From contig NIVC01000712.1 in assembly GCA_002269645.1 (NCBI GenBank), positions 452,250 to 516,249 on the forward strand: a stretch of 64,000 nt of DNA, in the 5' to 3' direction. Both the position numbers and the translations under genes were made by a program. Source of the stretch: Macrostomum lignano (lineage: Eukaryota). The notes beneath the pieces were generated by a model. It ran no database searches. It had not been told where the DNA came from and was given only the letters and a program-made list of their open reading frames with translations. Numbering within the stretch: position 1 is the first letter of the stretch; every line of letters begins with the position of its first letter. Below, in pieces: positions 1 to 64,000 of this stretch.

Positions 1-1521
1 GCAGCATCTCCAGTTCCACTGGCTTTGGCTCGCTTGTTGAAGGCGACGAGCAAGTGGCTGGAAATGCATTGGGATTTTTATTAGCAGGGTGAGAATGAAA
101 GCATTTGGCCGGTTTTATTAAGTACCAGCTAGCATGGGTCAAAAACTACTGACTGCTTGTTTACGGTAATGGTTAGAACTGGAAATCGAAACCAATATCA
201 CCTGTATGACAGCAAGTTTAACGGTGCTCAAAGCAGCTTACAGTCCGAAGCCTTCGAGTGCAGTTCGTATCGCATCGGTTGCTGCTGTGCAGCTGAATCC
301 AAAGATCTTGCCCACCTCCGCTGGCTTAAGTGCGCCTCCGTGTCAAAGCCAGTCAGAACCACAACGGCATTGTCAAGATGGTCAGTCAGAATCTTCCATT
401 TGCAGTTGAGTCCTTCCTCAGGCACAGGGTCCGCGTCAGCTTTCGGAATGATTCGATCCTCAATGAACTCGAGTTTTTTGCTGAGCTGGAACTCATTGGT
501 GATGCCACGCGGATAGCAGTACTCGTTGCCTGCAAGAGCTCTGTGGAGAAGAAGAATGAGGAGGAGTATATTTTTTTGTAAATGGACAGTTAAAAGTTGT
601 CGGAAGGCTCAGCTCACTTAAAATTTGGTCTCTTAAACGTTATTTTCTGAGCTATTATTGGCAAAATGGGTTGTTGATTATGCGACTAATTGGCTTTTCG
701 GCCGGTATTTCAGTTATTTCTTGCATACAGATCTGTTAAATAATATTTTATATTTTACGAGTAATAATATATAGAATGTATGATCACAACATACTATTAT
801 TATTAGCTACGCCCATGAACATGAAGAAATGCCATCGATTTTGTGACAACATTCTAGCTGAAATCAATACGATAAAATAGTTATGTACTTACTATCCTAC
901 TGATTGTAAAAAGACAAGAAAATCTTGTGTGAAAAACAAGTGCTGTTTAACCCACAGAACTGTTCTGCGGTTTAACCAGCTACAGTTGTTCAATGGTATA
1001 ATTCAATTAACTTTCGTACAATAATGTACGACATTAACAGCGCCAGCCTCGCAAGGACAAGTCCCCAAATAACAGCCCCACCAAGGGGCAGTCCCCAAAA
1101 AAGACAGCACCAAAAAGGACAGTGCCCCAAGCAGTATGACACCCCAATCATTATGATGACCCAATCAGTATGATGACCCAATCAGTATGATGACCCAATC
1201 AGTATGATGAGCCAATCAGTATGATGAGCCAATCAGTATGATGACCCAATCAGTATGATGACCCAATCAGTATGATGACCCAATCAGTATGACGCCCCAA
1301 TCAGTGACGCCCCAATCAGTGACGCCCCAATCAGTATGACGCACCCAAAGTGTGGCATCCAAAAGCATTTAAACCACACCAATCAAAAACTTAAATCCGC
1401 TACAGAAATCCCCGCTGGTGCAAGAAATTAAGCTTCGCATGACTCACATTTGAAATGTGGCAGACAGCAGCAGAAGAGTCGACAGTCTTCTGCCTATCAC
1501 AATCTGCAAATTCAGTCGCAT
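1..1521 (-). CDS. Receptor gene copy A (partial; continues off the left edge): exon 1 1521-1448, exon 2 540-242, exon 3 from 57
   Basis: ATG at 1521; exon 1 encodes MRLNLQIVIGRRLSTLLLLSATFQ and ends at GTGAGT (phase 2). Exon 2 lies between CACAG and GTAAGC (299 nt) and translates identically to copy B exon 2 in the ORF track. Exon 3 acceptor is TTTCCAG. Confidence 0.85.
1134..1345. repeat. 17-bp minisatellite (GATGACCCAATCAGTAT)n, about 12 units, intron 1 of copy A
   Basis: Directly visible tandem units with 15-bp variants (GACGCCCCAATCAGT). Confidence 0.97.
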
Positions 1522-2259
1522 GTCGCTCACTTCCGGCACCTAAAATTCGCGATGAGATGTGGGTGCAGCATGGAGTTTCTGTGTCTGCGCCAGCTTTTAC
1601 ACGTAAGACGTGAAACTGCTAAACAAAGATATTCGTAAATTGCATCAAACTTCTTGTACGCGTACTATACGAAATTTCTAATTTAGCAATCTGATTTCTG
1701 TTTTAGTACCCGGATGTAGTGACACATTTCTTGGCTTTTAGCTCGTGCTCGTAGTTTATCCAACCCTGCTGCCAAGAAATTTTAGATGCAAAATCGTGTA
1801 GATTTAGTTTTTATTTGATTTTATATACAATGAAGCATCTGGCGAGCCAGACTCAGCCTTTGCTCTGACTTACCTGAGCATACGAGCGTAATTGCATGTA
1901 TATTTGAGTGGCTCTAAAGACCTCAATAGCTATAATACTATACATGTGTTGCAGATTTAGTCATCTTTTCAGATTGAATTTAAAAATAATTTAGCAGTAG
2001 AAGTACAATACACACACAACCCCAAAGGACTCGCGAACGAGAATGTCTGTTAATCGAACGATGGTAGAAAATTCTGTGGTAACACAAAATATTTTGTTAA
2101 CGATTCTAACTATTTTGCTTCCTATCTTTCCTTAAACAAATATCATTTGACAAAAGAGGACACTTTAACATGGCCATCAAATTATGCTCAAATTTCTTAA
2201 AAACTATGGTAACTAAATGTGCACGAAACTCAACTCACTGTCCATGTGGACTCACTCAC

Positions 2260-2480
2260 CAAGAGATGTTGGCCAACTCCAGCTTCCTGCAGACTTTATG
2301 CAAGAAAATTTAAGAAGGGAGCACCACGGAAAACGCATGATTTTACAGGCGAAGCCGCGGTAACTCTGTGGCAGATCCAAGTAAAATCCAAGTAAAAACC
2401 CACGGCTTTTCCGCGGCGAATGTTTCTCTTAAAGCAGTTGGAATTTGCCCCTCCTTTCAAGTACAACTAAAAGGCAATTC
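2260..2480 (-). other. Probable non-coding 5' exon of the receptor gene (5' boundary uncertain); homologues end at 14140, 19158, 28241, 34161, 53895
   Basis: Donor CTCTTG|GTGAGT is conserved (GTTAGT at 19158). Coding exon 1 is preceded by a conserved acceptor TTTTAG 18 nt before the ATG in all five copies. No consistent ORF across copies. Confidence 0.5.
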
Positions 2481-3034
2481 CATGGCTCTCCCATGGAAAT
2501 TCAGTCAGTAGAATTGTTTAAATAGGGTTGGAGTGTGGGTGTATGCGTGCGCACAGTTGCCGCCCTATTGTACGAGTACGTAGCATGCCAGGAAAGAGAG
2601 ACAGAAGAGATCTGTATCGTTCATGCGCTTTCAGACCAAGCATGCACTGTTCTCTGTACGCCGCCTAACGCTGTACGTTCGTACAAAAAAGAAAACTTCA
2701 ATTTTTCTGTGAACTTAAGAGTTCTTTATTTATTGTTCAAAGCTCAAGGCCCAAAGGCAAAGCAGTTAACTGCAGGGAATGATTACAAGCATGTGACATA
2801 CGTAGGGTCTGGTGGATGTCACTGTCGTCAAAAGTTAAGAGACTAAAATTTTCTTTAGGGTTTCACAAGGGTCTTCAGAATGTGTTTATGAATTCTTCTT
2901 TTAGTTCAGTTCAACAACTGCGAGCAGTGCGAGCTTACGAGCTAAAAGTACTGAGGTGCAGAAACAGCATGAGTATTAGTTTCTTCGCTCTCATTTTTTT
3001 TCTGGTGGAAAACTTTAGCTAGAACTTTAGGGTA

Positions 3035-3575
3035 TGTTTCACATTCCCCAGAGTTCACATTCCCCAGATTTCACATTCCCAGAGTTCACATTCCCCAGAG
3101 TTCACATTCCCCAGAGTTCACATTCCCCAGATTTCACATTCCCCAGAGTTCACATTCCCCAGAGTTCACATTCCCCAGAGTTCACATTCCCCAGATTTTA
3201 CATTCCCCAGAGTTCACATTCCCCAGAGTTTACATTCCCCAGAGTTCACATTCACCAGAATTCCCATTTCCCAGATTTTGCATAACCAGTTTTCACATTC
3301 CCCAGATTTCAAATTCCGCAGATTTCAAATTTCCCAGATCAAATTCCGCAGATTTCACATTCCCCAGATTTCACATTCCGCAGATTTCAAATTCCGCAGA
3401 TTTCACATTCCCCAGATTTCACATTCCCCCAGTGTTCACATTCACCAGAATTCCCATTCCCCAGATTTTGCATCAACAGATTTCACATTTCCCAGATTTA
3501 ACATTCCTTGCATTTCACACTCACCATATTTCACATTCCCAAGATTTTACGTTCCCAAAATTTTACATTCCCCAT
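3035..3575. repeat. 16-bp minisatellite (TTCACATTCCCCAGA[G/T])n, degenerate towards its right end
   Basis: Visible tandem units; they explain the FTFP/HIPQ ORFs. Confidence 0.95.
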
Positions 3576-5568
3576 ATTTCTCCGGCGTCGCAATAAACAA
3601 CAATACAGCAGCACAGGGCGCGCCTCTGGGTCAGGTCGCAAAGGAGGGCCACGTCGACGACTGAATCCAGGGCGCAGGCGTCAGACAGCAGGCAGGAGAC
3701 AAGGCGCGAACCCGCGATACGCGGCCTGCCTGCCTGCTTGTGCCAGCTGGACGCCACCCTCACCCATGTACGTAGGAAAAACCCAGAGCTATTTTTAGCA
3801 ACACATCTATAGAGAGCCATCTGCATGTGCAAGTACAAGGGATTCTCTGGCCTTTGCGGAACGCTCCTTGATTTTTAAACGTTATTAACAGGTTTTTTCC
3901 CTATTATCTTCTGCTTCCATGGCAGAAAGACTTCAAACACACCGGCCTCTAAGGCCCTATTATGAGTGCGAGGCTCACAGCTCAGAATTCGCAGTAATGA
4001 ACACTTCAAGGCAGTGTATCTTATAATCAACTAAAACTAATCAACTAATGAATAGTTTGAGCGGGGTAGGGTTAGCGCTCACGCAGTTTCTCTCTGTGCT
4101 GTTTTTATGGCAATTATCAACCCCCGCCTCTCAACACATTTTGCTGCGAGTCTTCTGTGTCACGCGTTCGCAGGCTGCTGGCTTGGCCCTCAAATCTCAG
4201 ATTCGTTATTGTCATTTGGGCATTGAGATCGGCTTTCATAAGCTGGTCTGTTTGAATAGGTTTGATCAAGATGAGTAGAGGTTGTTGTTTTTTCCACTTC
4301 GATGCAAGCGCTTTTCCGGTGCTTACAGACAGGTATTAAAAGAATGAAAGAAACTGCAAATGATAACACGAACAAGTTTTGTAACTTAGATACTTACTGA
4401 ATGTTATCTTACTTTTTATTTTCTTTCTTTCTAATCTCTTTCCACTTTCTTACTAATCTCTTCTTTGATTAAAAAGATCAGGAGCGTGGCCACGGAAGGG
4501 CCAAAGGGCGATCCGACCCTCCAAATAGGCTGGCAAAGCTAATGGCTGAGTACCTACTGACTTGGCGCCTCTTCAGCAGGTTTGGCGCTTCTTTTCCCAA
4601 TTCTAGCAGTTCCCCCGACCACCACTTTGGCTACTTTGGCCCCAACAACAGCCCTTGGTGCTGGCGCCCCTTGGTGCTGACGCCCATTGGCCCAAAAGTA
4701 CCGGGGTGATAACGGAATGCTTGAGATACCAGCTGAGGATGTCCAGCAGCTTGCCTACTGGATCTCGCTTGATCATCGAAACTAGATAAATTTGCAACAG
4801 CGTGTCTATAGTCACCTGGTGCCACCTGTGGAAGGTCCAGAAGCTCCGCCTGGGTGAAGCCTAGTGACCAACGAATGCAGAGCTGATGCAGACACATGTG
4901 GTCGACGTGCTGATGAAATTTGGAGACTTGGCAAGGCTGCACTGAGGCGAAGTGCTGATTGGCGCTCAGGGGTGTACTGAATACACTGGCGCTTATGGAA
5001 AAAATCAGACCTTCTGGCAGAATCGTCGAATATCTCGACAGTCTGGAGGGCTTGTGTTAGCCCGTGTTGTTGAATTTCGTATGTCTGCGTTGCTCCAGTA
5101 CGGCGCAGCAAAAAAATGTCAGGAGGATACCCCCTCTGGGTAGTTATACTGTTAATTAAGTTCTCGGATTTTTTATCGTTACTTAATTATATTTTCTTCC
5201 TCGTTATTGTTTTATTTCCTCTTACAAATGTTTGATCCAGGGATTACATTTTCGATTGCCTTCTTTCTAGATTACGAGTAGTCTTGAAAGCAGCTCTCTG
5301 ACTACCTTGATCATCGATCACTTAATCAGAGTGCATAATTCTTGAATAACTGGATTCTTCAAGTGACATCTTAATCAATTTTGCTTGTTACTGGTAAAAT
5401 TTAATTTGTAATTCCAATATACGCTTGCAAATTGATACACTTTTATTACAAAAGTTAATAAATGGTTAGGATACAATAATAGGTTTGTACGTAAATGTGG
5501 CTTCGTTCCGAAATTCTCAATGCGTTCGATTATCGGGCCACTACTTCGTTTTAACTTAGTTACGAGCG

Positions 5569-5736
5569 CAGGGGCGTCGCCACCGGGGGGGCATGGGGGA
5601 CATGTACCCCAGTAAAAGCTATGGGGGAGACATATAGCACCTGCGGCACCAAAATGAGTGCTAATAACACTAATTCACAATAATGTACATGTAGAAATTT
5701 AGTCATGTACTTGTAAAATTTATGACGGCGCCCCTG
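5569..5736. mobile_element. 168-bp hAT-like MITE
   Basis: Imperfect 14-bp TIRs CAGGGGCGTCGCCA / TGACGGCGCCCCTG; perfect 8-bp TSD TACGAGCG at 5561-5568 and 5737-5744. Confidence 0.85.
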
Positions 5737-6557
5737 TACGAGCGTACATATGTGTACTATTATTCCACACTTACTTCACGCTACTGCAAAGATAAGGAGG
5801 CGTGGATGGACAATAAACGTAACATGACAGGTCCGGTGATGAAATTTGTACATGGGCTAAGTGTACATTGGGGAGCTACTGAGGAACAATGGGCATATTT
5901 TGCAAATGTGTCTGGGTAAAAGTATTCTGGACAGAAGCTCGTGCAGCCTTTATGACTTCTGCCATTGCTAGAATTAAGAAAGAAATAAATCTAAATATAC
6001 TAAATCTCTAAGGTTTGTATGCTTGAATGAATGAATGTCCATAACGCTCTAGAGACTGCAATCCATATACTAAAAATGAATTAATTCTAAAAAATAGAAA
6101 TATTTCCGATATTTGCAGAGATTTACAGCATTTAAACAGCAGAACAGTAACAGCATAATTATACAGTCATCACTCGCATGTAACAGCATATTTCTCATTC
6201 CATCCTCTTATAGTTTCAATGAAGAGCTTTGAGGCTGCGAACTATTATTCTTACGATTAGTAAAGCTTAGTTAACACCAACAACTAAAACACAAAATCTT
6301 CAAACCTGACATCTGCTCGATGAAGCCGATGAGGAAGTGAAACTGGATTTTGAGTAATCAGACTCCATAATTATGGATCGTTTTGTCTCTTTTGCAAGCG
6401 CGGCTATTGGCTGATCAGATAGAGTTGACTGGCGAGACGAAATGCCAGCTCATAGTCTTTCAAGCCGTTCTGTGCGCGCTGTAGTCTTGGTCAGATTGCC
6501 GAAAAGGTGATGGGTGTTGCGTCACTCCGTCCACATTAGGGAATTCAGCTGCGACGT

Positions 6558-6914
6558 CTAAGGCGCAGCCCCGTTACGATAAAGAAGTTTTTCAGAGCCG
6601 GATTGGCGGACCTCCCCAACCTTTCCTCCATTTTGCGAATTTGCCGCTTTATATTGGCTGAGCTGCCGTCTCAGTAAAATTAGCTTTGAAGTAGAGATAA
6701 ATGCCAATAGAGTTGCAGCAGCAGCCAGGAGTAGAACCAAAATCAGCCTCAACCTTAAAGGATTGGCACTTGTTTGTTCTTCTTCCGTAGCCGGCTGGGC
6801 AGCCGCAAGCATCCAGCTGAGCACAGGTTGGCTCCAGTCTCCGCATCTGTTTCCGGCCGCATCCGGGAAGCTGATCAGAGCCGGAAGCTGCTCACTGCAG
6901 TCCGTGAATCTCAC
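6558..6914 (-). pseudogene. Orphan, 5'-truncated exon 5 (stalk, TM and tail) of the receptor family
   Basis: Translation FTDCSEQLPALISFPDAAGNRCG..WMLAAAQP..TM matches exon 5; homology stops at ~6910, where the GCGAGCTAAAAGTACT spacer block begins. Confidence 0.85.
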
Positions 6915-7019
6915 AGCAGTGCGAGCTAAAAGTACTGTGGTGCAGAAACATCATGAGTATTAGTTTCGTCGCTCTCATTTTGTCTTTTTTGGTGGAAAAC
7001 TTTAGCTAGAACTTTAGAA

Positions 7020-7125
7020 TATGTTTCACATTATCCCAATTTTACATTCCCGAGATTTCACTTTTCCCATGTTTTATATTTCCCAGATTTCACAATTCCC
7101 AAACTCTAAATTCCCCAGATTTCTC
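7020..7125. repeat. Short degenerate copy of the 16-bp TTCACATTCCCCAGA minisatellite
   Basis: Same motif and same flanking blocks as 3035-3575. Confidence 0.75.
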
Positions 7126-8482
7126 TGGCGTCGCAAGTAAAAAACAAAAAGATAAGCTGTCAGAGTCCTTTGACAGTAGCGGCACAAGTCGCAAAGGAAG
7201 GCCACGTCGCCAACCGAATCCGGGTCGCCAGCGTCAGCCAGCAGGCTGGAGACAAGGCGCGAACCCGCGATACGTGCATGGGACTGCTTGATTGTGCCAG
7301 CCGCTCTCACCTCATGTACGCAAGGCGAACCCCAGAGCTATTTTTAGCAACACATCTGTATAGTGCCATCTGCATGTGCAAGTGCACGGGGATTCTCTGG
7401 TCTGTGTTGAACGAACGCTCTTTAATTGTTAAACTTTTGCGTTATTAACAAGTTTTTTTCTGTTATCTTCTGCTTGCATGGCAGAAAGACTTTCAAACAC
7501 TCTGGCCTGTAAAGGCCCTATTATGAGTGAGGCCCAAATCTCAGAATTCGTAGCACAGAATATATTATTCAAAGCAGGGTATTTGATCTAGTCAACAAGA
7601 ACGCATAGGCACAATGCAAAAAATGCATAGTTTGAGTTGGGTAGTGTTAGAGCTCACGAAGTTTCTCTCTGTGTCATTTTTAGGCAACCATCAACCCCAA
7701 CGCATTTTGTTGGGAGTCTTCTGTGTCACGCGTTCGCAGGCTGCTGGCTGCTGCAGCCTCTAATCTCGGAAACAGTTATTTAAATAAACAATGCTGAAAA
7801 TGAAACGGAATGAAATTTCATTGCTATGTGCATGCTATATGCGCTAGTAAATTTATTACATTTTCATTACAAAACGTATATTTCGTAAAAGAGTTACAGT
7901 TAAAATGGTTAGATTAGTAGGTACAATAATTTTGTTAAAATAAATTTGCAGGCTTTGAATTTACCTACTAATACTATTAATACCCAAAATTGTCCATGCA
8001 CTCGTTTTTTTACCACTGTTTAATTCATCAACAAACTAAACAGTCAATTCTTATTCCACACATCTTTCGCGTTAGTGCAGTGAAAACATCAAAAGATGTG
8101 TGGATGGATAAGGTAAAGCAGTAAATGAATTCTAAGTAAATGAAATATTTATAATATTTACAGCGATTACCGCATTTATAAAGCAGAAAAATTGTTGCAT
8201 ATTAGTGACAGCATAAGTGTACAGTGATCACTCGCATATAACAGCTAGCGAACTTCTCACTCAATCCTCGTAGTTCATTCTTAGTAAAGCTGCTAACACT
8301 TAGTTAACACCAGCAACAAAATCATAAAATATTGTCTGTTGAATCTTCAAACCAGTCATTACCGGATGCGTCCGATGAGGAAGTGAAGCTGGATTTCGAG
8401 CAAACAGACTCCATAACTATTAATGATTTTGTCTCTTTTGCAAGCGCGGATATTGCTGATCAAAGCGAGATGATTAGCGTGA

Positions 8483-11400
8483 CTAAATGAGAGCTGGTAG
8501 GCTTTCAAGCTGTTTTATGTGCGTGCTGTAGCCAGAATGAACCAGAGGTTTTTGGGCGTCGGATTGGCAGGCCCCCTCAGGCCCTCCTCCCTTTTCAACG
8601 GGGCTTGGGACCGTCTTTGGCGAAGCTGCTGCTTCACGTTGAAGGCATTGCCGTCGACTCACAAAAATTAGCGTTAAAGTAGAGAGAAATAACAATAGAA
8701 TCAAACCAGCAGCCACAAATTGAACCATAATCAGCCTCATCCGTTCAGGACTGGGACTTGTTTGCTCTTCTTCCGCAGCCGGCTGGGCAGCCGCAAGCAT
8801 CCAGTTGAGCACAGGTTGGCTCGAGTCTCCGCATCTGTTTCTGGCCGCATCCGGGAAGCTGATCAGAGCCGGAAGCTGCTCACTGCAGTCCGTAAAGCTC
8901 ACCAGCCCGAGTACCTCACCATCAATGTTAAGATTGACAGCTCTGAGTGAACCACAGGAAACTGAGGAGTTCGTACTCTGGACGGTATGGTTTCTGGAAT
9001 TAAAGTGTAAAGAGTTGTGAAATTTGATTTAATTAGCCAGCCAATTGTTCCGACAGCAGATAAACTGTTATTCTCAAGTTAAGAAACTCACAGCTTATCA
9101 GCATCCTCGAACTCAGCCATTTTGCAGCCTTCTGCCCCGCAGTTCAGGTAGAAGACTTTCTTGGTCCTGTGCTCATAGAACAGTCCGATGCGAAGCCTCT
9201 GTGCAAGACTCAGCGGCTCCTTGCTGCGGGTGCTCAGGCCGGAGCCGACGCGAGTTCGCTGGCCTGAAGCCGGTGTTCAAGGGGAGTGAAATTGTGCAAA
9301 AGTTAAGGTGTGCGGTCTACAACCCAAGGTAAACAGCGATGTTCAGTAAAGGACACTGCATGCGTTCAATAAGCTGGCGCTGAAAACCATTTCTAAGTTA
9401 CTGCAGGCGAGGAATTTACATCTCTCGTGCGTACTGCTCCTATTGTGGGTTTTGCGGCGGTTTAACATAACGGCTTTGTCGGCCTGAAACTTGTGAATAT
9501 TATTCGATAATAATATGAAAACTATCGATGTAAAAGTAAGTGCAGGACAACTTTATGTTTCTGATTATGGCGCTATCTGGTATCATGGGTTATATTATTG
9601 ATGCTGTGTGAAGCATGCATATTGCAAAAATAATGTAACTTAGGCCATAGGAGCTTGGGGTATGAGATGCAACAGCAAATAAAACGAAGGTTTGTAACTT
9701 GAAAACTTTATTGAAATAAGAGCGTATTTGGAAATGCAGTTTTTAATTTGCATTAATTATTATTAATTAATTTGAAAATTCGCCAATTAATTCGGCTTAA
9801 ATTACCTACAGAGTGTGATTAAACCTTTTAATCACTGTCTTGTTTATGATTGGTAATCTGGTGAAAAATGTTTTTTTCAGTGGCGAAAAGGAGCATTTTT
9901 GAGCAATTGTTCAAATTTGATGCATACGCTCGTACACCGCAGCACAATTATCAAGGCAAAACTTCTGGCTACGCATGCATTCTTTCTTTACCTGCGCTGT
10001 TACGTTGTAATAAGCTTTAAATATTGATTTAGTACTGACATGGCGGGTACAAGACCTGAATTTACCAGTTTTCTTGACCCGAAATGTTACTGTACTCTAA
10101 AATTTGGTGATAGACTTCAAGTTGATTCAATGCAAGCTGCACGCCACAGACATTAACCGTAGGAATACCTCAGGGAATTTCTCAGTTAAAATTTCTCAGG
10201 GAAAGGCTCATTTGCACTCATTCTCAGGAGCCATTAAATTCAATAGCTGATGTGCAATGGAATATAGAATTTTACTTCATTTGATTGCAATTTAGATAAG
10301 CTTTTGTAGTGTAATTTAAGGTGCTATTTCTAAGATGGCTTTGTTTTTATCCCTAATCCATTCCTGACATGCATGTAGTATATTGAGGGAAGTTCACTAA
10401 CACAGCAGCACTCAGCCCTGTTTTAAGATATATAGTCTTCATGCACTAGTAATTCGTACATTATTGTTTCATTTCGCTAAGTGTTTGTAAAGCCACCGGC
10501 TCACTCCAGCTTACTCTCTTTGACGAAGTTCTGCAGAGCCGCGGAGCTGTTGAAGCTGGCGAGCCTCATGACTCCGCTGTCAGCGCTCATCGCAGCCAGC
10601 TCAGCAGTCAGGTTCCGACGAACCGATCCTGTGGTGTAGCAGTTGCTCTCAAAATTTGTAATGTTTCTGCAGCAGAATCCCGGCTCCATCAGCCGAATTT
10701 GTAGACCCGGGATATTCGCTGAGCTTCTCCGATTCAGCCGGAATGAGACCATCAGGTAGCTCCTACAGTTTTTATGTAGAGTGCAGTGGTTGAGTTCAAT
10801 TACAGAATTATAGATTTCAGAGAATTGGCCAGCTCTATCGTACCCTTTGGTCAGTTGCAGCACGCGCAGCATCTCCAGCTCCACTGGCTTTGGCTCGCTT
10901 GTTGAAGGCGACGAGCAAGTGGCTGGAAATGCATTGGGATTTTTATTAGCAGGGTGAGAATGAAAGCATTTGGCCGGTTTTATTAAGTACCAGCTAGCAT
11001 GGGTCAAAAACTACTGACTGCTTGTTTACGGTAATGGTTAGAACTGGAAATCGAAACCAATATCACCTGTATGACAGCAAGTTTAACGGTGCTCAAAGCA
11101 GCTTACAGTCCGAAGCCTTCGAGTGCAGTTCGTATCGCATCGGTTGCTGCTGTGCAGCTGAATCCAAAGATCTTGCCCACCTCCGCTGGCTTAAGTGCGC
11201 CTCCGTGTCAAAGCCAGTCAGAACCACAACGGCATTGTCAAGATGGTCAGTCAGAATCTTCCATTTGCAGTTGAGTCCTTCCTCAGGCACAGGGTCCGCG
11301 TCAGCTTTCGGAATGATTCGATCCTCAATGAACTCGAGTTTTTTGCTGAGCTGGAACTCATTGGTGATGCCACGCGGATAGCAGTACTCGTTGCCTGCAA

Positions 11401-13401
11401 GAGCTCTGTGGATAAGAAGAATGAGGAGGAGTAGATTTTTTGTAAATGGACAGTGAAAAGTTGTCGGAAGGCTCAGCTCACTTAAAATTTGGTCTCTTTA
11501 ACGTTATTTTCTGAGCTATTATTGGCAAAATGGGTTGTTGATTATGCGACTAATTGGCTTTTCGGCCGGTATTTCAGTTATTTCTCGCATACCAACCTGT
11601 TAAATAATATTTTATATTCTACGAGTAATAATATACAGAATGTATGATCACAACATACTATTATTATTAGCTACGCCCATGAACATGAAGAAATGTCATC
11701 GATTTTGTGACAACATTCTAGCTGAAATCAATACGATAAAATAGTTGTGTACTTACTATCCTACTGATAGTAAAAAGACAAAAAACTTGTGTGAAAAACA
11801 AGTGCTGTTTAACCCACCGAACTGTTCTGCGGTTTAACCAGCTACAGTTGTTCAATGGTATAATTCAATTAACTTTCGTACAATAATGTACGACATTAAC
11901 AGCGCCAGCCTCGCAAGGACAAGTCCCCAAATAACAGCCCCACCAAGGGGCAGTCCCCAAAAAAGACAGCACCAAAAAGGACAGTGCCCCAAGCAGTATG
12001 ACACCCCAATCAGTATGATGACCCAATCATTATGATGACCCAATCAGTATGATGACCCAATAAGTATGATGACCCAATCATTATGATGACCCAATCAGTA
12101 TGATGACCCAATCATTATGATGACCCAATCAGTATGATAACCCAATCAGTATGATGACCCAATCAGTATGATGACCCAATCAGTATGATGACCCAATCAG
12201 TATGATGACCCAATCAGTATGATGACCCAATCAGTATGATGACCCAATCAGTATGATGACCCAATCAGTATGATGACCCAATCAGTATGATGACCCAATC
12301 AGCATGATGACCCAATCAGTATGATGACCCAATCAGTATGATGACCCAATCAGTATGATGACCCAATCAGTATGATGACCCAATCAGTATGATGACCCAA
12401 TCAGTATGATGACCCAATCAGCATGATGACCCAATCAGCATGATGACCCAATCAGTATGATGACCCAATCAGTATGATGACCCAATCAGCATGATGACCC
12501 AATCAGTATGATGACCCAATCAGTATGATGACCCAATCAGTATGATGACCCAATCATTATGATGACCCAATCAGTATGATGACCCAATCAGTATGATGAC
12601 CCAATCAGTATGATGACCCAATCAGTATGATGACCCAATCAGTATGATGACCCAATCAGCATGATGACCCAATCAGCATGATGACCCAATCAGTATGATG
12701 ACCCAATCAGTATGATGACCCAATCAGCATGATGACCCAATCAGTATGATGACCCAATCAGCATGATGACCCAATCAGTATGATGACCCAATCAGTATGA
12801 TGACCCAATCAGTATGATGACCCAATCAGTATGATGACCCAATCAGTATGATGACCAAATCAGTGACGCCCAAATCAGTATGATGACCCAATCAGTATGA
12901 TGACCCAATCGGTATGATGACCCAATCAGTTACGCCCCAATCAGTGACGCCCCAATCAGTGACGCCCCAATCAGTGACGCCCCAATCAGTATGATGACCC
13001 AATCAGTATGATGACCCAATCAGTATGATGACCCAATCAGTATGATGACCCAATCAGTATGATGACCCAATCAGTGACACCCCAATCAGTATGATGACCC
13101 AATCAGTGACACCCCAATCAGTATGATGACCCAATCAGTGACACCCCAATCAGTATGATGACCCAATCAGTGACACCCCAATCAGTATGATGACCAAATC
13201 AGTGACGCCCCAATCAGTATGACGCACCCAAAGTGTGGCATCCAAAAGCATCTAATCACACCAATCAAAACCTGAAATCCGCTAGAAATCCCCGCTGGTG
13301 CAAGAAATTAAGCTTCGCATCACTCACATTTGAAGTGCAGAAGACAGCAGCAGAAGAGTCGCCAGGCTTCTGTCTATCACAATCTGCAAATTCAGCCGCA
13401 T
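8483..13401 (-). CDS. Receptor gene copy B, intact, 487 aa (signal peptide / CUB-like / CTLD-like / TM); exons 13401-13328, 11405-11107, 10922-10515, 9263-9092, 8993-8483
   Basis: All four introns are GT-AG with matching phases (2,1,1,2); 74+299+408+172+511=1464 nt in one open frame. Signal peptide ends ALA|GNE. CUB-like motifs LNCKWKIL..VVLTGFDTE and SYLMVSFR..PGLQIRL; CTLD-like motifs FCCRNITNFESNCY, RLASFNS, LRIGL, SCGSL, TDCSEQ; TM LIMVQFVAAGLILLLFLSTLTLIFV followed by SRR. The stop position assumes no further 3' splice. Confidence 0.88.
11996..13226. repeat. 17-bp minisatellite (GATGACCCAATCAGTAT)n, about 70 units, intron 1 of copy B
   Basis: Directly visible; same site as 1134-1345. 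Confidence 0.98.
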
Positions 13402-14914
13402 GTCGCTCACTTCCGGCACCTAAAATTCGCGATGAGAGGTGGGTGCAGCATGGATTTTCTGTGTCTGCGCCAGCATTTACACGTAAGACGTGAAACTGCT
13501 GAACAATGATATTCGTAAATTGCATCAAACTTCTTGTACGCGTACTATACGAAATTTCTAATTTAGCAATCTGATTTCTGTTTTAGTACCCGGACGTAGT
13601 GACACATTTCTTGGCTTTTAGCTCGTGCTCGTAGTTTACTCAACCCTGCTGTCAAGGAATTTTAGATGCAAAATCGTGTAGATTTAGTTTTTATTTGATT
13701 TTATATGTAATGAAGCATCTGGCGAGCCAGACTCAGCCTTTGCTCTGACTTACCTGAGCATACGAGCGTAATTGCATGTATATTTGAGTGGCTCTAATGA
13801 CCTCAATAGCTATAATACTATACATGTGTTGCAGATTTAGTCATCTTTTCAGATTGAATTTAAAAATAATTTAGCAGTAGAAGTACAATACACACACAAC
13901 CCCAAAGGACTCGCGAACGAGAATGTCTGTTAATCGAACGATGGTAGAAAATTCTGTGGTAACACAAAATATTTTGTTAACGATTCTAACTATTTTGCTT
14001 CCTATCTTTCCTTAAACAAATATCATTTGACAAAAGAGGACACTTTAACATGGCCATCAAATTATGCTCAAATTTCTTAAAAACTATGGTAACTAAATGT
14101 GCACGAAACTCAACTCACTGTCCATGTGGACTCACTCACCAAGAGATGTTGGCCAACTCCAGCTTCCTGCAGACTTTATGCAAGAAAATTTAAGAAGGGA
14201 GCACCACGGAAAACGCATGATTTTACAGGCGAAGCCGCGGTAACTCTGTGGCAGATCCAAGTAAAATCCAAGTAAAAACCCACGGCTTTTCCGCGGCGAA
14301 TGTTTCTCTTAAAGCAGTTGGAATTTGCCCCTCCTTTCAAGTACAACTAAAAGGCAATTCCATGGCTCTCCCATGGAAATTCAGTCAGTAGAATTGTTTA
14401 AATAGGGTTGGAGTGTGGGTGTATGCGTGCGCACAGTTGCCGCCCTATTGTACGAGTACGTAGCATGCCAGGAAAGAGAGACAGAAGAGATCTGTATCGT
14501 TCATGCGCTTTCAGACCAAGCATGCACTGTTCTCTGTACGCCGCCTAACGCTGTACGTTCGTACAAAAAAGAAAACTTCAATTTTTCTGTGAACTTAAGA
14601 GTTCTTTATTTATTGTTCAAAGCTCAAGGCCCAAAGGCAAAGCAGTTAACTGCAGGGAATGATTACAAGCATGTGACATACGTAGGGTCTGGTGGATGTC
14701 ACTGTCGTCAAAAGTTAAGAGACTAAAATTTTCTTTAGGGTTTCACAAGGGTCTTCAGAATGTGTTTATGAATTCTTCTTTTAGTTCAGTTCAACAACTG
14801 CGAGCAGTGCGAGCTTACGAGCTAAAAGTACTGAGGTGCAGAAACAGCATGAGTATTAGTTTCTTCGCTCTCATTTTTTTTCTGGTGGAAAACTTTAGCT
14901 AGAACTTTAGGGTA

Positions 14915-15455
14915 TGTTTCACATTCCCCAGAGTTCACATTCCCCAGATTTCACATTCCCCAGAGTTCACATTCCCCAGAGTTCACATTCCCCAGAGTTC
15001 ACATTCCCCAGATTTCACATTCCCCAGAGTTCACATTCCCCAGAGTTCACATTCCCCAGAGTTCACATTCCCCAGATTTTACATTCCCCAGAGTTCACAT
15101 TCCCCAGAGTTTACATTCCCCAGAGTTCACATTCACCAGAATTCCCATTTCCCAGATTTTGCATAACCAGTTTTCACATTCCCCAGATTTCAAATTCCGC
15201 AGATTTCAAATTTCCCAGATCAAATTCCGCAGATTTCACATTCCCCAGATTTCACATTCCGCAGATTTCAAATTCCGCAGATTTCACATTCCCCAGATTT
15301 CACATTCCCCCAGTGTTCACATTCACCAGAATTCCCATTCCCCAGATTTTGCATCAACAGATTTCACATTTCCCAGATTTAACATTCCTTGCATTTCACA
15401 CTCACCATATTTCACATTCCCAAGATTTTACGTTCCCAAAATTTTACATTCCCCA
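14915..15455. repeat. 16-bp TTCACATTCCCCAGA minisatellite (copy B flank)
   Basis: Duplicate of 3035-3575. Confidence 0.95.
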
Positions 15456-17450
15456 TATTTCTCCGGCGTCGCAATAAACAACAATACAGCAGCACAGGGC
15501 GCGCCTCTGGGTCAGGTCGCAAAGGAGGGCCACGTCGACGACTGAATCCAGGGCGCAGGCGTCAGACAGCAGGCAGGAGACAAGGCGCGAACCCGCGATA
15601 CGCGGCCTGCCTGCCTGCTTGTGCCAGCTGGACGCCACCCTCACCCATGTACGTAGGAAAAACCCAGAGCTATTTTTAGCAACACATCTATAGAGAGCCA
15701 TCTGCATGTGCAAGTACAAGGGATTCTCTGGCCTGTGCGGAACGCTCCTTGATTTTTAAACGTTATTAACAGGTTTTTTCCCTATTATCTTCTGCTTCCA
15801 TGGCAGAAAGACTTCAAACACACCGGCCTCTAAGGCCCTATTATGAGTGCGAGGCTCACAGCTCAGAATTCGCAGTAATGAACACTTCAAGGCAGTGTAT
15901 CTTATAATCAACTAAAACTAATCAACTAATGAATAGTTTGAGCGGGGTAGGGTTAGCGCTCACGCAGTTTCTCTCTGTGCTGTTTTTATGGCAATTATCA
16001 ACCCCCGCCTCTCAACACATTTTGCTGCGAGTCTTCTGTGTCACGCGTTCGCAGGCTGCTGGCTTGGCCCTCAAATCTCAGATTCGTTATTGTCATTTGG
16101 GCATTGAGATCGGCTTTCATAAGCTGGTCTGTTTGAATAGGTTTGATCAAGATGAGTAGAGGTTGTTGTTTTTTCCACTTCGATGCAAGCGCTTTTCCGG
16201 TGCTTACAGACAGGTATTAAAAGAATGAAAGAAACTGCAAATGATAACACGAACAAGTTTTGTAACTTAGATACTTACTGAATGTTATCTTACTTTTTAT
16301 TTTCTTTCTTTCTAATCTCTTTCCACTTTCTTACTAATCTCTTCTTTGATTAAAAAGATCAGGAGCGTGGCCACGGAAGGGCCAAAGGGCGATCCGACCC
16401 TCCAAATAGGCTGGCAAAGCTAATGGCTGAGTACCTACTGACTTGGCGCCTCTTCAGCAGGTTTGGCGCTTCTTTTCCCAATTCTAGCAGTTCCCCCGAC
16501 CACCACTTTGGCTACTTTGGCCCCAACAACAGCCCTTGGTGCTGGCGCCCCTTGGTGCTGACGCCCATTGGCCCAAAAGTACCGGGGTGATAACGGAATG
16601 CTTGAGATACCAGCTGAGGATGTCCAGCAGCTTGCCTACTGGATCTCGCTTGATCATCGAAACTAGATAAATTTGCAACAGCGTGTCTATAGTCACCTGG
16701 TGCCACCTGTGGAAGGTCCAGAAGCTCCGCCTGGGTGAAGCCTAGTGACCAACGAATGCAGAGCTGATGCAGACACATGTGGTCGACGTGCTGATGAAAT
16801 TTGGAGACTTGGCAAGGCTGCACTGAGGCGAAGTGCTGATTGGCGCTCAGGGGTGTACTGAATACACTGGCGCTTATGGAAAAAATCAGACCTTCTGGCA
16901 GAATCGTCGAATATCTCGACAGTCTGGAGGGCTTGTGTTAGCCCGTGTTGTTGAATTTCGTATGTCTGCGTTGCTCCAGTACGGCGCAGCAAAAAAATGT
17001 CAGGAGGATACCCCCCTCTGGGTAGTTATACTGTTAATTAAGTTCTCGGATTTTTTATCGTTACTTAATTATATTTTCTTCCTCGTTATTGTTTTATTTC
17101 CTCTTACAAATGTTTGATCCAGGGATTACATTTTCGATTGCCTTCTTTCTAGATTACGAGTAGTCTTGAAAGCAGCTCTCTGACTACCTTGATCATCGAT
17201 CACTTAATCAGAGTGCATAATTCTTGAATAACTGGATTCTTCAAGTGACATCTTAATCAATTTTGCCTGTTACTGGTAAAATTTAATTTGTAATTCCAAT
17301 ATACGCTTGCAAATTGATACACTTTTATTACAAAAGTTAATAAATGGTTAGGATACAATAATAGGTTAGTACGTAAATGTGGCTTCGTTCTGAAATTCTC
17401 AATGCGTTCGATTATCGGGCCACTACTTCGTATTAACTTAGTTACGAGCG

Positions 17451-17620
17451 CAGGGGCGTCGCCACCGGGGGGGGGCATGGGGGACATGTACCCCAGTAAA
17501 AGCTATGGGGGAGACATATAGCACCTGCGGCACCAAAATGAGTGCTAACAACACTAATTCACAATAATGTACATGTAGAAATTTAGTCATGTACTCGTAA
17601 AATCTATGGCGGCGCCCCTG
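17451..17620. mobile_element. 170-bp hAT-like MITE (duplicate of 5569-5736)
   Basis: TIR CAGGGGCGTCGCCA / TGGCGGCGCCCCTG (13/14 match); TSD TACGAGCG at 17443-17450 and 17621-17628. Confidence 0.87.
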
Positions 17621-18281
17621 TACGAGCGTACATATTAAACAGTGTACGATTATTCCACACTTACTTCACTCTACTGCAAATATAAGGAGGCGTGGATGGA
17701 CAATAAACGTGACATGACAGGTCCGGTGATGAAATTTGTACATGGGCTAAGTGTACATTGGGGAGCTACTGAGGAACAATGGGCATATTTTGCAAATGTA
17801 TCTGGGTAGAAGTATTCTGGACAGAAGCTCGTGCAGCCTCCATGACTTCTGCCATTGCTCGGATTAAGAAAGAAGTAAATCCATATACTAAAAATGAATT
17901 AATTATAAAAAATATAAATATTTCCGATATTTGCAGAGATTTACAGCATTTAAACAGCAGAACAGTAACAGCATAATTATACAGTCATCACTCGCATGTA
18001 ACAGCATATTTCTCATTCAATCCTCTTATAGTTTCAATGAAGAGCTTTGAGGCTGTGAACTATTATTCTTACGATTAGTAAAGCTTAGTTAACACCAACA
18101 ACTAAAACACAAAATCTTCAAACCTGACATCTACTCGATGAAGCCGATGAGGAAGTGAAGCTGGATTTCGAGTAATCAGACTCCATAATTATGGATAGTT
18201 TGGTCTCTTTTGCAAGCGCGGTTATTGGCTGATCAAATACGAGCTAGAGTTGACTGGCGAACCAAAATCAGACTCATTCTT

Positions 18282-18480
18282 TTAGGACTGCGACTTGCTT
18301 GTTCTTAGCTCGTATTCTGCAGTTGGCTGGGCAGCCACAAGCATCCAGCTGAGCACAGGTTGGCTCGAGTTTTCTCTCTTAATTATCATCTCTTGTTGGC
18401 TCTTATCATCAATGATAAGATTGACAGTTCTGAGTGAGTCACAGAAGACTGAGGAGTTTGTACTCAAAGCGGTATGGTTT
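18282..18480 (-). pseudogene. Orphan exon 5 variant lacking the TM segment (66 codons to stop)
   Basis: CATAG|A AAC CAT.. gives NHTALSTNSSVFCDSLRTVNL..SSQPVLSWMLVAAQPTAEYELRTSKSQS*; no exons 1-4 adjacent. Confidence 0.75.
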
Positions 18481-18501
18481 CTATGGTACGTTTGGTACTT
18501 T

Positions 18502-19099
18502 TGGCAGTCAAATTGTGGCAGTCAAATTGTGGCAGTCAAATTGTGGCAGTCAAATTGTGGCAGTCAAATTGTGGCAGTCAAATTGTGGCAGTCAAATTGT
18601 GGCAGTCAAATTGTGGCAGTCAAATTGTGGCAGTCAAATTGTGGCAGTCAAATTGTGGCAGTCAAATTGTGGCAGTCAAATTGTGGCAGTCAAATTGTGG
18701 CAGTCAAATTGTGGCAGTCAAATTGTGGCAGTCAAATTGTGGCAGTCAAATTGTGGCAGTCAAATTGTGGCAGTCAAATTGTGGCAGTCAAATTGTGGCA
18801 GTCAAATTGTGGCAGTCAAATTGTGGCAGTCAAATTGTGGCAGTCAAATTGTGGCAGTCAAATTGTGGCAGTCAAATTGTGGCAGTCAAATTGTGGCAGT
18901 CAAATTGTGGCAGTCAAATTGTGGCAGTCAAATTGTGGCAGTCAAATTGTGGCAGTCAAATTGTGGCAGTCAAATTGTGGCAGTCAAATTGTGGCAGTCA
19001 AATTGTGGCAGTCAAATTGTGGCAGTCAAATTGTGGCAGTCAAATTGTGGCAGTCAAATTGTGGCAGTCAAATTGTGGCAGTCAAATTGTGGCAGTCAA
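18502..19099. repeat. 14-bp minisatellite (TGTGGCAGTCAAAT)n, about 42 essentially identical units
   Basis: Directly visible; generates the VKLWQSNCGSQIVA repeat ORFs. Confidence 0.99.
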
Positions 19100-19904
19100 C
19101 TGCCACAGACTCAACTAAATGTGCACGAAACTTAACTCATTGTCTCTGTGTACTAACCAAGAGAAGTTTCTCTGCTTCTTGCAATATTTGCAAATTTTGA
19201 TGGGGGGTAGCAACCGTGGCAAACGCATGATTTTATTTACAGGTGAAGCTGCGGTAACTCTGTGGCAAGTCCAAGTGAAACCCACGGCTTTTCCGCGGAT
19301 TTTTCTTCTGTGAATAAGTCTCCAAGTACTTTTAAAAGGTCATTCCATGGCTTTTCCATGGAAATTTAGCCGATACAATACAGGAATGCGGATCTATGCC
19401 GCCGAGTACTATGCGAGGAAAGAGAAGCAGAAGGACGCACGCTTCTTGTACCAAAGCAGTTTCCAAAGCAGCATGCACTGTTCGCTGTACGCCTCCCCCC
19501 CCCCCAAAGTCAAGTGCTGTACAAAAAAGGAACTTCAGTTTTGTTCCAAGTTACTTTAGATTTTTTTGTTGTTATTTTGAAAGGTTGCGAAATAAATGAA
19601 TACGCAATATATGGTACAGTTCCCACAAAAAGTTCGTAGTTAATAGACTCATCTCACGGCTCAAAGCACTCAACTGCAAGGAATAAGATTATAAGCATGT
19701 GAAATTACGTCTGAGTCCGGCGGATGTCCCTCTCGTCTAAACTAAGGAATTAAAAGTTTATTTTTGTAATCTTTCTTTTAGTTTAGTTTCACAACTGCGA
19801 GCTCAAGGTACTGTACGTGTGGTGCACAAACAGCATTAATTTCGCTGCTCTCATTTTGTACCTTAGGCGGACACCTTAAGCTAGAATTTTCGGGCACTGG
19901 GTAT

Positions 19905-20010
19905 GTTTCAAATTACCCCATATTTCATATTTTCCAGATTTCACATCCCTGAATTTTACATTTCTTACATTTTACATTCCCCAAATATTACGTTCCCAAA
20001 TTCTACATTT
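19905..20010. repeat. Short degenerate 16-bp minisatellite block
   Basis: TTTCACAT/TTTTACATT/CCCAGAT motifs in the homologous position. Confidence 0.65.
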
Positions 20011-20999
20011 CTTTGATTTCCCTGGCTTCGTAAAGAAGCATCAATAAGATTACGCTGTCAGATTACTTAGACGGAAGCGGCACAGGGCGCGCCTCTGGAC
20101 CAGGTCGTGAAGGATTGTCACGTCGCCGACCGAATCCGGTACATTGGCGTGAGCCAGCAGGCTGCAAACAAGGCGCGAAGCCGCGATACGCGGCCTGCCT
20201 GCTTGTGCCAGCTGGACGCCGCCCTCACCCCATGTACGCAGGGGCGAACCCCAGAGCTATTTTTAGCAACACATCTGTAGAGTACAACTTGGGGATTCTC
20301 TGGTCTTTTCTGAAGGCTCCTTGATTTTTAAAACGTTATTAACAAGTTTTTTTCCTGTTATCTTATTATTGCATCGCTGAAGGACTTCAGCGATGTAATA
20401 ATAACACACTGGCCTCCAAAAGCCCTATTGAGCGCGAGGCTCACAGCTCAGAATTCGCAGTACCGAATATTATTCAAAGCAGTGTATCTTATAGTCAACA
20501 AGAACGCATAGGCACAATGCAGAAAATGAATATTTTGAGTTGGGTAGAGTTAGCGCTCCTGCAGTTTCTCTCTGTGCTGTTGTTAAGGCAACCATCAACC
20601 CCCGCATTTTGCTGGGAGTCTGTGTCACGCGTTCGTAGGCTGCTAGCTTGGCCCTCAAATCTCAGCTTCGTTATTGTCCTTTGGGAATTGAGGTCGGCTT
20701 TCTTAAGCTGGTCTGTTTGGATAGCTTCATGGTCAAGACGAGTAGAGGTCGTTGTTTTTCCACTTCGATGCAAGCTCTTTTCACCACCAAGCTCTTTTTC
20801 GGTGCTTACAGTTATTAAAAGAATAAAAGAAACTGCAGATGACAAAATAAACATATTTTGTAACTTATATACTAATTTTATCTTACCTTCTATTTTCCTT
20901 CTATCTAATTTCTTTCCACTTTCTTATCAATCTCTTCTTTGATTAAAAAAGATCAGAAGCGTGGCCAGGGAAGGGCCCTCCAAATAGGCTGGCAAAACT

Positions 21000-21756
21000 A
21001 AAGCCCCTTGGTGCTGGCGCCCCTTGGTGCTGGCGCCCCTTGGTGCTGGCGCCCCTTGGTGCTGGCGCCACTTGGTGCTAAAGCCCCTTGGTGCTAAAGC
21101 CCCTTGGTGCTAAAGCCCCTTGGTGCTAAAGCCCCTTGGTGCTAAAGCCCCTTGGTGCTAAAGCCCCTTGGTGCTAAAGCCCCTTGGTGCTAAAGCCCCT
21201 TGGTGCTAAAGCCCCTTGGTGCTAAAGCCCCTTGGTGCTAAAGCCCCTTGGTGCTAAAGCCCCTTGGTGCTAAAGCCCCTTGGTGCTAAAGCCCCTTGGT
21301 GCTAAAGCCCCTTGGTGCTAAAGCCCCTTGGTGCTAAAGCCCCTTGGTGCTAAAGCCCCTTGGTGCTAAAGCTCCTTGGTGCTAAAGCCCCTTGGTGCTA
21401 AAGCCCCTTGGTGCTAAAGCCCCTTGGTGCTAAAGCCCCTTGGTGCTAAAGCCCCTTGGTGCTAAAGCCCCTTGGTGCTAAAGCCCCTTGGTGCTAAAGC
21501 CCCTTGGTGCTAAAGCCCCTTGGTGCTAAAGCCCCTTGGTGCTGGCGCCCCTTGGTGCTGGCGCCCCTTGGTGCTAAAGCCCCTTGGTGCTAAAGCCCCT
21601 TGGTGCTAAAGCCCCTTGGTGCTAAAGCCCCTTGGTGCTAAAGCCCCTTGGTGCTAAAGCCCCTTGGTGCTAAAGCCCCTTGGTGCTAAAGCCCCTTGGT
21701 GCTAAAGCCCCTTGGTGCTAAAGCCCCTTGGTGCTAAAGCCCCTTGGTCCTGGCGC
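21000..21756. repeat. 16-bp minisatellite (GCCCCTTGGTGCTAAA)n, about 47 units, with GCCCCTTGGTGCTGGC variants
   Basis: Directly visible. Confidence 0.99.
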
Positions 21757-23246
21757 CTCTCATTGCAGTCGTCCCTGAAAGGCACAGCCCCAATAAAAAG
21801 CCTAAAAGCTGAAAACCCTGATATGATGAACTCCAAACCAGGTCCGGGAATTTTAGAACTTGACGATAAAACATTTCCGTCGAATTCTGACTCCCACCCA
21901 CTGGGTAGAGATGCAGCTTCAAGACACTTTGTACAAAGAAATGAAGCCCGAACACTAACTACATCTAGATTTAATACTCTGTTGTCTAAAGAATAAAAAA
22001 GGTTAAATTCGCATCATTCTAATAATCCCGTACAGAAATCCGACACACGTGACGCTGCAGGTAAACGCAGTTACTTTTACAATGCAGGGACGTTCAGCCA
22101 ACGTCGTTATTCGTCGGTGCAATGCGCCCATTTGTCGGATTCTATGGGCACTCGGTTATGATCTTTTCATAATGAAATGCATTCAATACATTCAATTATT
22201 CTTCCCTGTTATTCTACTTACCTTTATTCTTATTCAACTCAGGGATGACTTACAGGCAGTTTTTCGATGCCTACTCATCAAGAATATTCTTGAAAGCAGC
22301 TCTCTGCCTACCGTAATCACCGATAATTGAGATATTAGATTGCACAATTCTTGAATTACTGCGTTTCTGCTGGATTGTTCAAATGACAGGTAAATCAGTT
22401 TTTTATTATACGCTCGTAAATTCACACTAATTCAGGTACACTTGCATTAAAATCATAAATTTTGCAAAATGTTAAGTATACAACTGCTACGAGTAGATTA
22501 GTGCGAAACACTCAGTCTCAATGCACTCGTTTATCAGCCACTACTTATTTAATTAACTCAGCTAAAATGCATTCTAAACAGTCTACCATCATTTCACACT
22601 TCGCTAACGGTAGTGAATAGATAAAGAGGGGTACAAGACAAAACATTGGTAAATGTGCTTTAGGGAGCAACTTTGGGAAGCAATGAACACCAAATAATGA
22701 AATGTACAGAAATTTTACACAAAATAAACATTACAATGCCCGATGCGAGCGTACGAGCGTATTTGCAGTGCGTTCCATATTTATACAGCAAAGTTATTAT
22801 TCTGCAACAAAAGCGGCATATTTACAAAGCAATTAACTGTTATATATAGCAGCATGTTTCTCACTCAGTGGGCTGTGTTGAAGCTCTTCATTGAACTTCT
22901 GAAGACTTTCTTTTTGCTGCTCAGGAGGCAATTGAAAGATTTTACTTTTTAGTTCACAAGTTAACAGCAGCAGCAACATCCCCAAAATACGGTTTTGTTG
23001 GATCTTCCGATGAGAAAGTGAAACTTGATTTCGGCTGATCAGACTCAGCTGTCATGGATAATTCTGTATCTGTTGCTAGCTCTGTTATTGGCTGATCAAG
23101 CCAACAAGATTAGCAGGGCAAAATGCGAGCTAAAAGGCTTTCAAGCTGTTTTTATGTGTGTGTGTTCTACCCTTGGTCAGGTTGCCAGGGAAAGGTGCTG
23201 ATTATTGCGTCAATCTGTTTGCATGACGCCTAAGACGCTGCCTCCG

Positions 23247-26200
23247 TTACACCAGAGGTTTTCCAGAGTCGGATTGGCAGACCTTATCAAACCCTCCTCC
23301 TTTTTCAACCGGGCTTGGGACCGTCTTTGGCGGAGTTACTGCTCTATATTGAAGGCATGGCCGTCTTCTCATAAAAAGTAGCGTCAAAGTAAAGATAAGT
23401 GCTAATAGAGTGGTAGCAAAAGCCCCAAGCAGAACCATGCTCAGCACACTCATCCCTTCAGGACTGGGATTTAGTCTGTTCTTAGACTTCGAGTTAGTTC
23501 CTTCGGTCTGTTCTTCTTCCGCAGCCGGCTGGGCAGCCGCAAGCATCCAGCTCAGCACAGGTTGGCTTGAGTTTCCGCATCTGTTTCCGGCCGCATCCGG
23601 GAAGCTGATCAGAGCCGGAAGCTGCTCACTGCAGCCCCTAAAGCTCACCCGCCAAAGTACCTCACCACCAGCTCCCAGATTGACAGCTCTGAGCGAGCCG
23701 CAAGAGACAAAGGAGTTCGTAGTTTCGACAGCATGGTACCTGGAATTCAAATTTCAGGAGTGTGAAGGTATAAACTAATTAGAGAGCCAATTGCTGTGAA
23801 TGAAAATCAATTTTTGTCAATAGGTTAAGAAACTCACAGCTTATCAGCATCCTCAAACTCCATCATTTTGCAGCCAGCTTCTGCCGCGCATTTCAGGTAG
23901 AAGACCTTCTTGGTCCTGTGCTCATAGAACAGTCCGATGCGAAGCCTCTGAGCGAGATTCAGCGGCTCCTTGCTGCGGGTGCTCAGGCCGGAGCCGACGC
24001 GAGTTCGCTGGCCTGAAGCCGGTGTTCAAGTGGAGTGAAAATTGTGCAAAAGTTAAGGTGTGCGGTCTACAACCCAAGGTAAACAGCGATGTTCAGTAAA
24101 GGACACTGCGCATGATAAGCTGACAACGAAAGCCATTTCTAAGGTATTTCATGCGTGGGAAAAGCATCTCTAGTGCGTACTGCTCCTATTGTGGTTTTTG
24201 AAATTGTTGAACAATTGTTGAACCATTGTTAAACATAACGGCTGTGCTGGCCTTAAAATTGTGCATATTGATCGATAAAACATGAAAACTATAGGTGTAG
24301 AATTAAAAGGGTACGATAATTTTATGTTTCAATTTTTTGTTGTGCTGTGTAAATTGTGCTATTTTAATGGTAGCATGTGTCATATTATTGATGATCAAGC
24401 ATGCACATTGCAAAAATATGCTCGTTAGGGCATAAGACCTTAACGTGGTTTACCTCCGATTCGCCGAAGCCTGATTTGCCGATTCTCAGCTCGCCGAATC
24501 CCGAGTCGCCGATCGACTTACTAAGTGACTAACTTAAGTAATACTATCTCTACTAATAGCTACGCTCGTATTTAAGAAATAGTAGAGTAAATGATGATAA
24601 GCAAAAATATACAAAAAGTTTGAACAAAGAAAGGCTATCTGTTAGCTAGCACAGGCCACAGGCATTACCAGAGATTCGGCGAGTCGGGAAATCGGCAAGT
24701 CGGTATTTGGCAAATGAGGATTTTTTGCATTTGGAACACCGTGAAGTTTTGCAACTTTTTGCGATACACGTAAGCTGCCAATGGACCTGGCCCGATTAAT
24801 TTGGCTTTCATTTTTTAGAGTCTTGGCTTTGAACTAGGTAAACTGGCAAAAAACGTTTTTTCCAGAGGCAAAACTGAGAATTTTTTAGCTATTGTTCAAA
24901 TCTGATGCATACACCGCAGTACTTTTGACCACTTGTGAAGGCAAACTTTAGGCTATGCATGCATTCTTACTTTACGCGTGCAAGACTTAAATTTACCAGC
25001 ATTCTTGACGCAAAATTTCACTGTACTGTAAAAGTTTGTGATAGACATTAAGTTGTTTCAATGCATAAGCTGTAATGTAACAGTAAAAATACCTCAGGGA
25101 ATTTCTCAGGCAAAAATTCTCTGGGAAATGCTCATTTGAACACATTCTCAGGGACCATCAAATTCAATAGCTGATTTGCAATCCAATAAGGTATTTTACT
25201 TCATTTGATTGCAATTTAAATAAGCCTTTATAGTGTCATTAAATATGCTATTACTGGGATGGCTTATTTATCAATTTCTGGCATAATAGATTTAGGGAAT
25301 TTTACTAAACACAGCAGTGCTCAGCCCTGTTGTAAGACATAGTCTTTATTAAATTTTGTTCGGCTAAGACTAAAGAATCAACAAGGTTCACTCAGCTTAC
25401 TCTCTGTGACGAAGTTCTGCAGAGCCGCGGAGCTGCTGAAGCTGGCGAGCCTCATGACTCCGCTGTCAGCGCTCATCGCAGCCAGCTCAGCAGTCAGGTT
25501 CCGACGAACCGATCCTGTGGTGTAGCAGTTGCTCTCAAAATTAGTCATGCTTCTGCCGCAGAATCCCGGCTCCATCAGGCGAATTTGTAGACCGGGGATA
25601 TTCGCAAAGCTTCTTCGATTCAACCGGAATGAAACAGTCAGGTAGCTCCTACAGTTTTTATGTAGAGTGCAGTGGTTGAGTTCAATTACAGAATTATGGA
25701 TTTCAAAGAATTGGTCCAGCATCAGGCCAGCTCTATCGTACCCTTTCGTCAGTTGCAGCACGCGCAACATCTCCAGCTCCACGGGCTTTGGCTCGCTTGT
25801 TGAAGGCGACGAGCAAGTCGCTGGAAATGCATTGGGGTTCGCATTGCCAGGGTAAGAATCGAAGTGTTTGACTGGTTTTATCGAGTTCCAGCTGGCAGTC
25901 AGCAGCGTGGGTAAAACCCACTGACTGCTTGTTCACAGATGCCATTCGACAACTGCTTACTTTAATAATAATAATATAATAATTGATTACACCTGCCCAA
26001 TGGGCAGATGTGCAACCGACAGCTCAGCCGCAGCTATTGCGCGGCGCGTCTGAAGTCTGCGTACGGCTGTTCAGTCCAAGGACTGGGGGGTCGACACACA
26101 CCCTCACTTATCCCAGCTAATGCTGGCACCCATTTTACAGCTGGGTGAACTGAAGCAATGCAGAGTAAAGTGTCTTGCTCAAGGACACAAATTGTTCCAG

Positions 26201-27507
26201 TGGAATCAGGAATCGAAACCCCGACCTTCACGTTGTGCGTCCGACGCTCTAACCACTAGGCTACAACCCCTAGACCATTACAACTGCCTTGAGTCAGCTA
26301 TACTAGGCATTTATGCAAAGGCGTGAAGTTTGATTTCATAATCACTATTATTATCAACTCTCTTTTCGTTGGCGACCAGACGGCTAAAATTGATGCTCTA
26401 AAGGCCTGCTGTCTTCTTCAACAATTAACATTATTGCACAGCTTATAGAATATTCTCTAATTGTGATCAAAGCGCTGCTTACCGTCCGAAGCCTTCGAGT
26501 GCAGTTCGTATCGCATCGGTTGTTGCTGTGCAGCTGAATCCACAGATTTTGTCCGCCTCCACTCGTTTACGCGAGCCTCCGTGTCAAAGCCAGTCAGAAC
26601 CACAACGGCATTGTCAAGGTGGTCAGTCAGAATCTTCCATTTGCAGCTGAGGCCTTCCTCAGGTACAAGGTCCGCGTCAGTTTTAGGAATGATTCGATCT
26701 TCAATAAACTCGAGTTTTTTGCTGAGCTGGAACTCATTGGTGTTGCCACGCGGATAGCAGTACTGGTTGCCTGCCAGAGCTCTAAAGAAAAAAGGGCGGG
26801 AAAGTAGATTTATTGTAAATGGACACTCAAAAGTTACTGGAAGGCCCACTTAAGATTTGGTCTACTAAAAACGTTATTTTCTGAGCTATTATTGGCAAAA
26901 TGTGTTGTTGATTATATGATTAATTGGCGTTTCGGTCGGTACTTCAGTTATTTCTCCCATACCGACCTGTAAAAAGAAAACGTTTTATATTTTAATAATG
27001 TATAGAATGTATAGTAATATATTATTATCATTAGCTATGCTCTATACGCATGTACGTGTAGAAATGCCATCGATTTTGGGGCAACATTCTAGCGGAATTC
27101 AATACGATAAAATGGGTGAGTATCTACTTACCATCCTACTGATAAGTAGAAAGACAAGAAAATATCGCGTGTAGAACAAGTTCTGTTTATCCAGCTACAG
27201 CACTATGATATAATCCAATTAACTTTCGTACATTAATGTACATTGACAGCGCAAGCCTCGCAAGGACAGGTCCCCAAAGAACAATCCCACAGCGGGCAGC
27301 CCCACAAAGGACAGCCCCAATTAGTATGGCGCCCCCAGAGTAGCATCCCAAAACATTCTGCCTACCTTTAAGCAAATGTTAATCCGCAAAAAAATCCCAG
27401 TTGGTTTAATGAATGAAGCGTCGCATCACTCACATTTGAAATGTGGCAGACAGCAGCAGAAGAGTCGCCAGGCTTCTGCCCATCACTATCTGCAGATTCA
27501 GTCGCAT
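23247..27507 (-). CDS. Receptor gene copy C, intact, 486 aa; exons 27507-27434, 26781-26483, 25820-25401, 24012-23838, 23739-23247
   Basis: Same splice sites and phases as B; 74+299+420+175+493=1461 nt open; all indels versus B are multiples of 3 (+12 nt in exon 3, +3 in exon 4, -18 net in exon 5). Confidence 0.88.
24453..24719. mobile_element. Foldback/MITE-like element in intron 3 of copy C
   Basis: ~48-bp imperfect inverted arms built of GATTCGCCGA-type motifs (24453-24501 versus 24673-24719); absent from intron 3 of B and E; no TSD identified. Confidence 0.6.
25961..26270 (-). mobile_element. tRNA-derived SINE (Meta/V-SINE-like core) in intron 2 of copy C
   Basis: Head with A-box TAGCCTAGTGG and B-box GGTTTCGATTCC; core GTGTCCTTGAGCAAGACACTT..CACCCAGCTGTAAAATGGGT; (ATT)n tail; absent from the 184-bp intron 2 of A and B. 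Confidence 0.85.
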
Positions 27508-29089
27508 GTCGGACGCTTCCGGCACCTAAAAATCCCGATGTGAGGTGGACGCTGCATGCAGGAGATTCTGTGTCCGCTCAGCATTTATAGGTAAAGACGT
27601 GAAACTGCCGAACAAGCTGGATATTCGTAGATGCCATCAAAACTTCTTGTACACGTACGAGCGTACTTCTAATCACTTCTAATCGCTTAGCAATCCGATT
27701 TCTGTTTTAGTACCCGGATGTAGTGACAGTTAACTTGGCTTTTTGTTAACCCAACCCTGAGACCAAGGAATTTCACATGCAATAAGCGTCTTGATTTGAC
27801 TTTTTATTTGATTTTAAATATAATATTGCATCTGGTGAGACAGGCTCAGTCTTTGCTCTGACTTACATGAGCAAAATTACATTCTAGTGACTCTAATGAA
27901 CCCCTGTAGCTATGATACTACATGCAAAGAAAGTAATCAGGTACGTTGAATTCAAAAATAATTTTGCAACAGAAGTACAATACACACAGCCCCTAAGGAC
28001 TCGAGAACGGGAATGCCTGTTAATCGAACGATGGTAGAAAATTCTGCGGTAACAAAAAATATTTTGTTTAACATTCTTAACCATTTTTGCTTCCTTCTAT
28101 CTGATCTTTCCTTAAACAAATCTCATTTGACAAAAAAGGACTCTTAACATTGCCATCAAATTATGCTCAAATTTCTTAAAAATTATGGCAACTAAGTGTG
28201 CACGAAACTAAACTCACTGTCCATGTGGACTCACACTCACCAAGAGATGTTGGCCAACTCCAACTTCTTGCAGACTTTATAAGAGAAAATTTAGGAGGGG
28301 AGCACCGTGGAAAACCCATGATTTTATAGGCCAAGCCGCGGTAACTCTCAGGAAGATCCAAGTGAAACCCACGGCTTATCCGCGGTGAATTTTCTCTAAA
28401 GCAGTTGGAGTTTGCCCCTCCTTTCAAGTACAACTAAAAGGCAATTCCATGGCTCTCCCATGGAAATTCAGTCAGTAGAATTGTTTAAATAGGGTTGAAT
28501 TATAGGAGTGCAGGTGTACGAGCTATGCGTGCGCACAGTTTACGCCTTTATCACACTATTGTACGTAGCATGCCAGGAAAGAGAAGCAGAGGACGCACGC
28601 TCGATCTGTATCGTGCATGCGCTTTCAGACCAAGCGTGCACTGTTCATTGTACGCCGCATAGTCAGTGCTGTACAAAAAAGGACTTCAGTTTACCGAGAA
28701 CTTGGAGTTCTTTATTTTTTGTTCTTTCTAAAGGTAGTGAAGTAAAAAATTGCATGCATACAGATCCCACAAATAGTTCGTAAACAATAATAGCCTGCCG
28801 TTCAGCTCAAAGCAGTCAACTGCAGGGAATAAAATAAAAATTACAAGCATGTGACATTGGGTCTGGCGGATGTCCTTATTGTCGAAGTTAAAAGACTAAA
28901 ATTTTCTTTATGGGTTCTATCGGGGTTCACAAGGTTTTTCAAAATGTATTTATGATTTCTTCTTTTAGTTTATTTCAACAACGAGCAGAGCGAGCTAAAA
29001 GTACTGAGGTGCAGAAACAGCTTGAGTATTAGTTTCATAGCTCTCATTTAGTCTTTTTTGGTGGAAAACTTTAGCTAGAACTTTAGGAT

Positions 29090-29485
29090 ATGTTCCACAT
29101 TATCTCGATTCTGCATTCCCCAGATTTTAGCTCGTACATTCCCCCAGATTTTACGTTCCCGCAGCTTTCACATTCCTAAGACTTGCATTTCCCAGATTTC
29201 ACATTCCTTAAATTTTACATTCCTCCAATTCTACATTTCTTAGATTTCACTTTCTCCAACTTTTACATTCCACGAATTTTGCACCCCCAGCTTTCACATT
29301 TCGCAGATTTTGCTTTTCTCCATGTTTCACATTCCCAGATTTTGCATTCCTCCATATTTTACATTCCTAAGATTTCAAATTCCTAAGATTTCAAATTCCT
29401 ATGATTTCAAATTCCTAAGATTTCAAATTCCTAAGATTTTACATTCCAAAGATCTTACATTCCCCAAATTATACATTCCCAGATT
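29090..29485. repeat. Degenerate 16-bp minisatellite block (copy C flank)
   Basis: TTCACATTCCCAGAT / TTCAAATTCCTAAGAT units. Confidence 0.85.
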
Positions 29486-30069
29486 TCCCGGCGTCTCAAG
29501 GAAACAACAAGATACGCTGTCAGAGTCCTTTGACGGTAGCAGCACAAGTCGCATAGAAAAGCCACGTCGCCGATTGAATCCGGGGCGCCGGCGTCAGACA
29601 GCAGGCAGGAGACAAGGCGTGAACCCGCGATACGTGGCCTGCCTGTTTGTGCCAGCTGGACGCCGCCCTCACTCCATGTACGCAGGCCAAACCCAGAGCT
29701 ATTTTTAGCAACACATCTGCATGTGCATTGGCCTCACAGACCAATAAGTAAGACTAGACTGCGCATGGAGAGTAAAAAAGTGTGCCTCTTTCCCAGTTAT
29801 AAAAATGGCACCCACCCAACCCCCCCCTCCGCGGTCGATAGTGGGTAAAGAATTTCCCTTCCTAAACCACTCCCACTCGTCTGCTTCTCGGTTCCTACAG
29901 GGCACAACAACAACAAAAATATTATCATAGCTTTTTAGACTCGTTTATAAATATTTTTCAAGAGATTCTTTCTAAAGACTTTTAATTTAATTAAAGCTTG
30001 CCTGTATAAAAACTTGCAGAATCAAAATAATGAGTTCAACTTACCAGGTATCCACTAGAATAGGCTAAA

Positions 30070-30630
30070 CTACAGATTAAGAAATACCGCTGTTCGTAGA
30101 AGCTTTTGTCTCTTTCCTGATTTTCTTCTGGGACATGAAAGGTCTTTCGCCACCTTCTTCATTCGAACCCGCATGTAGAGCAGCGCCATGATGCGAATCA
30201 AATGAAGCTTGTGGGATTCAATGCCAATGCTGGCAGCCGCGGAATGCAAGTCAAGTTCGGGAAATGCATCAACTGACATGCGCAACGTCTCCTGGACAGC
30301 CACATCGCTAGAAAATCCGCTGTTATAGTTTGAACGTCGAATGATTTTTTCGGCATGAAGCAAAACTTGCAAGACATTGTTGCTTGGAAAAATCAACCCC
30401 CCAGTCCCTTCTTTATTCAGCACATTTTTCATGGTGACAAGAGAGCAGGGCAACCGTGCAGCCGCTGACATTTCAGTGCTGGAAATGAGTGCTGATCTGC
30501 ACGGCGCGCATTCAATTGATTTAAGCATGCTACGGACCACTGCGCCTGCAATGTAATACACAATCGACTGGCATACTTCGCATTTTGATGCATTCACACA
30601 ATGTTGAATGGAATTAAGGCTTAAACCCAA
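30070..30630 (-). CDS. C-terminal part of the same transposase, in the +1 frame
   Basis: YYIAGAVVR..CAPC..GGLIFPS is typical of P-transposase C-termini; removing one T in CAGTTTGGGTTT (~30630) fuses it to the main ORF. Confidence 0.85.
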   Translation of the reverse strand: MGLSLNSIQHCVNASKCEVCQSIVYYIAGAVVRSMLKSIECAPCRSALISSTEMSAAARLPCSLVTMKNVLNKEGTGGLIFPSNNVLQVLLHAEKIIRRSNYNSGFSSDVAVQETLRMSVDAFPELDLHSAAASIGIESHKLHLIRIMALLYMRVRMKKVAKDLSCPRRKSGKRQKLLRTAVFLNL

Positions 30631-32944
30631 ACTGTTCTAAGCACTTATCTGCTTCCATTGAGGTTTTCCTGCCTCTGTGGAATGTTGATAATGTTGATAA
30701 TGTTGATTGTGACGAAGGCAGACATGATAATGACAACTGAATAGTGGCATCCTGTTGCTTAATGTTGGGACTAGTCGATTGGAGAATTCCACCTCCAGCG
30801 TGCACTAGTAACTGTCTAAAGGCTGAGCGAAACTGTCTCGGAGTCGGATTGTGATTCCAGCCGTTTCGAAGTCTGACGGCATTAAAAAATAACTCAAGAA
30901 AATCCTGCGACAACTTGTAAGTGCAAAGAAAGAAAAAACCACAACTTGAAAACAAATACTTGGCAAGGGCCATAACAGCCTCACAATTCACCATGAAGCC
31001 GAGAAAGCCTGTTTTCTTTGCAGTTTCAACAATTTTGCGTCCAGACAGATTTTCAAGACTTCCGAGAAGCTTAATCGAGTCAGTAAAGAAGTCAATAAAG
31101 TCCGACTGGTTGTCAGCTCTTAGAGCCATTTTGGTCCCGTAATTTACTAGTCGCTTGGAGTTAAAGGCGTCGAACAAGTCATTCATGTGCTCAATAAAAT
31201 CTGCCGTCACAAGTACATCATGGTGCTCGAATCCGGCCAAAGCTTGCTGATGTACCCACCGCAGGGAGTCAGCAACTGACTTACTAAAAAGCTGGGATGC
31301 CAAATAGACCTTCATCTTTAAATTGGCAAAGTTGATGTGATGCCTGCTTAGTTTATTTCCCAGTTTGAGCCCGTGACTCTCCTGAACTTGCTGCAATAGT
31401 GAAACATATTTCCAATCAATATTCCCCCTATTCGGCCAAACTATCGGGCCCATTGATTGCCACTGATTGCGAATCAGCTTCAACATATGAGGCGGATCGA
31501 GGAAGGCAGAAACCTGAATGCTTGGGTCACAAGGATGAGGGAACGTGGCGACAATTGAGTCCGGAGAACTAATTTTAGCCCCAAGAAGTTCAATAGCTCG
31601 AATGTTGTGCTGCGTTCCATCGCATGTGAACGATGTGGCGACAACGCCAACCTGATAAAGCCTCTGAATTGATTCTTCTACAACACTAGACAAAAATTCA
31701 CCATCCACACCATTTACTAGAAAATAACCCAATGGCAACTTCCAATAGTTCTTCAGACCCACAGCCATCACTACCAATGCCGACGTCGCCTCCTGATCAC
31801 TTGCCTTGCCATCTCCTTTGTCAACATAGCCGAAGAACATGCCTTCATTCGAATTCCATTCAATCAGTGATTCCAATGACATCTCATCGGCCACTACATT
31901 GCAGTAGTCAAAGGCAGTGCCATCGTCGGAGCTGCGTCGATGAGAAAGTTCTTGGAAAGCCTGATCACAAAATCCAGGAAAGCATTTAGCGTTTGAAATC
32001 CATCTACGAAGAGACGCAGGGTGCGGAAGCTGAAAATACTTTCTGACATATTCATAGGCTTTGGGGCTGTAGAAGTGCAAGGTGGATGCGAATTTTCGCA
32101 CTTCAGTAGGAAACTTTCTTGTCCGCTTATTGCTTTGAGGCAAAATGCTGCTAATCAAAGAATTCGAGGTCAAAAAATTCAGGCGCGACGCAGCCGCTTC
32201 ATTCAGAATGCTCTTTTTCCTCAACTCTCCGATTGCCTCCTTCAGGGTTCTCGCTCTTCGCTTAATTTGCCTATGCTTTGAGCGCAATGATCGAATTTTG
32301 CGGTACTTGTTTCGAAGAGAACGCTGTAAGATTTCAATAGCTTTCGCACCTTTCTTGGACTTGGCATGAGCCGCTAGAAGCCTATTGTACCTGCGCCTCA
32401 GATTTTTCAAAGCTCTTACCTTCGTATTGAAATCTTCCCTGCTTACACAGTTGGCATGAAGGTCTGGCTGAGGAAGATCGTCATTGTTAGTAATGGCTTC
32501 CAAATCAGATTTCGTCTCGCTGCCTACTTGAGGCGCCTGAAAGATTTCAAAATCAACTTCTCGAGCAGCCGCGGCTGCTGTGATTGTCTTTCTCTTCTTC
32601 TCAGCTGGCTGCAGATGTTCCGGAAACGCAGGAAAGATTGAAGGAACAGCGTGCGGATACAGTCTTCTTCTGGCGTTGGGCAAGAAGCCTTCAAACTGCT
32701 CCTTGAAACAAGACTCAGAAAAGTGCTCTGAGCAGACTTTTGAACTTTTTGACGGTTTGAAGTCTTTTCGCCTCAGTGCTGCGACCCACTTCTTCTTCGT
32801 CTCATCGTCCTTGGGAAAGGAATGGAAGGAGACTCCGGAAGTTGAAGCTGCGCTATTCGTGCAACCAAAAGCACTGCAATAGCTGCCACATTTTCGAGTC
32901 TTCGACGGCTTAGAGGAATTAACTTCTTCCATCGCTTGATACAA
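30614..32944 (-). CDS. THAP-domain P-element (THAP9-like) transposase, main ORF 776 aa
   Basis: THAP C2CH zinc finger (CSAFGC..W..CSEHF..AVPSIF), coiled coil, LHFYSPKAYEY, catalytic-type DEMSL / TCDG / SQDFLE, DPPHMLK, and KMKVYLASQLFS of the insertion domain. Confidence 0.93.
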   Translation of the reverse strand: MYQAMEEVNSSKPSKTRKCGSYCSAFGCTNSAASTSGVSFHSFPKDDETKKKWVAALRRKDFKPSKSSKVCSEHFSESCFKEQFEGFLPNARRRLYPHAVPSIFPAFPEHLQPAEKKRKTITAAAAAREVDFEIFQAPQVGSETKSDLEAITNNDDLPQPDLHANCVSREDFNTKVRALKNLRRRYNRLLAAHAKSKKGAKAIEILQRSLRNKYRKIRSLRSKHRQIKRRARTLKEAIGELRKKSILNEAAASRLNFLTSNSLISSILPQSNKRTRKFPTEVRKFASTLHFYSPKAYEYVRKYFQLPHPASLRRWISNAKCFPGFCDQAFQELSHRRSSDDGTAFDYCNVVADEMSLESLIEWNSNEGMFFGYVDKGDGKASDQEATSALVVMAVGLKNYWKLPLGYFLVNGVDGEFLSSVVEESIQRLYQVGVVATSFTCDGTQHNIRAIELLGAKISSPDSIVATFPHPCDPSIQVSAFLDPPHMLKLIRNQWQSMGPIVWPNRGNIDWKYVSLLQQVQESHGLKLGNKLSRHHINFANLKMKVYLASQLFSKSVADSLRWVHQQALAGFEHHDVLVTADFIEHMNDLFDAFNSKRLVNYGTKMALRADNQSDFIDFFTDSIKLLGSLENLSGRKIVETAKKTGFLGFMVNCEAVMALAKYLFSSCGFFFLCTYKLSQDFLELFFNAVRLRNGWNHNPTPRQFRSAFRQLLVHAGGGILQSTSPNIKQQDATIQLSLSCLPSSQSTLSTLSTFHRGRKTSMEADKCLEQFGFKP

Positions 32945-34505
32945 AGTTGGTTGAATTAAATCGGTTTGATTCTAGTAGATAGGTAAATTTTGTGTTGTTT
33001 TAGCACCGAGAGAATGGCTTATTCGAACGCATATAAAAGGTGGGTTAGAAACCATAAGGACCAGTAAAATGCTCTGTACCCACTATCCTGTTCCCCCTCA
33101 CCTTCACATACTATCGATTTTTTTTTTTCGCGGGAGCAAGGGACCATTTTTTCCACAGCGTTTTTGTCAAAAAACACGCCAAGGCAGGGAATGGGGCTTG
33201 CGCAGTCTAGATACTTCTTGGTCTGTGATTGGCCTGTCCTTGATTTTTAAATGTTATTAACAGGTTTTCCCTGCTACCTTGTGCTTAAATGGCAGAGAGA
33301 CTTTAAAACACACTGGCCGCTTAAAGCCCTATTATGAGCGCGAGGCTCACAGCTCAGAATTCGCAGTACCGAATATTATTAAAGGCAGTGTATCTTATAG
33401 TCAACAAGAACGCATGCGCACAATGCAAAAAATGCATAGTTTGAGCGGGGTAGGGTTAGCGCTCCTGCAGTTTCTCTCTGTGCTGTTGTTAAGGCAACCA
33501 TCAACCAACGCCTCTCAACACATTTTGCTGCCAGTTTTCTGTGTCACGCATTTGCAGGCTGCTGACTTGTCCCTCAAATCTCAGCGATCGTTATTGTCTT
33601 TTGGTTATTGAGGTCGGCTTTCTTAAGCTGTCTTAAGAGGTCGTTGTTTTTTCCACTTCGATGTAAGCGCTTTTCCGGTGCTTACAGTATTTAACAGAAT
33701 AGAAGAAACTGCAGATGACAAAACAAACAAGTTTTCTAACTTAGATACTGAATGTTATCTTACTCTCTATTTTCCTTCTTTCTAATCTCTTTCCACTTTC
33801 TTACTAATCTCTTCTTTGATAAAAAATGATCAGGAGCAGCGTGACCAGGGGGGGGGGAGGGCCAAGGGCGATCCGGCCCTCCAAATAGGCTGGCAAAACT
33901 AATGGCTGATTACCTATTGACTTGGCGCTTCTTGATCGATAGCGTCTTTATCGATAGCGTCTGTATTTGAGGTTTTTTGGTTTTAAATACAGTGTTGTAT
34001 CTTAGTAAGACAACTTACCTGAGCATAACTATATTTTAGTGAATTTTAGACTCTATTGACCCCTGTAGATGTAGTTATATTTAATATAACGAAAAGTCAT
34101 TGCATCCATTGAATTCAAACATCATTTAGCAAGCTAAATTTGCTTGTGTAGTTCTACTCACCAAGAGAAGTTTCAGTGCTTCTTGCAGCAGAATCGAGGG
34201 TGGAAAACCCATGATTTCTACACATACAGGCAAAGCCACGGCAACTCTGTGGCAAGTCCAAGTGAAGTCCACGGCATTTCCGCGGATTTTGTCTTCTACT
34301 GTACGAGAAAAAGTAAAGTGAATGCAGTGAAGCACGTATTTAAGACAATGCTAATGTACGCTGGATTAGAGGAGTGGGAGTCTATGCGTGAGCACTTAGT
34401 TGCCGCCCAGGACGATATATCTACTAGCATCGATAGCATGTCAGTCAGGAAAGAGAAGCAGAGGATGCACGCTGCTGTATCGTGCATGTGCTTCCAAGGC
34501 ATGCA

Positions 34506-34546
34506 CAAGGACCACTAGAAGTTACCGTAACTTCTAGTGGTCCTTG
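34506..34546. mobile_element. 41-bp perfect palindromic insertion (TIR-only element)
   Basis: CAAGGACCACTAGAAGTTAC-C-GTAACTTCTAGTGGTCCTTG flanked by 8-bp TSD GGCATGCA (34498-34505, 34547-34554); paralogous sites (~2640, ~19470) carry a single GCATGCAC. Confidence 0.85.
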
Positions 34547-34924
34547 GGCATGCACTGTTCACTGTACACCGTACAGAGTCAGTGCTGTGCAAAAAAGAGA
34601 ACATCAGGTTTATTTCCAAGAATTGACATTTTTATAGTTATTTCGACAAGTTCTGAAATAGCTCGTAATTAATAGACTACATGTACCTCACCTCAAAGCA
34701 CTCAACTGCAAAGAAAAAGACTACAAGCATCGGACATTGGGTCTAGCTGATATCCACTAGCTGTTGGCTAAGGCAAGGAATTAAAAGTTAATATACTAAC
34801 TAACTCTTAGTTTTGTTCAACAACTGCAAGCTAAGGGTAATGTTAGTGCACGAACATCATAAATTCCGCCGCTCTCATTTTGTCGCTTTGATTGGCAGAC
34901 ATCGTTTGCTAGAATTTTAGGTTA

Positions 34925-35345
34925 TGTTTCAAATTTCACAGATTTTACATTATTTCTCAGGTTTCACATTCCAAAGATTTTATGCTCCCTTATTTTTCAT
35001 TCTCCAGATTTCATACACTCAAGACTTCATATTCTCCAGATTTACATTCCCCAGAGTTCACATTCCCCAGATTTCACTTTCCCCAGATTTCAAATTCCCC
35101 AGATTTCACTTTCCCCAGATGTTACAATTCCCAAATTCTACATTTCCCAGATATTACGTTAAAAAGTTTACATTTCAAAAATTTTGAATCCCCCAGATTT
35201 CACATTCCTCAACGTTCACATCCCCAGATTTCACATTCACCAGATTTCACTTTTCCAAAGTTTTAGATTCCACGAATTTTGCATCCCCAGGTTTTACATT
35301 CCCCAGATTTTACATTCCCCAAATTTTACATTCCCAGATTTCTTC
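34925..35345. repeat. Degenerate 16-bp minisatellite block
   Basis: TTCACATTCCCCAGA units. Confidence 0.85.
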
Positions 35346-36545
35346 GGCGTCGCAAGGAAACGACAACAAGATACGCTGTCAGAGTCCTTTGACGGTAGCG
35401 GCACAAGTCGCAAAGGAAGGCCACGTCGCCGACCGAATCCGGGTCGCCAACGTCAGCCAGCAGGCTGAAGACAAGGCGCAAACCCGCCATATGTTTGACT
35501 GCCTGATTGTGCCAGCCGCTCTCACCTCATGTACGCAATGCGAACCCCAGAGCTATTTTTAGCAACACGTCTGTAGAGAGCCATCTGCATGTGCAAGTAC
35601 ACAGGAATTCTCTGGTCTGTGCTGAACGCTCCTTGATTTTTAAACGTTATTAACAAGGTTTTTTTCCTGTTATCTTCTGCTTGCATGGCAGAAAGACATT
35701 CAAACACACTAGCCTGTAAAGGCCCTGTAATGAGTGTGAGGCCCAAATCACAGAATTAGCAGTACATAATATTATTCAATGCAAGTGTATTTGATATAGT
35801 CAACAAGAACGCATGGCACAATGCAAAAAATGCATAGTTTGAGCGGGGTAGGGTTAGCGCTCACGCATTTTCTTTCTGTGCTGTTGTTAAGGCAACCATC
35901 AACCTCTGCCCCTTAAAGCATTTTGCTGCGAGTCTTCTGTCACGCGTTCGCAGGCTGCTGGCTTGGCCCGGAAACCTAAGCGCTTTTCCAGTGCTTACAG
36001 TTATTAAAAGAATAAACAAATCTGAAAATGATATTGCAAACAAGGTTTGAAACGAGGTACTTAGTTAATTTTCTCTTACTAATCTGATGATTAAATGATC
36101 AGGGCGTGGCTAGGGAGGGGGCCAAGGGGACCCGGCCCTCCAAAAAGGCTGTCAAAAATAATGGCTGATTTCCCGCTGACTTGGCGCCCCTTCAAAGCAG
36201 GTTTGGCGCCTCTGATCTCAACTCTAGCAGTTCTCCAACAACCACTTTGGCTACTTTGGCCTCGTCAGCAGCCCCTTGGCGCCACTTGGTGCTGGCGCGT
36301 CTCCATGGCGCTGGCACCTCTTGCTATGGCGCCACTTGCCAAGACGCAGCCCCCAATAAACACCTCTTATGATAAACTCCATACCAGGTGTGGTAATTCT
36401 AGGATTGAACGATAAAATATTGCTAATCGTACGTCGGATTTTGACTCCCACTGTGTAGAGAGACAGCTTCAAGACACTTGTACAAAGAATTGAAGCGTGA
36501 ACATGAACTAGCTCGTCCAGCAAGATTTAATACTCTCTTCTTCTC

Positions 36546-37085
36546 TCTTAATACTAAAGTTGGTGCGTTGTTTGTCTGTTTGTGTGATACATCTCTTTCT
36601 TAATACTAAAGTTGGTGCGTTGTTTGTCTGTTTGTGTGATACATCTTAATACTAAAGTTGGTGCGTTGTTTGTCTGTTTGTGTGATACATCTCTTTCTTA
36701 ATACTAAAGTTGGTGCGTTGTTTGTCTGTTTGTGTGATACATCTCTTTCTTAATACTAAAGTTGGTGCGTTGTTTGTCTGTTTGTGTGATACATCTTAAT
36801 ACTAAAGTTGGTGCGTTGTTTGTCTGTTTGTGTGATACATATCTCCTCCTAGATGACTTGCATCTTAATACTAAAGTTGGTGCGTTGTTTGTCTGTTTGT
36901 GTGATACATATCTCCTCCTAGATGACTTGCAAGTCAGCGTTGAAATCTTAATACTAAAGTTGGTGCGTTGTTTGTCTGTTTGTGTGATACATATCTTTCT
37001 TCTTAATACTAAAGTTGGTGCGTTGTTTGTCTGTTTGTGTGATACATCTTAATACTAAAAGTGGTGCGTTGTTTGTCTGTATGTA
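36546..37085 (+). repeat. Ten tandem truncated 5' ends of the Helitron-like unit (four more at 38283-38545)
   Basis: Repeats of TCTTAATACTAAAGTTGGTGCGTTGTTTGTCTGTTTGTGTGATACAT with variable 3' extension. Confidence 0.9.
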
Positions 37086-37997
37086 TGTCAGTTCGATAAC
37101 TCCTCCTAGAATACTTGCAACTCAGCGTTGAAACTTATATGGGAAAACTGCAAATTTTCCGAGGATGGCTTTAGGCTATTTTAATCTTTCATTTTTAAAT
37201 TTTAAGATCCCTAAAAAAGCAGAAAGCAGCAATTCTGACCTTTGATAATCTTATTTGTCCCCTCTTTCTGCTCGGAGCTGAAAATTGGCATAAATTTTGA
37301 GTGATTACGCCACAACTTTTTCCTATGTCGCCAGTGCGTTTTCTCTCCTGTGGGGGAATGGGCGCGTTCTCATTGGCGGCGTGTGTACAATCGGACCCTG
37401 GCTCACTGGCTGACTTTATAGACAATTGCGCAACTATTTGTGTTCTGTTTTTTAACAGGCAGCCCTGTGTATTTTTTGCACAGTGAAATTCAGTGCATTT
37501 TTACGCATAAACTTGCGAGCATCTTTAGCAGGCAGTGAACGTACACTCGATATTTCAATGCTTAAAATCAGAAAGTTTCAAACACTAACTGTTGCTCGAG
37601 TTTTGAACTTAGAGAGGAGAGACTTATATTGCTGGAAAGATCTTGCTGCGATGAGTTCGGGGATATAAGTTTTTTGCTTTAAATATGAAAATTAAATTCA
37701 CAGCATTCAAGAAAAGATTTTCATACTTTTAGCTTTCTGCAAAGATTTTGCTCATTTTGGAGTTCAATGGGGGTTCGACCGACCCCCCCCCAATAGTTAG
37801 TAGGGGGGGGTTCAATTTCTAGCTGCACTGCGTATTGGAAGGGGGTCGGTTGCTGTGTATTGGAGGGCTGATTTAGATTGCGCAATCTTTTTGTTAACTT
37901 TAACCGACGCTGATACTGACTGCCTGAGAAATAAGTTGCGCAATTTAATTGGTTCAATGTTTTTACGGCGCCTTTCAACACGCAGCTGTGTGTAGCT

Positions 37998-38021
37998 CTA
38001 ACCCTAACCCTAACCCTAACC
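37998..38021. repeat. Interstitial telomeric repeat (CTAACC)n; also ~39374-39401, 40809-40826, 42092-42103, 43260-43287, 44458-44481, 46928-46957
   Basis: 2-5 TAACCC units at the same position in each array unit. Confidence 0.9.
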
Positions 38022-41000
38022 AATGAATTCTGAGAGCTGGGCTGTTTGACGGAGAAATTTCGATTTAGTCCAGTTTCACGGAGAGGATTTCTATTTCGCG
38101 GAGAATATTTCGATGGTGTTCAGTTTCACGGAGAGGATTTCGATAGTGTTCAGTTTCACGGAGACGATTTCTGTTGCGCGGAGAGGTGTTGGAAAATGGG
38201 ATTCCGCTGATGGAGTTCAGGGAATGGAATTCCGCTGATTGGAGTTCTTCCCCTTTCTTCTCCGAAGGAGGAGTTGGCCTCGTCTTAATACTAAAGTTGG
38301 TGCGTTGTTTGTCTGTTTGTGTGATACATATCTCCTCCTAGATGACTTGCATCTTAATACTAAAGTTGGTGCGTTGTTTGTCTGTTTGTGTGATACATAT
38401 CTCCTCCTAGATGACTTGCAATCTTAATACTAAAGTTGGTGCGTTGTTTGTCTGTTTGTGTGATACATATCTTCTTAATACTAAAGTTGGTGCGTTGTTT
38501 GTCTGTTTGTGTGATACATATCTCCTCCTAGATGACTTGCAAGTCAGCGTTGAAACTTACATGGGAAAACTGCAAATTTTCCGAGGATGGCAGTGGGCTA
38601 TTTCAATTTTTTATTTTCACGTCTTAAGATCCCTAAAAAAGCAGAAGTAGTAAAACAATAGGGGAATTTGAACATCTTGCGTAATTTACAATTATTGCGC
38701 CACAACAGCCGGCCTATCTGTGCAGTGTATTCTTTCAACTGAAGGGGTGTAAGCTGGGCCGGTTGACATCAATTTTTAGCGATTGCGCCACAACTGTGTG
38801 CACTGAGAACTTAACCAAACCCCCCTGTGTTGAGGGTGCTGGGGCGGCAGTGGAATTCAATGAATAAACTTGCAAGCCTTTTTAGCAGGCAGTGCACGTA
38901 TGCGTACACTCGATAGTTCAATGCTTTAAATTGGGATATTTCAAACGCCAACTGTTCCTCGAGTTTTGAACTCTGAGAGAAGAGACTTATATTGCTGGAA
39001 AGATCTTTCAATGCTGACTTCGAGGATATAAGTTGTTTGCTTTAAATATGAAAGCAAAAAGCAAAGCAAAAGCAAAGACGATATTTCAATACTTTTAACT
39101 CTCTGCAAAGATTGTACTCATTTTACGGGTTCAATGGGGGTTCGACCGACACCCCAACAGTTAGGGGGGGGGGGGGTTGAATTTCTAACCTTCACTGCGT
39201 ATTGGAAGGGGTCGGTCGCTGTGTATTGGAGGGTTGATTTAGATTGCGCAATTTTTTTTCCTAATTTTACCGAGACTGATACTGAATGACTATGAAATTG
39301 GTTGCGCATTCAATTGATTCAATTGGTTCAATTTTTTTATCGGCGCCTTTCAACACGCTGCTGTGTGTAGCTCGAACCCTAACCCTAACCCTAACCCTAA
39401 CCATTGAATCCTGAGAGTTTATTCCCTTTGACGGACAAATTTCGATTGAGTCCAGTTTCACGGAGAGAATTTCAATGGTTTTCAGTTTCTTGGAGAGGAT
39501 TTCTGTCTTGCGGAGAGGATTTCGATGGTTTTCAGTTTCACGGAGAGGATTTCTGTTTCGTGGAGAGAATTTTGATGTATTTCTGTTTTACGGAGACAAT
39601 TTTGATGGATTTTAGTTTCACGCAGAGGATTTCCTTGGAGTTCAGTTTCCCGGAGAGGATTTCTGTTTCGCGGAGAGGATTTCGATGGTGTTCAGTTTTG
39701 CGGTGAGGAGTTGGATGATGGGATTCAGTTGGTGGATTTCAGGGAATGGAATTCCGGTGATGGGAGTTCTTCCCCTTTCTCCTCCAGCAGAGGAGTTGGC
39801 CTCCTAATACTAAAACTCTAGCGATGTTTGTTTTTTTGTCCGTATGTTGCAACTTTTCTCCTAGACTACTGGCAAGTCAGCGTTGAAACTTATATGGGAA
39901 AACTGCAAATTTTCCGGACTGGGTTTATAGCTATTTTAATCTCTCATTTTCTCATTTTGAGATCCCTAAAAAAGCAGAAAACTGATTTCCTAACCTTCTT
40001 TGGCCCTCCTGTGGCTACTCTGTCTCTCCAGTGGAGGGGTTGCAGTCTGTTTGTAAAAATAGCCACCCCAACCTCCGCCCGCGGGTCGCTGTGTATTTGG
40101 GGGGAGAGGGGAGTGGGTGCGCGTGTTTTAGCGTTCAATGCAAATAAAACCTCCGCGTGTTGGGGTGCAGTTAATTTAATCAGAATGGGGGGGGGGGTTG
40201 GGCTTGGGCTGAGTGTAAATAGCAATAGTTAGGACGGGTCGAGATTCAATTGGTTTTATTATCGGCGCCTTTCAAGACGCAGCCCTGTGTATTTGCTGGG
40301 CAGTGAAATTCAATGAAATAAACTTGCAAGCCTCTGTCTCAGCTCAATGCAGCAAGCAGTTAGGGAATCGGAAAATTTCAAATGCTAACTGTTCCTTAAG
40401 TTTTAAACTCTGAGAGGAGAGACTTACATTGCTGGAAATAATTTGCAACGCTGAGTTTGGGGATATAAGTTGTTTGCTTTATATATTAAAACTACAGCAG
40501 GGCATTTAAAAACGATTTCCATACTTTTAACTTTTTGAAAGAGTGTACTTATTTTTGTGATAGGTCGGATATAAAGTTGGGGGGGTTCAACTTTTACTTG
40601 CCGCTGTGTATTGGAGGGGGTCGGTCACTGTGTGTTGGATGGTTGATTTAAATTGCGCAATCATTTTGTTAACTTTAACTGAGAGTGATACTGACTGACT
40701 GAGAAATAAATAAAGCAGTCAATTAAATCAATTAGTTCAATTTTTACTTATCGGCGCATTCAACCCTTTAAATTTACCCTTTTAAAGGGTAGGCAGCTCT
40801 GTGCAGCTCTAACCCTAACCCTAACCACTGAATCCTGAGTGTTGAGTTCTTTTTGACGGAGAAAATTTTGATTCAGTTCAGTTTCACGGAGAGAATTTCG
40901 ATGGTTTTCAGTTTCACGGAGAGGATTTCTGTTTCGCGGAGAGGATTTTGATGAATGTCTGTTTTACGAAGAGGTTTTTGATGGTGTTCAGTTTCGCGGA

Positions 41001-44000
41001 GCTTATTTGGATAATGGGATTCAGCTGATGGATTTCAGGGAATGGAATTCCGGTGATGGGAGTTCTTCCCCTTTCTCCTCCATCGGAGGAGTTGTCCTCG
41101 TCTTAAATACTAAAGTTGGTGCGATGTTTGTCTGTCTGTATGTTGCAATTTTTCTCCTAGACTACTTGCAACTCAGCGTTGAAACTTATATGGGTAAACT
41201 GCAAATTTTCCGGGTTGGGTTTATAGCTATTTTAATCTTTCATTTTTATATTTTAAGATCCCTAAAAAAGCAGAAAAAATATAACAATAGGGAATATGAT
41301 CCACCTTGCGCAACTCTTAGTGATTGCGCCACAACAGCTGGCCTATCTGTGTAGTGTATTCTTTTAGCTGAAGGGGTGTAACTGGGCCAGTTGGCATCAA
41401 TTTTTAGTGATTACGCCACAACTTTCTCCTATCTCGGCAGTGTATTTTCTCTCCAATGGGGGAATGGGGGCATTCTCAGTGGCTGCGTGTGTACAATCGG
41501 ACCCTAGCTCACTGGCTGATTGTATAGACAATTGCGCAACGATATGTTTTCTGATTTTCAATAGGCAGCCCTGTGTATTTGTTGGACACTGTGTATTTGT
41601 TGGACAGTAAAATTCAATGAATAAACTTGCGAGCCTCCCACTGCTGCAGGCAGTGAACGTACACTCAATAGTTCAATTCCTTAAAACGGAAAATTTCAAA
41701 GCCAAACTGTTCCTTGAGTTTTAAACTTTAAGAGAAGAGACTTATATTGCTGGAAAGAGGTTGCAATGCTGAGTTAGGGGATATAAGTTGTTTGCTCTAA
41801 ATGTGAAAATTAAAAGCACAGCATTCAAAAAGTGATTTCCATACTTTTAACTTTTTGCAAAGATTGTACTCCATTTCGGGGGTTCAATGAGGGTTTGACA
41901 GACCCCCAACAGTGGGGGGGTTCAATTTCTAGCTGCACTGCGTATTCGAAGGGGTTCGGTCGCTGTGTATTGGAGGGTTGATTTAGATTGCGCAATTTTT
42001 TTGTTAACTTTAACCGAGGCTGATACTGACTGCCTGAGAAATAAGTTGCGCAATTTAATTGGTTCAATGTTTTTACGGCGCTGTGTGTAGCTCTAACCCC
42101 TAACCAAAACCAATGAATTCTGAGAGCTGGGTTCTGTTTGACGGAGAAATTTCGATTGAGTCCAGTTACACGGAGAGGATTTTTGTGGAGAGGATTTTGA
42201 TGGTGTTCAGTTTCACGGAGACAATTTCTGTTTCGCGGAGAGTTCAGGAAATGGGATTCCGGTGATGGGAGTTCTTCCCCTTTCTTCTCCAAAGGAGGAG
42301 TTGGCCTCGTTTAATACTAAAAGTGGTGCGATGTTTGTCTGTTTGTCTGTTTGTCTGTGTGTTGCAATTTTTCTCCTAGAATACTGGCAAGTCAGCGTCG
42401 AAACTTATATGGGGAAACTGCAAATTTTCCAGGTCGGGCTATAGGCTATTTTAATATTTTATTTTAGATTGTTAAGATCCCTAAAAAAGCAGAAAATTGC
42501 AATCTTGACCTTTGATAATCTTATTTGTCCTCTCTTTCTGCTCGGAGCTGAAAAAATGTATCAATTTTGAGTGATTGCGCCATAAATTTCTCCTATCTCG
42601 GCAGTGCATTTTCTCTCCAGTCGGAGGATGGGGCCGTTCTCAGTGGCGGCGTGTGTACACTTGGACCCTTGCGCACTGGCTGACTGTATAGACAATTGCG
42701 CAATGATATGTGTTCTGCCTTTTAATAGGCTGCCCTGTGTAATAGCTGGGCATGGGCAGTGAAATTCAATGAATAAACTTGCGAGCCACTTTAGCAGGCA
42801 GTGAACGTACACTCGATATTTGAATGCTTTTAATCAAGAATTTTCAAACACTTATATTGTGACTTATAAGAAGAGACTTATATTGCTGGAAAGATCTTGC
42901 AACGCTGAGTTCAAGGATATAAGTTGTTTGCTTTAAATGTGAAAAGAAAAAGCACAGCATTCAAAAAAACTTTTTCCGTACTTTTAACTTGCTGCAAAGA
43001 TTGTACTCATTTTGGCGAGAGGTGAGAGATAAAGTTGGGGGTTTCAACTTCTAACTAGCGCTGTGTATAGGAAGGGGGTCAGTCACTTTGTATTGGAGGG
43101 TTGATTTAGATTGCGCAAACTTTTTGTTAACTTAACTTTTTGTTAACTTTAACTGAGACTGATACTGACTGACTGAGAAATCGGTTGCGCAATCAATTGA
43201 TTCAATTGGTTCAATGTTTTATTATCGGTGCATTTTAACACGCAGCTCTGTGAAGCTCCAACCCTAACCCTAACCCTAACCCTAACCACAGAATCCTGAG
43301 AGTTGATTTGTTTGACGGAGAAACTTTCGATTGAGTCCAGTTTCACGGAGAGGATTTCTGTTTCGCGGAGAGGATTTCGATGGTGTTCAGTTTCACGGAG
43401 AGGATTTTGATGGATTTGGAGAACAGTTAGATGATATTCGGGTCTTGGGATTCAGCTGATGGAGTTCAGGGAATGGAATTCCGGTGATGGGAGTTCTTCC
43501 CCTTTCTCCTCCAGAGGAGGAGTTGGCCTCGTCGTTAATACTAAAACTGCTGCGTTGTTTGTGTGTATGTATGTTGTAAGTGAACTCCTACAATACTGCC
43601 AAGTCAGCGTCGAAACTTATATGGGAAAACTGCAAATTTTCCGGATCAGGCTTTAGGCTATTTTAATTTTTAATTTTCACATTTTAACATCCCTAAAAAA
43701 GCAGAAAACTGCTTTTTTTTAACTCCCAATAACCTTCTTTGGCCACTCTGACTGGGGCTGCAGCCAGTTTGTAAAAATAGCCACCCCAACCTCCGCCCGC
43801 GGGCCGCTGTGTATTGAGGGGTGGTGGGTGCGCGTGTTCTGGGTTCAATGCAAATAAAACCCCCCGCGTGTTGGGGGGTTGAGTTAAATTTAATGATTCC
43901 CCCAGAACGGGGGTTGGGCTTGGGCTGAGTGTACATAGCAGTTGTACAGTGTAAACAGATAGATAGGAATCAGGACTGTGTCGAGATTCAATTGGTTTTA

Positions 44001-44879
44001 TTATTGGCGCCTTTTTTTCTCCATAGGCATCCCTGTGTATTAGCTTAGCAGTGAAATTCAATGAATTGCGAGCTTCTCTAGCAAGCAGTCGGGAAATCGG
44101 TAAATTTCAAACGCTAACTGTTCCTCGAGTTTTAAACTTTGAGAGGAGACACTTATATTGCTGAAAAGATCTTGCAACGCAGAGTTCGAGGATATAAGTT
44201 GTTTGCTTTATATATGAAAACTAAAAGCTTTTCATTGGGAAAACTATTCCCATACTTTTAACTTTTTGCAAAAATTGTAATCAGTTTTGCGAGACGTAAT
44301 AGTAAAGTTGGGGGGAGGGTTCAACTTCTCACTGCTGCTGTGTATTGGAGGGTTGATTTACATTGACTGACTGACTGTGAAATCAGTTGCGCAATGAATT
44401 GATTCAATTAGTTCAATATTTTTATCAGTGCCTTTTAACACAAACCTGTACGTAGTTCTAACCCTAACCCTAACCCTAACCAATGAATCCGGAGAGTTGA
44501 GTTGTTTGACGGAAAAAATTCGATTGAGTCCAGTTTAGCGGAGACGATTTCAATGTTTTAATTTTGACAAAGAGGATTTCTGTTTCGTGGAGAGGATTTC
44601 GATGGTGTTCAGTTTTGTGGAGAGGATTTCGATGGTGTTCAGTTTCGTGGAAAGGATTTCGATGATGTTCAGTTTCACGGAGAGGATTTCGATAATGTTC
44701 AGCTTCACGGAGAGGATTTCTGTTTCGCGGAGATAATTTATGATTGATTTCTGTTTTATGGAGACAATTTTGATGGATTTAAGTTTCACGGAGAGGATTT
44801 CGATGGTTTTCAGTTGCACGGACAGGATTTTTCTGCTTCGCGGAGAGGATCTTGATGGATTTGGCATCTTCAATCAGTC

Positions 44880-45840
44880 AGAGAAGAGAGTAAAGAGAAG
44901 AGTGAAAAGATCAGAAGAGAGATGAGATGAGATGATAGAAAACAGAGTAGAAATGAGACGAGAGATTAGACATGACAGATGGGAGAGAAGAGGGGAGTAA
45001 GGGGGGAACGAAGGAGAGAGAAGAGAAGAGGAGAGAGGAGACGAGAGGGGAGATATGAGATAGCAGAGGGAGACAAGAGAGATGATAGGAGAGAGAATAG
45101 AGATGAGGGATAAGAGCGTACAGAGGTAATAGAAAAGAGGGGAGAGTAGAGGAGAAAGAAAGAGTGAGATGAGGGATGAGAGATGAGAGAGGAGGGGAGA
45201 GAGAAGAGAGGAGAAAAGAGGGGAGAAATGAGACAGGAGAGAGTAGAGACGAAAGACCAGGGAGAAGATATAAATAAGGTAGTATAGATGAGAGGAGAGA
45301 GAGGAGAGAGAGAAGCGAGAGGAGAAGAGAGAGAGGGGAGAGAGGAAAGAGATGAAAGATCAGAGATAAAAGAGTTAAGAGAAGGAAAGTAGTGAGGAGA
45401 GGAGAGATGAGAGGATGGAGAGGATAGAAAAGAGAGAAGAGAAGAGACAGGGGATAGTGGTAAGGAGGAAAGAAAGATGGGAGACAAGAAAGTAGAGTGT
45501 GAGAGCGTATATGAGATATGAAAAATGAGAAGCAGATAGGAGAGAAAAGAGAAGAGAGAGAGGGTTAAGAGAGACGATAGATAAGTAAGGAGAGATGACA
45601 TATGAGAGAGGAGAGAAGAGGGAGAGATAAGAGAGAAGAGAGGAGACAGGAGACAGAAGTGAAGAGGAGAGATATGAGAGAAGAGAGGAGACAAGAGACA
45701 GGAGAGGGTACAAACGAAAGACGAGGGAGAAGAGATAAATAAGGGAGTAGGGGTAGAGATGAGATGAGAGAGAGGAGAGAGAAGAGAGTCACGATAATAG
45801 CGAATAGAAGAGAGAGGAGATATGAGAGACGTGATAGTCT
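44880..45840. repeat. Purine-rich (GA) low-complexity tract in unit 6
   Basis: Nearly all A/G on the + strand; explains the Leu/Ser-rich ORFs. Confidence 0.95.
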
Positions 45841-47319
45841 TTGAGCTATGGTCTTTCAAAGATTTTGTAAAGAATTTGGAGACGATTTGGAAGATGGGAT
45901 TCAAGTGGAGTTTCAGCTGATGGATTTCAGGGAATGGAAATCCGGTGATGGGAGTTCTTCCCCTTTCTCCTCCAGAGGAGGAGTTCCACTCGTTAATACT
46001 AAAACTGACGCGATGTTTGTCTGTCTGTATGTATGTAGCAAGTGAACTCCTACAATTCTGCCAAGTCAGCGTCGAAACTTATATGGGAAAACTGCAAATT
46101 TTCCGGAGCAGGCTTTAGGCTATTTTAATTTTTAATTTTCACATTTTAACATCCCTAAAAAAGCAGAAAACTGCTTTTTTAACCCCCAATAACCTTCTTT
46201 GGCCACTCTGACTGGGGCTGCAGCCAGTTTGTAAAAATAGCCACCCCAACCTCCGCCCGCGGGCCGCTGTGTATTGAGGGGTGGTGGGTGCGCGTGTTCT
46301 GGGTTCAATGCAAATAAAACCCCCCGCGTGTTGGGGGTTGAGTTAAATTTAATGCTTCCCCCAGAACGGGGGTTGGGCTTGGGCTGAGTGTACATAGCAG
46401 TTGTACAGTGTAAACAGATAGACTGTGTCGAGATTCAATTGGTTTTATTATTGGCGCCTTTTTTCTATAGGCAGCCCTGTGTATTAGTTTGGCAGTGAAA
46501 TTCAATGAATTGCGAGCTTCTCTAGCAAGCAGTCGGGAAATCGGTAAATTTCAAACGCTAACTGTTCATCGAGTTTTAAACTTTGAGAGGAGAAACTTAT
46601 ATTGCTGGAAAGATCTTGCAACGCTGAGTTCGGGGATATAAGTTGTTTGCTTTAAATATGAAAAGAAAAAGCACAGCATTTAAAAAACTATTTGCATACT
46701 TTTAACTTTGCAAAAATTGTACTCAGTTTTGCGAGACGAATAGATAAAGTTGGGGGGAGGGTTCAACTTCTCACTGCTGCTGTGTATTGGAGGGTTGATT
46801 TAGATTGCGCAATGTTTTTGTTAACTTTAACTGAGACTGATACTGACTGACTGTGAATTCGGTTGCGCAGTGAATTGATTCAATTAGTTCAATATTTTTA
46901 TCAGTGCCTTTTAACACGAAGCTGTGCCCTAACCCTAACCCTAACCCTAACCCTAACCAATGAATCCGGAGAGTTGAGTTGTTTGACGGAAAAATTTTGA
47001 TTGAGTCCAGTTTCAATTTCAATGTTTTAATTTTGACGGAGAGGATTTCTGTTTCGTGGAGAGGATTTCGATGGTGTTCAGTTTCACGGAGAGGATTTCG
47101 ATGATGTTCAGCTTCACGGAGAGGATTTTTGTTTTGCGGAGATAATTTATGATTGATTTCTGCTTTATGGAGACGATTTTGATGGATTTAAGTTTCAAGG
47201 AAATGGTTTCGAAGGAGTCCAGTTTCACGGAGAGGATTTCGATGGTTTTCAGTTGCACGGACAGGATTTTTCTGCTTGGCGGAGAGGATCTTGATGGATT
47301 TGGCATCTTCAATCAGTCA

Positions 47320-48365
47320 GAGAAGAGAGTAAAGAGAAGAATGAAAAGATCAGAAGAGAGATGAGATGAGATGATAGAAAACAGAGTAGAAATGAGACGA
47401 GAGATTAGACATGACAGATGGGAGAGAAGAGGGGAGTAAGGCGGGAACGAAGGAGAGAGAAGAGAAGAGGAGAGAGGAGACGAGAGGGGAGATATGAGAT
47501 AGCAAAGGGATACAAGTGAGATAATAGGAGAGAGAATAGATGAGGGATAAGAGCGTACAGAGGAAATAGAAGAGAGGGGAGAGTAGAGGAGAAAGAAAGA
47601 GTGAGATGAGGGATGAGAGATGAGAGAGGAGGGGAGAGAGAAGAGAGGAGAAAAGAGGGGAGAAAGGAGACAGGAGAGAGTAGAGACGAAAGACCAGGGA
47701 GAAGATATAAATAAGGTAGTAGAGATGAGAGGAGAGAGAGGAGAGAGAAGCGAAAGGAGAAGAGAGAGAGGAGAGAGGAGAGAGATGAGAGAGTTAAGAG
47801 AGGAAAGTAGTGAGGAGAGAAGAGATGAGAGATGCGATGAGAAGAGATGCGTGAGAACATAAGAGAGAAGAGATTAGAGATTAGAGAAGAGAGGGGAGAA
47901 GATGAAAGGAGAAAGGAGAGGAGAAAACAGAGAAGAGAAGAGACAGCGGATAGTGGAAAGGAGGAAAGAAAGATGGGAGACAAGAAAGTAGAGTGTGAGA
48001 GCGTATATGAGATATGAGAAATGAGAGCAGAGAGTAGAGAGAGGGTAAAGAGAGACGATAGATAAGTGAGTAGAGATGACATATGAGAGAGGAGAGAAGA
48101 GAGAAGAGAGGAGACAGGAGACATAAGTGAAGAGGAGAGATATGAGAGAAGAGAGGAGACAAGAGACAGGAGAGGGTACAGACGAAAGACGAGGGAGAAG
48201 GGATACATAAGGGAGTAGAGATGAGAGGAGAGAGAGGAGAGACTAGATATAAGATAGCAAAAAAGAGAGAGCAGAGATGAGAGACTAGAGATGGAAAGCA
48301 GATTAGAGAGAAGAGATAAGAGACTACACTGTAGAGATGAGAGGGCAAAGAGGAGAGCAAAAAGG
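47320..48365. repeat. Purine-rich (GA) low-complexity tract in unit 7, homologous to 44880-45840
   Basis: Shared start and shared internal blocks. Confidence 0.95.
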
Positions 48366-50064
48366 CTTTACAGAGGATTTGGAGATGATTTGGAAGATGG
48401 GATTCAAGTCATGGAGTTTCAGCTGATGGATTTCAGGGAATGGAATTCCGGTGATGGGAGTTCTTCCCCTTTCTCCTCCGGAGGAGGAGTTCCACTCGTA
48501 TCGTCTAAATGTTAAAAAGGTGGCATCATTCCAATAATCCCGAAAAGAAATGACACACCCAAAGTACCCGTTTGTTTGTAAAACGTTAGTGCTCGTTGTG
48601 GGACGATGTAGTCGAAAGCGTTGCGCCTGTAGGCTACCTTAGAAGAATGCAATTAGCAGCTGTAAACAATAGGACAATTATGATATTAGCCGTATGAATA
48701 AAATGAGCAAAAACTCATGAGCAAGGGCTCAGGAGGTCGAGGTTGAGTGAATTCTCACTTTATTCATATGGCCATTGTACATGTACTCGTATGACACTCC
48801 GAATTAATAAAATGAATTTAGCAACCACTGCCTTCATTTGAGATGCTTCAATCACTGCGTCACAACTTAAGTAGAATAGGTTTTTTGAAATATGACGGAG
48901 CTTATATTTATGCAAAAAACCAGTCGATCATTTCCATCAGCTTTTCAATCTTACAGCTAGATGTAAAATGAGACATGAAATCTGGCTGGCTTCGAGAACG
49001 CAGCTATTTCTCTTTGATTACCTTCATCAACGGTCACTTAAAATAAAGTTATCAGGTTGCTTAACTTCTAGATTTATTTACGTTGAACTCTCTGATTACC
49101 TCAGCCATCGATCACGTAGCCATCTGATTGCTTGATTCCAGAATTACTTCATTTTTTGCAGAAGTCTCCTGGATGCCTGTACGCTAGTGTAAAGCAGTCT
49201 ACCATTATTCCACACTTATTTCACGGTAGTGCAAAGATAGTGACGGGTAGATAAGATAACCCACGTGACAAAACACTCACTCCTGGATTAAATTTGCACA
49301 TAGGGTGAATGCACAATTAAGAGAAACCGTGAATTAATGGACTTAAGTACTTGTCACTGGGCCTGGGAGAGAGTATGAAATTCTGATCGGGCAACACTGT
49401 GCCCTCCAGAAGCTCAGACAGCCGTCTCTATGTAACAAGGATGTAAATGAATTCTAAATAATATAACTGAAATGTGCAGAAAGACTATATATGAAATAGA
49501 CATTTCAATGTCCGATATTTGATGTGATTTCCGTATTTATGCTACAGAAGCAGCATATTTATGCAGTAATTGTACCCAACAACAATGTAAGATCCACCCA
49601 CTAAGCAAATATATTTTATTCACCTTGTACAGGTGAAACTTTTTACTCTTCTTGATTATACTCGCGTATTTAGCAGCATATTTCTCTCTCTATACTCGGA
49701 TTCAAATGAGAGTTTTAAGGCAGCCGACTCGCATTCTTAATAAAGCCGTTTAAGAGGCAATTATAAAATATTGTACTTATATTTTATATATCAGGTAGTT
49801 AACAACAGCAGCAACAATCCCGGGTGCGGTGTCTGTTGGATCATCCGATGAGGAATTGAAACTGGATTTCGAGCAATCAGACTCCATATAGCTATGGTTA
49901 ATTTGGTCGCAGTTGCTAGCTCTGCTATTGGCTGTTCAGACTGAGATGATTAGAGAGACAAAAAGCGAGTTCGAAGGCTTTCAAGCTGTTTGATGTGTGC
50001 GCGGTAGCCTTGGTCAGGTTGCCAGGGAAATGTGATGGGTGTTGCGTCACTCCGTCCACATTAG

Positions 50065-53000
50065 TCATTCAGCTGTGACGTCTAAGGCGCAGCCCCCGTT
50101 ACGAACCAGAGGTTTTTCAGAGTCGGATTGGCAGACCACCTCAGGCCCTCCTCCTCTTTTGAACGGGCTTGCGCCCGGATTTGGCGAAATTGCGGCTATA
50201 TATTGAAGGCTGTGCAGTCGTCTCATTAGCGTTAAAGTAGAGAGAACTGCCAATAGAATTGCACCAGAAACCACAAGTAGAACCAAAATCAGCCTCATCC
50301 TTTTAGGATTGGGACTTGTTTGTTCTTCTTCCGCAGCCGGATGGGCAGCCGCAAGCATCCAGCTGAGCACAGGTTGGCTCGAGTTTCCGCATCTGTTTCC
50401 GGCCGCATCCGGGAAGCTGATCAGAGCCGAAAGCTGCTCACTGCAATCCGTGAAGCTCACCAGCCCGAGTACCTCACCATCAATGGTAAGATTGACAGCT
50501 CTGAGTGAACCACAGGAGACTGAGGAGTTCGTACTCTGGACGGTATGGTTTCTGGAATCCAAATGTCAAGAGTTGTGAAATTTGATTTAATAAGCCAGCC
50601 TATTGTTCTGACAGCAGATAAACTGCTATTCTCAAGTTCAAGAAACTCACAGCTTATCAGCATCCTCGAACTCAGCTATTTTGCAGTCTTCTGCCCCGCA
50701 GTTCAGGTAGAAGACCTTCTTGGTCCTGTGCTCATAGAACAGTCCGATGCGAAGCCTCTGTGCGAGATTTAGCGGCTCCTTGCTGCGGGTGCTCAGGCCG
50801 GAGCCGACGCGAGTTCGCTGGCCTGAAGCCGGTGTTCAAGTGGAGTGAAATTGTGCAAGAGTTAAGCTGTGCTGCCTACAGCTAAAACTGATGTGCATTT
50901 ATTGCTTAACAATGATATTGTTCATGTTAGTCCTCACTACTGCGAGTAAGATTAGCTCATGAGAGTAGCCATGCGATATTTTATGGCAGATCCTGCCTCT
51001 ACTGTGTTTAATTTTCACTAGTCTAAAAAGCCACCGGTTCACTCCAGCTTACTCTCTGTAACGAAGTTCTTCAGAGTCGTGGAGCTGTTGAAGCTGGCGA
51101 GCCTCATGACTCCGCTGTCAGCCCTCATCGCAGCCGCCAGCTCAGCAGTCAGGTTCCGACGAACCGATCCTTTGGTGTAGCAGTTGCTCTCAAAATTAGT
51201 CATGCTTCTGCCGCAGAATCCCGGCTCCATCAGCCGAATATGTAGACCCGGAATATTCACTGAGCTTCTCCGATTCAGCCGGAATGAGACAGTCAGGAAG
51301 CTCCTACAGTTTGATGTAATGTATTGTGATTGAATTTTAAGTAAGAAATTGATTTAATAAAATTGTGTCCAGCATCGGGCCAGCTCTATCGTACCCTTTC
51401 GTCAGTTGCAGCACGCGAAGCATCTCCAGCTCCACGGGCTTTGGCTCGCTTGTTGAAGGCGACGAGCAAGTCGCTGGAAATGCATTGGGGTTCGCATTGC
51501 CAGGGTAAGAATCGAAGTGTTTGACTGGTTTTATCGAGTTCCAGCTGGCAGTTAGCAGCGTGGGTAAAAACCCACTGACTGCTTGTTCACAGATGCCATT
51601 CGACAACTGCTTACTTTAATAATAATAATATAATAATTGATTACACCTGCCCAATGGGCAGATGTGCAACCGACAGCTCAGCCGCAGCTATTGCGCGGCG
51701 CGTCTGAAGGCTGCGTACGGCTGTTCAGTCCAAAGACTGCGGGTTCGACACACACCCTCACTTATCCCAGCTAATGCTGGCACCCATTTTACAGCTGGGT
51801 GAACTGAAGCAATGCAGAGTAAAGTGTCTTGCTCAAGGACACAAATTGTTCCAGTGGGATCGGGAATCGAAACTGCGACCTTCACGTTGTGCGTCCGACG
51901 CTCTAACCACTAGGCTACAACCTCTAGACCATTACAACTGCCTTGAGTCAGCTATACTAGGCATTTATGCAAAGGCGTGAAGTTTGATTTCATAATCACT
52001 ATTATTATCAACTCTCTTTTCGTTGGCGACCAGACGGCTAAAATTGATGCTCTAAAGGCCTGCTGTCTTCTTCAACAATTAACATTATTGCACAGCTTAT
52101 AGAATATTCTCTAATTGTGATCAAAGCGCTGCTTACCGTCCGAAGCCTTCGAGTGCAGTTCGTATCGCATCGGTTGTTGCTGTGCAGCTGAATCCACAGA
52201 TTTTGTCCGCCTCCACTCGTTTACGCGAGCCTCCGTGTCAAAGCCAGTCAGAACCACAACGGAATTGTCAAGGTGGTCAGTCAGAATCTTCCATTTGCAG
52301 TTGAGCCCTTCCTCAGGCACAGGGTCCGCGTCAGCTTTGGGAATGATTCGATCTTCAATGAACTCGAGTTTTTTGCTGAGCTGGAACTCATTGGTGTTGC
52401 CACGCGGATAGCAGTACTGGTTGCCTGCCAGAGCTCTAAAGAAAAAAGGGCGGGAAAGTAGATTTATTGTAAATGGACACTCAAAAGTTACTGGAAGGCC
52501 CACTTAAGATTTGGTCTACTAAAAACGTTATTTTCTGAGCTATTATTGGCAAAATGTGTTGTTGATTATATGATTAATTGACTTTTCGGTCGGTACTTCA
52601 GTTATTTCTCCCATACCGACCTGTAAAAAGAAAACGTTTTATATTTTAATAATGTATAGAATGTATAGTAATATATTATTATCATTAGCTATGCTCTATA
52701 CGCATGTACGTGTAGAAATGCCATCGATTTTGGGGCAACATTCTAGCGGAATTCAATACGATAAAATGGGTGAGTATCTACTTACCATCCTACTGATAAG
52801 TAGAAAGACAAGAAAATATCGCGTGTAGAACAAGTTCTGTTTATCCAGCTACAGCACTATGATATAATCCAATTAACTTTCGTACATTAATGTACATTGA
52901 CAGCGCAAGCCTCGCAAGGACAGGTCCCCAAAGAACAATCCCACAGCGGGCAGCCCCACAAAGGACAGCCCCAATTAGTATGGCGCCCCCAGAGTAGCAT

Positions 53001-53161
53001 CCCAAAACATTCTGCCTACCTTTAAGCAAATGTTAATCCGCAAAAAAATCCCAGTTGGTTTAATGAATGAAGCGTCGCATCACTCACATTTGAAATGTGG
53101 CAGACAGCAGCAGAAGAGTCGCCAGGCTTCTGCCCATCACTATCTGCAGATTCAGTCGCAT
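50065..53161 (-). pseudogene. Receptor gene copy D, probable pseudogene; exons 53161-53088, 52435-52137, 51473-51053, 50822-50651, 50551-50065
   Basis: Splice sites are intact, but exon 3 is 421 nt with a frameshift and an in-frame TAA (~51337) in a diverged patch; intron 3 is only 230 bp. Confidence 0.82.
51615..51923 (-). mobile_element. tRNA-derived SINE in intron 2 of copy D (duplicate of 25961-26270)
   Basis: Same A/B boxes, core and tail at the same intronic site. Confidence 0.85.
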
Positions 53162-54739
53162 GTCGGACGCTTCCGGCACCTAAAAATCCCGATGTGAGGT
53201 GGACGCTGCATGCAGGAGATTCTGTGTCCGCTCAGCATTTATAGGTAAAGACGTGAAACTGCCGAACAAGCTGGATATTCGTAGATGCCATCAAAACTTC
53301 TTGTACACGTACGAGCGTACTTCTAATCACTTCTAATCGCTTAGCAATCCGATTTCTGTTTTAGTACCCGGATGTAGTGACAGTTAACTTGGCTTTTTGT
53401 TAACCCAACCCTGAGACCAAGGAATTTCACATGCAATAAGCGTCTTGATTTGACTTTTTATTTGATTTTAAATATAATATTGCATCTGGTGAGACAGGCT
53501 CAGTCTTTGCTCTGACTTACATGAGCAAAATTACATTCTAGTGACTCTAATGAACCCCTGTAGCTATGATACTACATGCAAAGAAAGTAATCAGGTACGT
53601 TGAATTCAAAAATAATTTTGCAACAGAAGTACAATACACACAGCCCCTAAGGACTCGAGAACGGGAATGCCTGTTAATCGAACGATGGTAGAAAATTCTG
53701 CGGTAACAAAAAATATTTTGTTTAACATTCTTAACCATTTTTGCTTCCTTCTATCTGATCTTTCCTTATACAAATCTCATTTGACAAAAAAGGACTCTTA
53801 ACATTGCCATCAAATTATGCTCAAATTTCTTAAAAATTATGGCAACTAAGTGTGCACGAAACTAAACTCACTGTCCATGTGGACTCACACTCACCAAGAG
53901 ATGTTGGCCAACTCCAACTTCTTGCAGACTTTATAAGAGAAAATTTAGGAGGGGAGCACCGTGGAAAACCCATGATTTTATAGGCCAAGCCGCGGTAACT
54001 CTCAGGAAGATCCAAGTGAAACCCACGGCTTATCCGCGGTGAATTTTCTCTAAAGCAGTTGGAGTTTGCCCTCCTTTCAAGTACAACTAAAAGGCAATTC
54101 CATGGCTCTCCCATGGAAATTCAGTCAGTAGAATTGTTAAATAGGGTTGAATTATAGGAGTGCAGGTGTACGAGCTATGCGTGCGCACAGTTTACGCCTT
54201 ATCACACTATTGTACGTAGCATGCCAGGAAAGAGAAGCAGAGGACGCACGCTCGATCTGTATCGTGCATGCGCTTTCAGACCAAGCGTGCACTGTTCATT
54301 GTACGCCGCATAGTCAGTGCTGTACAAAAAAGGACTTCAGTTTACCGAGAACTTGGAGTTCTTTATTTTTTGTTCTTTCTAAAGGTAGTGAAGTAAAAAA
54401 TTGCATGCATACAGATCCCACAAATAGTTCGTAAACAATAATAGCCTGCCGTTCAGCTCAAAGCAGTCAACTGCAGGGAATAAAATAAAAATTACAAGCA
54501 AGTGACATTGGGTCTGGCGGATGTCCTTATTGTCGAAGTTAAAGACTAAAATTTTCTTTATGGGTTCTATCGGGGTTCACAAGGTTTTTCAAAATGTATT
54601 TATGATTTCTTCTTTTAGTTTATTTCAACAACGAGCAGTGCGAGCTAAAAGTACTGTGGTGCAGAAACAGCTTGAGTATTAGTTTCATAGCTCTCATTTA
54701 GTCTTTTTTGGTGGAAAACTTTAGCTAGAACTTTAGGAT

Positions 54740-55135
54740 ATGTTCCACATTATCTCGATTCTGCATTCCCCAGATTTTAGCTCGTACATTCCCCCAGATT
54801 TTACGTTCCCGCAGCTTTCACATTCCTAAGATTTGCATCTCCCAGATTTCACATTCCTTAAATTTTACATTCCTCCAATTCTACATTTCTTAGATTTCAC
54901 TTTCTCCAACTTTTACATTCCACGAATTTTGCACCCCCAGCTTTCACATTTCGCAGATTTTGCTTTTCTCCATGTTTCACATTCCCAGATTTTGCATTCC
55001 TCCATATTTTACATTCCTAAGATTTCAAATTCCTAAGATTTCAAATTCCTATGATTTCAAATTCCTAAGATTTCAAATTCCTAAGATTTTACATTCCAAG
55101 ATCTTACATTCCCCAAATTATACATTCCCAGATTT
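54740..55135. repeat. Degenerate 16-bp minisatellite block (copy D flank)
   Basis: Duplicate of 29090-29485. Confidence 0.85.
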
Positions 55136-55851
55136 CCCGGCGTCGCAAGGAAACAACAAGATACGCTGTCAGAGTCCTTTGACGGTAGCAGCACAAGTCG
55201 CAAAGAAAAGCCACGTCGCCGATTGAATCCGGGGCGCCGGCGTCAGACAGCAGGCTGGAGACAAGGCGCGAACCCGCGATACGTGCATGGGACAGCTTGA
55301 TTTTGCCAGCCGCTCTCACCCCATGTACGCAAGGCGAACCCCAGAGCTATTTTTAGCAACACATCTGTATAGTGCCATTTGAATGTGAAAGTGCAAGAGG
55401 ATTCTCTGGTCTGTGTTGAACGCTCTTTAATTTTTAAACGTTTGCGTTATTAACAAGTTTTTTCTGTTATCTTCTGCTTGCATGGCAGAAAGACTTTCAA
55501 ACACTCTGGCCTGTAAAGGCTCTATTATGAGTGAGGCCCAAATCTCAGAATTCGCAGCACAGAATATTCAAAGCAGGGTATTTGATAGTCAACAGGAACG
55601 CATAGGCACAATGCAAAAATGCATAGTTTGAGTGTAGCGTTACAGCTCAACGAAGTTTCTCTCTGTGCCCTGCCCTCAACGCATTTTGTTGGGAGTCTTC
55701 TGTGTCACGCGTTCGCAGGCTGCTGGCTGCTGCAGCCTCTAATCTCGGAAACAGTTATTAAAAAAATAAACAATGCTGAAAATGAAACGGAATGAAATGA
55801 AATTTCATTGCCATGTGCATGCTATATGCGCTAGTAAATTTATTACATTTT

Positions 55852-57827
55852 TGATGGGTTTCGACCTTTGGGCTCCTTGTTAGGGAAGCCTTCGGGCCTC
55901 AGGCTCAGAAATAAATCAATTAGAGCCCTGGCCCCCCACTCCTGTCAGATGGTCAGCCCCATGGTAGCTTGATCGTGTGGCGAGCAGTCTTGGTCCTATA
56001 GCTAAGAGAGGGACAGCGAGAGACAAGCAGGGAGAATTTTGAAGGTAGAAATTAGTTAATCCGCAGATTAGCTAACTCGCTGCCACCAGCCCGTACGTCC
56101 TGGCTCACCACACCGGGACTCTCGAAATCGGGCTTCCGACTAGAAGGGGCTTTGCACTTACCTTGCAACTAGTGTCTTTTTGCTGTCAATCTCGAAGTCA
56201 TAGCCGATGATAAGGGACACTGCTGGGACTAGATCGCATTGGCCATGCAGGTACAGAGGGGACTTGTGCAGGGGATTCTTGCAGTGGCGAGTCTATGGGG
56301 TAGCTACATGTACTATTACATTGCTAAATACGAAGATATGTACTTTTGGCCTTCAACGCGCCAACTAGCCTATCATAGCGCTGATGATAGGCTAACTCGA
56401 ACTTCAGAGACCTCGCATGATTCATTTACCCGAGCCGCTTGGCTACCCTAGAGTGCACAAAGTACATCTCTGGCGCCGATTCTGCACTTCTGGCAGTTTT
56501 GCTCACTGATTTGATAGATTGGTCGACTGAGAACCGCCTTGCCATTGGTCCACTGTGACCGGCGCCTACTAGCTTAGCTACTCATCTGAGCCATCGGCGA
56601 ACAAAGAAATAAAGCCGATAAAAATAACTGTTAGATTTAACCTTCTCCTTAGATCACTTCACACCTCAGATTGAATTGGAGTTTTAGACTACTAGCAGTA
56701 TTATTGAATGATTTCTGCCTCAGCAACAGCACTTATTGAACAAAATGAGCAAAAGTGTGCGCCTAATTCAGCTACTGAAAAAGGGGACAGATAAGGGATC
56801 ACCCAATCAAGCAAGTCTAGGTAGCCTCTCACCCAACCAATCAGAAACTCAACAGCCGGAGACCAGGTAATCCACAGTGACCGAATCGGCTTGATGCTCT
56901 GCAGCTGTAGACTCGGGATGATGCTGTCACAATCTTCGCTGTTAGCTAGCAGGTGATGCTCTTCACTTGATGTTCGCTGCTGATGACCGGGGGACTCGTC
57001 CTTGATGATGATGGGGGGGAAGTCGCAATCCGGGGATCAAGAAACGACGGTCAGGCTCCGGGAGGTCTCAAGCTAGGCCAAGGTCCCAGGAGGTTGAGGT
57101 CCGAGCGGGCCAAAAACACCGGTTTAAATAGCCGCCAACTGGACCGCAGTTTGTTATAATGGAACACGTTGATTCTGATTGGCTGAGCCGTTTTGTTAAA
57201 ATGAGCGCCGAATTTTCTGATTGGCTAAGCTTGTTGCTACCCATAATCACGTGACCGAGAGATCCTATCAGTTCCCACAGGGTCGTAAAAAGATGACAGA
57301 TGCGGCCATAAATCAATCAAAATCGCAACAAAATGATTTATGACTTTTCGCGTAGGATTGACAGAAATTGATGAAAAAATATACATTAGCAAGCTCTTAT
57401 TAAATAGAAAGTGAAGATAATGAAGAGAAATTGCTAATCGCTAATCCCAAGGTACTTTTAGGGTAAAACGCATAGCTGTCAAAGCTGTCACACGCTTGAG
57501 TGAACACGAACAATAGGCTCTGACCTCATAAATCTTGATGGCCTGTCAAAATGATGAGAAAAAAGCTACCGCCCGCATCCTCTCAGACCATCTGGCACCC
57601 GCCTTAACACTGAGTGAGGCGCAGGTGGCTGTCAGACCAGCTTCGAAAGCGATGATTTATGACCCAAAAAGCTGCGCCTATGTTATTATGACTACTAGTA
57701 TGACCAAACATTATATCTAGTATAGATTCTATGACAATTAACAAAAAAGGATAAAATGCCCACTGCCCACTGTTAGTAGGCTGGTAAAGTTAGAGCCCAT
57801 GTGCTAGCGCGGGATTTGGATTCATCA
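55852..57827. mobile_element. 1976-bp insertion, probable solo LTR
   Basis: Termini TGATG...CATCA, 4-bp TSD TTTT; empty site ATTACATTTTCATTAC at ~7855-7870 in the paralogous region; no long ORF and no internal direct repeat seen. Confidence 0.65.
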
Positions 57828-58478
57828 TTTTCATGACAAAACGTAAATTTCGCAAAAGGGTTACAGTTAAAATGGTTAGATTAGTAGGTACAATAATTTT
57901 GTTAAAATAATTTTGCAGGCTTTGAATTTACCTACTAATACTATTAATACCCAAAATTGTCCATGCGCTCGTTTTTTCACCACTGTTTAATTCAGCAACA
58001 AACCAAGCAGTCAATCCTTATTGCACACATCTTTCGCGTTAGTGCAGTGAAAACATCAGATGTGTGGAGGATAGGTAAAGTAGTAAATGAATTATAAACA
58101 AATGAAATATTTATAATATTTACAGCGATTACCGCATTTATAAAGCAGAAAAATTGTTGCATATTAGTGACAGCATAAGTGTACAGTGATCACTCGCATA
58201 TAACAGCTAGCGAACTTCTCACTCAATCCTCGTAGTTCATTCTTAGTAAAGCTGCTAACACTTAGTTAACACCAGCAACAAAATCATAAAATATTGTCTG
58301 TTGAATCTTCAAACCAGTCATTTACCGGATGCATCCGATGAGGAAGTGAAACTGGATTTCGAGCAAACAGACTCCATAACTATTAATGATTTTGTCTCTT
58401 TTGCAAGCGCGGATATTGGCTGATCAAAGCGAGATGATTGGCGTGACTAAATGAGAGCTGGTAGGCTTTCAAGCTGTT

Positions 58479-61400
58479 TTATGTGCGTGCTGTAGCCAGA
58501 ATGAACCAGAGGTTTTTGGGCGTCGGATTGGCAGGCCCCCTCAGGCCCTCCTCCTTTTCAACGGGGCCTGGGACCGTCTTTGGCGAAGCTGCTGCTTCAC
58601 GTTGAAGGCATTGCAGTCGACTCACAAAAATTAGCGTTAAAGTAGAGAGAAATAACAATAGAATCAAACCAGCAGCCACAAGTTGAACGACAATCAGCCT
58701 CATCCGTTCAGGACTGGGACTTGTTTGCTCTTCTTCCGCAGCCGGCTGGGCAGCCGCAAGCATCCAGTTGAGCACAGGTTGGATCGAGTCTCCGCATCTG
58801 TTTCTGGCCGCATCCGGGAAGCTGATCAGAGCCGGAAGCTGCTCACTGCAGTCCGTAAAGCTCACCAGCCCGAGTACCTCACCATCAATGGTAAGATTGA
58901 CAGCTCTGAGTGAACCACAGGAAACTGAGGAGTTCGTACTCTGGACGGTATGGTTTCTGGAATTAAAGTGTAAATAGTTGTGAAATTTGATTTAATTAGC
59001 CAGCCAATTGTTCCGACAGCAGATAAACTGCTATTCTCAAGTTAAGAAACTCACAGCTTATCAGCATCCTCGAACTCAGCTATTTTGCAGTCTTCTGCCC
59101 CGCAGTTCAGGTAGAAGACCTTCTTGGTCCTGTGCTCATAGAACAGTCCGATGCGAAGCCTCTGTGCAAGACTCAGCGGCTCCTTGCTGCGGGTGCTCAG
59201 GCCGGAGCCGACGCGAGTTCGCTGGCCTGAAGCCGGTGTTCAAGTGGAGTGAAATTGTGCAAAAGTTAAGGTGTGCGGTCTACAACCCAAGGTAAACAGC
59301 GATGTTCAGTAAAGGACACTGCATGCGTTCAATAAGCTGGCAATGAAAACCATTTCTAAGTTACTGCAGGCGAGGAATTTACATCTCTCGTGCGTACTGC
59401 TCCTATTGTGGGTTTTGCGGCGGTTTAACATAACGGCTTTGTCGGCCTGAAACTTGTGAATATTATTCGATAATAATATGAAAACTATCGATATAAAAGT
59501 AAGTGCAGGACAACTTTATGTTTCTGATTATAGCGCTATCTGGTATCATGGGCCATATTATTGATGCTGTGTGAAGCATGCATATTGCAAAAATTATGTA
59601 GCTTAGGCCATAGGAGCTTGGGGTATGAGATGCAACAGCAAATAAAACGAAGCAGGTTTGTAACTTGAAAACTTTATTGAAATACGAGCGAATTTGGAAA
59701 TGCAGTTTTTAATTTGCATTAATTATTATTAATTAATTTGAAAATTCGCCAATTAATTCGGCTTAAATTACCTACAGAGTGTGATTAAACCTTTTAATCA
59801 TTGTCTTGATTATGATTGGCAATCTGGTGAAAAATGTTTTTTTTCAGTGGCGAAAATGAGCATTTTTGAGCAATTGTTCAAATTTGATGCATACGCTCGT
59901 ACACCGCAGCACAATTATCAAGGCAAAACTTCTGGCAACGCATGCATTCTTTCTTTACCTGCGCTGTTACGTTGTAATAAGCTTTAAATATTGATTTGGT
60001 ACTGACATGGCGGGTACAAGACCTGAATTTACCAGTTTTCTTGACCCGAAATGTTACTGTACTCTAAAATTTGGTGATAGACTTCAAGTTGATTCAATGC
60101 AAGCTGCACGCCACAGACATTAACCGTAGGAATACCTCAGGGAATTTCTCAGTTAAAATTTCTCAGGGAAAGGCTCATTTGCACTCATTCTCAGGAGCCA
60201 TTAAATTCAATGCTAATGTGCAATGGAATATAGAATTTTACTTCATTTGATTGCAATTTAATAAGCTTTTGTAGTGTAATTTAAGGTGCTATTTCTAAGA
60301 TGGCTTTGTTTTTATCCCTAATCCATTCCTGACATGCATGTAGTATATTGAGGGAAGTTCACTAACACAGCAGCACTCAGCCCTGTTTTAAGATATATAG
60401 TCTTCATGTACTAGTAATTCGTACATTATTGTTTCATTTCGCTAAGTGTTTTAAAGCCACCGGTTCACTCCAGCTTACTCTCTTGACGAAGTTCTGCAGA
60501 GCCGCGGAGCTGTTGAAGCTGGCGAGCCTCATGACTCCGCTGTCAGCGCTCATCGCAGCGAGCTCAGCAGTCAGGGACCGACGAACCGATCCAGTGGTGT
60601 AGCAGCTGCTCTCAAAATTAGTCACATTTCTGCCGCAGAATCCCGGCTCCATCAGCCGAATTCTCAGAGTCGGGATATTCGCTGAGCTTTTCCGATTCAG
60701 CCGGAATGAGACCGTCAGGTAGCTCCTACAGTTTTTATGTAGAGTGCAGTGGTTGAGTTCAATTACAGAATTATAGATCTCAGAGAATTGGCCAGCTCTA
60801 TCGTACCCTTTGGTCAGTTGCAGCACGCGCAGCATCTCCAGTTCCACTGGCTTTGGCTCGCTTGTTGAAGGCGACGAGCAAGTGGCTGGAAATGCATTGG
60901 GATTTTTATTAGCAGGGTGAGAATGAAAGCATTTGCTGTTTTTATTAAGTACCAGCTAGCATGGGTCAAAAACTACTGACTGCTTGTTTACGGTAATGGT
61001 TAGAACTGGAAATCGAAACCAATACTACATGTACGAGTATAATAGCAAGTTTAACTGTGCTCAAAGTTCTGCTTACAGTCCGAAGCCTTCGAGTGCAGTT
61101 CGTATCGCATCGGTTGCTGTGCAGCTGAATCTACAGATCTTGCCCACCTCCGCTTGCTTTGGTGAGGCGCCGTGTCAAAGCCAGTCAGAACCACAACGGC
61201 TTTGTCAAGGTGGTCAGTCAGAATCTTCCATTTGCAGTTGAGCCCTTCCTCAGGCACAGGGTCCGCGTCAGTTTTAGGGATGATTCGATCCTCAATGAAC
61301 TCGAGTTTTTTGCTGAGCTGGAACTCATTGATGTTGCCACGCGGATAGCAGTACCGGTTGCCAGCGAGAACTCTGGGAGAAGAATAGAAAAGTAGCTTTG

Positions 61401-62102
61401 CTGTTGTAAAATAGATATTGTAGTTTAAAACTACGGAAGGGTCACTCCCCTTTGTTAAAAAATCGGACTTGTTAGGATATTGTGGGAGAATTGTTTCAAT
61501 GAGGTAATTTATTGGTTCGTCGGTTCAGTTATTAATCGCACACTGACCAGAAACCAATAAATATCTGTACTCTACGCATTGGAGTAAGGACGCGCGATCG
61601 ATTTAGCGATAAAATTAATATTTTTACCAATTTCAAAACGATAAAGAGATGAGTTCTTACTGTCCTACTGATAGTAGAAACACAAGAAATGGCGTGCAAA
61701 AAGACTTGCTGTTTTGCAGCTACAGTATTAAGATATAGGCCTAATCAAATTAAAATTCATACACTGCAAGCACCATTCTCGTTAAGGACAGCCCTCCAAA
61801 GAACTGTGCAGCAAGGACAGCCTCACAAAGGACAGCCTCCAAACGAACGAACGACTGCGCTCCAACAGTATGACACCCCACCAATCAGTATTATGCCCCA
61901 AGCATGGCGCCCCCATGCAGTGTGACATCCAAAAGCATTCAACCCACCCTAAGCAAAAAACCTGATTCCGCTCAGAAATCCCAGTTGTGGCTAATTTGGT
62001 GCAAGAAATTAAGCTGCGCATCACTCACAGTTGCAGTGCAGCAGACAGCAGCAGAAGAGTCGCCAGGCTTCTGCCAATCGCTATCTGCAGATTCAGTCGC
62101 AT
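58479..62102 (-). CDS. Receptor gene copy E (two 1-bp deletions; pseudogene or sequencing error); exons 62102-62029, 61372-61077, 60885-60479, 59226-59055, 58956-58479
   Basis: Splice sites conserved. Exon 3 is 407 nt versus 408 in B (TT versus TTT at ~60482), and one base is missing in the tail (~58553). Exons 3-5 and intron 3 are very close to copy B. Confidence 0.75.
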
Positions 62103-64000
62103 GTCGCTCACTTCCGGCATCTAAAAATCCCGATTAGGGTTAGATGCAGTATGTAGACTCTGTTTCTTTCTGCATCAGGATTTATAGGGAGGCTTGAAAC
62201 TGCCCAAAGAAATTTGCATTAAAATCAAAGTACTTTACGTGAGGTATATTAGTGCTCGTATTTATTAATTGGACTAAATTTCCAAGATTTTTGTGTAATG
62301 CATTGCACCAACTGTAAAATTCGCTGGGTGGGGTCACCTACCTAACTATGGTCCCCCCAATCATAAGTACATGAATACATGTACTACTAACTTTTGCACT
62401 CTGATTTATGTCCTCGTACGAATGTACATGTAGGGACAATTACATGACTCTAGTCCAGTTTTAAACTCCAGGAACTCTAGCTGCAAGCAATAAAGTACGT
62501 ATGGATTTTTTATCAGTATGAAATTCTTGAATTGTGAAAGAGAGAACAAAAATTTTAATTGGGGTCAGACAAAAAGCGCCAGTTCAATTGCTTGGAATAA
62601 GTTGTTGGGCTGAGCCACGCGGTAGCCCCGCTAGGCACCCCCTTTAAACAACAAAAATTTTTGACTAAATTTTGCAGAGGCTAAAAACTTCTTTTGTACG
62701 TTCGTAATACGCTTAATTTTAATTTCGATCTAGCGAAATTTTAACCTTATGAAGTCTCTTGCTAGAGTTCAGTTACGGCGCAGGGGGGAGGGGGCAGGGG
62801 GGGCAACTGCCCCCGGGTGACCACAGGTCACTGTCTCAAGGGGGGGGGGTGACGACCCCACCATCCCCACGGCCCTAGAAAAGACCCTAGGAATGGAGGG
62901 AGATGGTCACCCCTGTAATGCAACTTGCATCAATGATTAAAAATGCATTTTTATAAGAATTTTCGTGTTGTAAATTCGTTTTGTAAGAAGTGTGACCGCC
63001 TTGTAAGGGTAAGGGTTTAATTGTAAAGGGGTGACCACCTAACTACTGCCCCCCCCCCAACCAGAGATACTGCGCTACCACTGCTTAAGCTTTCAATGTT
63101 CTAAAATTTCAACCCTGTAAAGTTTCGACCTATAGTGAGATAATTTACTTTTCGACGTTGTGAAATTTCGACGTTGTGAAATTTCGACCTTGTGAAAGCA
63201 CCCCCCCTTACAGTGCACGTCTGGCACAAACCCGCGTAAACAGCCCTAGGCTCGTTCTCTTGAGGTTTTCTTTCGTGCAACAGAACAATATAACAGTATG
63301 CATGTATAATTACGAGTATATAAAAAATCTATTTTGAAACGTCATCTGATTTCCAAATGTGTTTGTTCGATTATATTGCATGTATCATCGAAGATGCTGC
63401 CGCAACGCAATAATGGTTTGCTGACATCGGTCTGACGCTCGTAGTTCGTCACATTGCTGTACGACGAACTCCATCGATTGTTTTTAAATTAAAAAACAAA
63501 AAAAATTTTTTACGATAACGAGTAAATTTAAAAAAATAAAACCAACTTATAAATGTATTTATTGCGCAAAAACCTAGCTCATATAAGTTTTCTAAGTTAA
63601 GCGCAGATACCGCTACCAGGTTTTCCACGAAAATTCCAAACAGGGATTTTAATATATTTATTTGACTTAAAATGAAATGTACGAGTAGCAGCTAGCAAGT
63701 AATCATGGTTCACTCGACCATAATTATACTTGAATGCTTGCTATACTCTAATGACCCGAGTAGTTACATGAATGAGCATGATATATCATATATTACAGTG
63801 AAAATCCATCCGCGCATCCATCGAATTCAGCAATACGATATATGTACGAGCATGTACTGTATATAGCCCAATATGCAAGGCCTCGCGAACAAAAAACTGT
63901 TAGTTTAATTACGTAAAATATAAAATCTAGGAGCTTAGAAAACTTTTGACATTCTTTACTCATACTGTAGCTATCTTATCTAGCTCAGTTGCGGATCCAG

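What the first reader, a model, noticed from the sequence alone, without database searches (positions are those of the whole stretch)
1..62102. Tandem array of an unnamed, diversifying CUB-like / C-type-lectin-like single-pass receptor family
No single ORF in the track shows this gene. Joining minus-strand fragments at conserved GT-AG sites gives ~487-aa proteins with signal peptide, CUB-like region, CTLD-like region, stalk, TM and tail (seen in sequence). At least 7 present or former copies lie within 62 kb (A-E plus two exon-5 remnants). Clustered, fast-evolving CUB/CTLD surface receptors are the usual layout of invertebrate immune-recognition, allorecognition or gamete-recognition loci (established knowledge). 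That this locus has such a role is inference.
Basis: partly seen in the sequence, partly recalled or inferred. Interest (0 to 1): 0.82.

Follow-up and report, generated by a model that had tools for sequence, protein, structure and literature searches.

The report
Flatworm-specific lectin-like receptor gene array
The window is the end of a published Macrostomum lignano (flatworm) contig and carries five tandem copies, plus two fragments, of a flatworm-specific membrane protein with a CUB-like and a C-type-lectin-like domain; the genes are real and conserved, their function is unknown, and their outer domains show no overall sign of diversifying selection.

Summary
Five minus-strand copies start at ATGs 1521 (A, cut by the window start), 13401 (B), 27507 (C), 53161 (D) and 62102 (E). 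Last-exon remnants lie at 6537-6914 and 18260-18479.

The gene model needs one correction. There are six coding exons, not five. The proteins are 453-460 aa; 487 aa results from retaining an 81-93 nt intron.

The window is the last 64 kb of GenBank NIVC01000712.1 (M. lignano Mlig_3_7). Part of the array already has RNA-seq-derived 'hypothetical protein' models, two of which join exons of neighbouring copies.

The C-type-lectin-like domain (CTLD) is well supported: the family profile hits only CTLDs in the PDB (best E 8.7e-6), and the AlphaFold model matches NK-receptor-type CTLDs at TM 0.65-0.73. It lacks the EPN/QPD and WND sugar/calcium motifs. The CUB call rests only on fold similarity and a C...CxW motif. 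Pfam finds neither domain.

Homologues were found only in M. lignano (29 clusters at 50% identity).

The ectodomain is under purifying selection (pN/pS 0.37-0.56). Only one disordered loop and the TM/tail vary freely. An immune, allorecognition or gamete role is untested.

Verdict: a real, lineage-restricted, uncharacterised receptor family of moderate interest.

The parts
1..1521 (-). Gene copy A (5' part only; the rest lies before the window start)
   Evidence: Exon 1 is 1521-1448, exon 2 is 540-242, and exon 3 starts at 57 and is cut at position 1. The first 124 codons are intact. A and its upstream region are 97-98% identical to B and its upstream region (1-1348 = 10866-12213; 1123-6004 = 13012-17892).
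6537..6914 (-). Last-exon remnant 1: end of the CTLD, stalk, TM and tail, with no upstream exons
   Evidence: tblastn with P0004 residues 322-456 at 57% identity. It is an open 118-aa ORF at 6558-6914. At DNA level it is 81% identical to D's last exon.
8483..13401 (-). Gene copy B, intact, 460 aa
   Evidence: Exons 13401-13328, 11405-11107, 10922-10844, 10762-10515, 9263-9092 and 8993-8483 (stop included); all introns GT-AG. Intron 1 holds a 17-bp tandem repeat at 11988-13231. Exons 5-6 are the 3' half of deposited model P0004, and exons 1-4 are the 5' part of P0044.
18260..18479 (-). Last-exon remnant 2: first part of the last exon only
   Evidence: tblastn with P0006 residues 293-382 at about 50% identity. 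It abuts a perfect 14-bp tandem repeat at 18502-19099.
23247..27507 (-). Gene copy C, intact, 455 aa
   Evidence: Exons 27507-27434, 26781-26483, 25820-25742, 25648-25401, 24012-23838 and 23739-23247. The 5' part (25385-29729) is 97.6% identical to D, while the last two exons are only 76-86% identical to D. Deposited model P0004 uses exons 1-4 only, so C's own exons 5-6 are left unannotated.
48804..53161 (-). Gene copy D, intact. It corresponds to deposited gene BOX15_Mlig013553g3 (P0006, 454 aa).
   Evidence: Exons 53161-53088, 52435-52137, 51473-51395, 51303-51053, 50822-50651 and 50551-50065, giving 453 aa if read to the first stop. The deposited model splices on to a short 3' exon ending at 48804. 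Intron 3 is 91 nt, so retaining it would shift the frame.
58446..62102 (-). Gene copy E, with two 1-bp deletions; not called in the gene list returned for this stretch of the record
   Evidence: Exons 62102-62029, 61372-61077, 60885-60807, 60725-60479 (1 nt short), 59226-59055 and 58956-58479/58446. It is 96.4% identical to B over 57826-61384. No gene was listed here in the look-up that covered 38804-63161.

Best explanation
The locus is a tandem array of a Macrostomum-restricted gene family. Each gene encodes a type I single-pass membrane glycoprotein.

Domain order:
- cleavable signal peptide (about residues 1-28)
- membrane-distal CUB-like beta-sandwich (about 29-177), carrying an inserted disordered basic loop
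- long-form C-type-lectin-like domain (about 178-338)
- short acidic stalk
- one TM helix
- cytoplasmic tail of 40-60 aa

Shown here: the array grew by recent unequal crossing-over or segmental duplication. Blocks are 96-98% identical and have different end points, so the copies are mosaics. Two orphan last exons were left behind.

Shown here: the ectodomain is kept by purifying selection, while the TM segment and tail drift almost neutrally.

Inferred: the protein sits on the cell surface and binds a ligand through the CUB-like/CTLD pair. The CTLD lacks the calcium and sugar residues of true C-type lectins, and its best structural matches are NK-receptor-type CTLDs. The ligand is therefore more likely a protein or other non-canonical ligand than a calcium-dependent glycan. 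The short tail suggests anchoring, sorting or co-receptor use rather than enzymatic signalling.
For: - Gene structure and intact CDS.
- Identity of the record, and RNA-seq-derived models over the array. The annotation method is described in PMC5730564.
- Mosaic duplication blocks. A second array with at least three neighbouring members on NIVC01002507.1.
- CTLD by sequence profile: all 43 PDB hits are CTLDs, best CD69 at E 8.7e-6.
- AlphaFold2 with a 28-sequence family alignment: mean pLDDT 73.4, pTM 0.66, and about 90 over residues 178-340.
- Foldseek against PDB: CTLDs at TM 0.65-0.73 with probability 1.00, plus CUB-containing ectodomains.
- No EPN, QPD or WND motif in the CTLD of any member.
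- One hydrophobic TM segment and 2-6 N-glycosylation sequons per protein.
- Selection: ectodomain pN/pS 0.37-0.56, Fisher p from 2e-6 to 0.025. TM plus tail pN/pS 1.4-1.7, not different from 1.
- Lineage restriction: two profile searches found only M. lignano proteins among all named or looked-up hits.
Against: - No expression, localisation or binding data were available, so surface receptor function is inferred from architecture only.
- Pfam recognises neither domain.
- The CUB assignment is weak. hhalign gives P 0.025 over 27 columns, and isolated NRP2 CUB1 reaches only TM 0.50.
- The structural model is a prediction from a shallow, single-species alignment. A 12-sequence alignment gave only pLDDT 42.
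- The selection analysis uses only four copies, which exchange sequence by conversion.
- The deposited models over B and C are chimeric, so it is not certain which copies in this window are transcribed.
Confidence: 0.62

Rival explanations
1. One reading: a diversifying immune, allorecognition or gamete-recognition receptor cluster whose ectodomains are driven apart by positive selection.
For: The genes are tandemly clustered, lineage-restricted and much expanded: 29 clusters at 50% identity, all looked-up ones from one species. A CTLD is present. pN/pS is 2-2.9 locally at residues 81-110, and the number of N-glycosylation sequons varies between copies from 2 to 6. Copies are mosaics, as expected if conversion shuffles variants.
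Against: Ectodomain pN/pS is 0.37-0.56 and significantly below 1. The only ectodomain hot spot is a low-confidence loop (pLDDT below 50 at residues 95-110). The CTLD long-loop region, where ligands usually bind, has pN/pS of 0.2-1.0. The most variable parts are the TM and tail. No expression or polymorphism data exist, and no paper links these gene IDs to any phenotype.
Confidence: 0.15
2. Much of the array is not functional biology. It would be redundancy of a neopolyploid PacBio assembly (near-identical copies placed in tandem at a contig end) and/or decaying pseudogenes.
For: The window is the terminal 64 kb of its contig. The assembly is reported to contain 180 Mb of non-repetitive blocks that are at least 95% identical (PMC5730564). 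The A/B, B/E and C/D blocks are 96-98% identical. E has two frameshifts. The deposited models are chimeric, as expected from ambiguous mapping.
Against: The duplicated blocks have different boundaries and different intergenic content: a transposon with a target-site duplication upstream of C only, a 13-kb repeat field before D, and different tandem repeats. B and C differ by dS of about 0.19 yet both keep intact reading frames with pN below pS. Intron lengths differ between copies; intron 1 is 1922 versus 652 nt and intron 4 is 1251-1388 versus 230 nt.
Confidence: 0.1
3. Neighbouring copies are co-transcribed, and exons 1-4 of one copy are cis-spliced to exons 5-6 of the next copy downstream, producing combinatorial receptors.
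For: Two deposited RNA-seq-derived models show exactly this pattern. P0004 joins C exons 1-4 to B exons 5-6 across about 16 kb. P0044 joins B exons 1-4 to an exon 5 beyond the window start. Gene names such as Mlig013553.g3 imply multi-gene transcriptional units.
Against: Exon 5 is nearly identical between B and E. The pipeline accepted BLAT mappings at 80% identity or more. Another contig encodes P0045, whose 3' half is identical to B's. Mis-mapping of paralogous transcripts therefore explains the chimeras more simply. Each copy also has its own conserved upstream region.
Confidence: 0.05

Closest known systems
NK-receptor-type and myeloid C-type lectin-like domains (CD69, NKR-P1B, NKG2D, LOX-1, Mincle, DC-SIGN/DC-SIGNR)
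   Same: Same fold by prediction (Foldseek TM 0.65-0.73). There is a significant profile match to the N-terminal beta0-beta1-alpha1 part, 'C..W..F...CY.......A.......LA.I.S..E'. As in CD69, NKG2D and LOX-1, there is no EPN/QPD plus WND calcium/sugar site.
   Different: Those are type II membrane proteins with the CTLD at the C-terminus; this family is type I with the CTLD next to the membrane and a further domain in front. The canonical C1-C4 disulfide is missing, and WIGL is replaced by RIGLF/RLGMF. Pfam Lectin_C does not detect the domain. No homologue was found outside Macrostomum.
CUB domains of neuropilin, Gpr126/Adgrg6, Neto2 and PCPE-1
   Same: The predicted N-terminal beta-sandwich aligns to CUB-containing ectodomains. 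The invariant Cys...Cys-x-Trp lies at the position of the CUB C1-C2 'CxW' strand.
   Different: No Pfam CUB hit in 28 members. hhalign against seven validated CUB domains matches only 27 columns at P 0.025. The second CUB disulfide is absent. A disordered basic insert of about 20 residues (RxxRS) interrupts the domain in the close paralogues.
Proteins that combine CUB and CTLD modules: attractin, and the many C. elegans CLEC proteins (from general knowledge, not tested here)
   Same: They combine a CUB-type and a CTLD-type module in one extracellular protein. The nematode CLEC genes are also clustered and lineage-expanded.
   Different: Attractin is a large multi-domain protein with EGF, kelch and PSI modules between the two domains. 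To my knowledge the nematode CLECs are mostly secreted. Neither the 1.84-billion-representative profile search nor the word-indexed 5.8-billion-sequence search returned any such protein, so no homology to them is shown.
Mlig-tuf2, an M. lignano 'species-specific' intestinal gene with weak IgV and CLECT hits (PMC12732829)
   Same: Same organism. It is likewise a lineage-specific gene with a barely detectable C-type-lectin-like domain preceded by a beta-sandwich-type domain, and it has an RNAi phenotype.
   Different: Its gene IDs (Mlig020807.g2-g5) are not among the family members recovered here.

Membership tests
C-type lectin-like domain (CTLD) superfamily | CTLD fold: two helices packed on two beta-sheets, with a long-loop region | tested here: met
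   The AlphaFold2 model has pLDDT of about 90 over residues 178-340. Foldseek against PDB gives NKG2D TM 0.73, NKR-P1B 0.70, Mincle 0.70, LOX-1 0.66-0.71 and CD69 0.68, all with probability 1.00. This rests on a predicted structure, not a solved one.
C-type lectin-like domain (CTLD) superfamily | Sequence-profile similarity to known CTLDs | tested here: inconclusive
   The family profile against PDB sequences gives 43 hits, all CTLDs, best E 8.7e-6, but covering only the first 45-60 residues of the domain. Pfam Lectin_C gives no hit at E<=10 for any of 28 members.
C-type lectin-like domain (CTLD) superfamily | Conserved cysteine framework (C1-C4 and C2-C3, plus C0-C0' in long-form domains) and the WIGL motif | tested here: inconclusive
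   Read from the sequence. C181/C192 fit C0-C0', and C304/C327 fit C2-C3; both pairs are invariant among the ten sequences. The C1 and C4 positions are Met and Ser in the window copies. WIGL is RIGLF.
Classical calcium-dependent C-type lectin (carbohydrate-recognition domain) | EPN or QPD tripeptide together with the WND motif at calcium site 2 | tested here: not met
   None of these motifs occurs in the CTLD region of B, C, D or any of the 47 fetched family proteins.
CUB domain (Pfam PF00431) | Match to the CUB sequence profile | tested here: not met
   No PF00431 hit at E<=10 in spliced B, C, P0011 or P0012 or in any of 28 members. hhalign of the N-domain alignment against seven Pfam-validated CUB domains gives 27 columns, P 0.025.
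CUB domain (Pfam PF00431) | CUB beta-sandwich fold | tested here: inconclusive
   Foldseek hits to the Gpr126 ectodomain (E 3.3e-5), neuropilin a2b1b2, Neto2, PCPE-1 and isolated NRP2 CUB1 (TM 0.50, rmsd 7.4). N-domain pLDDT is only 50-87.
CUB domain (Pfam PF00431) | Two disulfides (C1-C2, C3-C4), with the CxW strand after C2 | tested here: inconclusive
   C33 and C71-x-W73 are invariant across 13 diverse members. Only one further Cys (C127) is present, so the second pair is absent.
Type I single-pass membrane receptor | N-terminal signal peptide, one TM helix and a C-terminal cytoplasmic tail | tested here: met
   There is one Kyte-Doolittle segment above 1.6 (B 375-405, C 387-416, D 374-402). 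AlphaFold2 helices span 2-26 and 373-412. The N-terminus is hydrophobic (MRLNLQIV..LATLLLLSA..ALA|G). No dedicated signal-peptide predictor was available.

The most novel reading that the evidence does not exclude
Adjacent copies in the array may be co-transcribed, with the 5' exons of one copy (CUB-like domain plus first half of the CTLD) spliced to the 3' exons of the next copy (second half of the CTLD, TM and tail). The tandem array would then produce combinatorial receptor variants used for self/non-self or mate/gamete recognition in this outcrossing hermaphrodite. The only support is that two RNA-seq-derived deposited models show this exact pattern. Mis-mapping between 96-100% identical exons is the simpler explanation.
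Probability: 0.05. Interest if true: 0.85.

Novelty: new variant of a known kind. Interest (0 to 1): 0.4.

Why it matters
If the reading is right, Macrostomum has built and repeatedly amplified its own class of surface receptor from two old extracellular modules. The modules have diverged so far that standard domain libraries miss them. This illustrates how much lineage-specific receptor biology hides among 'hypothetical proteins'.

M. lignano supports RNAi and stable transgenesis, so the family can be tested directly. Roles in the gut, epidermis, immunity or reproduction are all open.

On the practical side, the deposited annotation of this locus needs repair. Two models are chimeric, C's own 3' exons are left out of its model, and copy E and an apparently intact transposon were not listed among the called genes.

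Tried and rejected
- Pfam on single exon ORFs, on spliced B and C, on two distant paralogues and on all 28 aligned members gave no CUB or Lectin_C hit.
I used the deposited P0004 instead, whose exons are all from this window.
- The first AlphaFold2 run, with 12 close paralogues, was unusable (pLDDT 42).
- hhalign of the N-domain against validated CUB domains was not significant.
- Literature and supplement searches for twelve family gene IDs found nothing. 'Macrostomum' plus 'CUB domain' or 'C-type lectin' returned only bioadhesion papers and the unrelated-ID Mlig-tuf2.
- Rfam and tRNA scans of the window were empty.
- UniRef names were rejected as evidence. Members of this one family are variously auto-named CUB, ZP, ricin B lectin, LAM_G, fibrillar collagen NC1 or protein kinase domain-containing.
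- A transposon origin for the family was rejected. The only transposase in the window is an unrelated P-element/THAP9-like gene lying between copies.

Full report
WHERE THE WINDOW COMES FROM

A concatenation of three minus-strand ORF fragments found only Macrostomum lignano proteins. An exact look-up of two of them placed the window on GenBank NIVC01000712.1 (assembly Mlig_3_7, GCA_002269645.1, 516,249 bp). A 24-kb locus fetched from that record is 100% identical to window 38804-63161. Window coordinate x equals record coordinate x + 452249, so the window is the last 64 kb of the contig.

THE OBSERVATION

A search for the exon-1 peptide finds five start codons on the minus strand: 62102, 53161, 27507, 13401 and 1521. 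tblastn with annotated paralogues finds the same series of exon matches behind each of them. It also finds two isolated last-exon matches at 6537-6914 and 18260-18479.

A protein-guided search for GT...AG pairs gives uninterrupted coding sequences for three copies:
- B: 13401..8483, 460 aa
- C: 27507..23247, 455 aa
- D: 53161..50065, 453 aa

Donor and acceptor sequences are conserved between copies.

That intron reads GTACGA...TGTAG and is 81, 93, 91 and 81 nt long in B, C, D and E. Three facts mark it as an intron. In D it is not a multiple of three. It is absent from the distant paralogues. It is removed in the deposited models.

Copy A is cut by the window start after 124 intact codons.

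Copy E keeps all junctions but has two single-base deletions relative to B, both in short homopolymer runs. One lies six bases before the exon-4 donor and one lies in the tail. I cannot tell decay from PacBio consensus error.

WHAT IS ALREADY ANNOTATED

The GenBank annotation of this assembly was derived entirely from RNA-seq. It used StringTie/TACO, plus BLAT mapping of a de novo transcriptome at 80% identity or more (PMC5730564).

The three models over the array are as follows.
- P0006 (BOX15_Mlig013553g3) is copy D with an extra short 3' exon ending at 48804.
- P0004 (Mlig033233g1) spans 27507..8483. It joins C exons 1-4 to B exons 5-6.
- P0044 (Mlig017994g1) joins B exons 1-4 to an exon 5 beyond the window start.

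C's own last two exons are outside any model. Copy E and the transposon described below were not among the genes listed for the stretches I looked up.

WHAT THE PROTEIN IS

Pfam finds nothing at E<=10 in the spliced proteins or in any of 28 family members.

A profile of 12 paralogues, searched against 1.84 billion representatives, found 29 clusters at E<=0.001. Every one I looked up is from M. lignano. A second search with a 28-sequence profile again returned only M. lignano proteins.

The 28-sequence profile hits 43 distinct PDB sequences at E<=10. All are C-type lectin-like domains. The best is CD69 at 8.7e-6, aligned over the N-terminal hairpin, helix 1 and the following strand.

AlphaFold2 was uninformative with 12 close paralogues (pLDDT 42). 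With the 28-sequence alignment it reached mean pLDDT 73.4 and pTM 0.66, with about 90 across residues 178-340.

Foldseek against the PDB returns two kinds of match:
- NK-receptor and myeloid CTLDs at TM 0.65-0.73 and probability 1.00.
- CUB-containing ectodomains: Gpr126, neuropilin a2b1b2, Neto2, PCPE-1, and isolated NRP2 CUB1 at TM 0.50.

For the N-terminal domain the sequence evidence is thin. Cys...Cys-x-Trp is invariant across diverse members. hhalign against seven Pfam-validated CUB domains aligns only that strand, at P 0.025. I therefore call the second domain a CTLD and the first 'CUB-like, membership unproven'.

The CTLD has no EPN/QPD or WND motif in any member. It keeps the C0-C0' and C2-C3 cysteine pairs but not C1-C4.

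Each protein has one strongly hydrophobic segment and 2-6 N-glycosylation sequons.

HOW THE ARRAY EVOLVED

Self-comparison shows blocks of 96-98% identity with different end points:
- A plus its upstream region versus B plus its upstream region
- B exons 2-6 versus E exons 2-6
- C exons 1-4 plus 2.2 kb upstream versus the same part of D

The last two exons of C and D are only 76-86% identical. The copies are therefore mosaics produced by repeated unequal exchange or conversion, and the two orphan last exons are its debris.

A second array, with at least three adjacent annotated members, lies on contig NIVC01002507.1. It shares blocks of 88-97% identity with this window, including the 17-bp intron-1 repeat.

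SELECTION

Nei-Gojobori counts on B, C, D and frame-corrected E give dN/dS of 0.24-0.55 for the CUB-like and CTLD regions. They give more than 1 for the TM segment and tail.

Over the whole ectodomain pN is significantly below pS (pN/pS 0.37-0.56; Fisher p from 2e-6 to 0.025). For TM plus tail the ratio is 1.4-1.7 and does not differ from 1.

A sliding window finds one ectodomain segment above 1, at residues 81-110. This coincides with a low-confidence loop that carries a conserved R-x-x-[RK]-S motif in the nearer paralogues.

This is the pattern of a constrained binding module on a loosely constrained anchor. It is not the pattern of a recognition surface under diversifying selection. With only four recombining copies, though, site-level selection cannot be excluded.

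MECHANISM

Shown: the gene structure, the intact frames, the CTLD, the single-pass type I layout, the purifying selection, the tandem mosaic duplication and the restriction to Macrostomum.

Inferred: surface location, ligand binding through the CUB-like/CTLD pair, and a non-classical ligand that is not a calcium-dependent glycan.

Not testable here: tissue, ligand, and any immune, allorecognition or gamete role.

VERDICT

The array is already partly, and wrongly, annotated in a published genome. The CUB label is weaker than the CTLD label, and 'diversifying' is not borne out. The family is a lineage-restricted new arrangement of known modules with no known function. It is moderately interesting and readily testable in a species that supports RNAi and transgenesis.

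Noticed in passing
window 29735-33227 (minus-strand ORFs 32944..30614 and 30630..30070): An apparently complete P-element/THAP9-type DNA transposon lies upstream of copy C. It has 16-nt terminal inverted repeats (CACAGACCAATAAGTA / TACTTCTTGGTCTGTG). A perfect 8-bp target-site duplication (ATTGGCCT) flanks it. It carries an uninterrupted 776-aa ORF with THAP, HTH, RNase H-N, GTP-binding and RNase H-C domains (Pfam E from 1e-16 to 1e-37). The C/D homology block ends 5 bp before the left repeat, so the insertion looks recent. No gene was listed here in the look-up covering this stretch.
   Followed up: partly
window 27507..8483 and 13401..<1 (deposited models P0004 and P0044): Two RNA-seq-derived GenBank gene models are chimeras. 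Each joins exons 1-4 of one copy to exons 5-6 of the next copy downstream, skipping about 16 kb. This is either mis-mapping between near-identical exons or genuine inter-copy splicing.
   Followed up: partly
window 1530-1545, 13410-13425, 27516-27531, 53170-53185, 62111-62126 (minus strand): The sequence TTTTAG|GTGCCGGAAG (TTTTAG|ATGCCGGAAG in copy E) ends 8 nt before every ATG, placing the AG 18 nt upstream of it. It looks like a splice acceptor and could be an SL trans-splice site; 39% of M. lignano genes are reported to be trans-spliced. About 50 nt further upstream, copies C, D and E have a TATAAAT motif. A and B read GTAAAAG and GTAAATG at the aligned position.
   Followed up: partly
protein residues about 93-113 of B, C, D and E (exon 2; for example window 11130-11190 in B): A disordered insert in the CUB-like domain carries a conserved basic motif R-x-x-[R/K]-S (RRWKRS in some paralogues). 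It resembles a proprotein-convertase site. It is also the only ectodomain stretch with pN/pS above 1.
   Followed up: no
window 36000-49800: This is a 13-kb repeat field between the transposon and copy D. GC skew reaches +0.53. Nested repeats of 50-150 bp are present, along with two large units at 43451-45830 and 45912-48285 that are 85-93% identical. Long low-complexity serine/leucine/proline ORFs run on the minus strand. No protein family was tested here.
   Followed up: no
window 1126-1348, 11988-13231, 3037-3580, 14917-15461, 18502-19099, 20998-21748: The window holds microsatellite-like tandem arrays with periods of 14-17 bp. The 17-bp array (CCCAATCAGTATGATGA) sits in intron 1. It has 13 units in A and 74 in B, and it is also present in the second array on another contig. 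The 14-bp array is 100% perfect over 43 units.
   Followed up: no
C-terminal tails of E (window 58479-58560) versus paralogues P0003 and P0009: E's frameshifted tail ends in ...ATART. Intact paralogues on another contig end in ...TKATART and ...TKATAHT. The alternative reading frame of the tail exon therefore appears to be used elsewhere in the family.
   Followed up: no

Follow-up and report, generated by a model that had tools for sequence, protein, structure and literature searches.

The window analysed here, a stretch of 64,000 nucleotides, is a 100% match to contig NIVC01000712.1 of the Macrostomum lignano assembly Mlig_3_7 (GCA_002269645.1) and represents the final 64 kb of this contig, the end of which lies at window position 64000. 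Five paralogous genes (copies A to E) and two relics are located in tandem within 62 kb, all on the minus strand and thus in one orientation (Table 1). They are part of a larger tandem array, which comprises 10 or more genes provided that contig NIVC01002507.1 is its continuation. More copies of the family are present on five other contigs, with further arrays among these, and at least two copies (G8a and G9) are pseudogenes. Blocks shared between copies were defined by self-BLAST, and the block ends were located with sliding identity profiles.

Table 1. Features of the receptor gene array and duplicated segments in window coordinates.
Feature	Position	Strand	Details
Copy A, cut by window start	<1..1521	-	exon 1 1448-1521, exon 2 242-540, start of exon 3a 1-76
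Exon-5-only relic between A and B	6326..6917	-	stalk motif 6855-6899
Copy B, intact 460-aa ORF	8483..13401	-	exons 1 13328-13401, 2 11107-11405, 3a 10844-10922, 3b 10515-10762, 4 9092-9263, 5 8483-8993
Mini-intron of copy B	10763..10843	-	holds the stretch read as AGQFSEIY
Exon-2 hypervariable patch (B)	11165..11206	-	codons 92-105; A 300-341, C 26541-26582, D 52195-52236, E 61132-61173
Second exon-5 relic, degenerate, upstream of the B unit	18309..18479	-	
Copy C, intact 455-aa ORF	23247..27507	-	exons 1 27434-27507, 2 26483-26781, 3a 25742-25820, 3b 25401-25648, 4 23838-24012, 5 23247-23739
P-element/THAP9-type transposase ORF	30614-32944		sole enzyme-like ORF of the window
Copy D	~50065..53161	-	exons 1 53088-53161, 2 52137-52435, 3a 51395-51473, 3b 51053-51303, 4 50651-50822, 5 50551 to ~50065
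Copy E	~58447..62102	-	exons 1 62029-62102, 2 61077-61372, 3a 60807-60885, 3b 60479-60725, 4 59055-59226, 5 58956 to ~58447
A/B repeat unit	10866..17892		tandem duplicate of 1-6004; 97-98% overall, many 200-bp bins 100%; period ~11.9 kb (self-BLAST, sliding identity)
Duplicated block, 5' half of C/D plus 2.2 kb upstream DNA	25385..29729		also at 51036-55379; identity 97.6% over the whole block and 99.7-100% upstream of exon 2
Duplicated block, 3' two-thirds of B/E plus 0.6 kb 3' flank	7859..11418		also at 57826-61384; 96.4% overall

Every peptide motif quoted in the initial annotation of this DNA was recovered at the expected locus on the minus strand. The five-exon gene model given there has to be replaced by one of six coding exons (1, 2, 3a, 3b, 4 and 5): the former exon 3 consists of two exons, separated by a GT..AG mini-intron of 81-93 nt (81 nt in A, B and E, 93 nt in C and 91 nt in D), and the AGQFSEIY/AGLMLDQFFEIH stretch, formerly taken for a coding patch of exon 3, is located inside this intron. 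In 8 of 13 copies, translation through the mini-intron loses the frame or meets a stop, and the annotated proteins all splice it out. B, C and D are each complete genes with their own exon 1 and upstream region, and copy B uses AG and GT at all of its splice sites. Intron 1 contains a 17-bp minisatellite in copy A (13 copies, 1126-1348) and in copy B (74 copies, 11988-13231). Copy D is the annotated protein P0002 (PAA78040.1) and is identical to it until the last small exon of the latter, the annotated model having an extra small 3' exon at ~48807-48830. With canonical splicing, copy E lacks one nucleotide at the end of exon 3b and one more in the tail; either this copy is a pseudogene or the assembly contains homopolymer errors here. 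The relic type found at 18309..18479 is also present in other clusters of the family.

The family encodes type I membrane proteins in which a signal peptide is followed by a putative CUB fold, a predicted C-type-lectin-like (CTLD) fold, a Cys-containing stalk, a single transmembrane helix and a short tail; the stalk, previously described as almost invariant, proved to be conserved. An AF2 model was obtained from a 19-sequence alignment (pLDDT 71.5, pTM 0.64). Foldseek matched its N-terminal part to the CUB domains of neuropilin, Gpr126, PCPE-1 and Neto2, with a probability of 1.0 and a TMt of 0.52 for the neuropilin CUB domain 6gh8. C33 and C71 are conserved in this region, which is modelled at a pLDDT of 50-85 with residues 95-110 disordered. 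The UniRef name 'CUB domain-containing' is an automatic label. For residues ~176-340, a block with a pLDDT of mostly 77-91, the matches were NKR-P1, LOX-1, CD69, NKG2D, CLEC5A, Mincle and DC-SIGNR, with a probability of 1.0 and target-normalised TM-scores of 0.6-0.73. Judged by the model, the C-terminal domain would adopt the alpha/beta double-loop fold of CTLDs. Pfam recognised neither CUB nor Lectin_C, with no Lectin_C match even at E<=10; when the family profile was compared with PDB sequences, 20 of 20 matches were CTLDs, the best of them (E=0.0045) with only the N-terminal half aligned. CTLD cysteines appear in the alignments as an N-terminal pair (C181 and C192) and as C304 and C327, which flank a beta-hairpin, and a RIGLF motif occupies the WIGL position of the CTLD core. 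The Cys of helix 1 is missing in this subfamily and is present in the distant paralog P0012. Neither an EPN nor a QPD tripeptide was found in the long-loop segment (NCGAEGCKMAEFEDADKL), and the WND position is taken by FTD or FRG. The family is therefore filed as CTLD fold only, and the label of a sugar-binding (canonical Ca2+-dependent) lectin was discarded on the same grounds. We assume that the proteins may function as surface recognition receptors. Homologs were exclusively M. lignano proteins, both in a word-index search of 5.8-billion sequences and among those looked up from an HMM search of 1.84-billion sequences, down to 22% identity. By these searches the receptor family appears to be lineage-specific and restricted to flatworms, being seen in M. 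lignano alone.

The copies are mosaics of each other, and this structure is real in the assembly and statistically significant. Copy D had been described as a gene with C-type upstream DNA and exons 1-2 that continues with a B/E-type exon 4 and start of exon 5, and we arrive at the same picture. It shares with C the upstream DNA (99.8%), exon 1 (100%), intron 1 (99.7%) and exon 2 (97.3%), and its exon 4 is 98.3% identical to that of E compared to 94.2% to that of C. About 60 E-type informative sites form an unbroken run in D through exon 4, intron 4 and the start of exon 5. The identity profile of D is C-like up to exon 3b (5' of ~51288) and E/B-like from ~50880 to 50400; when D was tested in a trio with C and E, C-like states were found at 258 of 266 informative sites 5' of D coordinate 51288 as compared to 91 of 218 sites 3' of it (permutation p<=0.001). 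Most intron bins are 100% identical between C and D, yet exon 2 has seven differing sites within its first 100 nt.

Copy B was initially regarded as a combination of exon 2 of A with exons 3-5 of E, but this reading arises from the truncation of A at the window edge. Over 1,518 bp outside the window start, across exon 3a, exon 3b and intron 3, A is 98.5% identical to B and 95.7% to E, and the sister copy of A, A' (P0037), is B-type along its whole length. A is thus not a separate donor of exon 2. The claim that B shares exons 3-5 and intron 3 with E holds from intron 3 to the 3' flank (98-99%) but fails for exon 3b (93.1%), in which B is closer to G5 and G6 (97%). Exon 2 is likewise 93% identical between B and E, and the sequences further upstream are ~85% identical or unalignable. 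The trio test placed the B/E breakpoint at B 11190 (p<=0.001), and E is B-like at 98-99% from ~60500 downward. In exon 1, A is distinguished from B by 8 of 74 sites, with flanks that are 99-100% identical, and seven of these eight sites have both states in other paralogs. Such short divergent patches were found in duplicates that are otherwise 99-100% identical; depending on the comparison, between 8 of 20 and 7 of 8 differing sites have both alleles in other paralogs.

The breakpoints of the trio max-chi-square tests were supported at p<=0.001, and a PHI test with 11 copies from 4 contigs yielded 0.346 versus 0.452 +/- 0.012 under permutation (p<=0.001), with 44% of site pairs being incompatible. 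An exon-by-exon comparison revealed discordant nearest neighbours across 13 copies (per-exon identity matrices), and a table of module types showed modules re-assorted across 16 proteins. All results come from a single PacBio assembly of a neopolyploid genome, built with Canu 1.4 at an errorRate of 0.04. It was polished by Pilon with Illumina and RNA-seq reads, and 180 Mb of it belong to blocks that match another block at 95% identity or more (PMC5730564). This method and this redundancy are such that the assembler could have joined paralogs or homeologs of 96-99.8% identity and that Pilon, using multi-mapping RNA-seq and Illumina reads, could have generated the micro-patches in exons. The window moreover stops at a contig end that dovetails another contig by only 1,071 bp at 99.25%, the 1-nt homopolymer frameshifts in E and D' may be sequencing errors, recent duplicates diverge more in exons than in adjoining introns, and annotated gene models at the locus are chimeric. 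However, the same mosaic types are found on independent contigs: the D type has a counterpart of 98.3% identity over 8.9 kb in D', which lies on a different contig, a third contig encodes protein P0039 of the D' type, and A', again from another contig, repeats the A/B type (99.8% over 4.3 kb). Divergent patches are also intronic (83% identity in the mini-intron for D versus C, 95% in intron 2 for B versus E), the recombination signal extends across the 11 copies and 4 contigs, and the identity shifts are graded over several blocks instead of forming one switch between two 100% matches. We therefore consider an origin of the mosaics in the assembly improbable, and the exchanges are presumably biological.

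Amino-acid differences cluster as had been claimed, the top 14-residue window being TEAHLSQRRWARSL (codons 92-105; permutation p=0.0002), followed by windows 313-326, 290-303, 182-195 and 271-284. The restriction of this clustering to ectodomain patches is not upheld, as the top variability is that of the transmembrane segment and the tail (dN/dS 1.4). The exon-2 patch is a true ectodomain hotspot. It carries a conserved R-x-x-[RK]-S motif and, on placing the patches on a predicted structure as had been proposed, corresponds to a low-confidence loop of the putative CUB domain (low pLDDT, residues 95-110). This loop is probably exposed and might be cleaved by a protease, and the selection acting on it would be relaxed or diversifying. 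A dN/dS of ~1.5 was determined for the patch versus 0.38 for the remaining ectodomain, but the excess over 1 is not significant because the patch has 18 codons, the pairwise counts are non-independent and recombination violates the model.

Positive selection for new ligand-binding surfaces, with variants supplied by gene conversion in the manner of receptor families of immunity or mating, would agree with this difference in dN/dS, with the significant clustering of substitutions and with the excess of exonic over intronic divergence in young duplicates. The secondary hotspots at 271-284, 290-303 and 313-326 fall within the C-terminal half of the CTLD, and NK-type CTLDs bind ligands via this half of the fold. 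However, the dN/dS of the CTLD hotspots is just 0.45-0.7, the low-pLDDT loop fits relaxed constraint as well, the value of the transmembrane segment and tail resembles module replacement or relaxed constraint, and pseudogene copies are present. Together with the lack of significance for the small exon-2 patch, this leaves adaptive diversification as a tentative explanation that we do not favour.

The tandem order of the copies and the discordance of their segments are those of a multigene family evolving by unequal crossover and gene conversion. We propose ordinary germline birth-and-death with these two processes as the origin of the mosaic array and estimate the probability of this reading at roughly 0.7. 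Segmental duplications of kb scale and non-allelic homologous recombination would have had end points within genes (exon 2 to intron 3; exon 5), which would provide the 5' and 3' halves of a copy with different closest relatives; short conversion tracts, from tens to a few hundred bp long, could then have inserted paralog variants into near-identical duplicates. The term 'exon-block shuffling' is not appropriate, as the breakpoints are the ends of kb-scale segmental duplications, which extend over introns and intergenic DNA as well. Of the earlier suggestion that unequal crossover or gene conversion generates ectodomain variants combinatorially, the exchange between paralogs is retained on account of the breakpoints, the PHI test, the discordant exons and the patches. 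A combinatorial system is unsupported, since the breakpoints are duplication ends, A is truncated in the supposed B chimera, one patch is intronic and the window holds no diversification machinery: apart from the P-element transposase, no enzyme of programmed diversification (reverse transcriptase, deaminase, recombinase) was found in it. Cassette conversion, a DGR, a VLR-like and a somatic FREP-like system are not supported, given that the window has no dedicated enzyme, the exon-5 relics are degenerate and B, C and D are complete genes.

Diversity might also arise by somatic recombination or conversion from cassette-like relics, or at the transcript level by read-through that splices 5' exons to the 3' exons of the next copy. 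The GenBank models P0001 (exons 1-3b of C plus exons 4-5 of B) and P0036 (exons 1-3b of B plus a downstream exon 4) are cross-paralog chimeras that link neighbouring copies at one and the same junction, exon 3b to exon 4, and both exon-5 relics (6326-6917 and 18309-18479) are promoterless. However, exon 4 does not differ between B and C over its first 52 nt, so that short RNA-seq reads cannot separate the junctions. The annotation consists of genome-guided StringTie/TACO models (PMC5730564). Models of this kind often merge tandem paralogs. Considering also the degeneration of the relics and the enzyme content of the window, we regard programmed or transcript-level diversification as very improbable.

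The flatworm array can be compared with several known systems. Sea urchin Sp185/333 (SpTrf) genes and snail FREPs are clustered paralogs with re-assorting blocks for which recombination or conversion has been proposed as the source of diversity. The flatworm array resembles them in its clustered paralogs of re-assorting sequence blocks; it is known only as germline paralog mosaicism in one assembly, whereas Sp185/333 and FREPs are documented to diversify somatically or at the level of expression and to function in immunity. The clec genes of C. elegans constitute a large CTLD family, many members of which have a CUB domain (PMC8051790); they are often clustered in the genome and are thought to act in microbe recognition. 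Both families are lineage-expanded invertebrate CTLD families with CUB, putative in the flatworm, as a partner domain, but the flatworm proteins differ by their stalk, transmembrane helix and tail, and homology to nematode clec was not detected, since the profile search gave M. lignano proteins only. The natural-killer-complex clusters of mammals (Ly49/KLRA, NKR-P1/Clr, NKG2) are tandem arrays of CTLD receptors with mosaic paralogs generated by unequal crossover and gene conversion and with interspersed pseudogenes. Mammalian NK receptors are type II proteins without CUB, in contrast to the type I flatworm proteins with their putative N-terminal CUB fold, and a sequence relationship is not detectable (no match to Pfam Lectin_C). 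The likeness is one of organisation and fold: the flatworm locus is a tandem array of putative CTLD-fold surface receptors with mosaic paralogs and pseudogenes, and NKR-P1, LOX-1, CD69, NKG2D and CLEC5A are the best structural matches of its C-terminal domain.

Annotated family proteins, multi-copy DNA alignments and GT/AG sites define six coding exons (1, 2, 3a, 3b, 4 and 5) in the receptor gene family that is represented in the window by the minus-strand copies A to E. The initial annotation had assumed five; its exon 3 is split by a short GTACGA...CTGTAG intron between 3a and 3b, and reading through this mini-intron results in a frame break or a stop in eight of 13 copies. All peptide motifs quoted in that annotation were found on the minus strand, and one of the pairs taken for an exon-3 coding patch (AGQFSEIY / AGLMLDQFFEIH) sits within the mini-intron. 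In copy E, one A of CAAAGAG is missing where exon 3b ends, as is a further base in the tail; under canonical splicing this copy is frameshifted and thus either is a pseudogene or bears homopolymer errors. An alternative, frame-keeping acceptor at the exon 3b/exon 4 junction of E was considered and dropped, as the other copies and the annotated proteins use the canonical acceptor and E has a 1-nt deletion. The lesions listed in the table place G8a, G9 and D' (sister copies outside the window) among the clear or possible pseudogenes; a near-identical intact version of D' is annotated as P0039 on a 29.7-kb contig.

Features of the receptor gene cluster and of sister copies (positions refer to the window unless a retrieved genomic locus, L005 or L008, is named)
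Feature	Position	Strand	Details
Shared block	1-6004		partner 10866-17892; 97-98%
Shared block	7859-11418		partner 57826-61384; 96.4%
Shared block	25385-29729		partner 51036-55379; 97.6%
Copy A			exons 1, 2 and start of 3a only inside window
Copy B			intact; 460 aa
Copy C			intact; 455 aa
Copy D			intact; 453 aa by read-through; 454 aa in annotated model with additional small 3' exon
Mini-intron GTACGA...CTGTAG			81 nt in A, B, E; 93 nt in C; 91 nt in D; 81-93 nt over 13 copies
Exon-5 relics	6326-6917 and 18309-18479
Copy G8a	L008 817-3828		ATA replaces start codon; 6-nt deletion in exon 3a
Copy G9	L005 16880-20338		in-frame stop where exon 3b begins
Copy D', exon 2	L008 9737-10034		1-nt deletion
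P-element/THAP9-type transposase ORF	30614-32944	(-)	open, 776 aa
Nested tandem repeats	~36500-48300		12 kb; periods 30-150 bp plus higher-order units
17-bp minisatellite CCCAATCAGTATGATGA, intron 1 of A	1126-1348		13 copies
17-bp minisatellite CCCAATCAGTATGATGA, intron 1 of B	11988-13231		74 copies
Perfect 14-bp minisatellite	18502-19099		42.7 copies, 100% matches
16-bp minisatellite	20998-21748		47 copies, 97%
16-bp TTTCACATTCCCCAGA array	3037-3580 and 14917-15461		upstream of A and B
Diverged TTTCACATTCCCCAGA arrays	29143-29487, 34998-35342, 54785-55135

Blocks shared between the copies were defined by self-BLAST of the window. D had been described as C-like in its 5' part and E/B-like in exon 4 and the start of exon 5, and this mosaic is borne out by the identity profile as well as by a trio test. 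From the upstream DNA through intron 2, D and C are 100% identical in most 100-bp bins; past that, identity amounts to 83% in the mini-intron, 92.7% in exon 3b, 94.2% in exon 4 and 82% in exon 5. Exon 4 of D is 98.3% identical to that of E, and its intron 4 together with the start of exon 5 shows about 93-97% identity to E and B. The trio test showed D to be C-like at 258 of 266 informative sites 5' of D 51288, compared with 91 of 218 sites 3' of that position (p<=0.001). The corresponding proposal that B combines exon 2 of A with exons 3-5 of E was ruled out by the DNA past the window start. A is cut by the window edge, and over the next 1,518 bp (L002), through exons 3a, 3b and intron 3, it remains 98.5% identical to B and is 95.7% identical to E; A', a sister copy on contig NIVC01002507.1 (annotated protein P0037), is B-type along its entire length. 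A and B thus turn out to be two nearly identical members of a tandem duplication whose period is about 11.9 kb, and not distinct donors. The true discontinuity is that of B versus E: between intron 3 and a point 0.6 kb beyond the stop the two are 98-99% identical, in exons 2 and 3b the value is 93%, and upstream it is 77-88% where they can be aligned at all. E-like sites number 47 of 168 on the 5' side of the breakpoint at B 11190 and 459 of 495 on its 3' side (p<=0.001).

Young duplicates also hold short, dense clusters of differences. A and B differ at eight positions of the 74-nt exon 1 with flanks that are 99-100% identical, C and D at seven positions within the initial 100 nt of exon 2 between introns that are 100% identical, and B and E at 17 positions in the 248 nt of exon 3b as against 20 in the 1,251 nt of intron 3. 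At 8 of 20 to 7 of 8 of such sites, according to which copies are compared, both alleles occur in other paralogs (A-B exon 1, 7/8; C-D exon 2, 6/8; B-E exon 3b, 10/17), a pattern that is the signature of conversion and not of new mutation. The assembly, Mlig_3_7, was polished by Pilon with Illumina and RNA-seq reads (PMC5730564), and RNA-seq-based polishing could create exon-biased pseudo-patches; however, the micro-patches are not confined to exons, and D-type patches are common to D and D'.

A comparison of 13 copies taken from four contigs showed that the closest relative of a copy differs between exons. In exon 1, A is nearest to G5 (98.6%) and only 89.2% identical to B; in exon 2, A and B are 100% identical; and in exon 3b both are nearest to G5 and G6 (97%), while C is nearest to G3 (97.2%) and only 92.7% identical to D. 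Exon 4 has a mutual identity of 98.3% among B, E and G3, and in exon 5 the pairs B-E (98.5%), C-G5 (96.5%) and G6-G7 (95.1%) stand out. The PHI statistic for codons 1-370 of 11 copies was 0.346 versus 0.452 +/- 0.012 in permuted data (p<=0.001), with incompatible pairs accounting for 44% of the informative site pairs. Tabulated as modules, the exon-2 patch types, CTLD loop types and three transmembrane/tail types re-assort. Contig NIVC01002507.1 carries a second example of each of two arrangements: D' reproduces the D-type mosaic at 98.3% identity over 8.9 kb, and A' reproduces the A type at 99.8% over 4.3 kb. Another annotated protein, P0042 from a 139,552-bp contig, resembles G5 in its 5' half (exon-2 and CTLD-start patch motifs) and G7 in its 3' half (exon 4-5 and TM patch motifs); it is either a natural chimera or an annotation or assembly chimera.

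The conclusion on mosaics depends on one redundant assembly. Mlig_3_7 (GCA_002269645.1) was assembled with Canu 1.4 from PacBio reads at an errorRate of 0.04; non-repetitive blocks that match another block at 95% identity or more make up 180 Mb of it (PMC5730564). Record positions equal window positions plus 452249, window 64000 is the end of contig NIVC01000712.1, and the locus of the annotated protein P0002 corresponds to window 63161-38804 at 100% identity. The end of the window (62936-64000) dovetails with positions 1-1071 of NIVC01002507.1 (L008 16070-17140) at 99.25%, the last against the first 1,071 bp, and the gene array therefore probably continues onto that contig. NIVC01002507.1 measures 66 kb, the assembler having broken at the 1,071-bp dovetail. 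On the gene strand, the order G7, A', G6, G9, G8a, D' | E, D, C, B, A would be the probable one. Two annotated models cross the boundaries of the copies. P0001 (PAA78039.1) splices C exons 1-3b to B exons 4-5 over a 16-kb 'intron' (window 8483-27507), and P0036 (PAA78038.1) joins B exons 1-3b (from window 13401) to an AEAG-type exon 4 beyond the window start, which is possibly that of A; if so, A would differ from B there. Since B and C do not differ over the initial 52 nt of exon 4, we consider both models to be probable artefacts of genome-guided annotation from short reads; the gene models derive from genome-guided StringTie/TACO transcripts (PMC5730564). Real read-through splicing that joins neighbouring copies is a conceivable alternative origin of both.

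The region between D and C, 3' of D on the gene strand, contains a 12-kb block of nested repeats with strong strand asymmetry (GC skew up to +0.53) and higher-order units such as 43451-44365 versus 45912-46807 (93%). No such block follows D' at the corresponding place (NIVC01002507.1, L008). The CCCAATCAGTATGATGA minisatellite differs widely in copy number between A and B, duplicates that are themselves 97-100% identical, and related arrays are present in G6 (L005). In intron 2, C (~25900-26460) and D (~51560-52110) share an insertion of ~0.5 kb that A, B and E lack. Part of this insertion resembles a tRNA (GGTTGTAGCCTAGTGGTTAGAGCG...GGTTTCGATTCC), and it may be a tRNA-derived SINE; ARAGORN found no tRNA in the whole window and Rfam no match in window 25800-26500. 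About 3 kb upstream of C exon 1 lies the transposase ORF, in which Pfam detects THAP, Tnp_P_element HTH, TNP-like RNase H N- and C-terminal domains and a GTP-binding insertion domain (E-values 1e-16 to 1e-37); the ORF may represent an intact DNA transposon.

Taken together, the observations are consistent with a tandem array of receptor genes that evolves by ordinary germline processes. The blocks would have arisen through segmental duplication and unequal crossover with end points within genes, and short conversion tracts would have been layered over them. Combinatorial generation of ectodomain variants by unequal crossover or gene conversion had been suggested; nothing points to a dedicated mechanism for it: the transposase is the only enzyme ORF in the window, and B, C and D are complete genes, each with its own first exon and upstream region.

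Amino-acid diversity of the ectodomain is significantly clustered. The hypervariable patch claimed for exon 2 reappears as the top 14-residue window (codons 92-105, p=0.0002), and the other coding patches correspond to lesser peaks at 313-326, 290-303, 182-195 and 271-284; the highest entropy overall, overlooked initially, is that of the transmembrane segment and tail. Summed pairwise Nei-Gojobori estimates of dN/dS were 1.52 for codons 91-108 and 0.38 for the remaining ectodomain; the stalk gave 0.36, and the transmembrane segment and tail 1.43. The exon-2 patch spans just 18 codons and recombination is pervasive, so that its value does not demonstrate positive selection, and relaxed constraint is an equally possible explanation; single-tree codon models are invalid because of the demonstrated recombination. 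The patch coincides with a low-confidence segment (95-110) of the AlphaFold2 model, a loop between CUB strands, and retains an R-x-x-[RK]-S motif (RRWARS, RRWKRS, WRRTKS, RRVARS, QRLGRS) even in paralogs at 33-36% identity. We infer a putative furin-type cleavage site in a flexible loop.

Pfam gave nothing relevant for the read-through-style protein, the correctly spliced proteins or remote homologs, and a single-sequence search of the PDB gave no match. The protein built from the E locus matched only Macrostomum lignano proteins, and a profile search of 1.84 billion representative proteins yielded 22 matches, down to 22% identity, of which all that were looked up belong to M. lignano. AlphaFold2 reached a pLDDT of 71.5 and a pTM of 0.64 when distant M. 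lignano paralogs were added, compared with a pLDDT of 32 on nine close paralogs alone. In Foldseek searches of the PDB, the N-terminal part of the model matched CUB domains (neuropilin, Gpr126, PCPE-1, Neto2) and the C-terminal part CTLDs (NKR-P1, LOX-1, CD69, NKG2D, CLEC5A, Mincle, DC-SIGNR), the latter with a probability of 1.0 and target TM-scores of 0.6-0.73. When the family profile was compared with PDB sequences, 20 of 20 matches were CTLDs (best E-value 0.0045). RIGLF stands where WIGL is expected, and the family sequence has neither EPN/QPD nor WND motifs. The C-terminal domain is thus predicted to be a CTLD fold and not a sugar-binding lectin. The predicted architecture is that of a type I protein with signal peptide, CUB domain, CTLD, conserved stalk, transmembrane helix and short tail. 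In the cytoplasmic tails of C (exon 5, window ~23290-23360), G3 and G5, the stretch L-Q-Y-R-[AT]-V conforms to the ITIM consensus [SIVL]xYxx[IVL]; the Y is replaced by R in B and E, and position +3 is A in D, G4, G6 and G7. This match was spotted by eye and could be of chance origin.

A predicted fold and architecture, CUB plus CTLD, can now be assigned to a family labelled 'hypothetical protein'. Literature searches for Macrostomum lignano in connection with C-type lectins and CUB, or with gene conversion, yielded no description of the family, and no paper was found to mention six of its locus tags. If the mosaics are real, they offer a clean invertebrate case in which non-allelic recombination and short conversion tracts have diversified a set of receptor paralogs. 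Selection analyses must be recombination-aware and preceded by read-level validation, the assembly being neopolyploid and RNA-seq-polished, and users of the GenBank models of the cluster should note that these include cross-paralog chimeras. M. lignano is a sexually antagonistic hermaphrodite and a model organism for regeneration and sexual selection. The species has a large, taxon-restricted repertoire of predicted CUB-CTLD type I surface receptors. We regard it as rather unlikely that gene conversion under diversifying selection actively reshuffles their ligand-facing loops and transmembrane/tail modules, which would make them a flatworm counterpart of NK-receptor or clec-type repertoires for the recognition of microbes or of partner or sperm; cross-paralog splicing of neighbouring copies (P0001, P0036) could then add transcript-level combinations.

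The tandem arrays, mosaic paralogs and pseudogenes resemble those of the NK-complex clusters of CTLD receptors, and the predicted pairing of CTLD and CUB domains has a parallel in clec proteins of C. elegans (PMC8051790). The M. lignano family differs in its predicted type I topology with an N-terminal CUB domain and in being detectable only in M. lignano.
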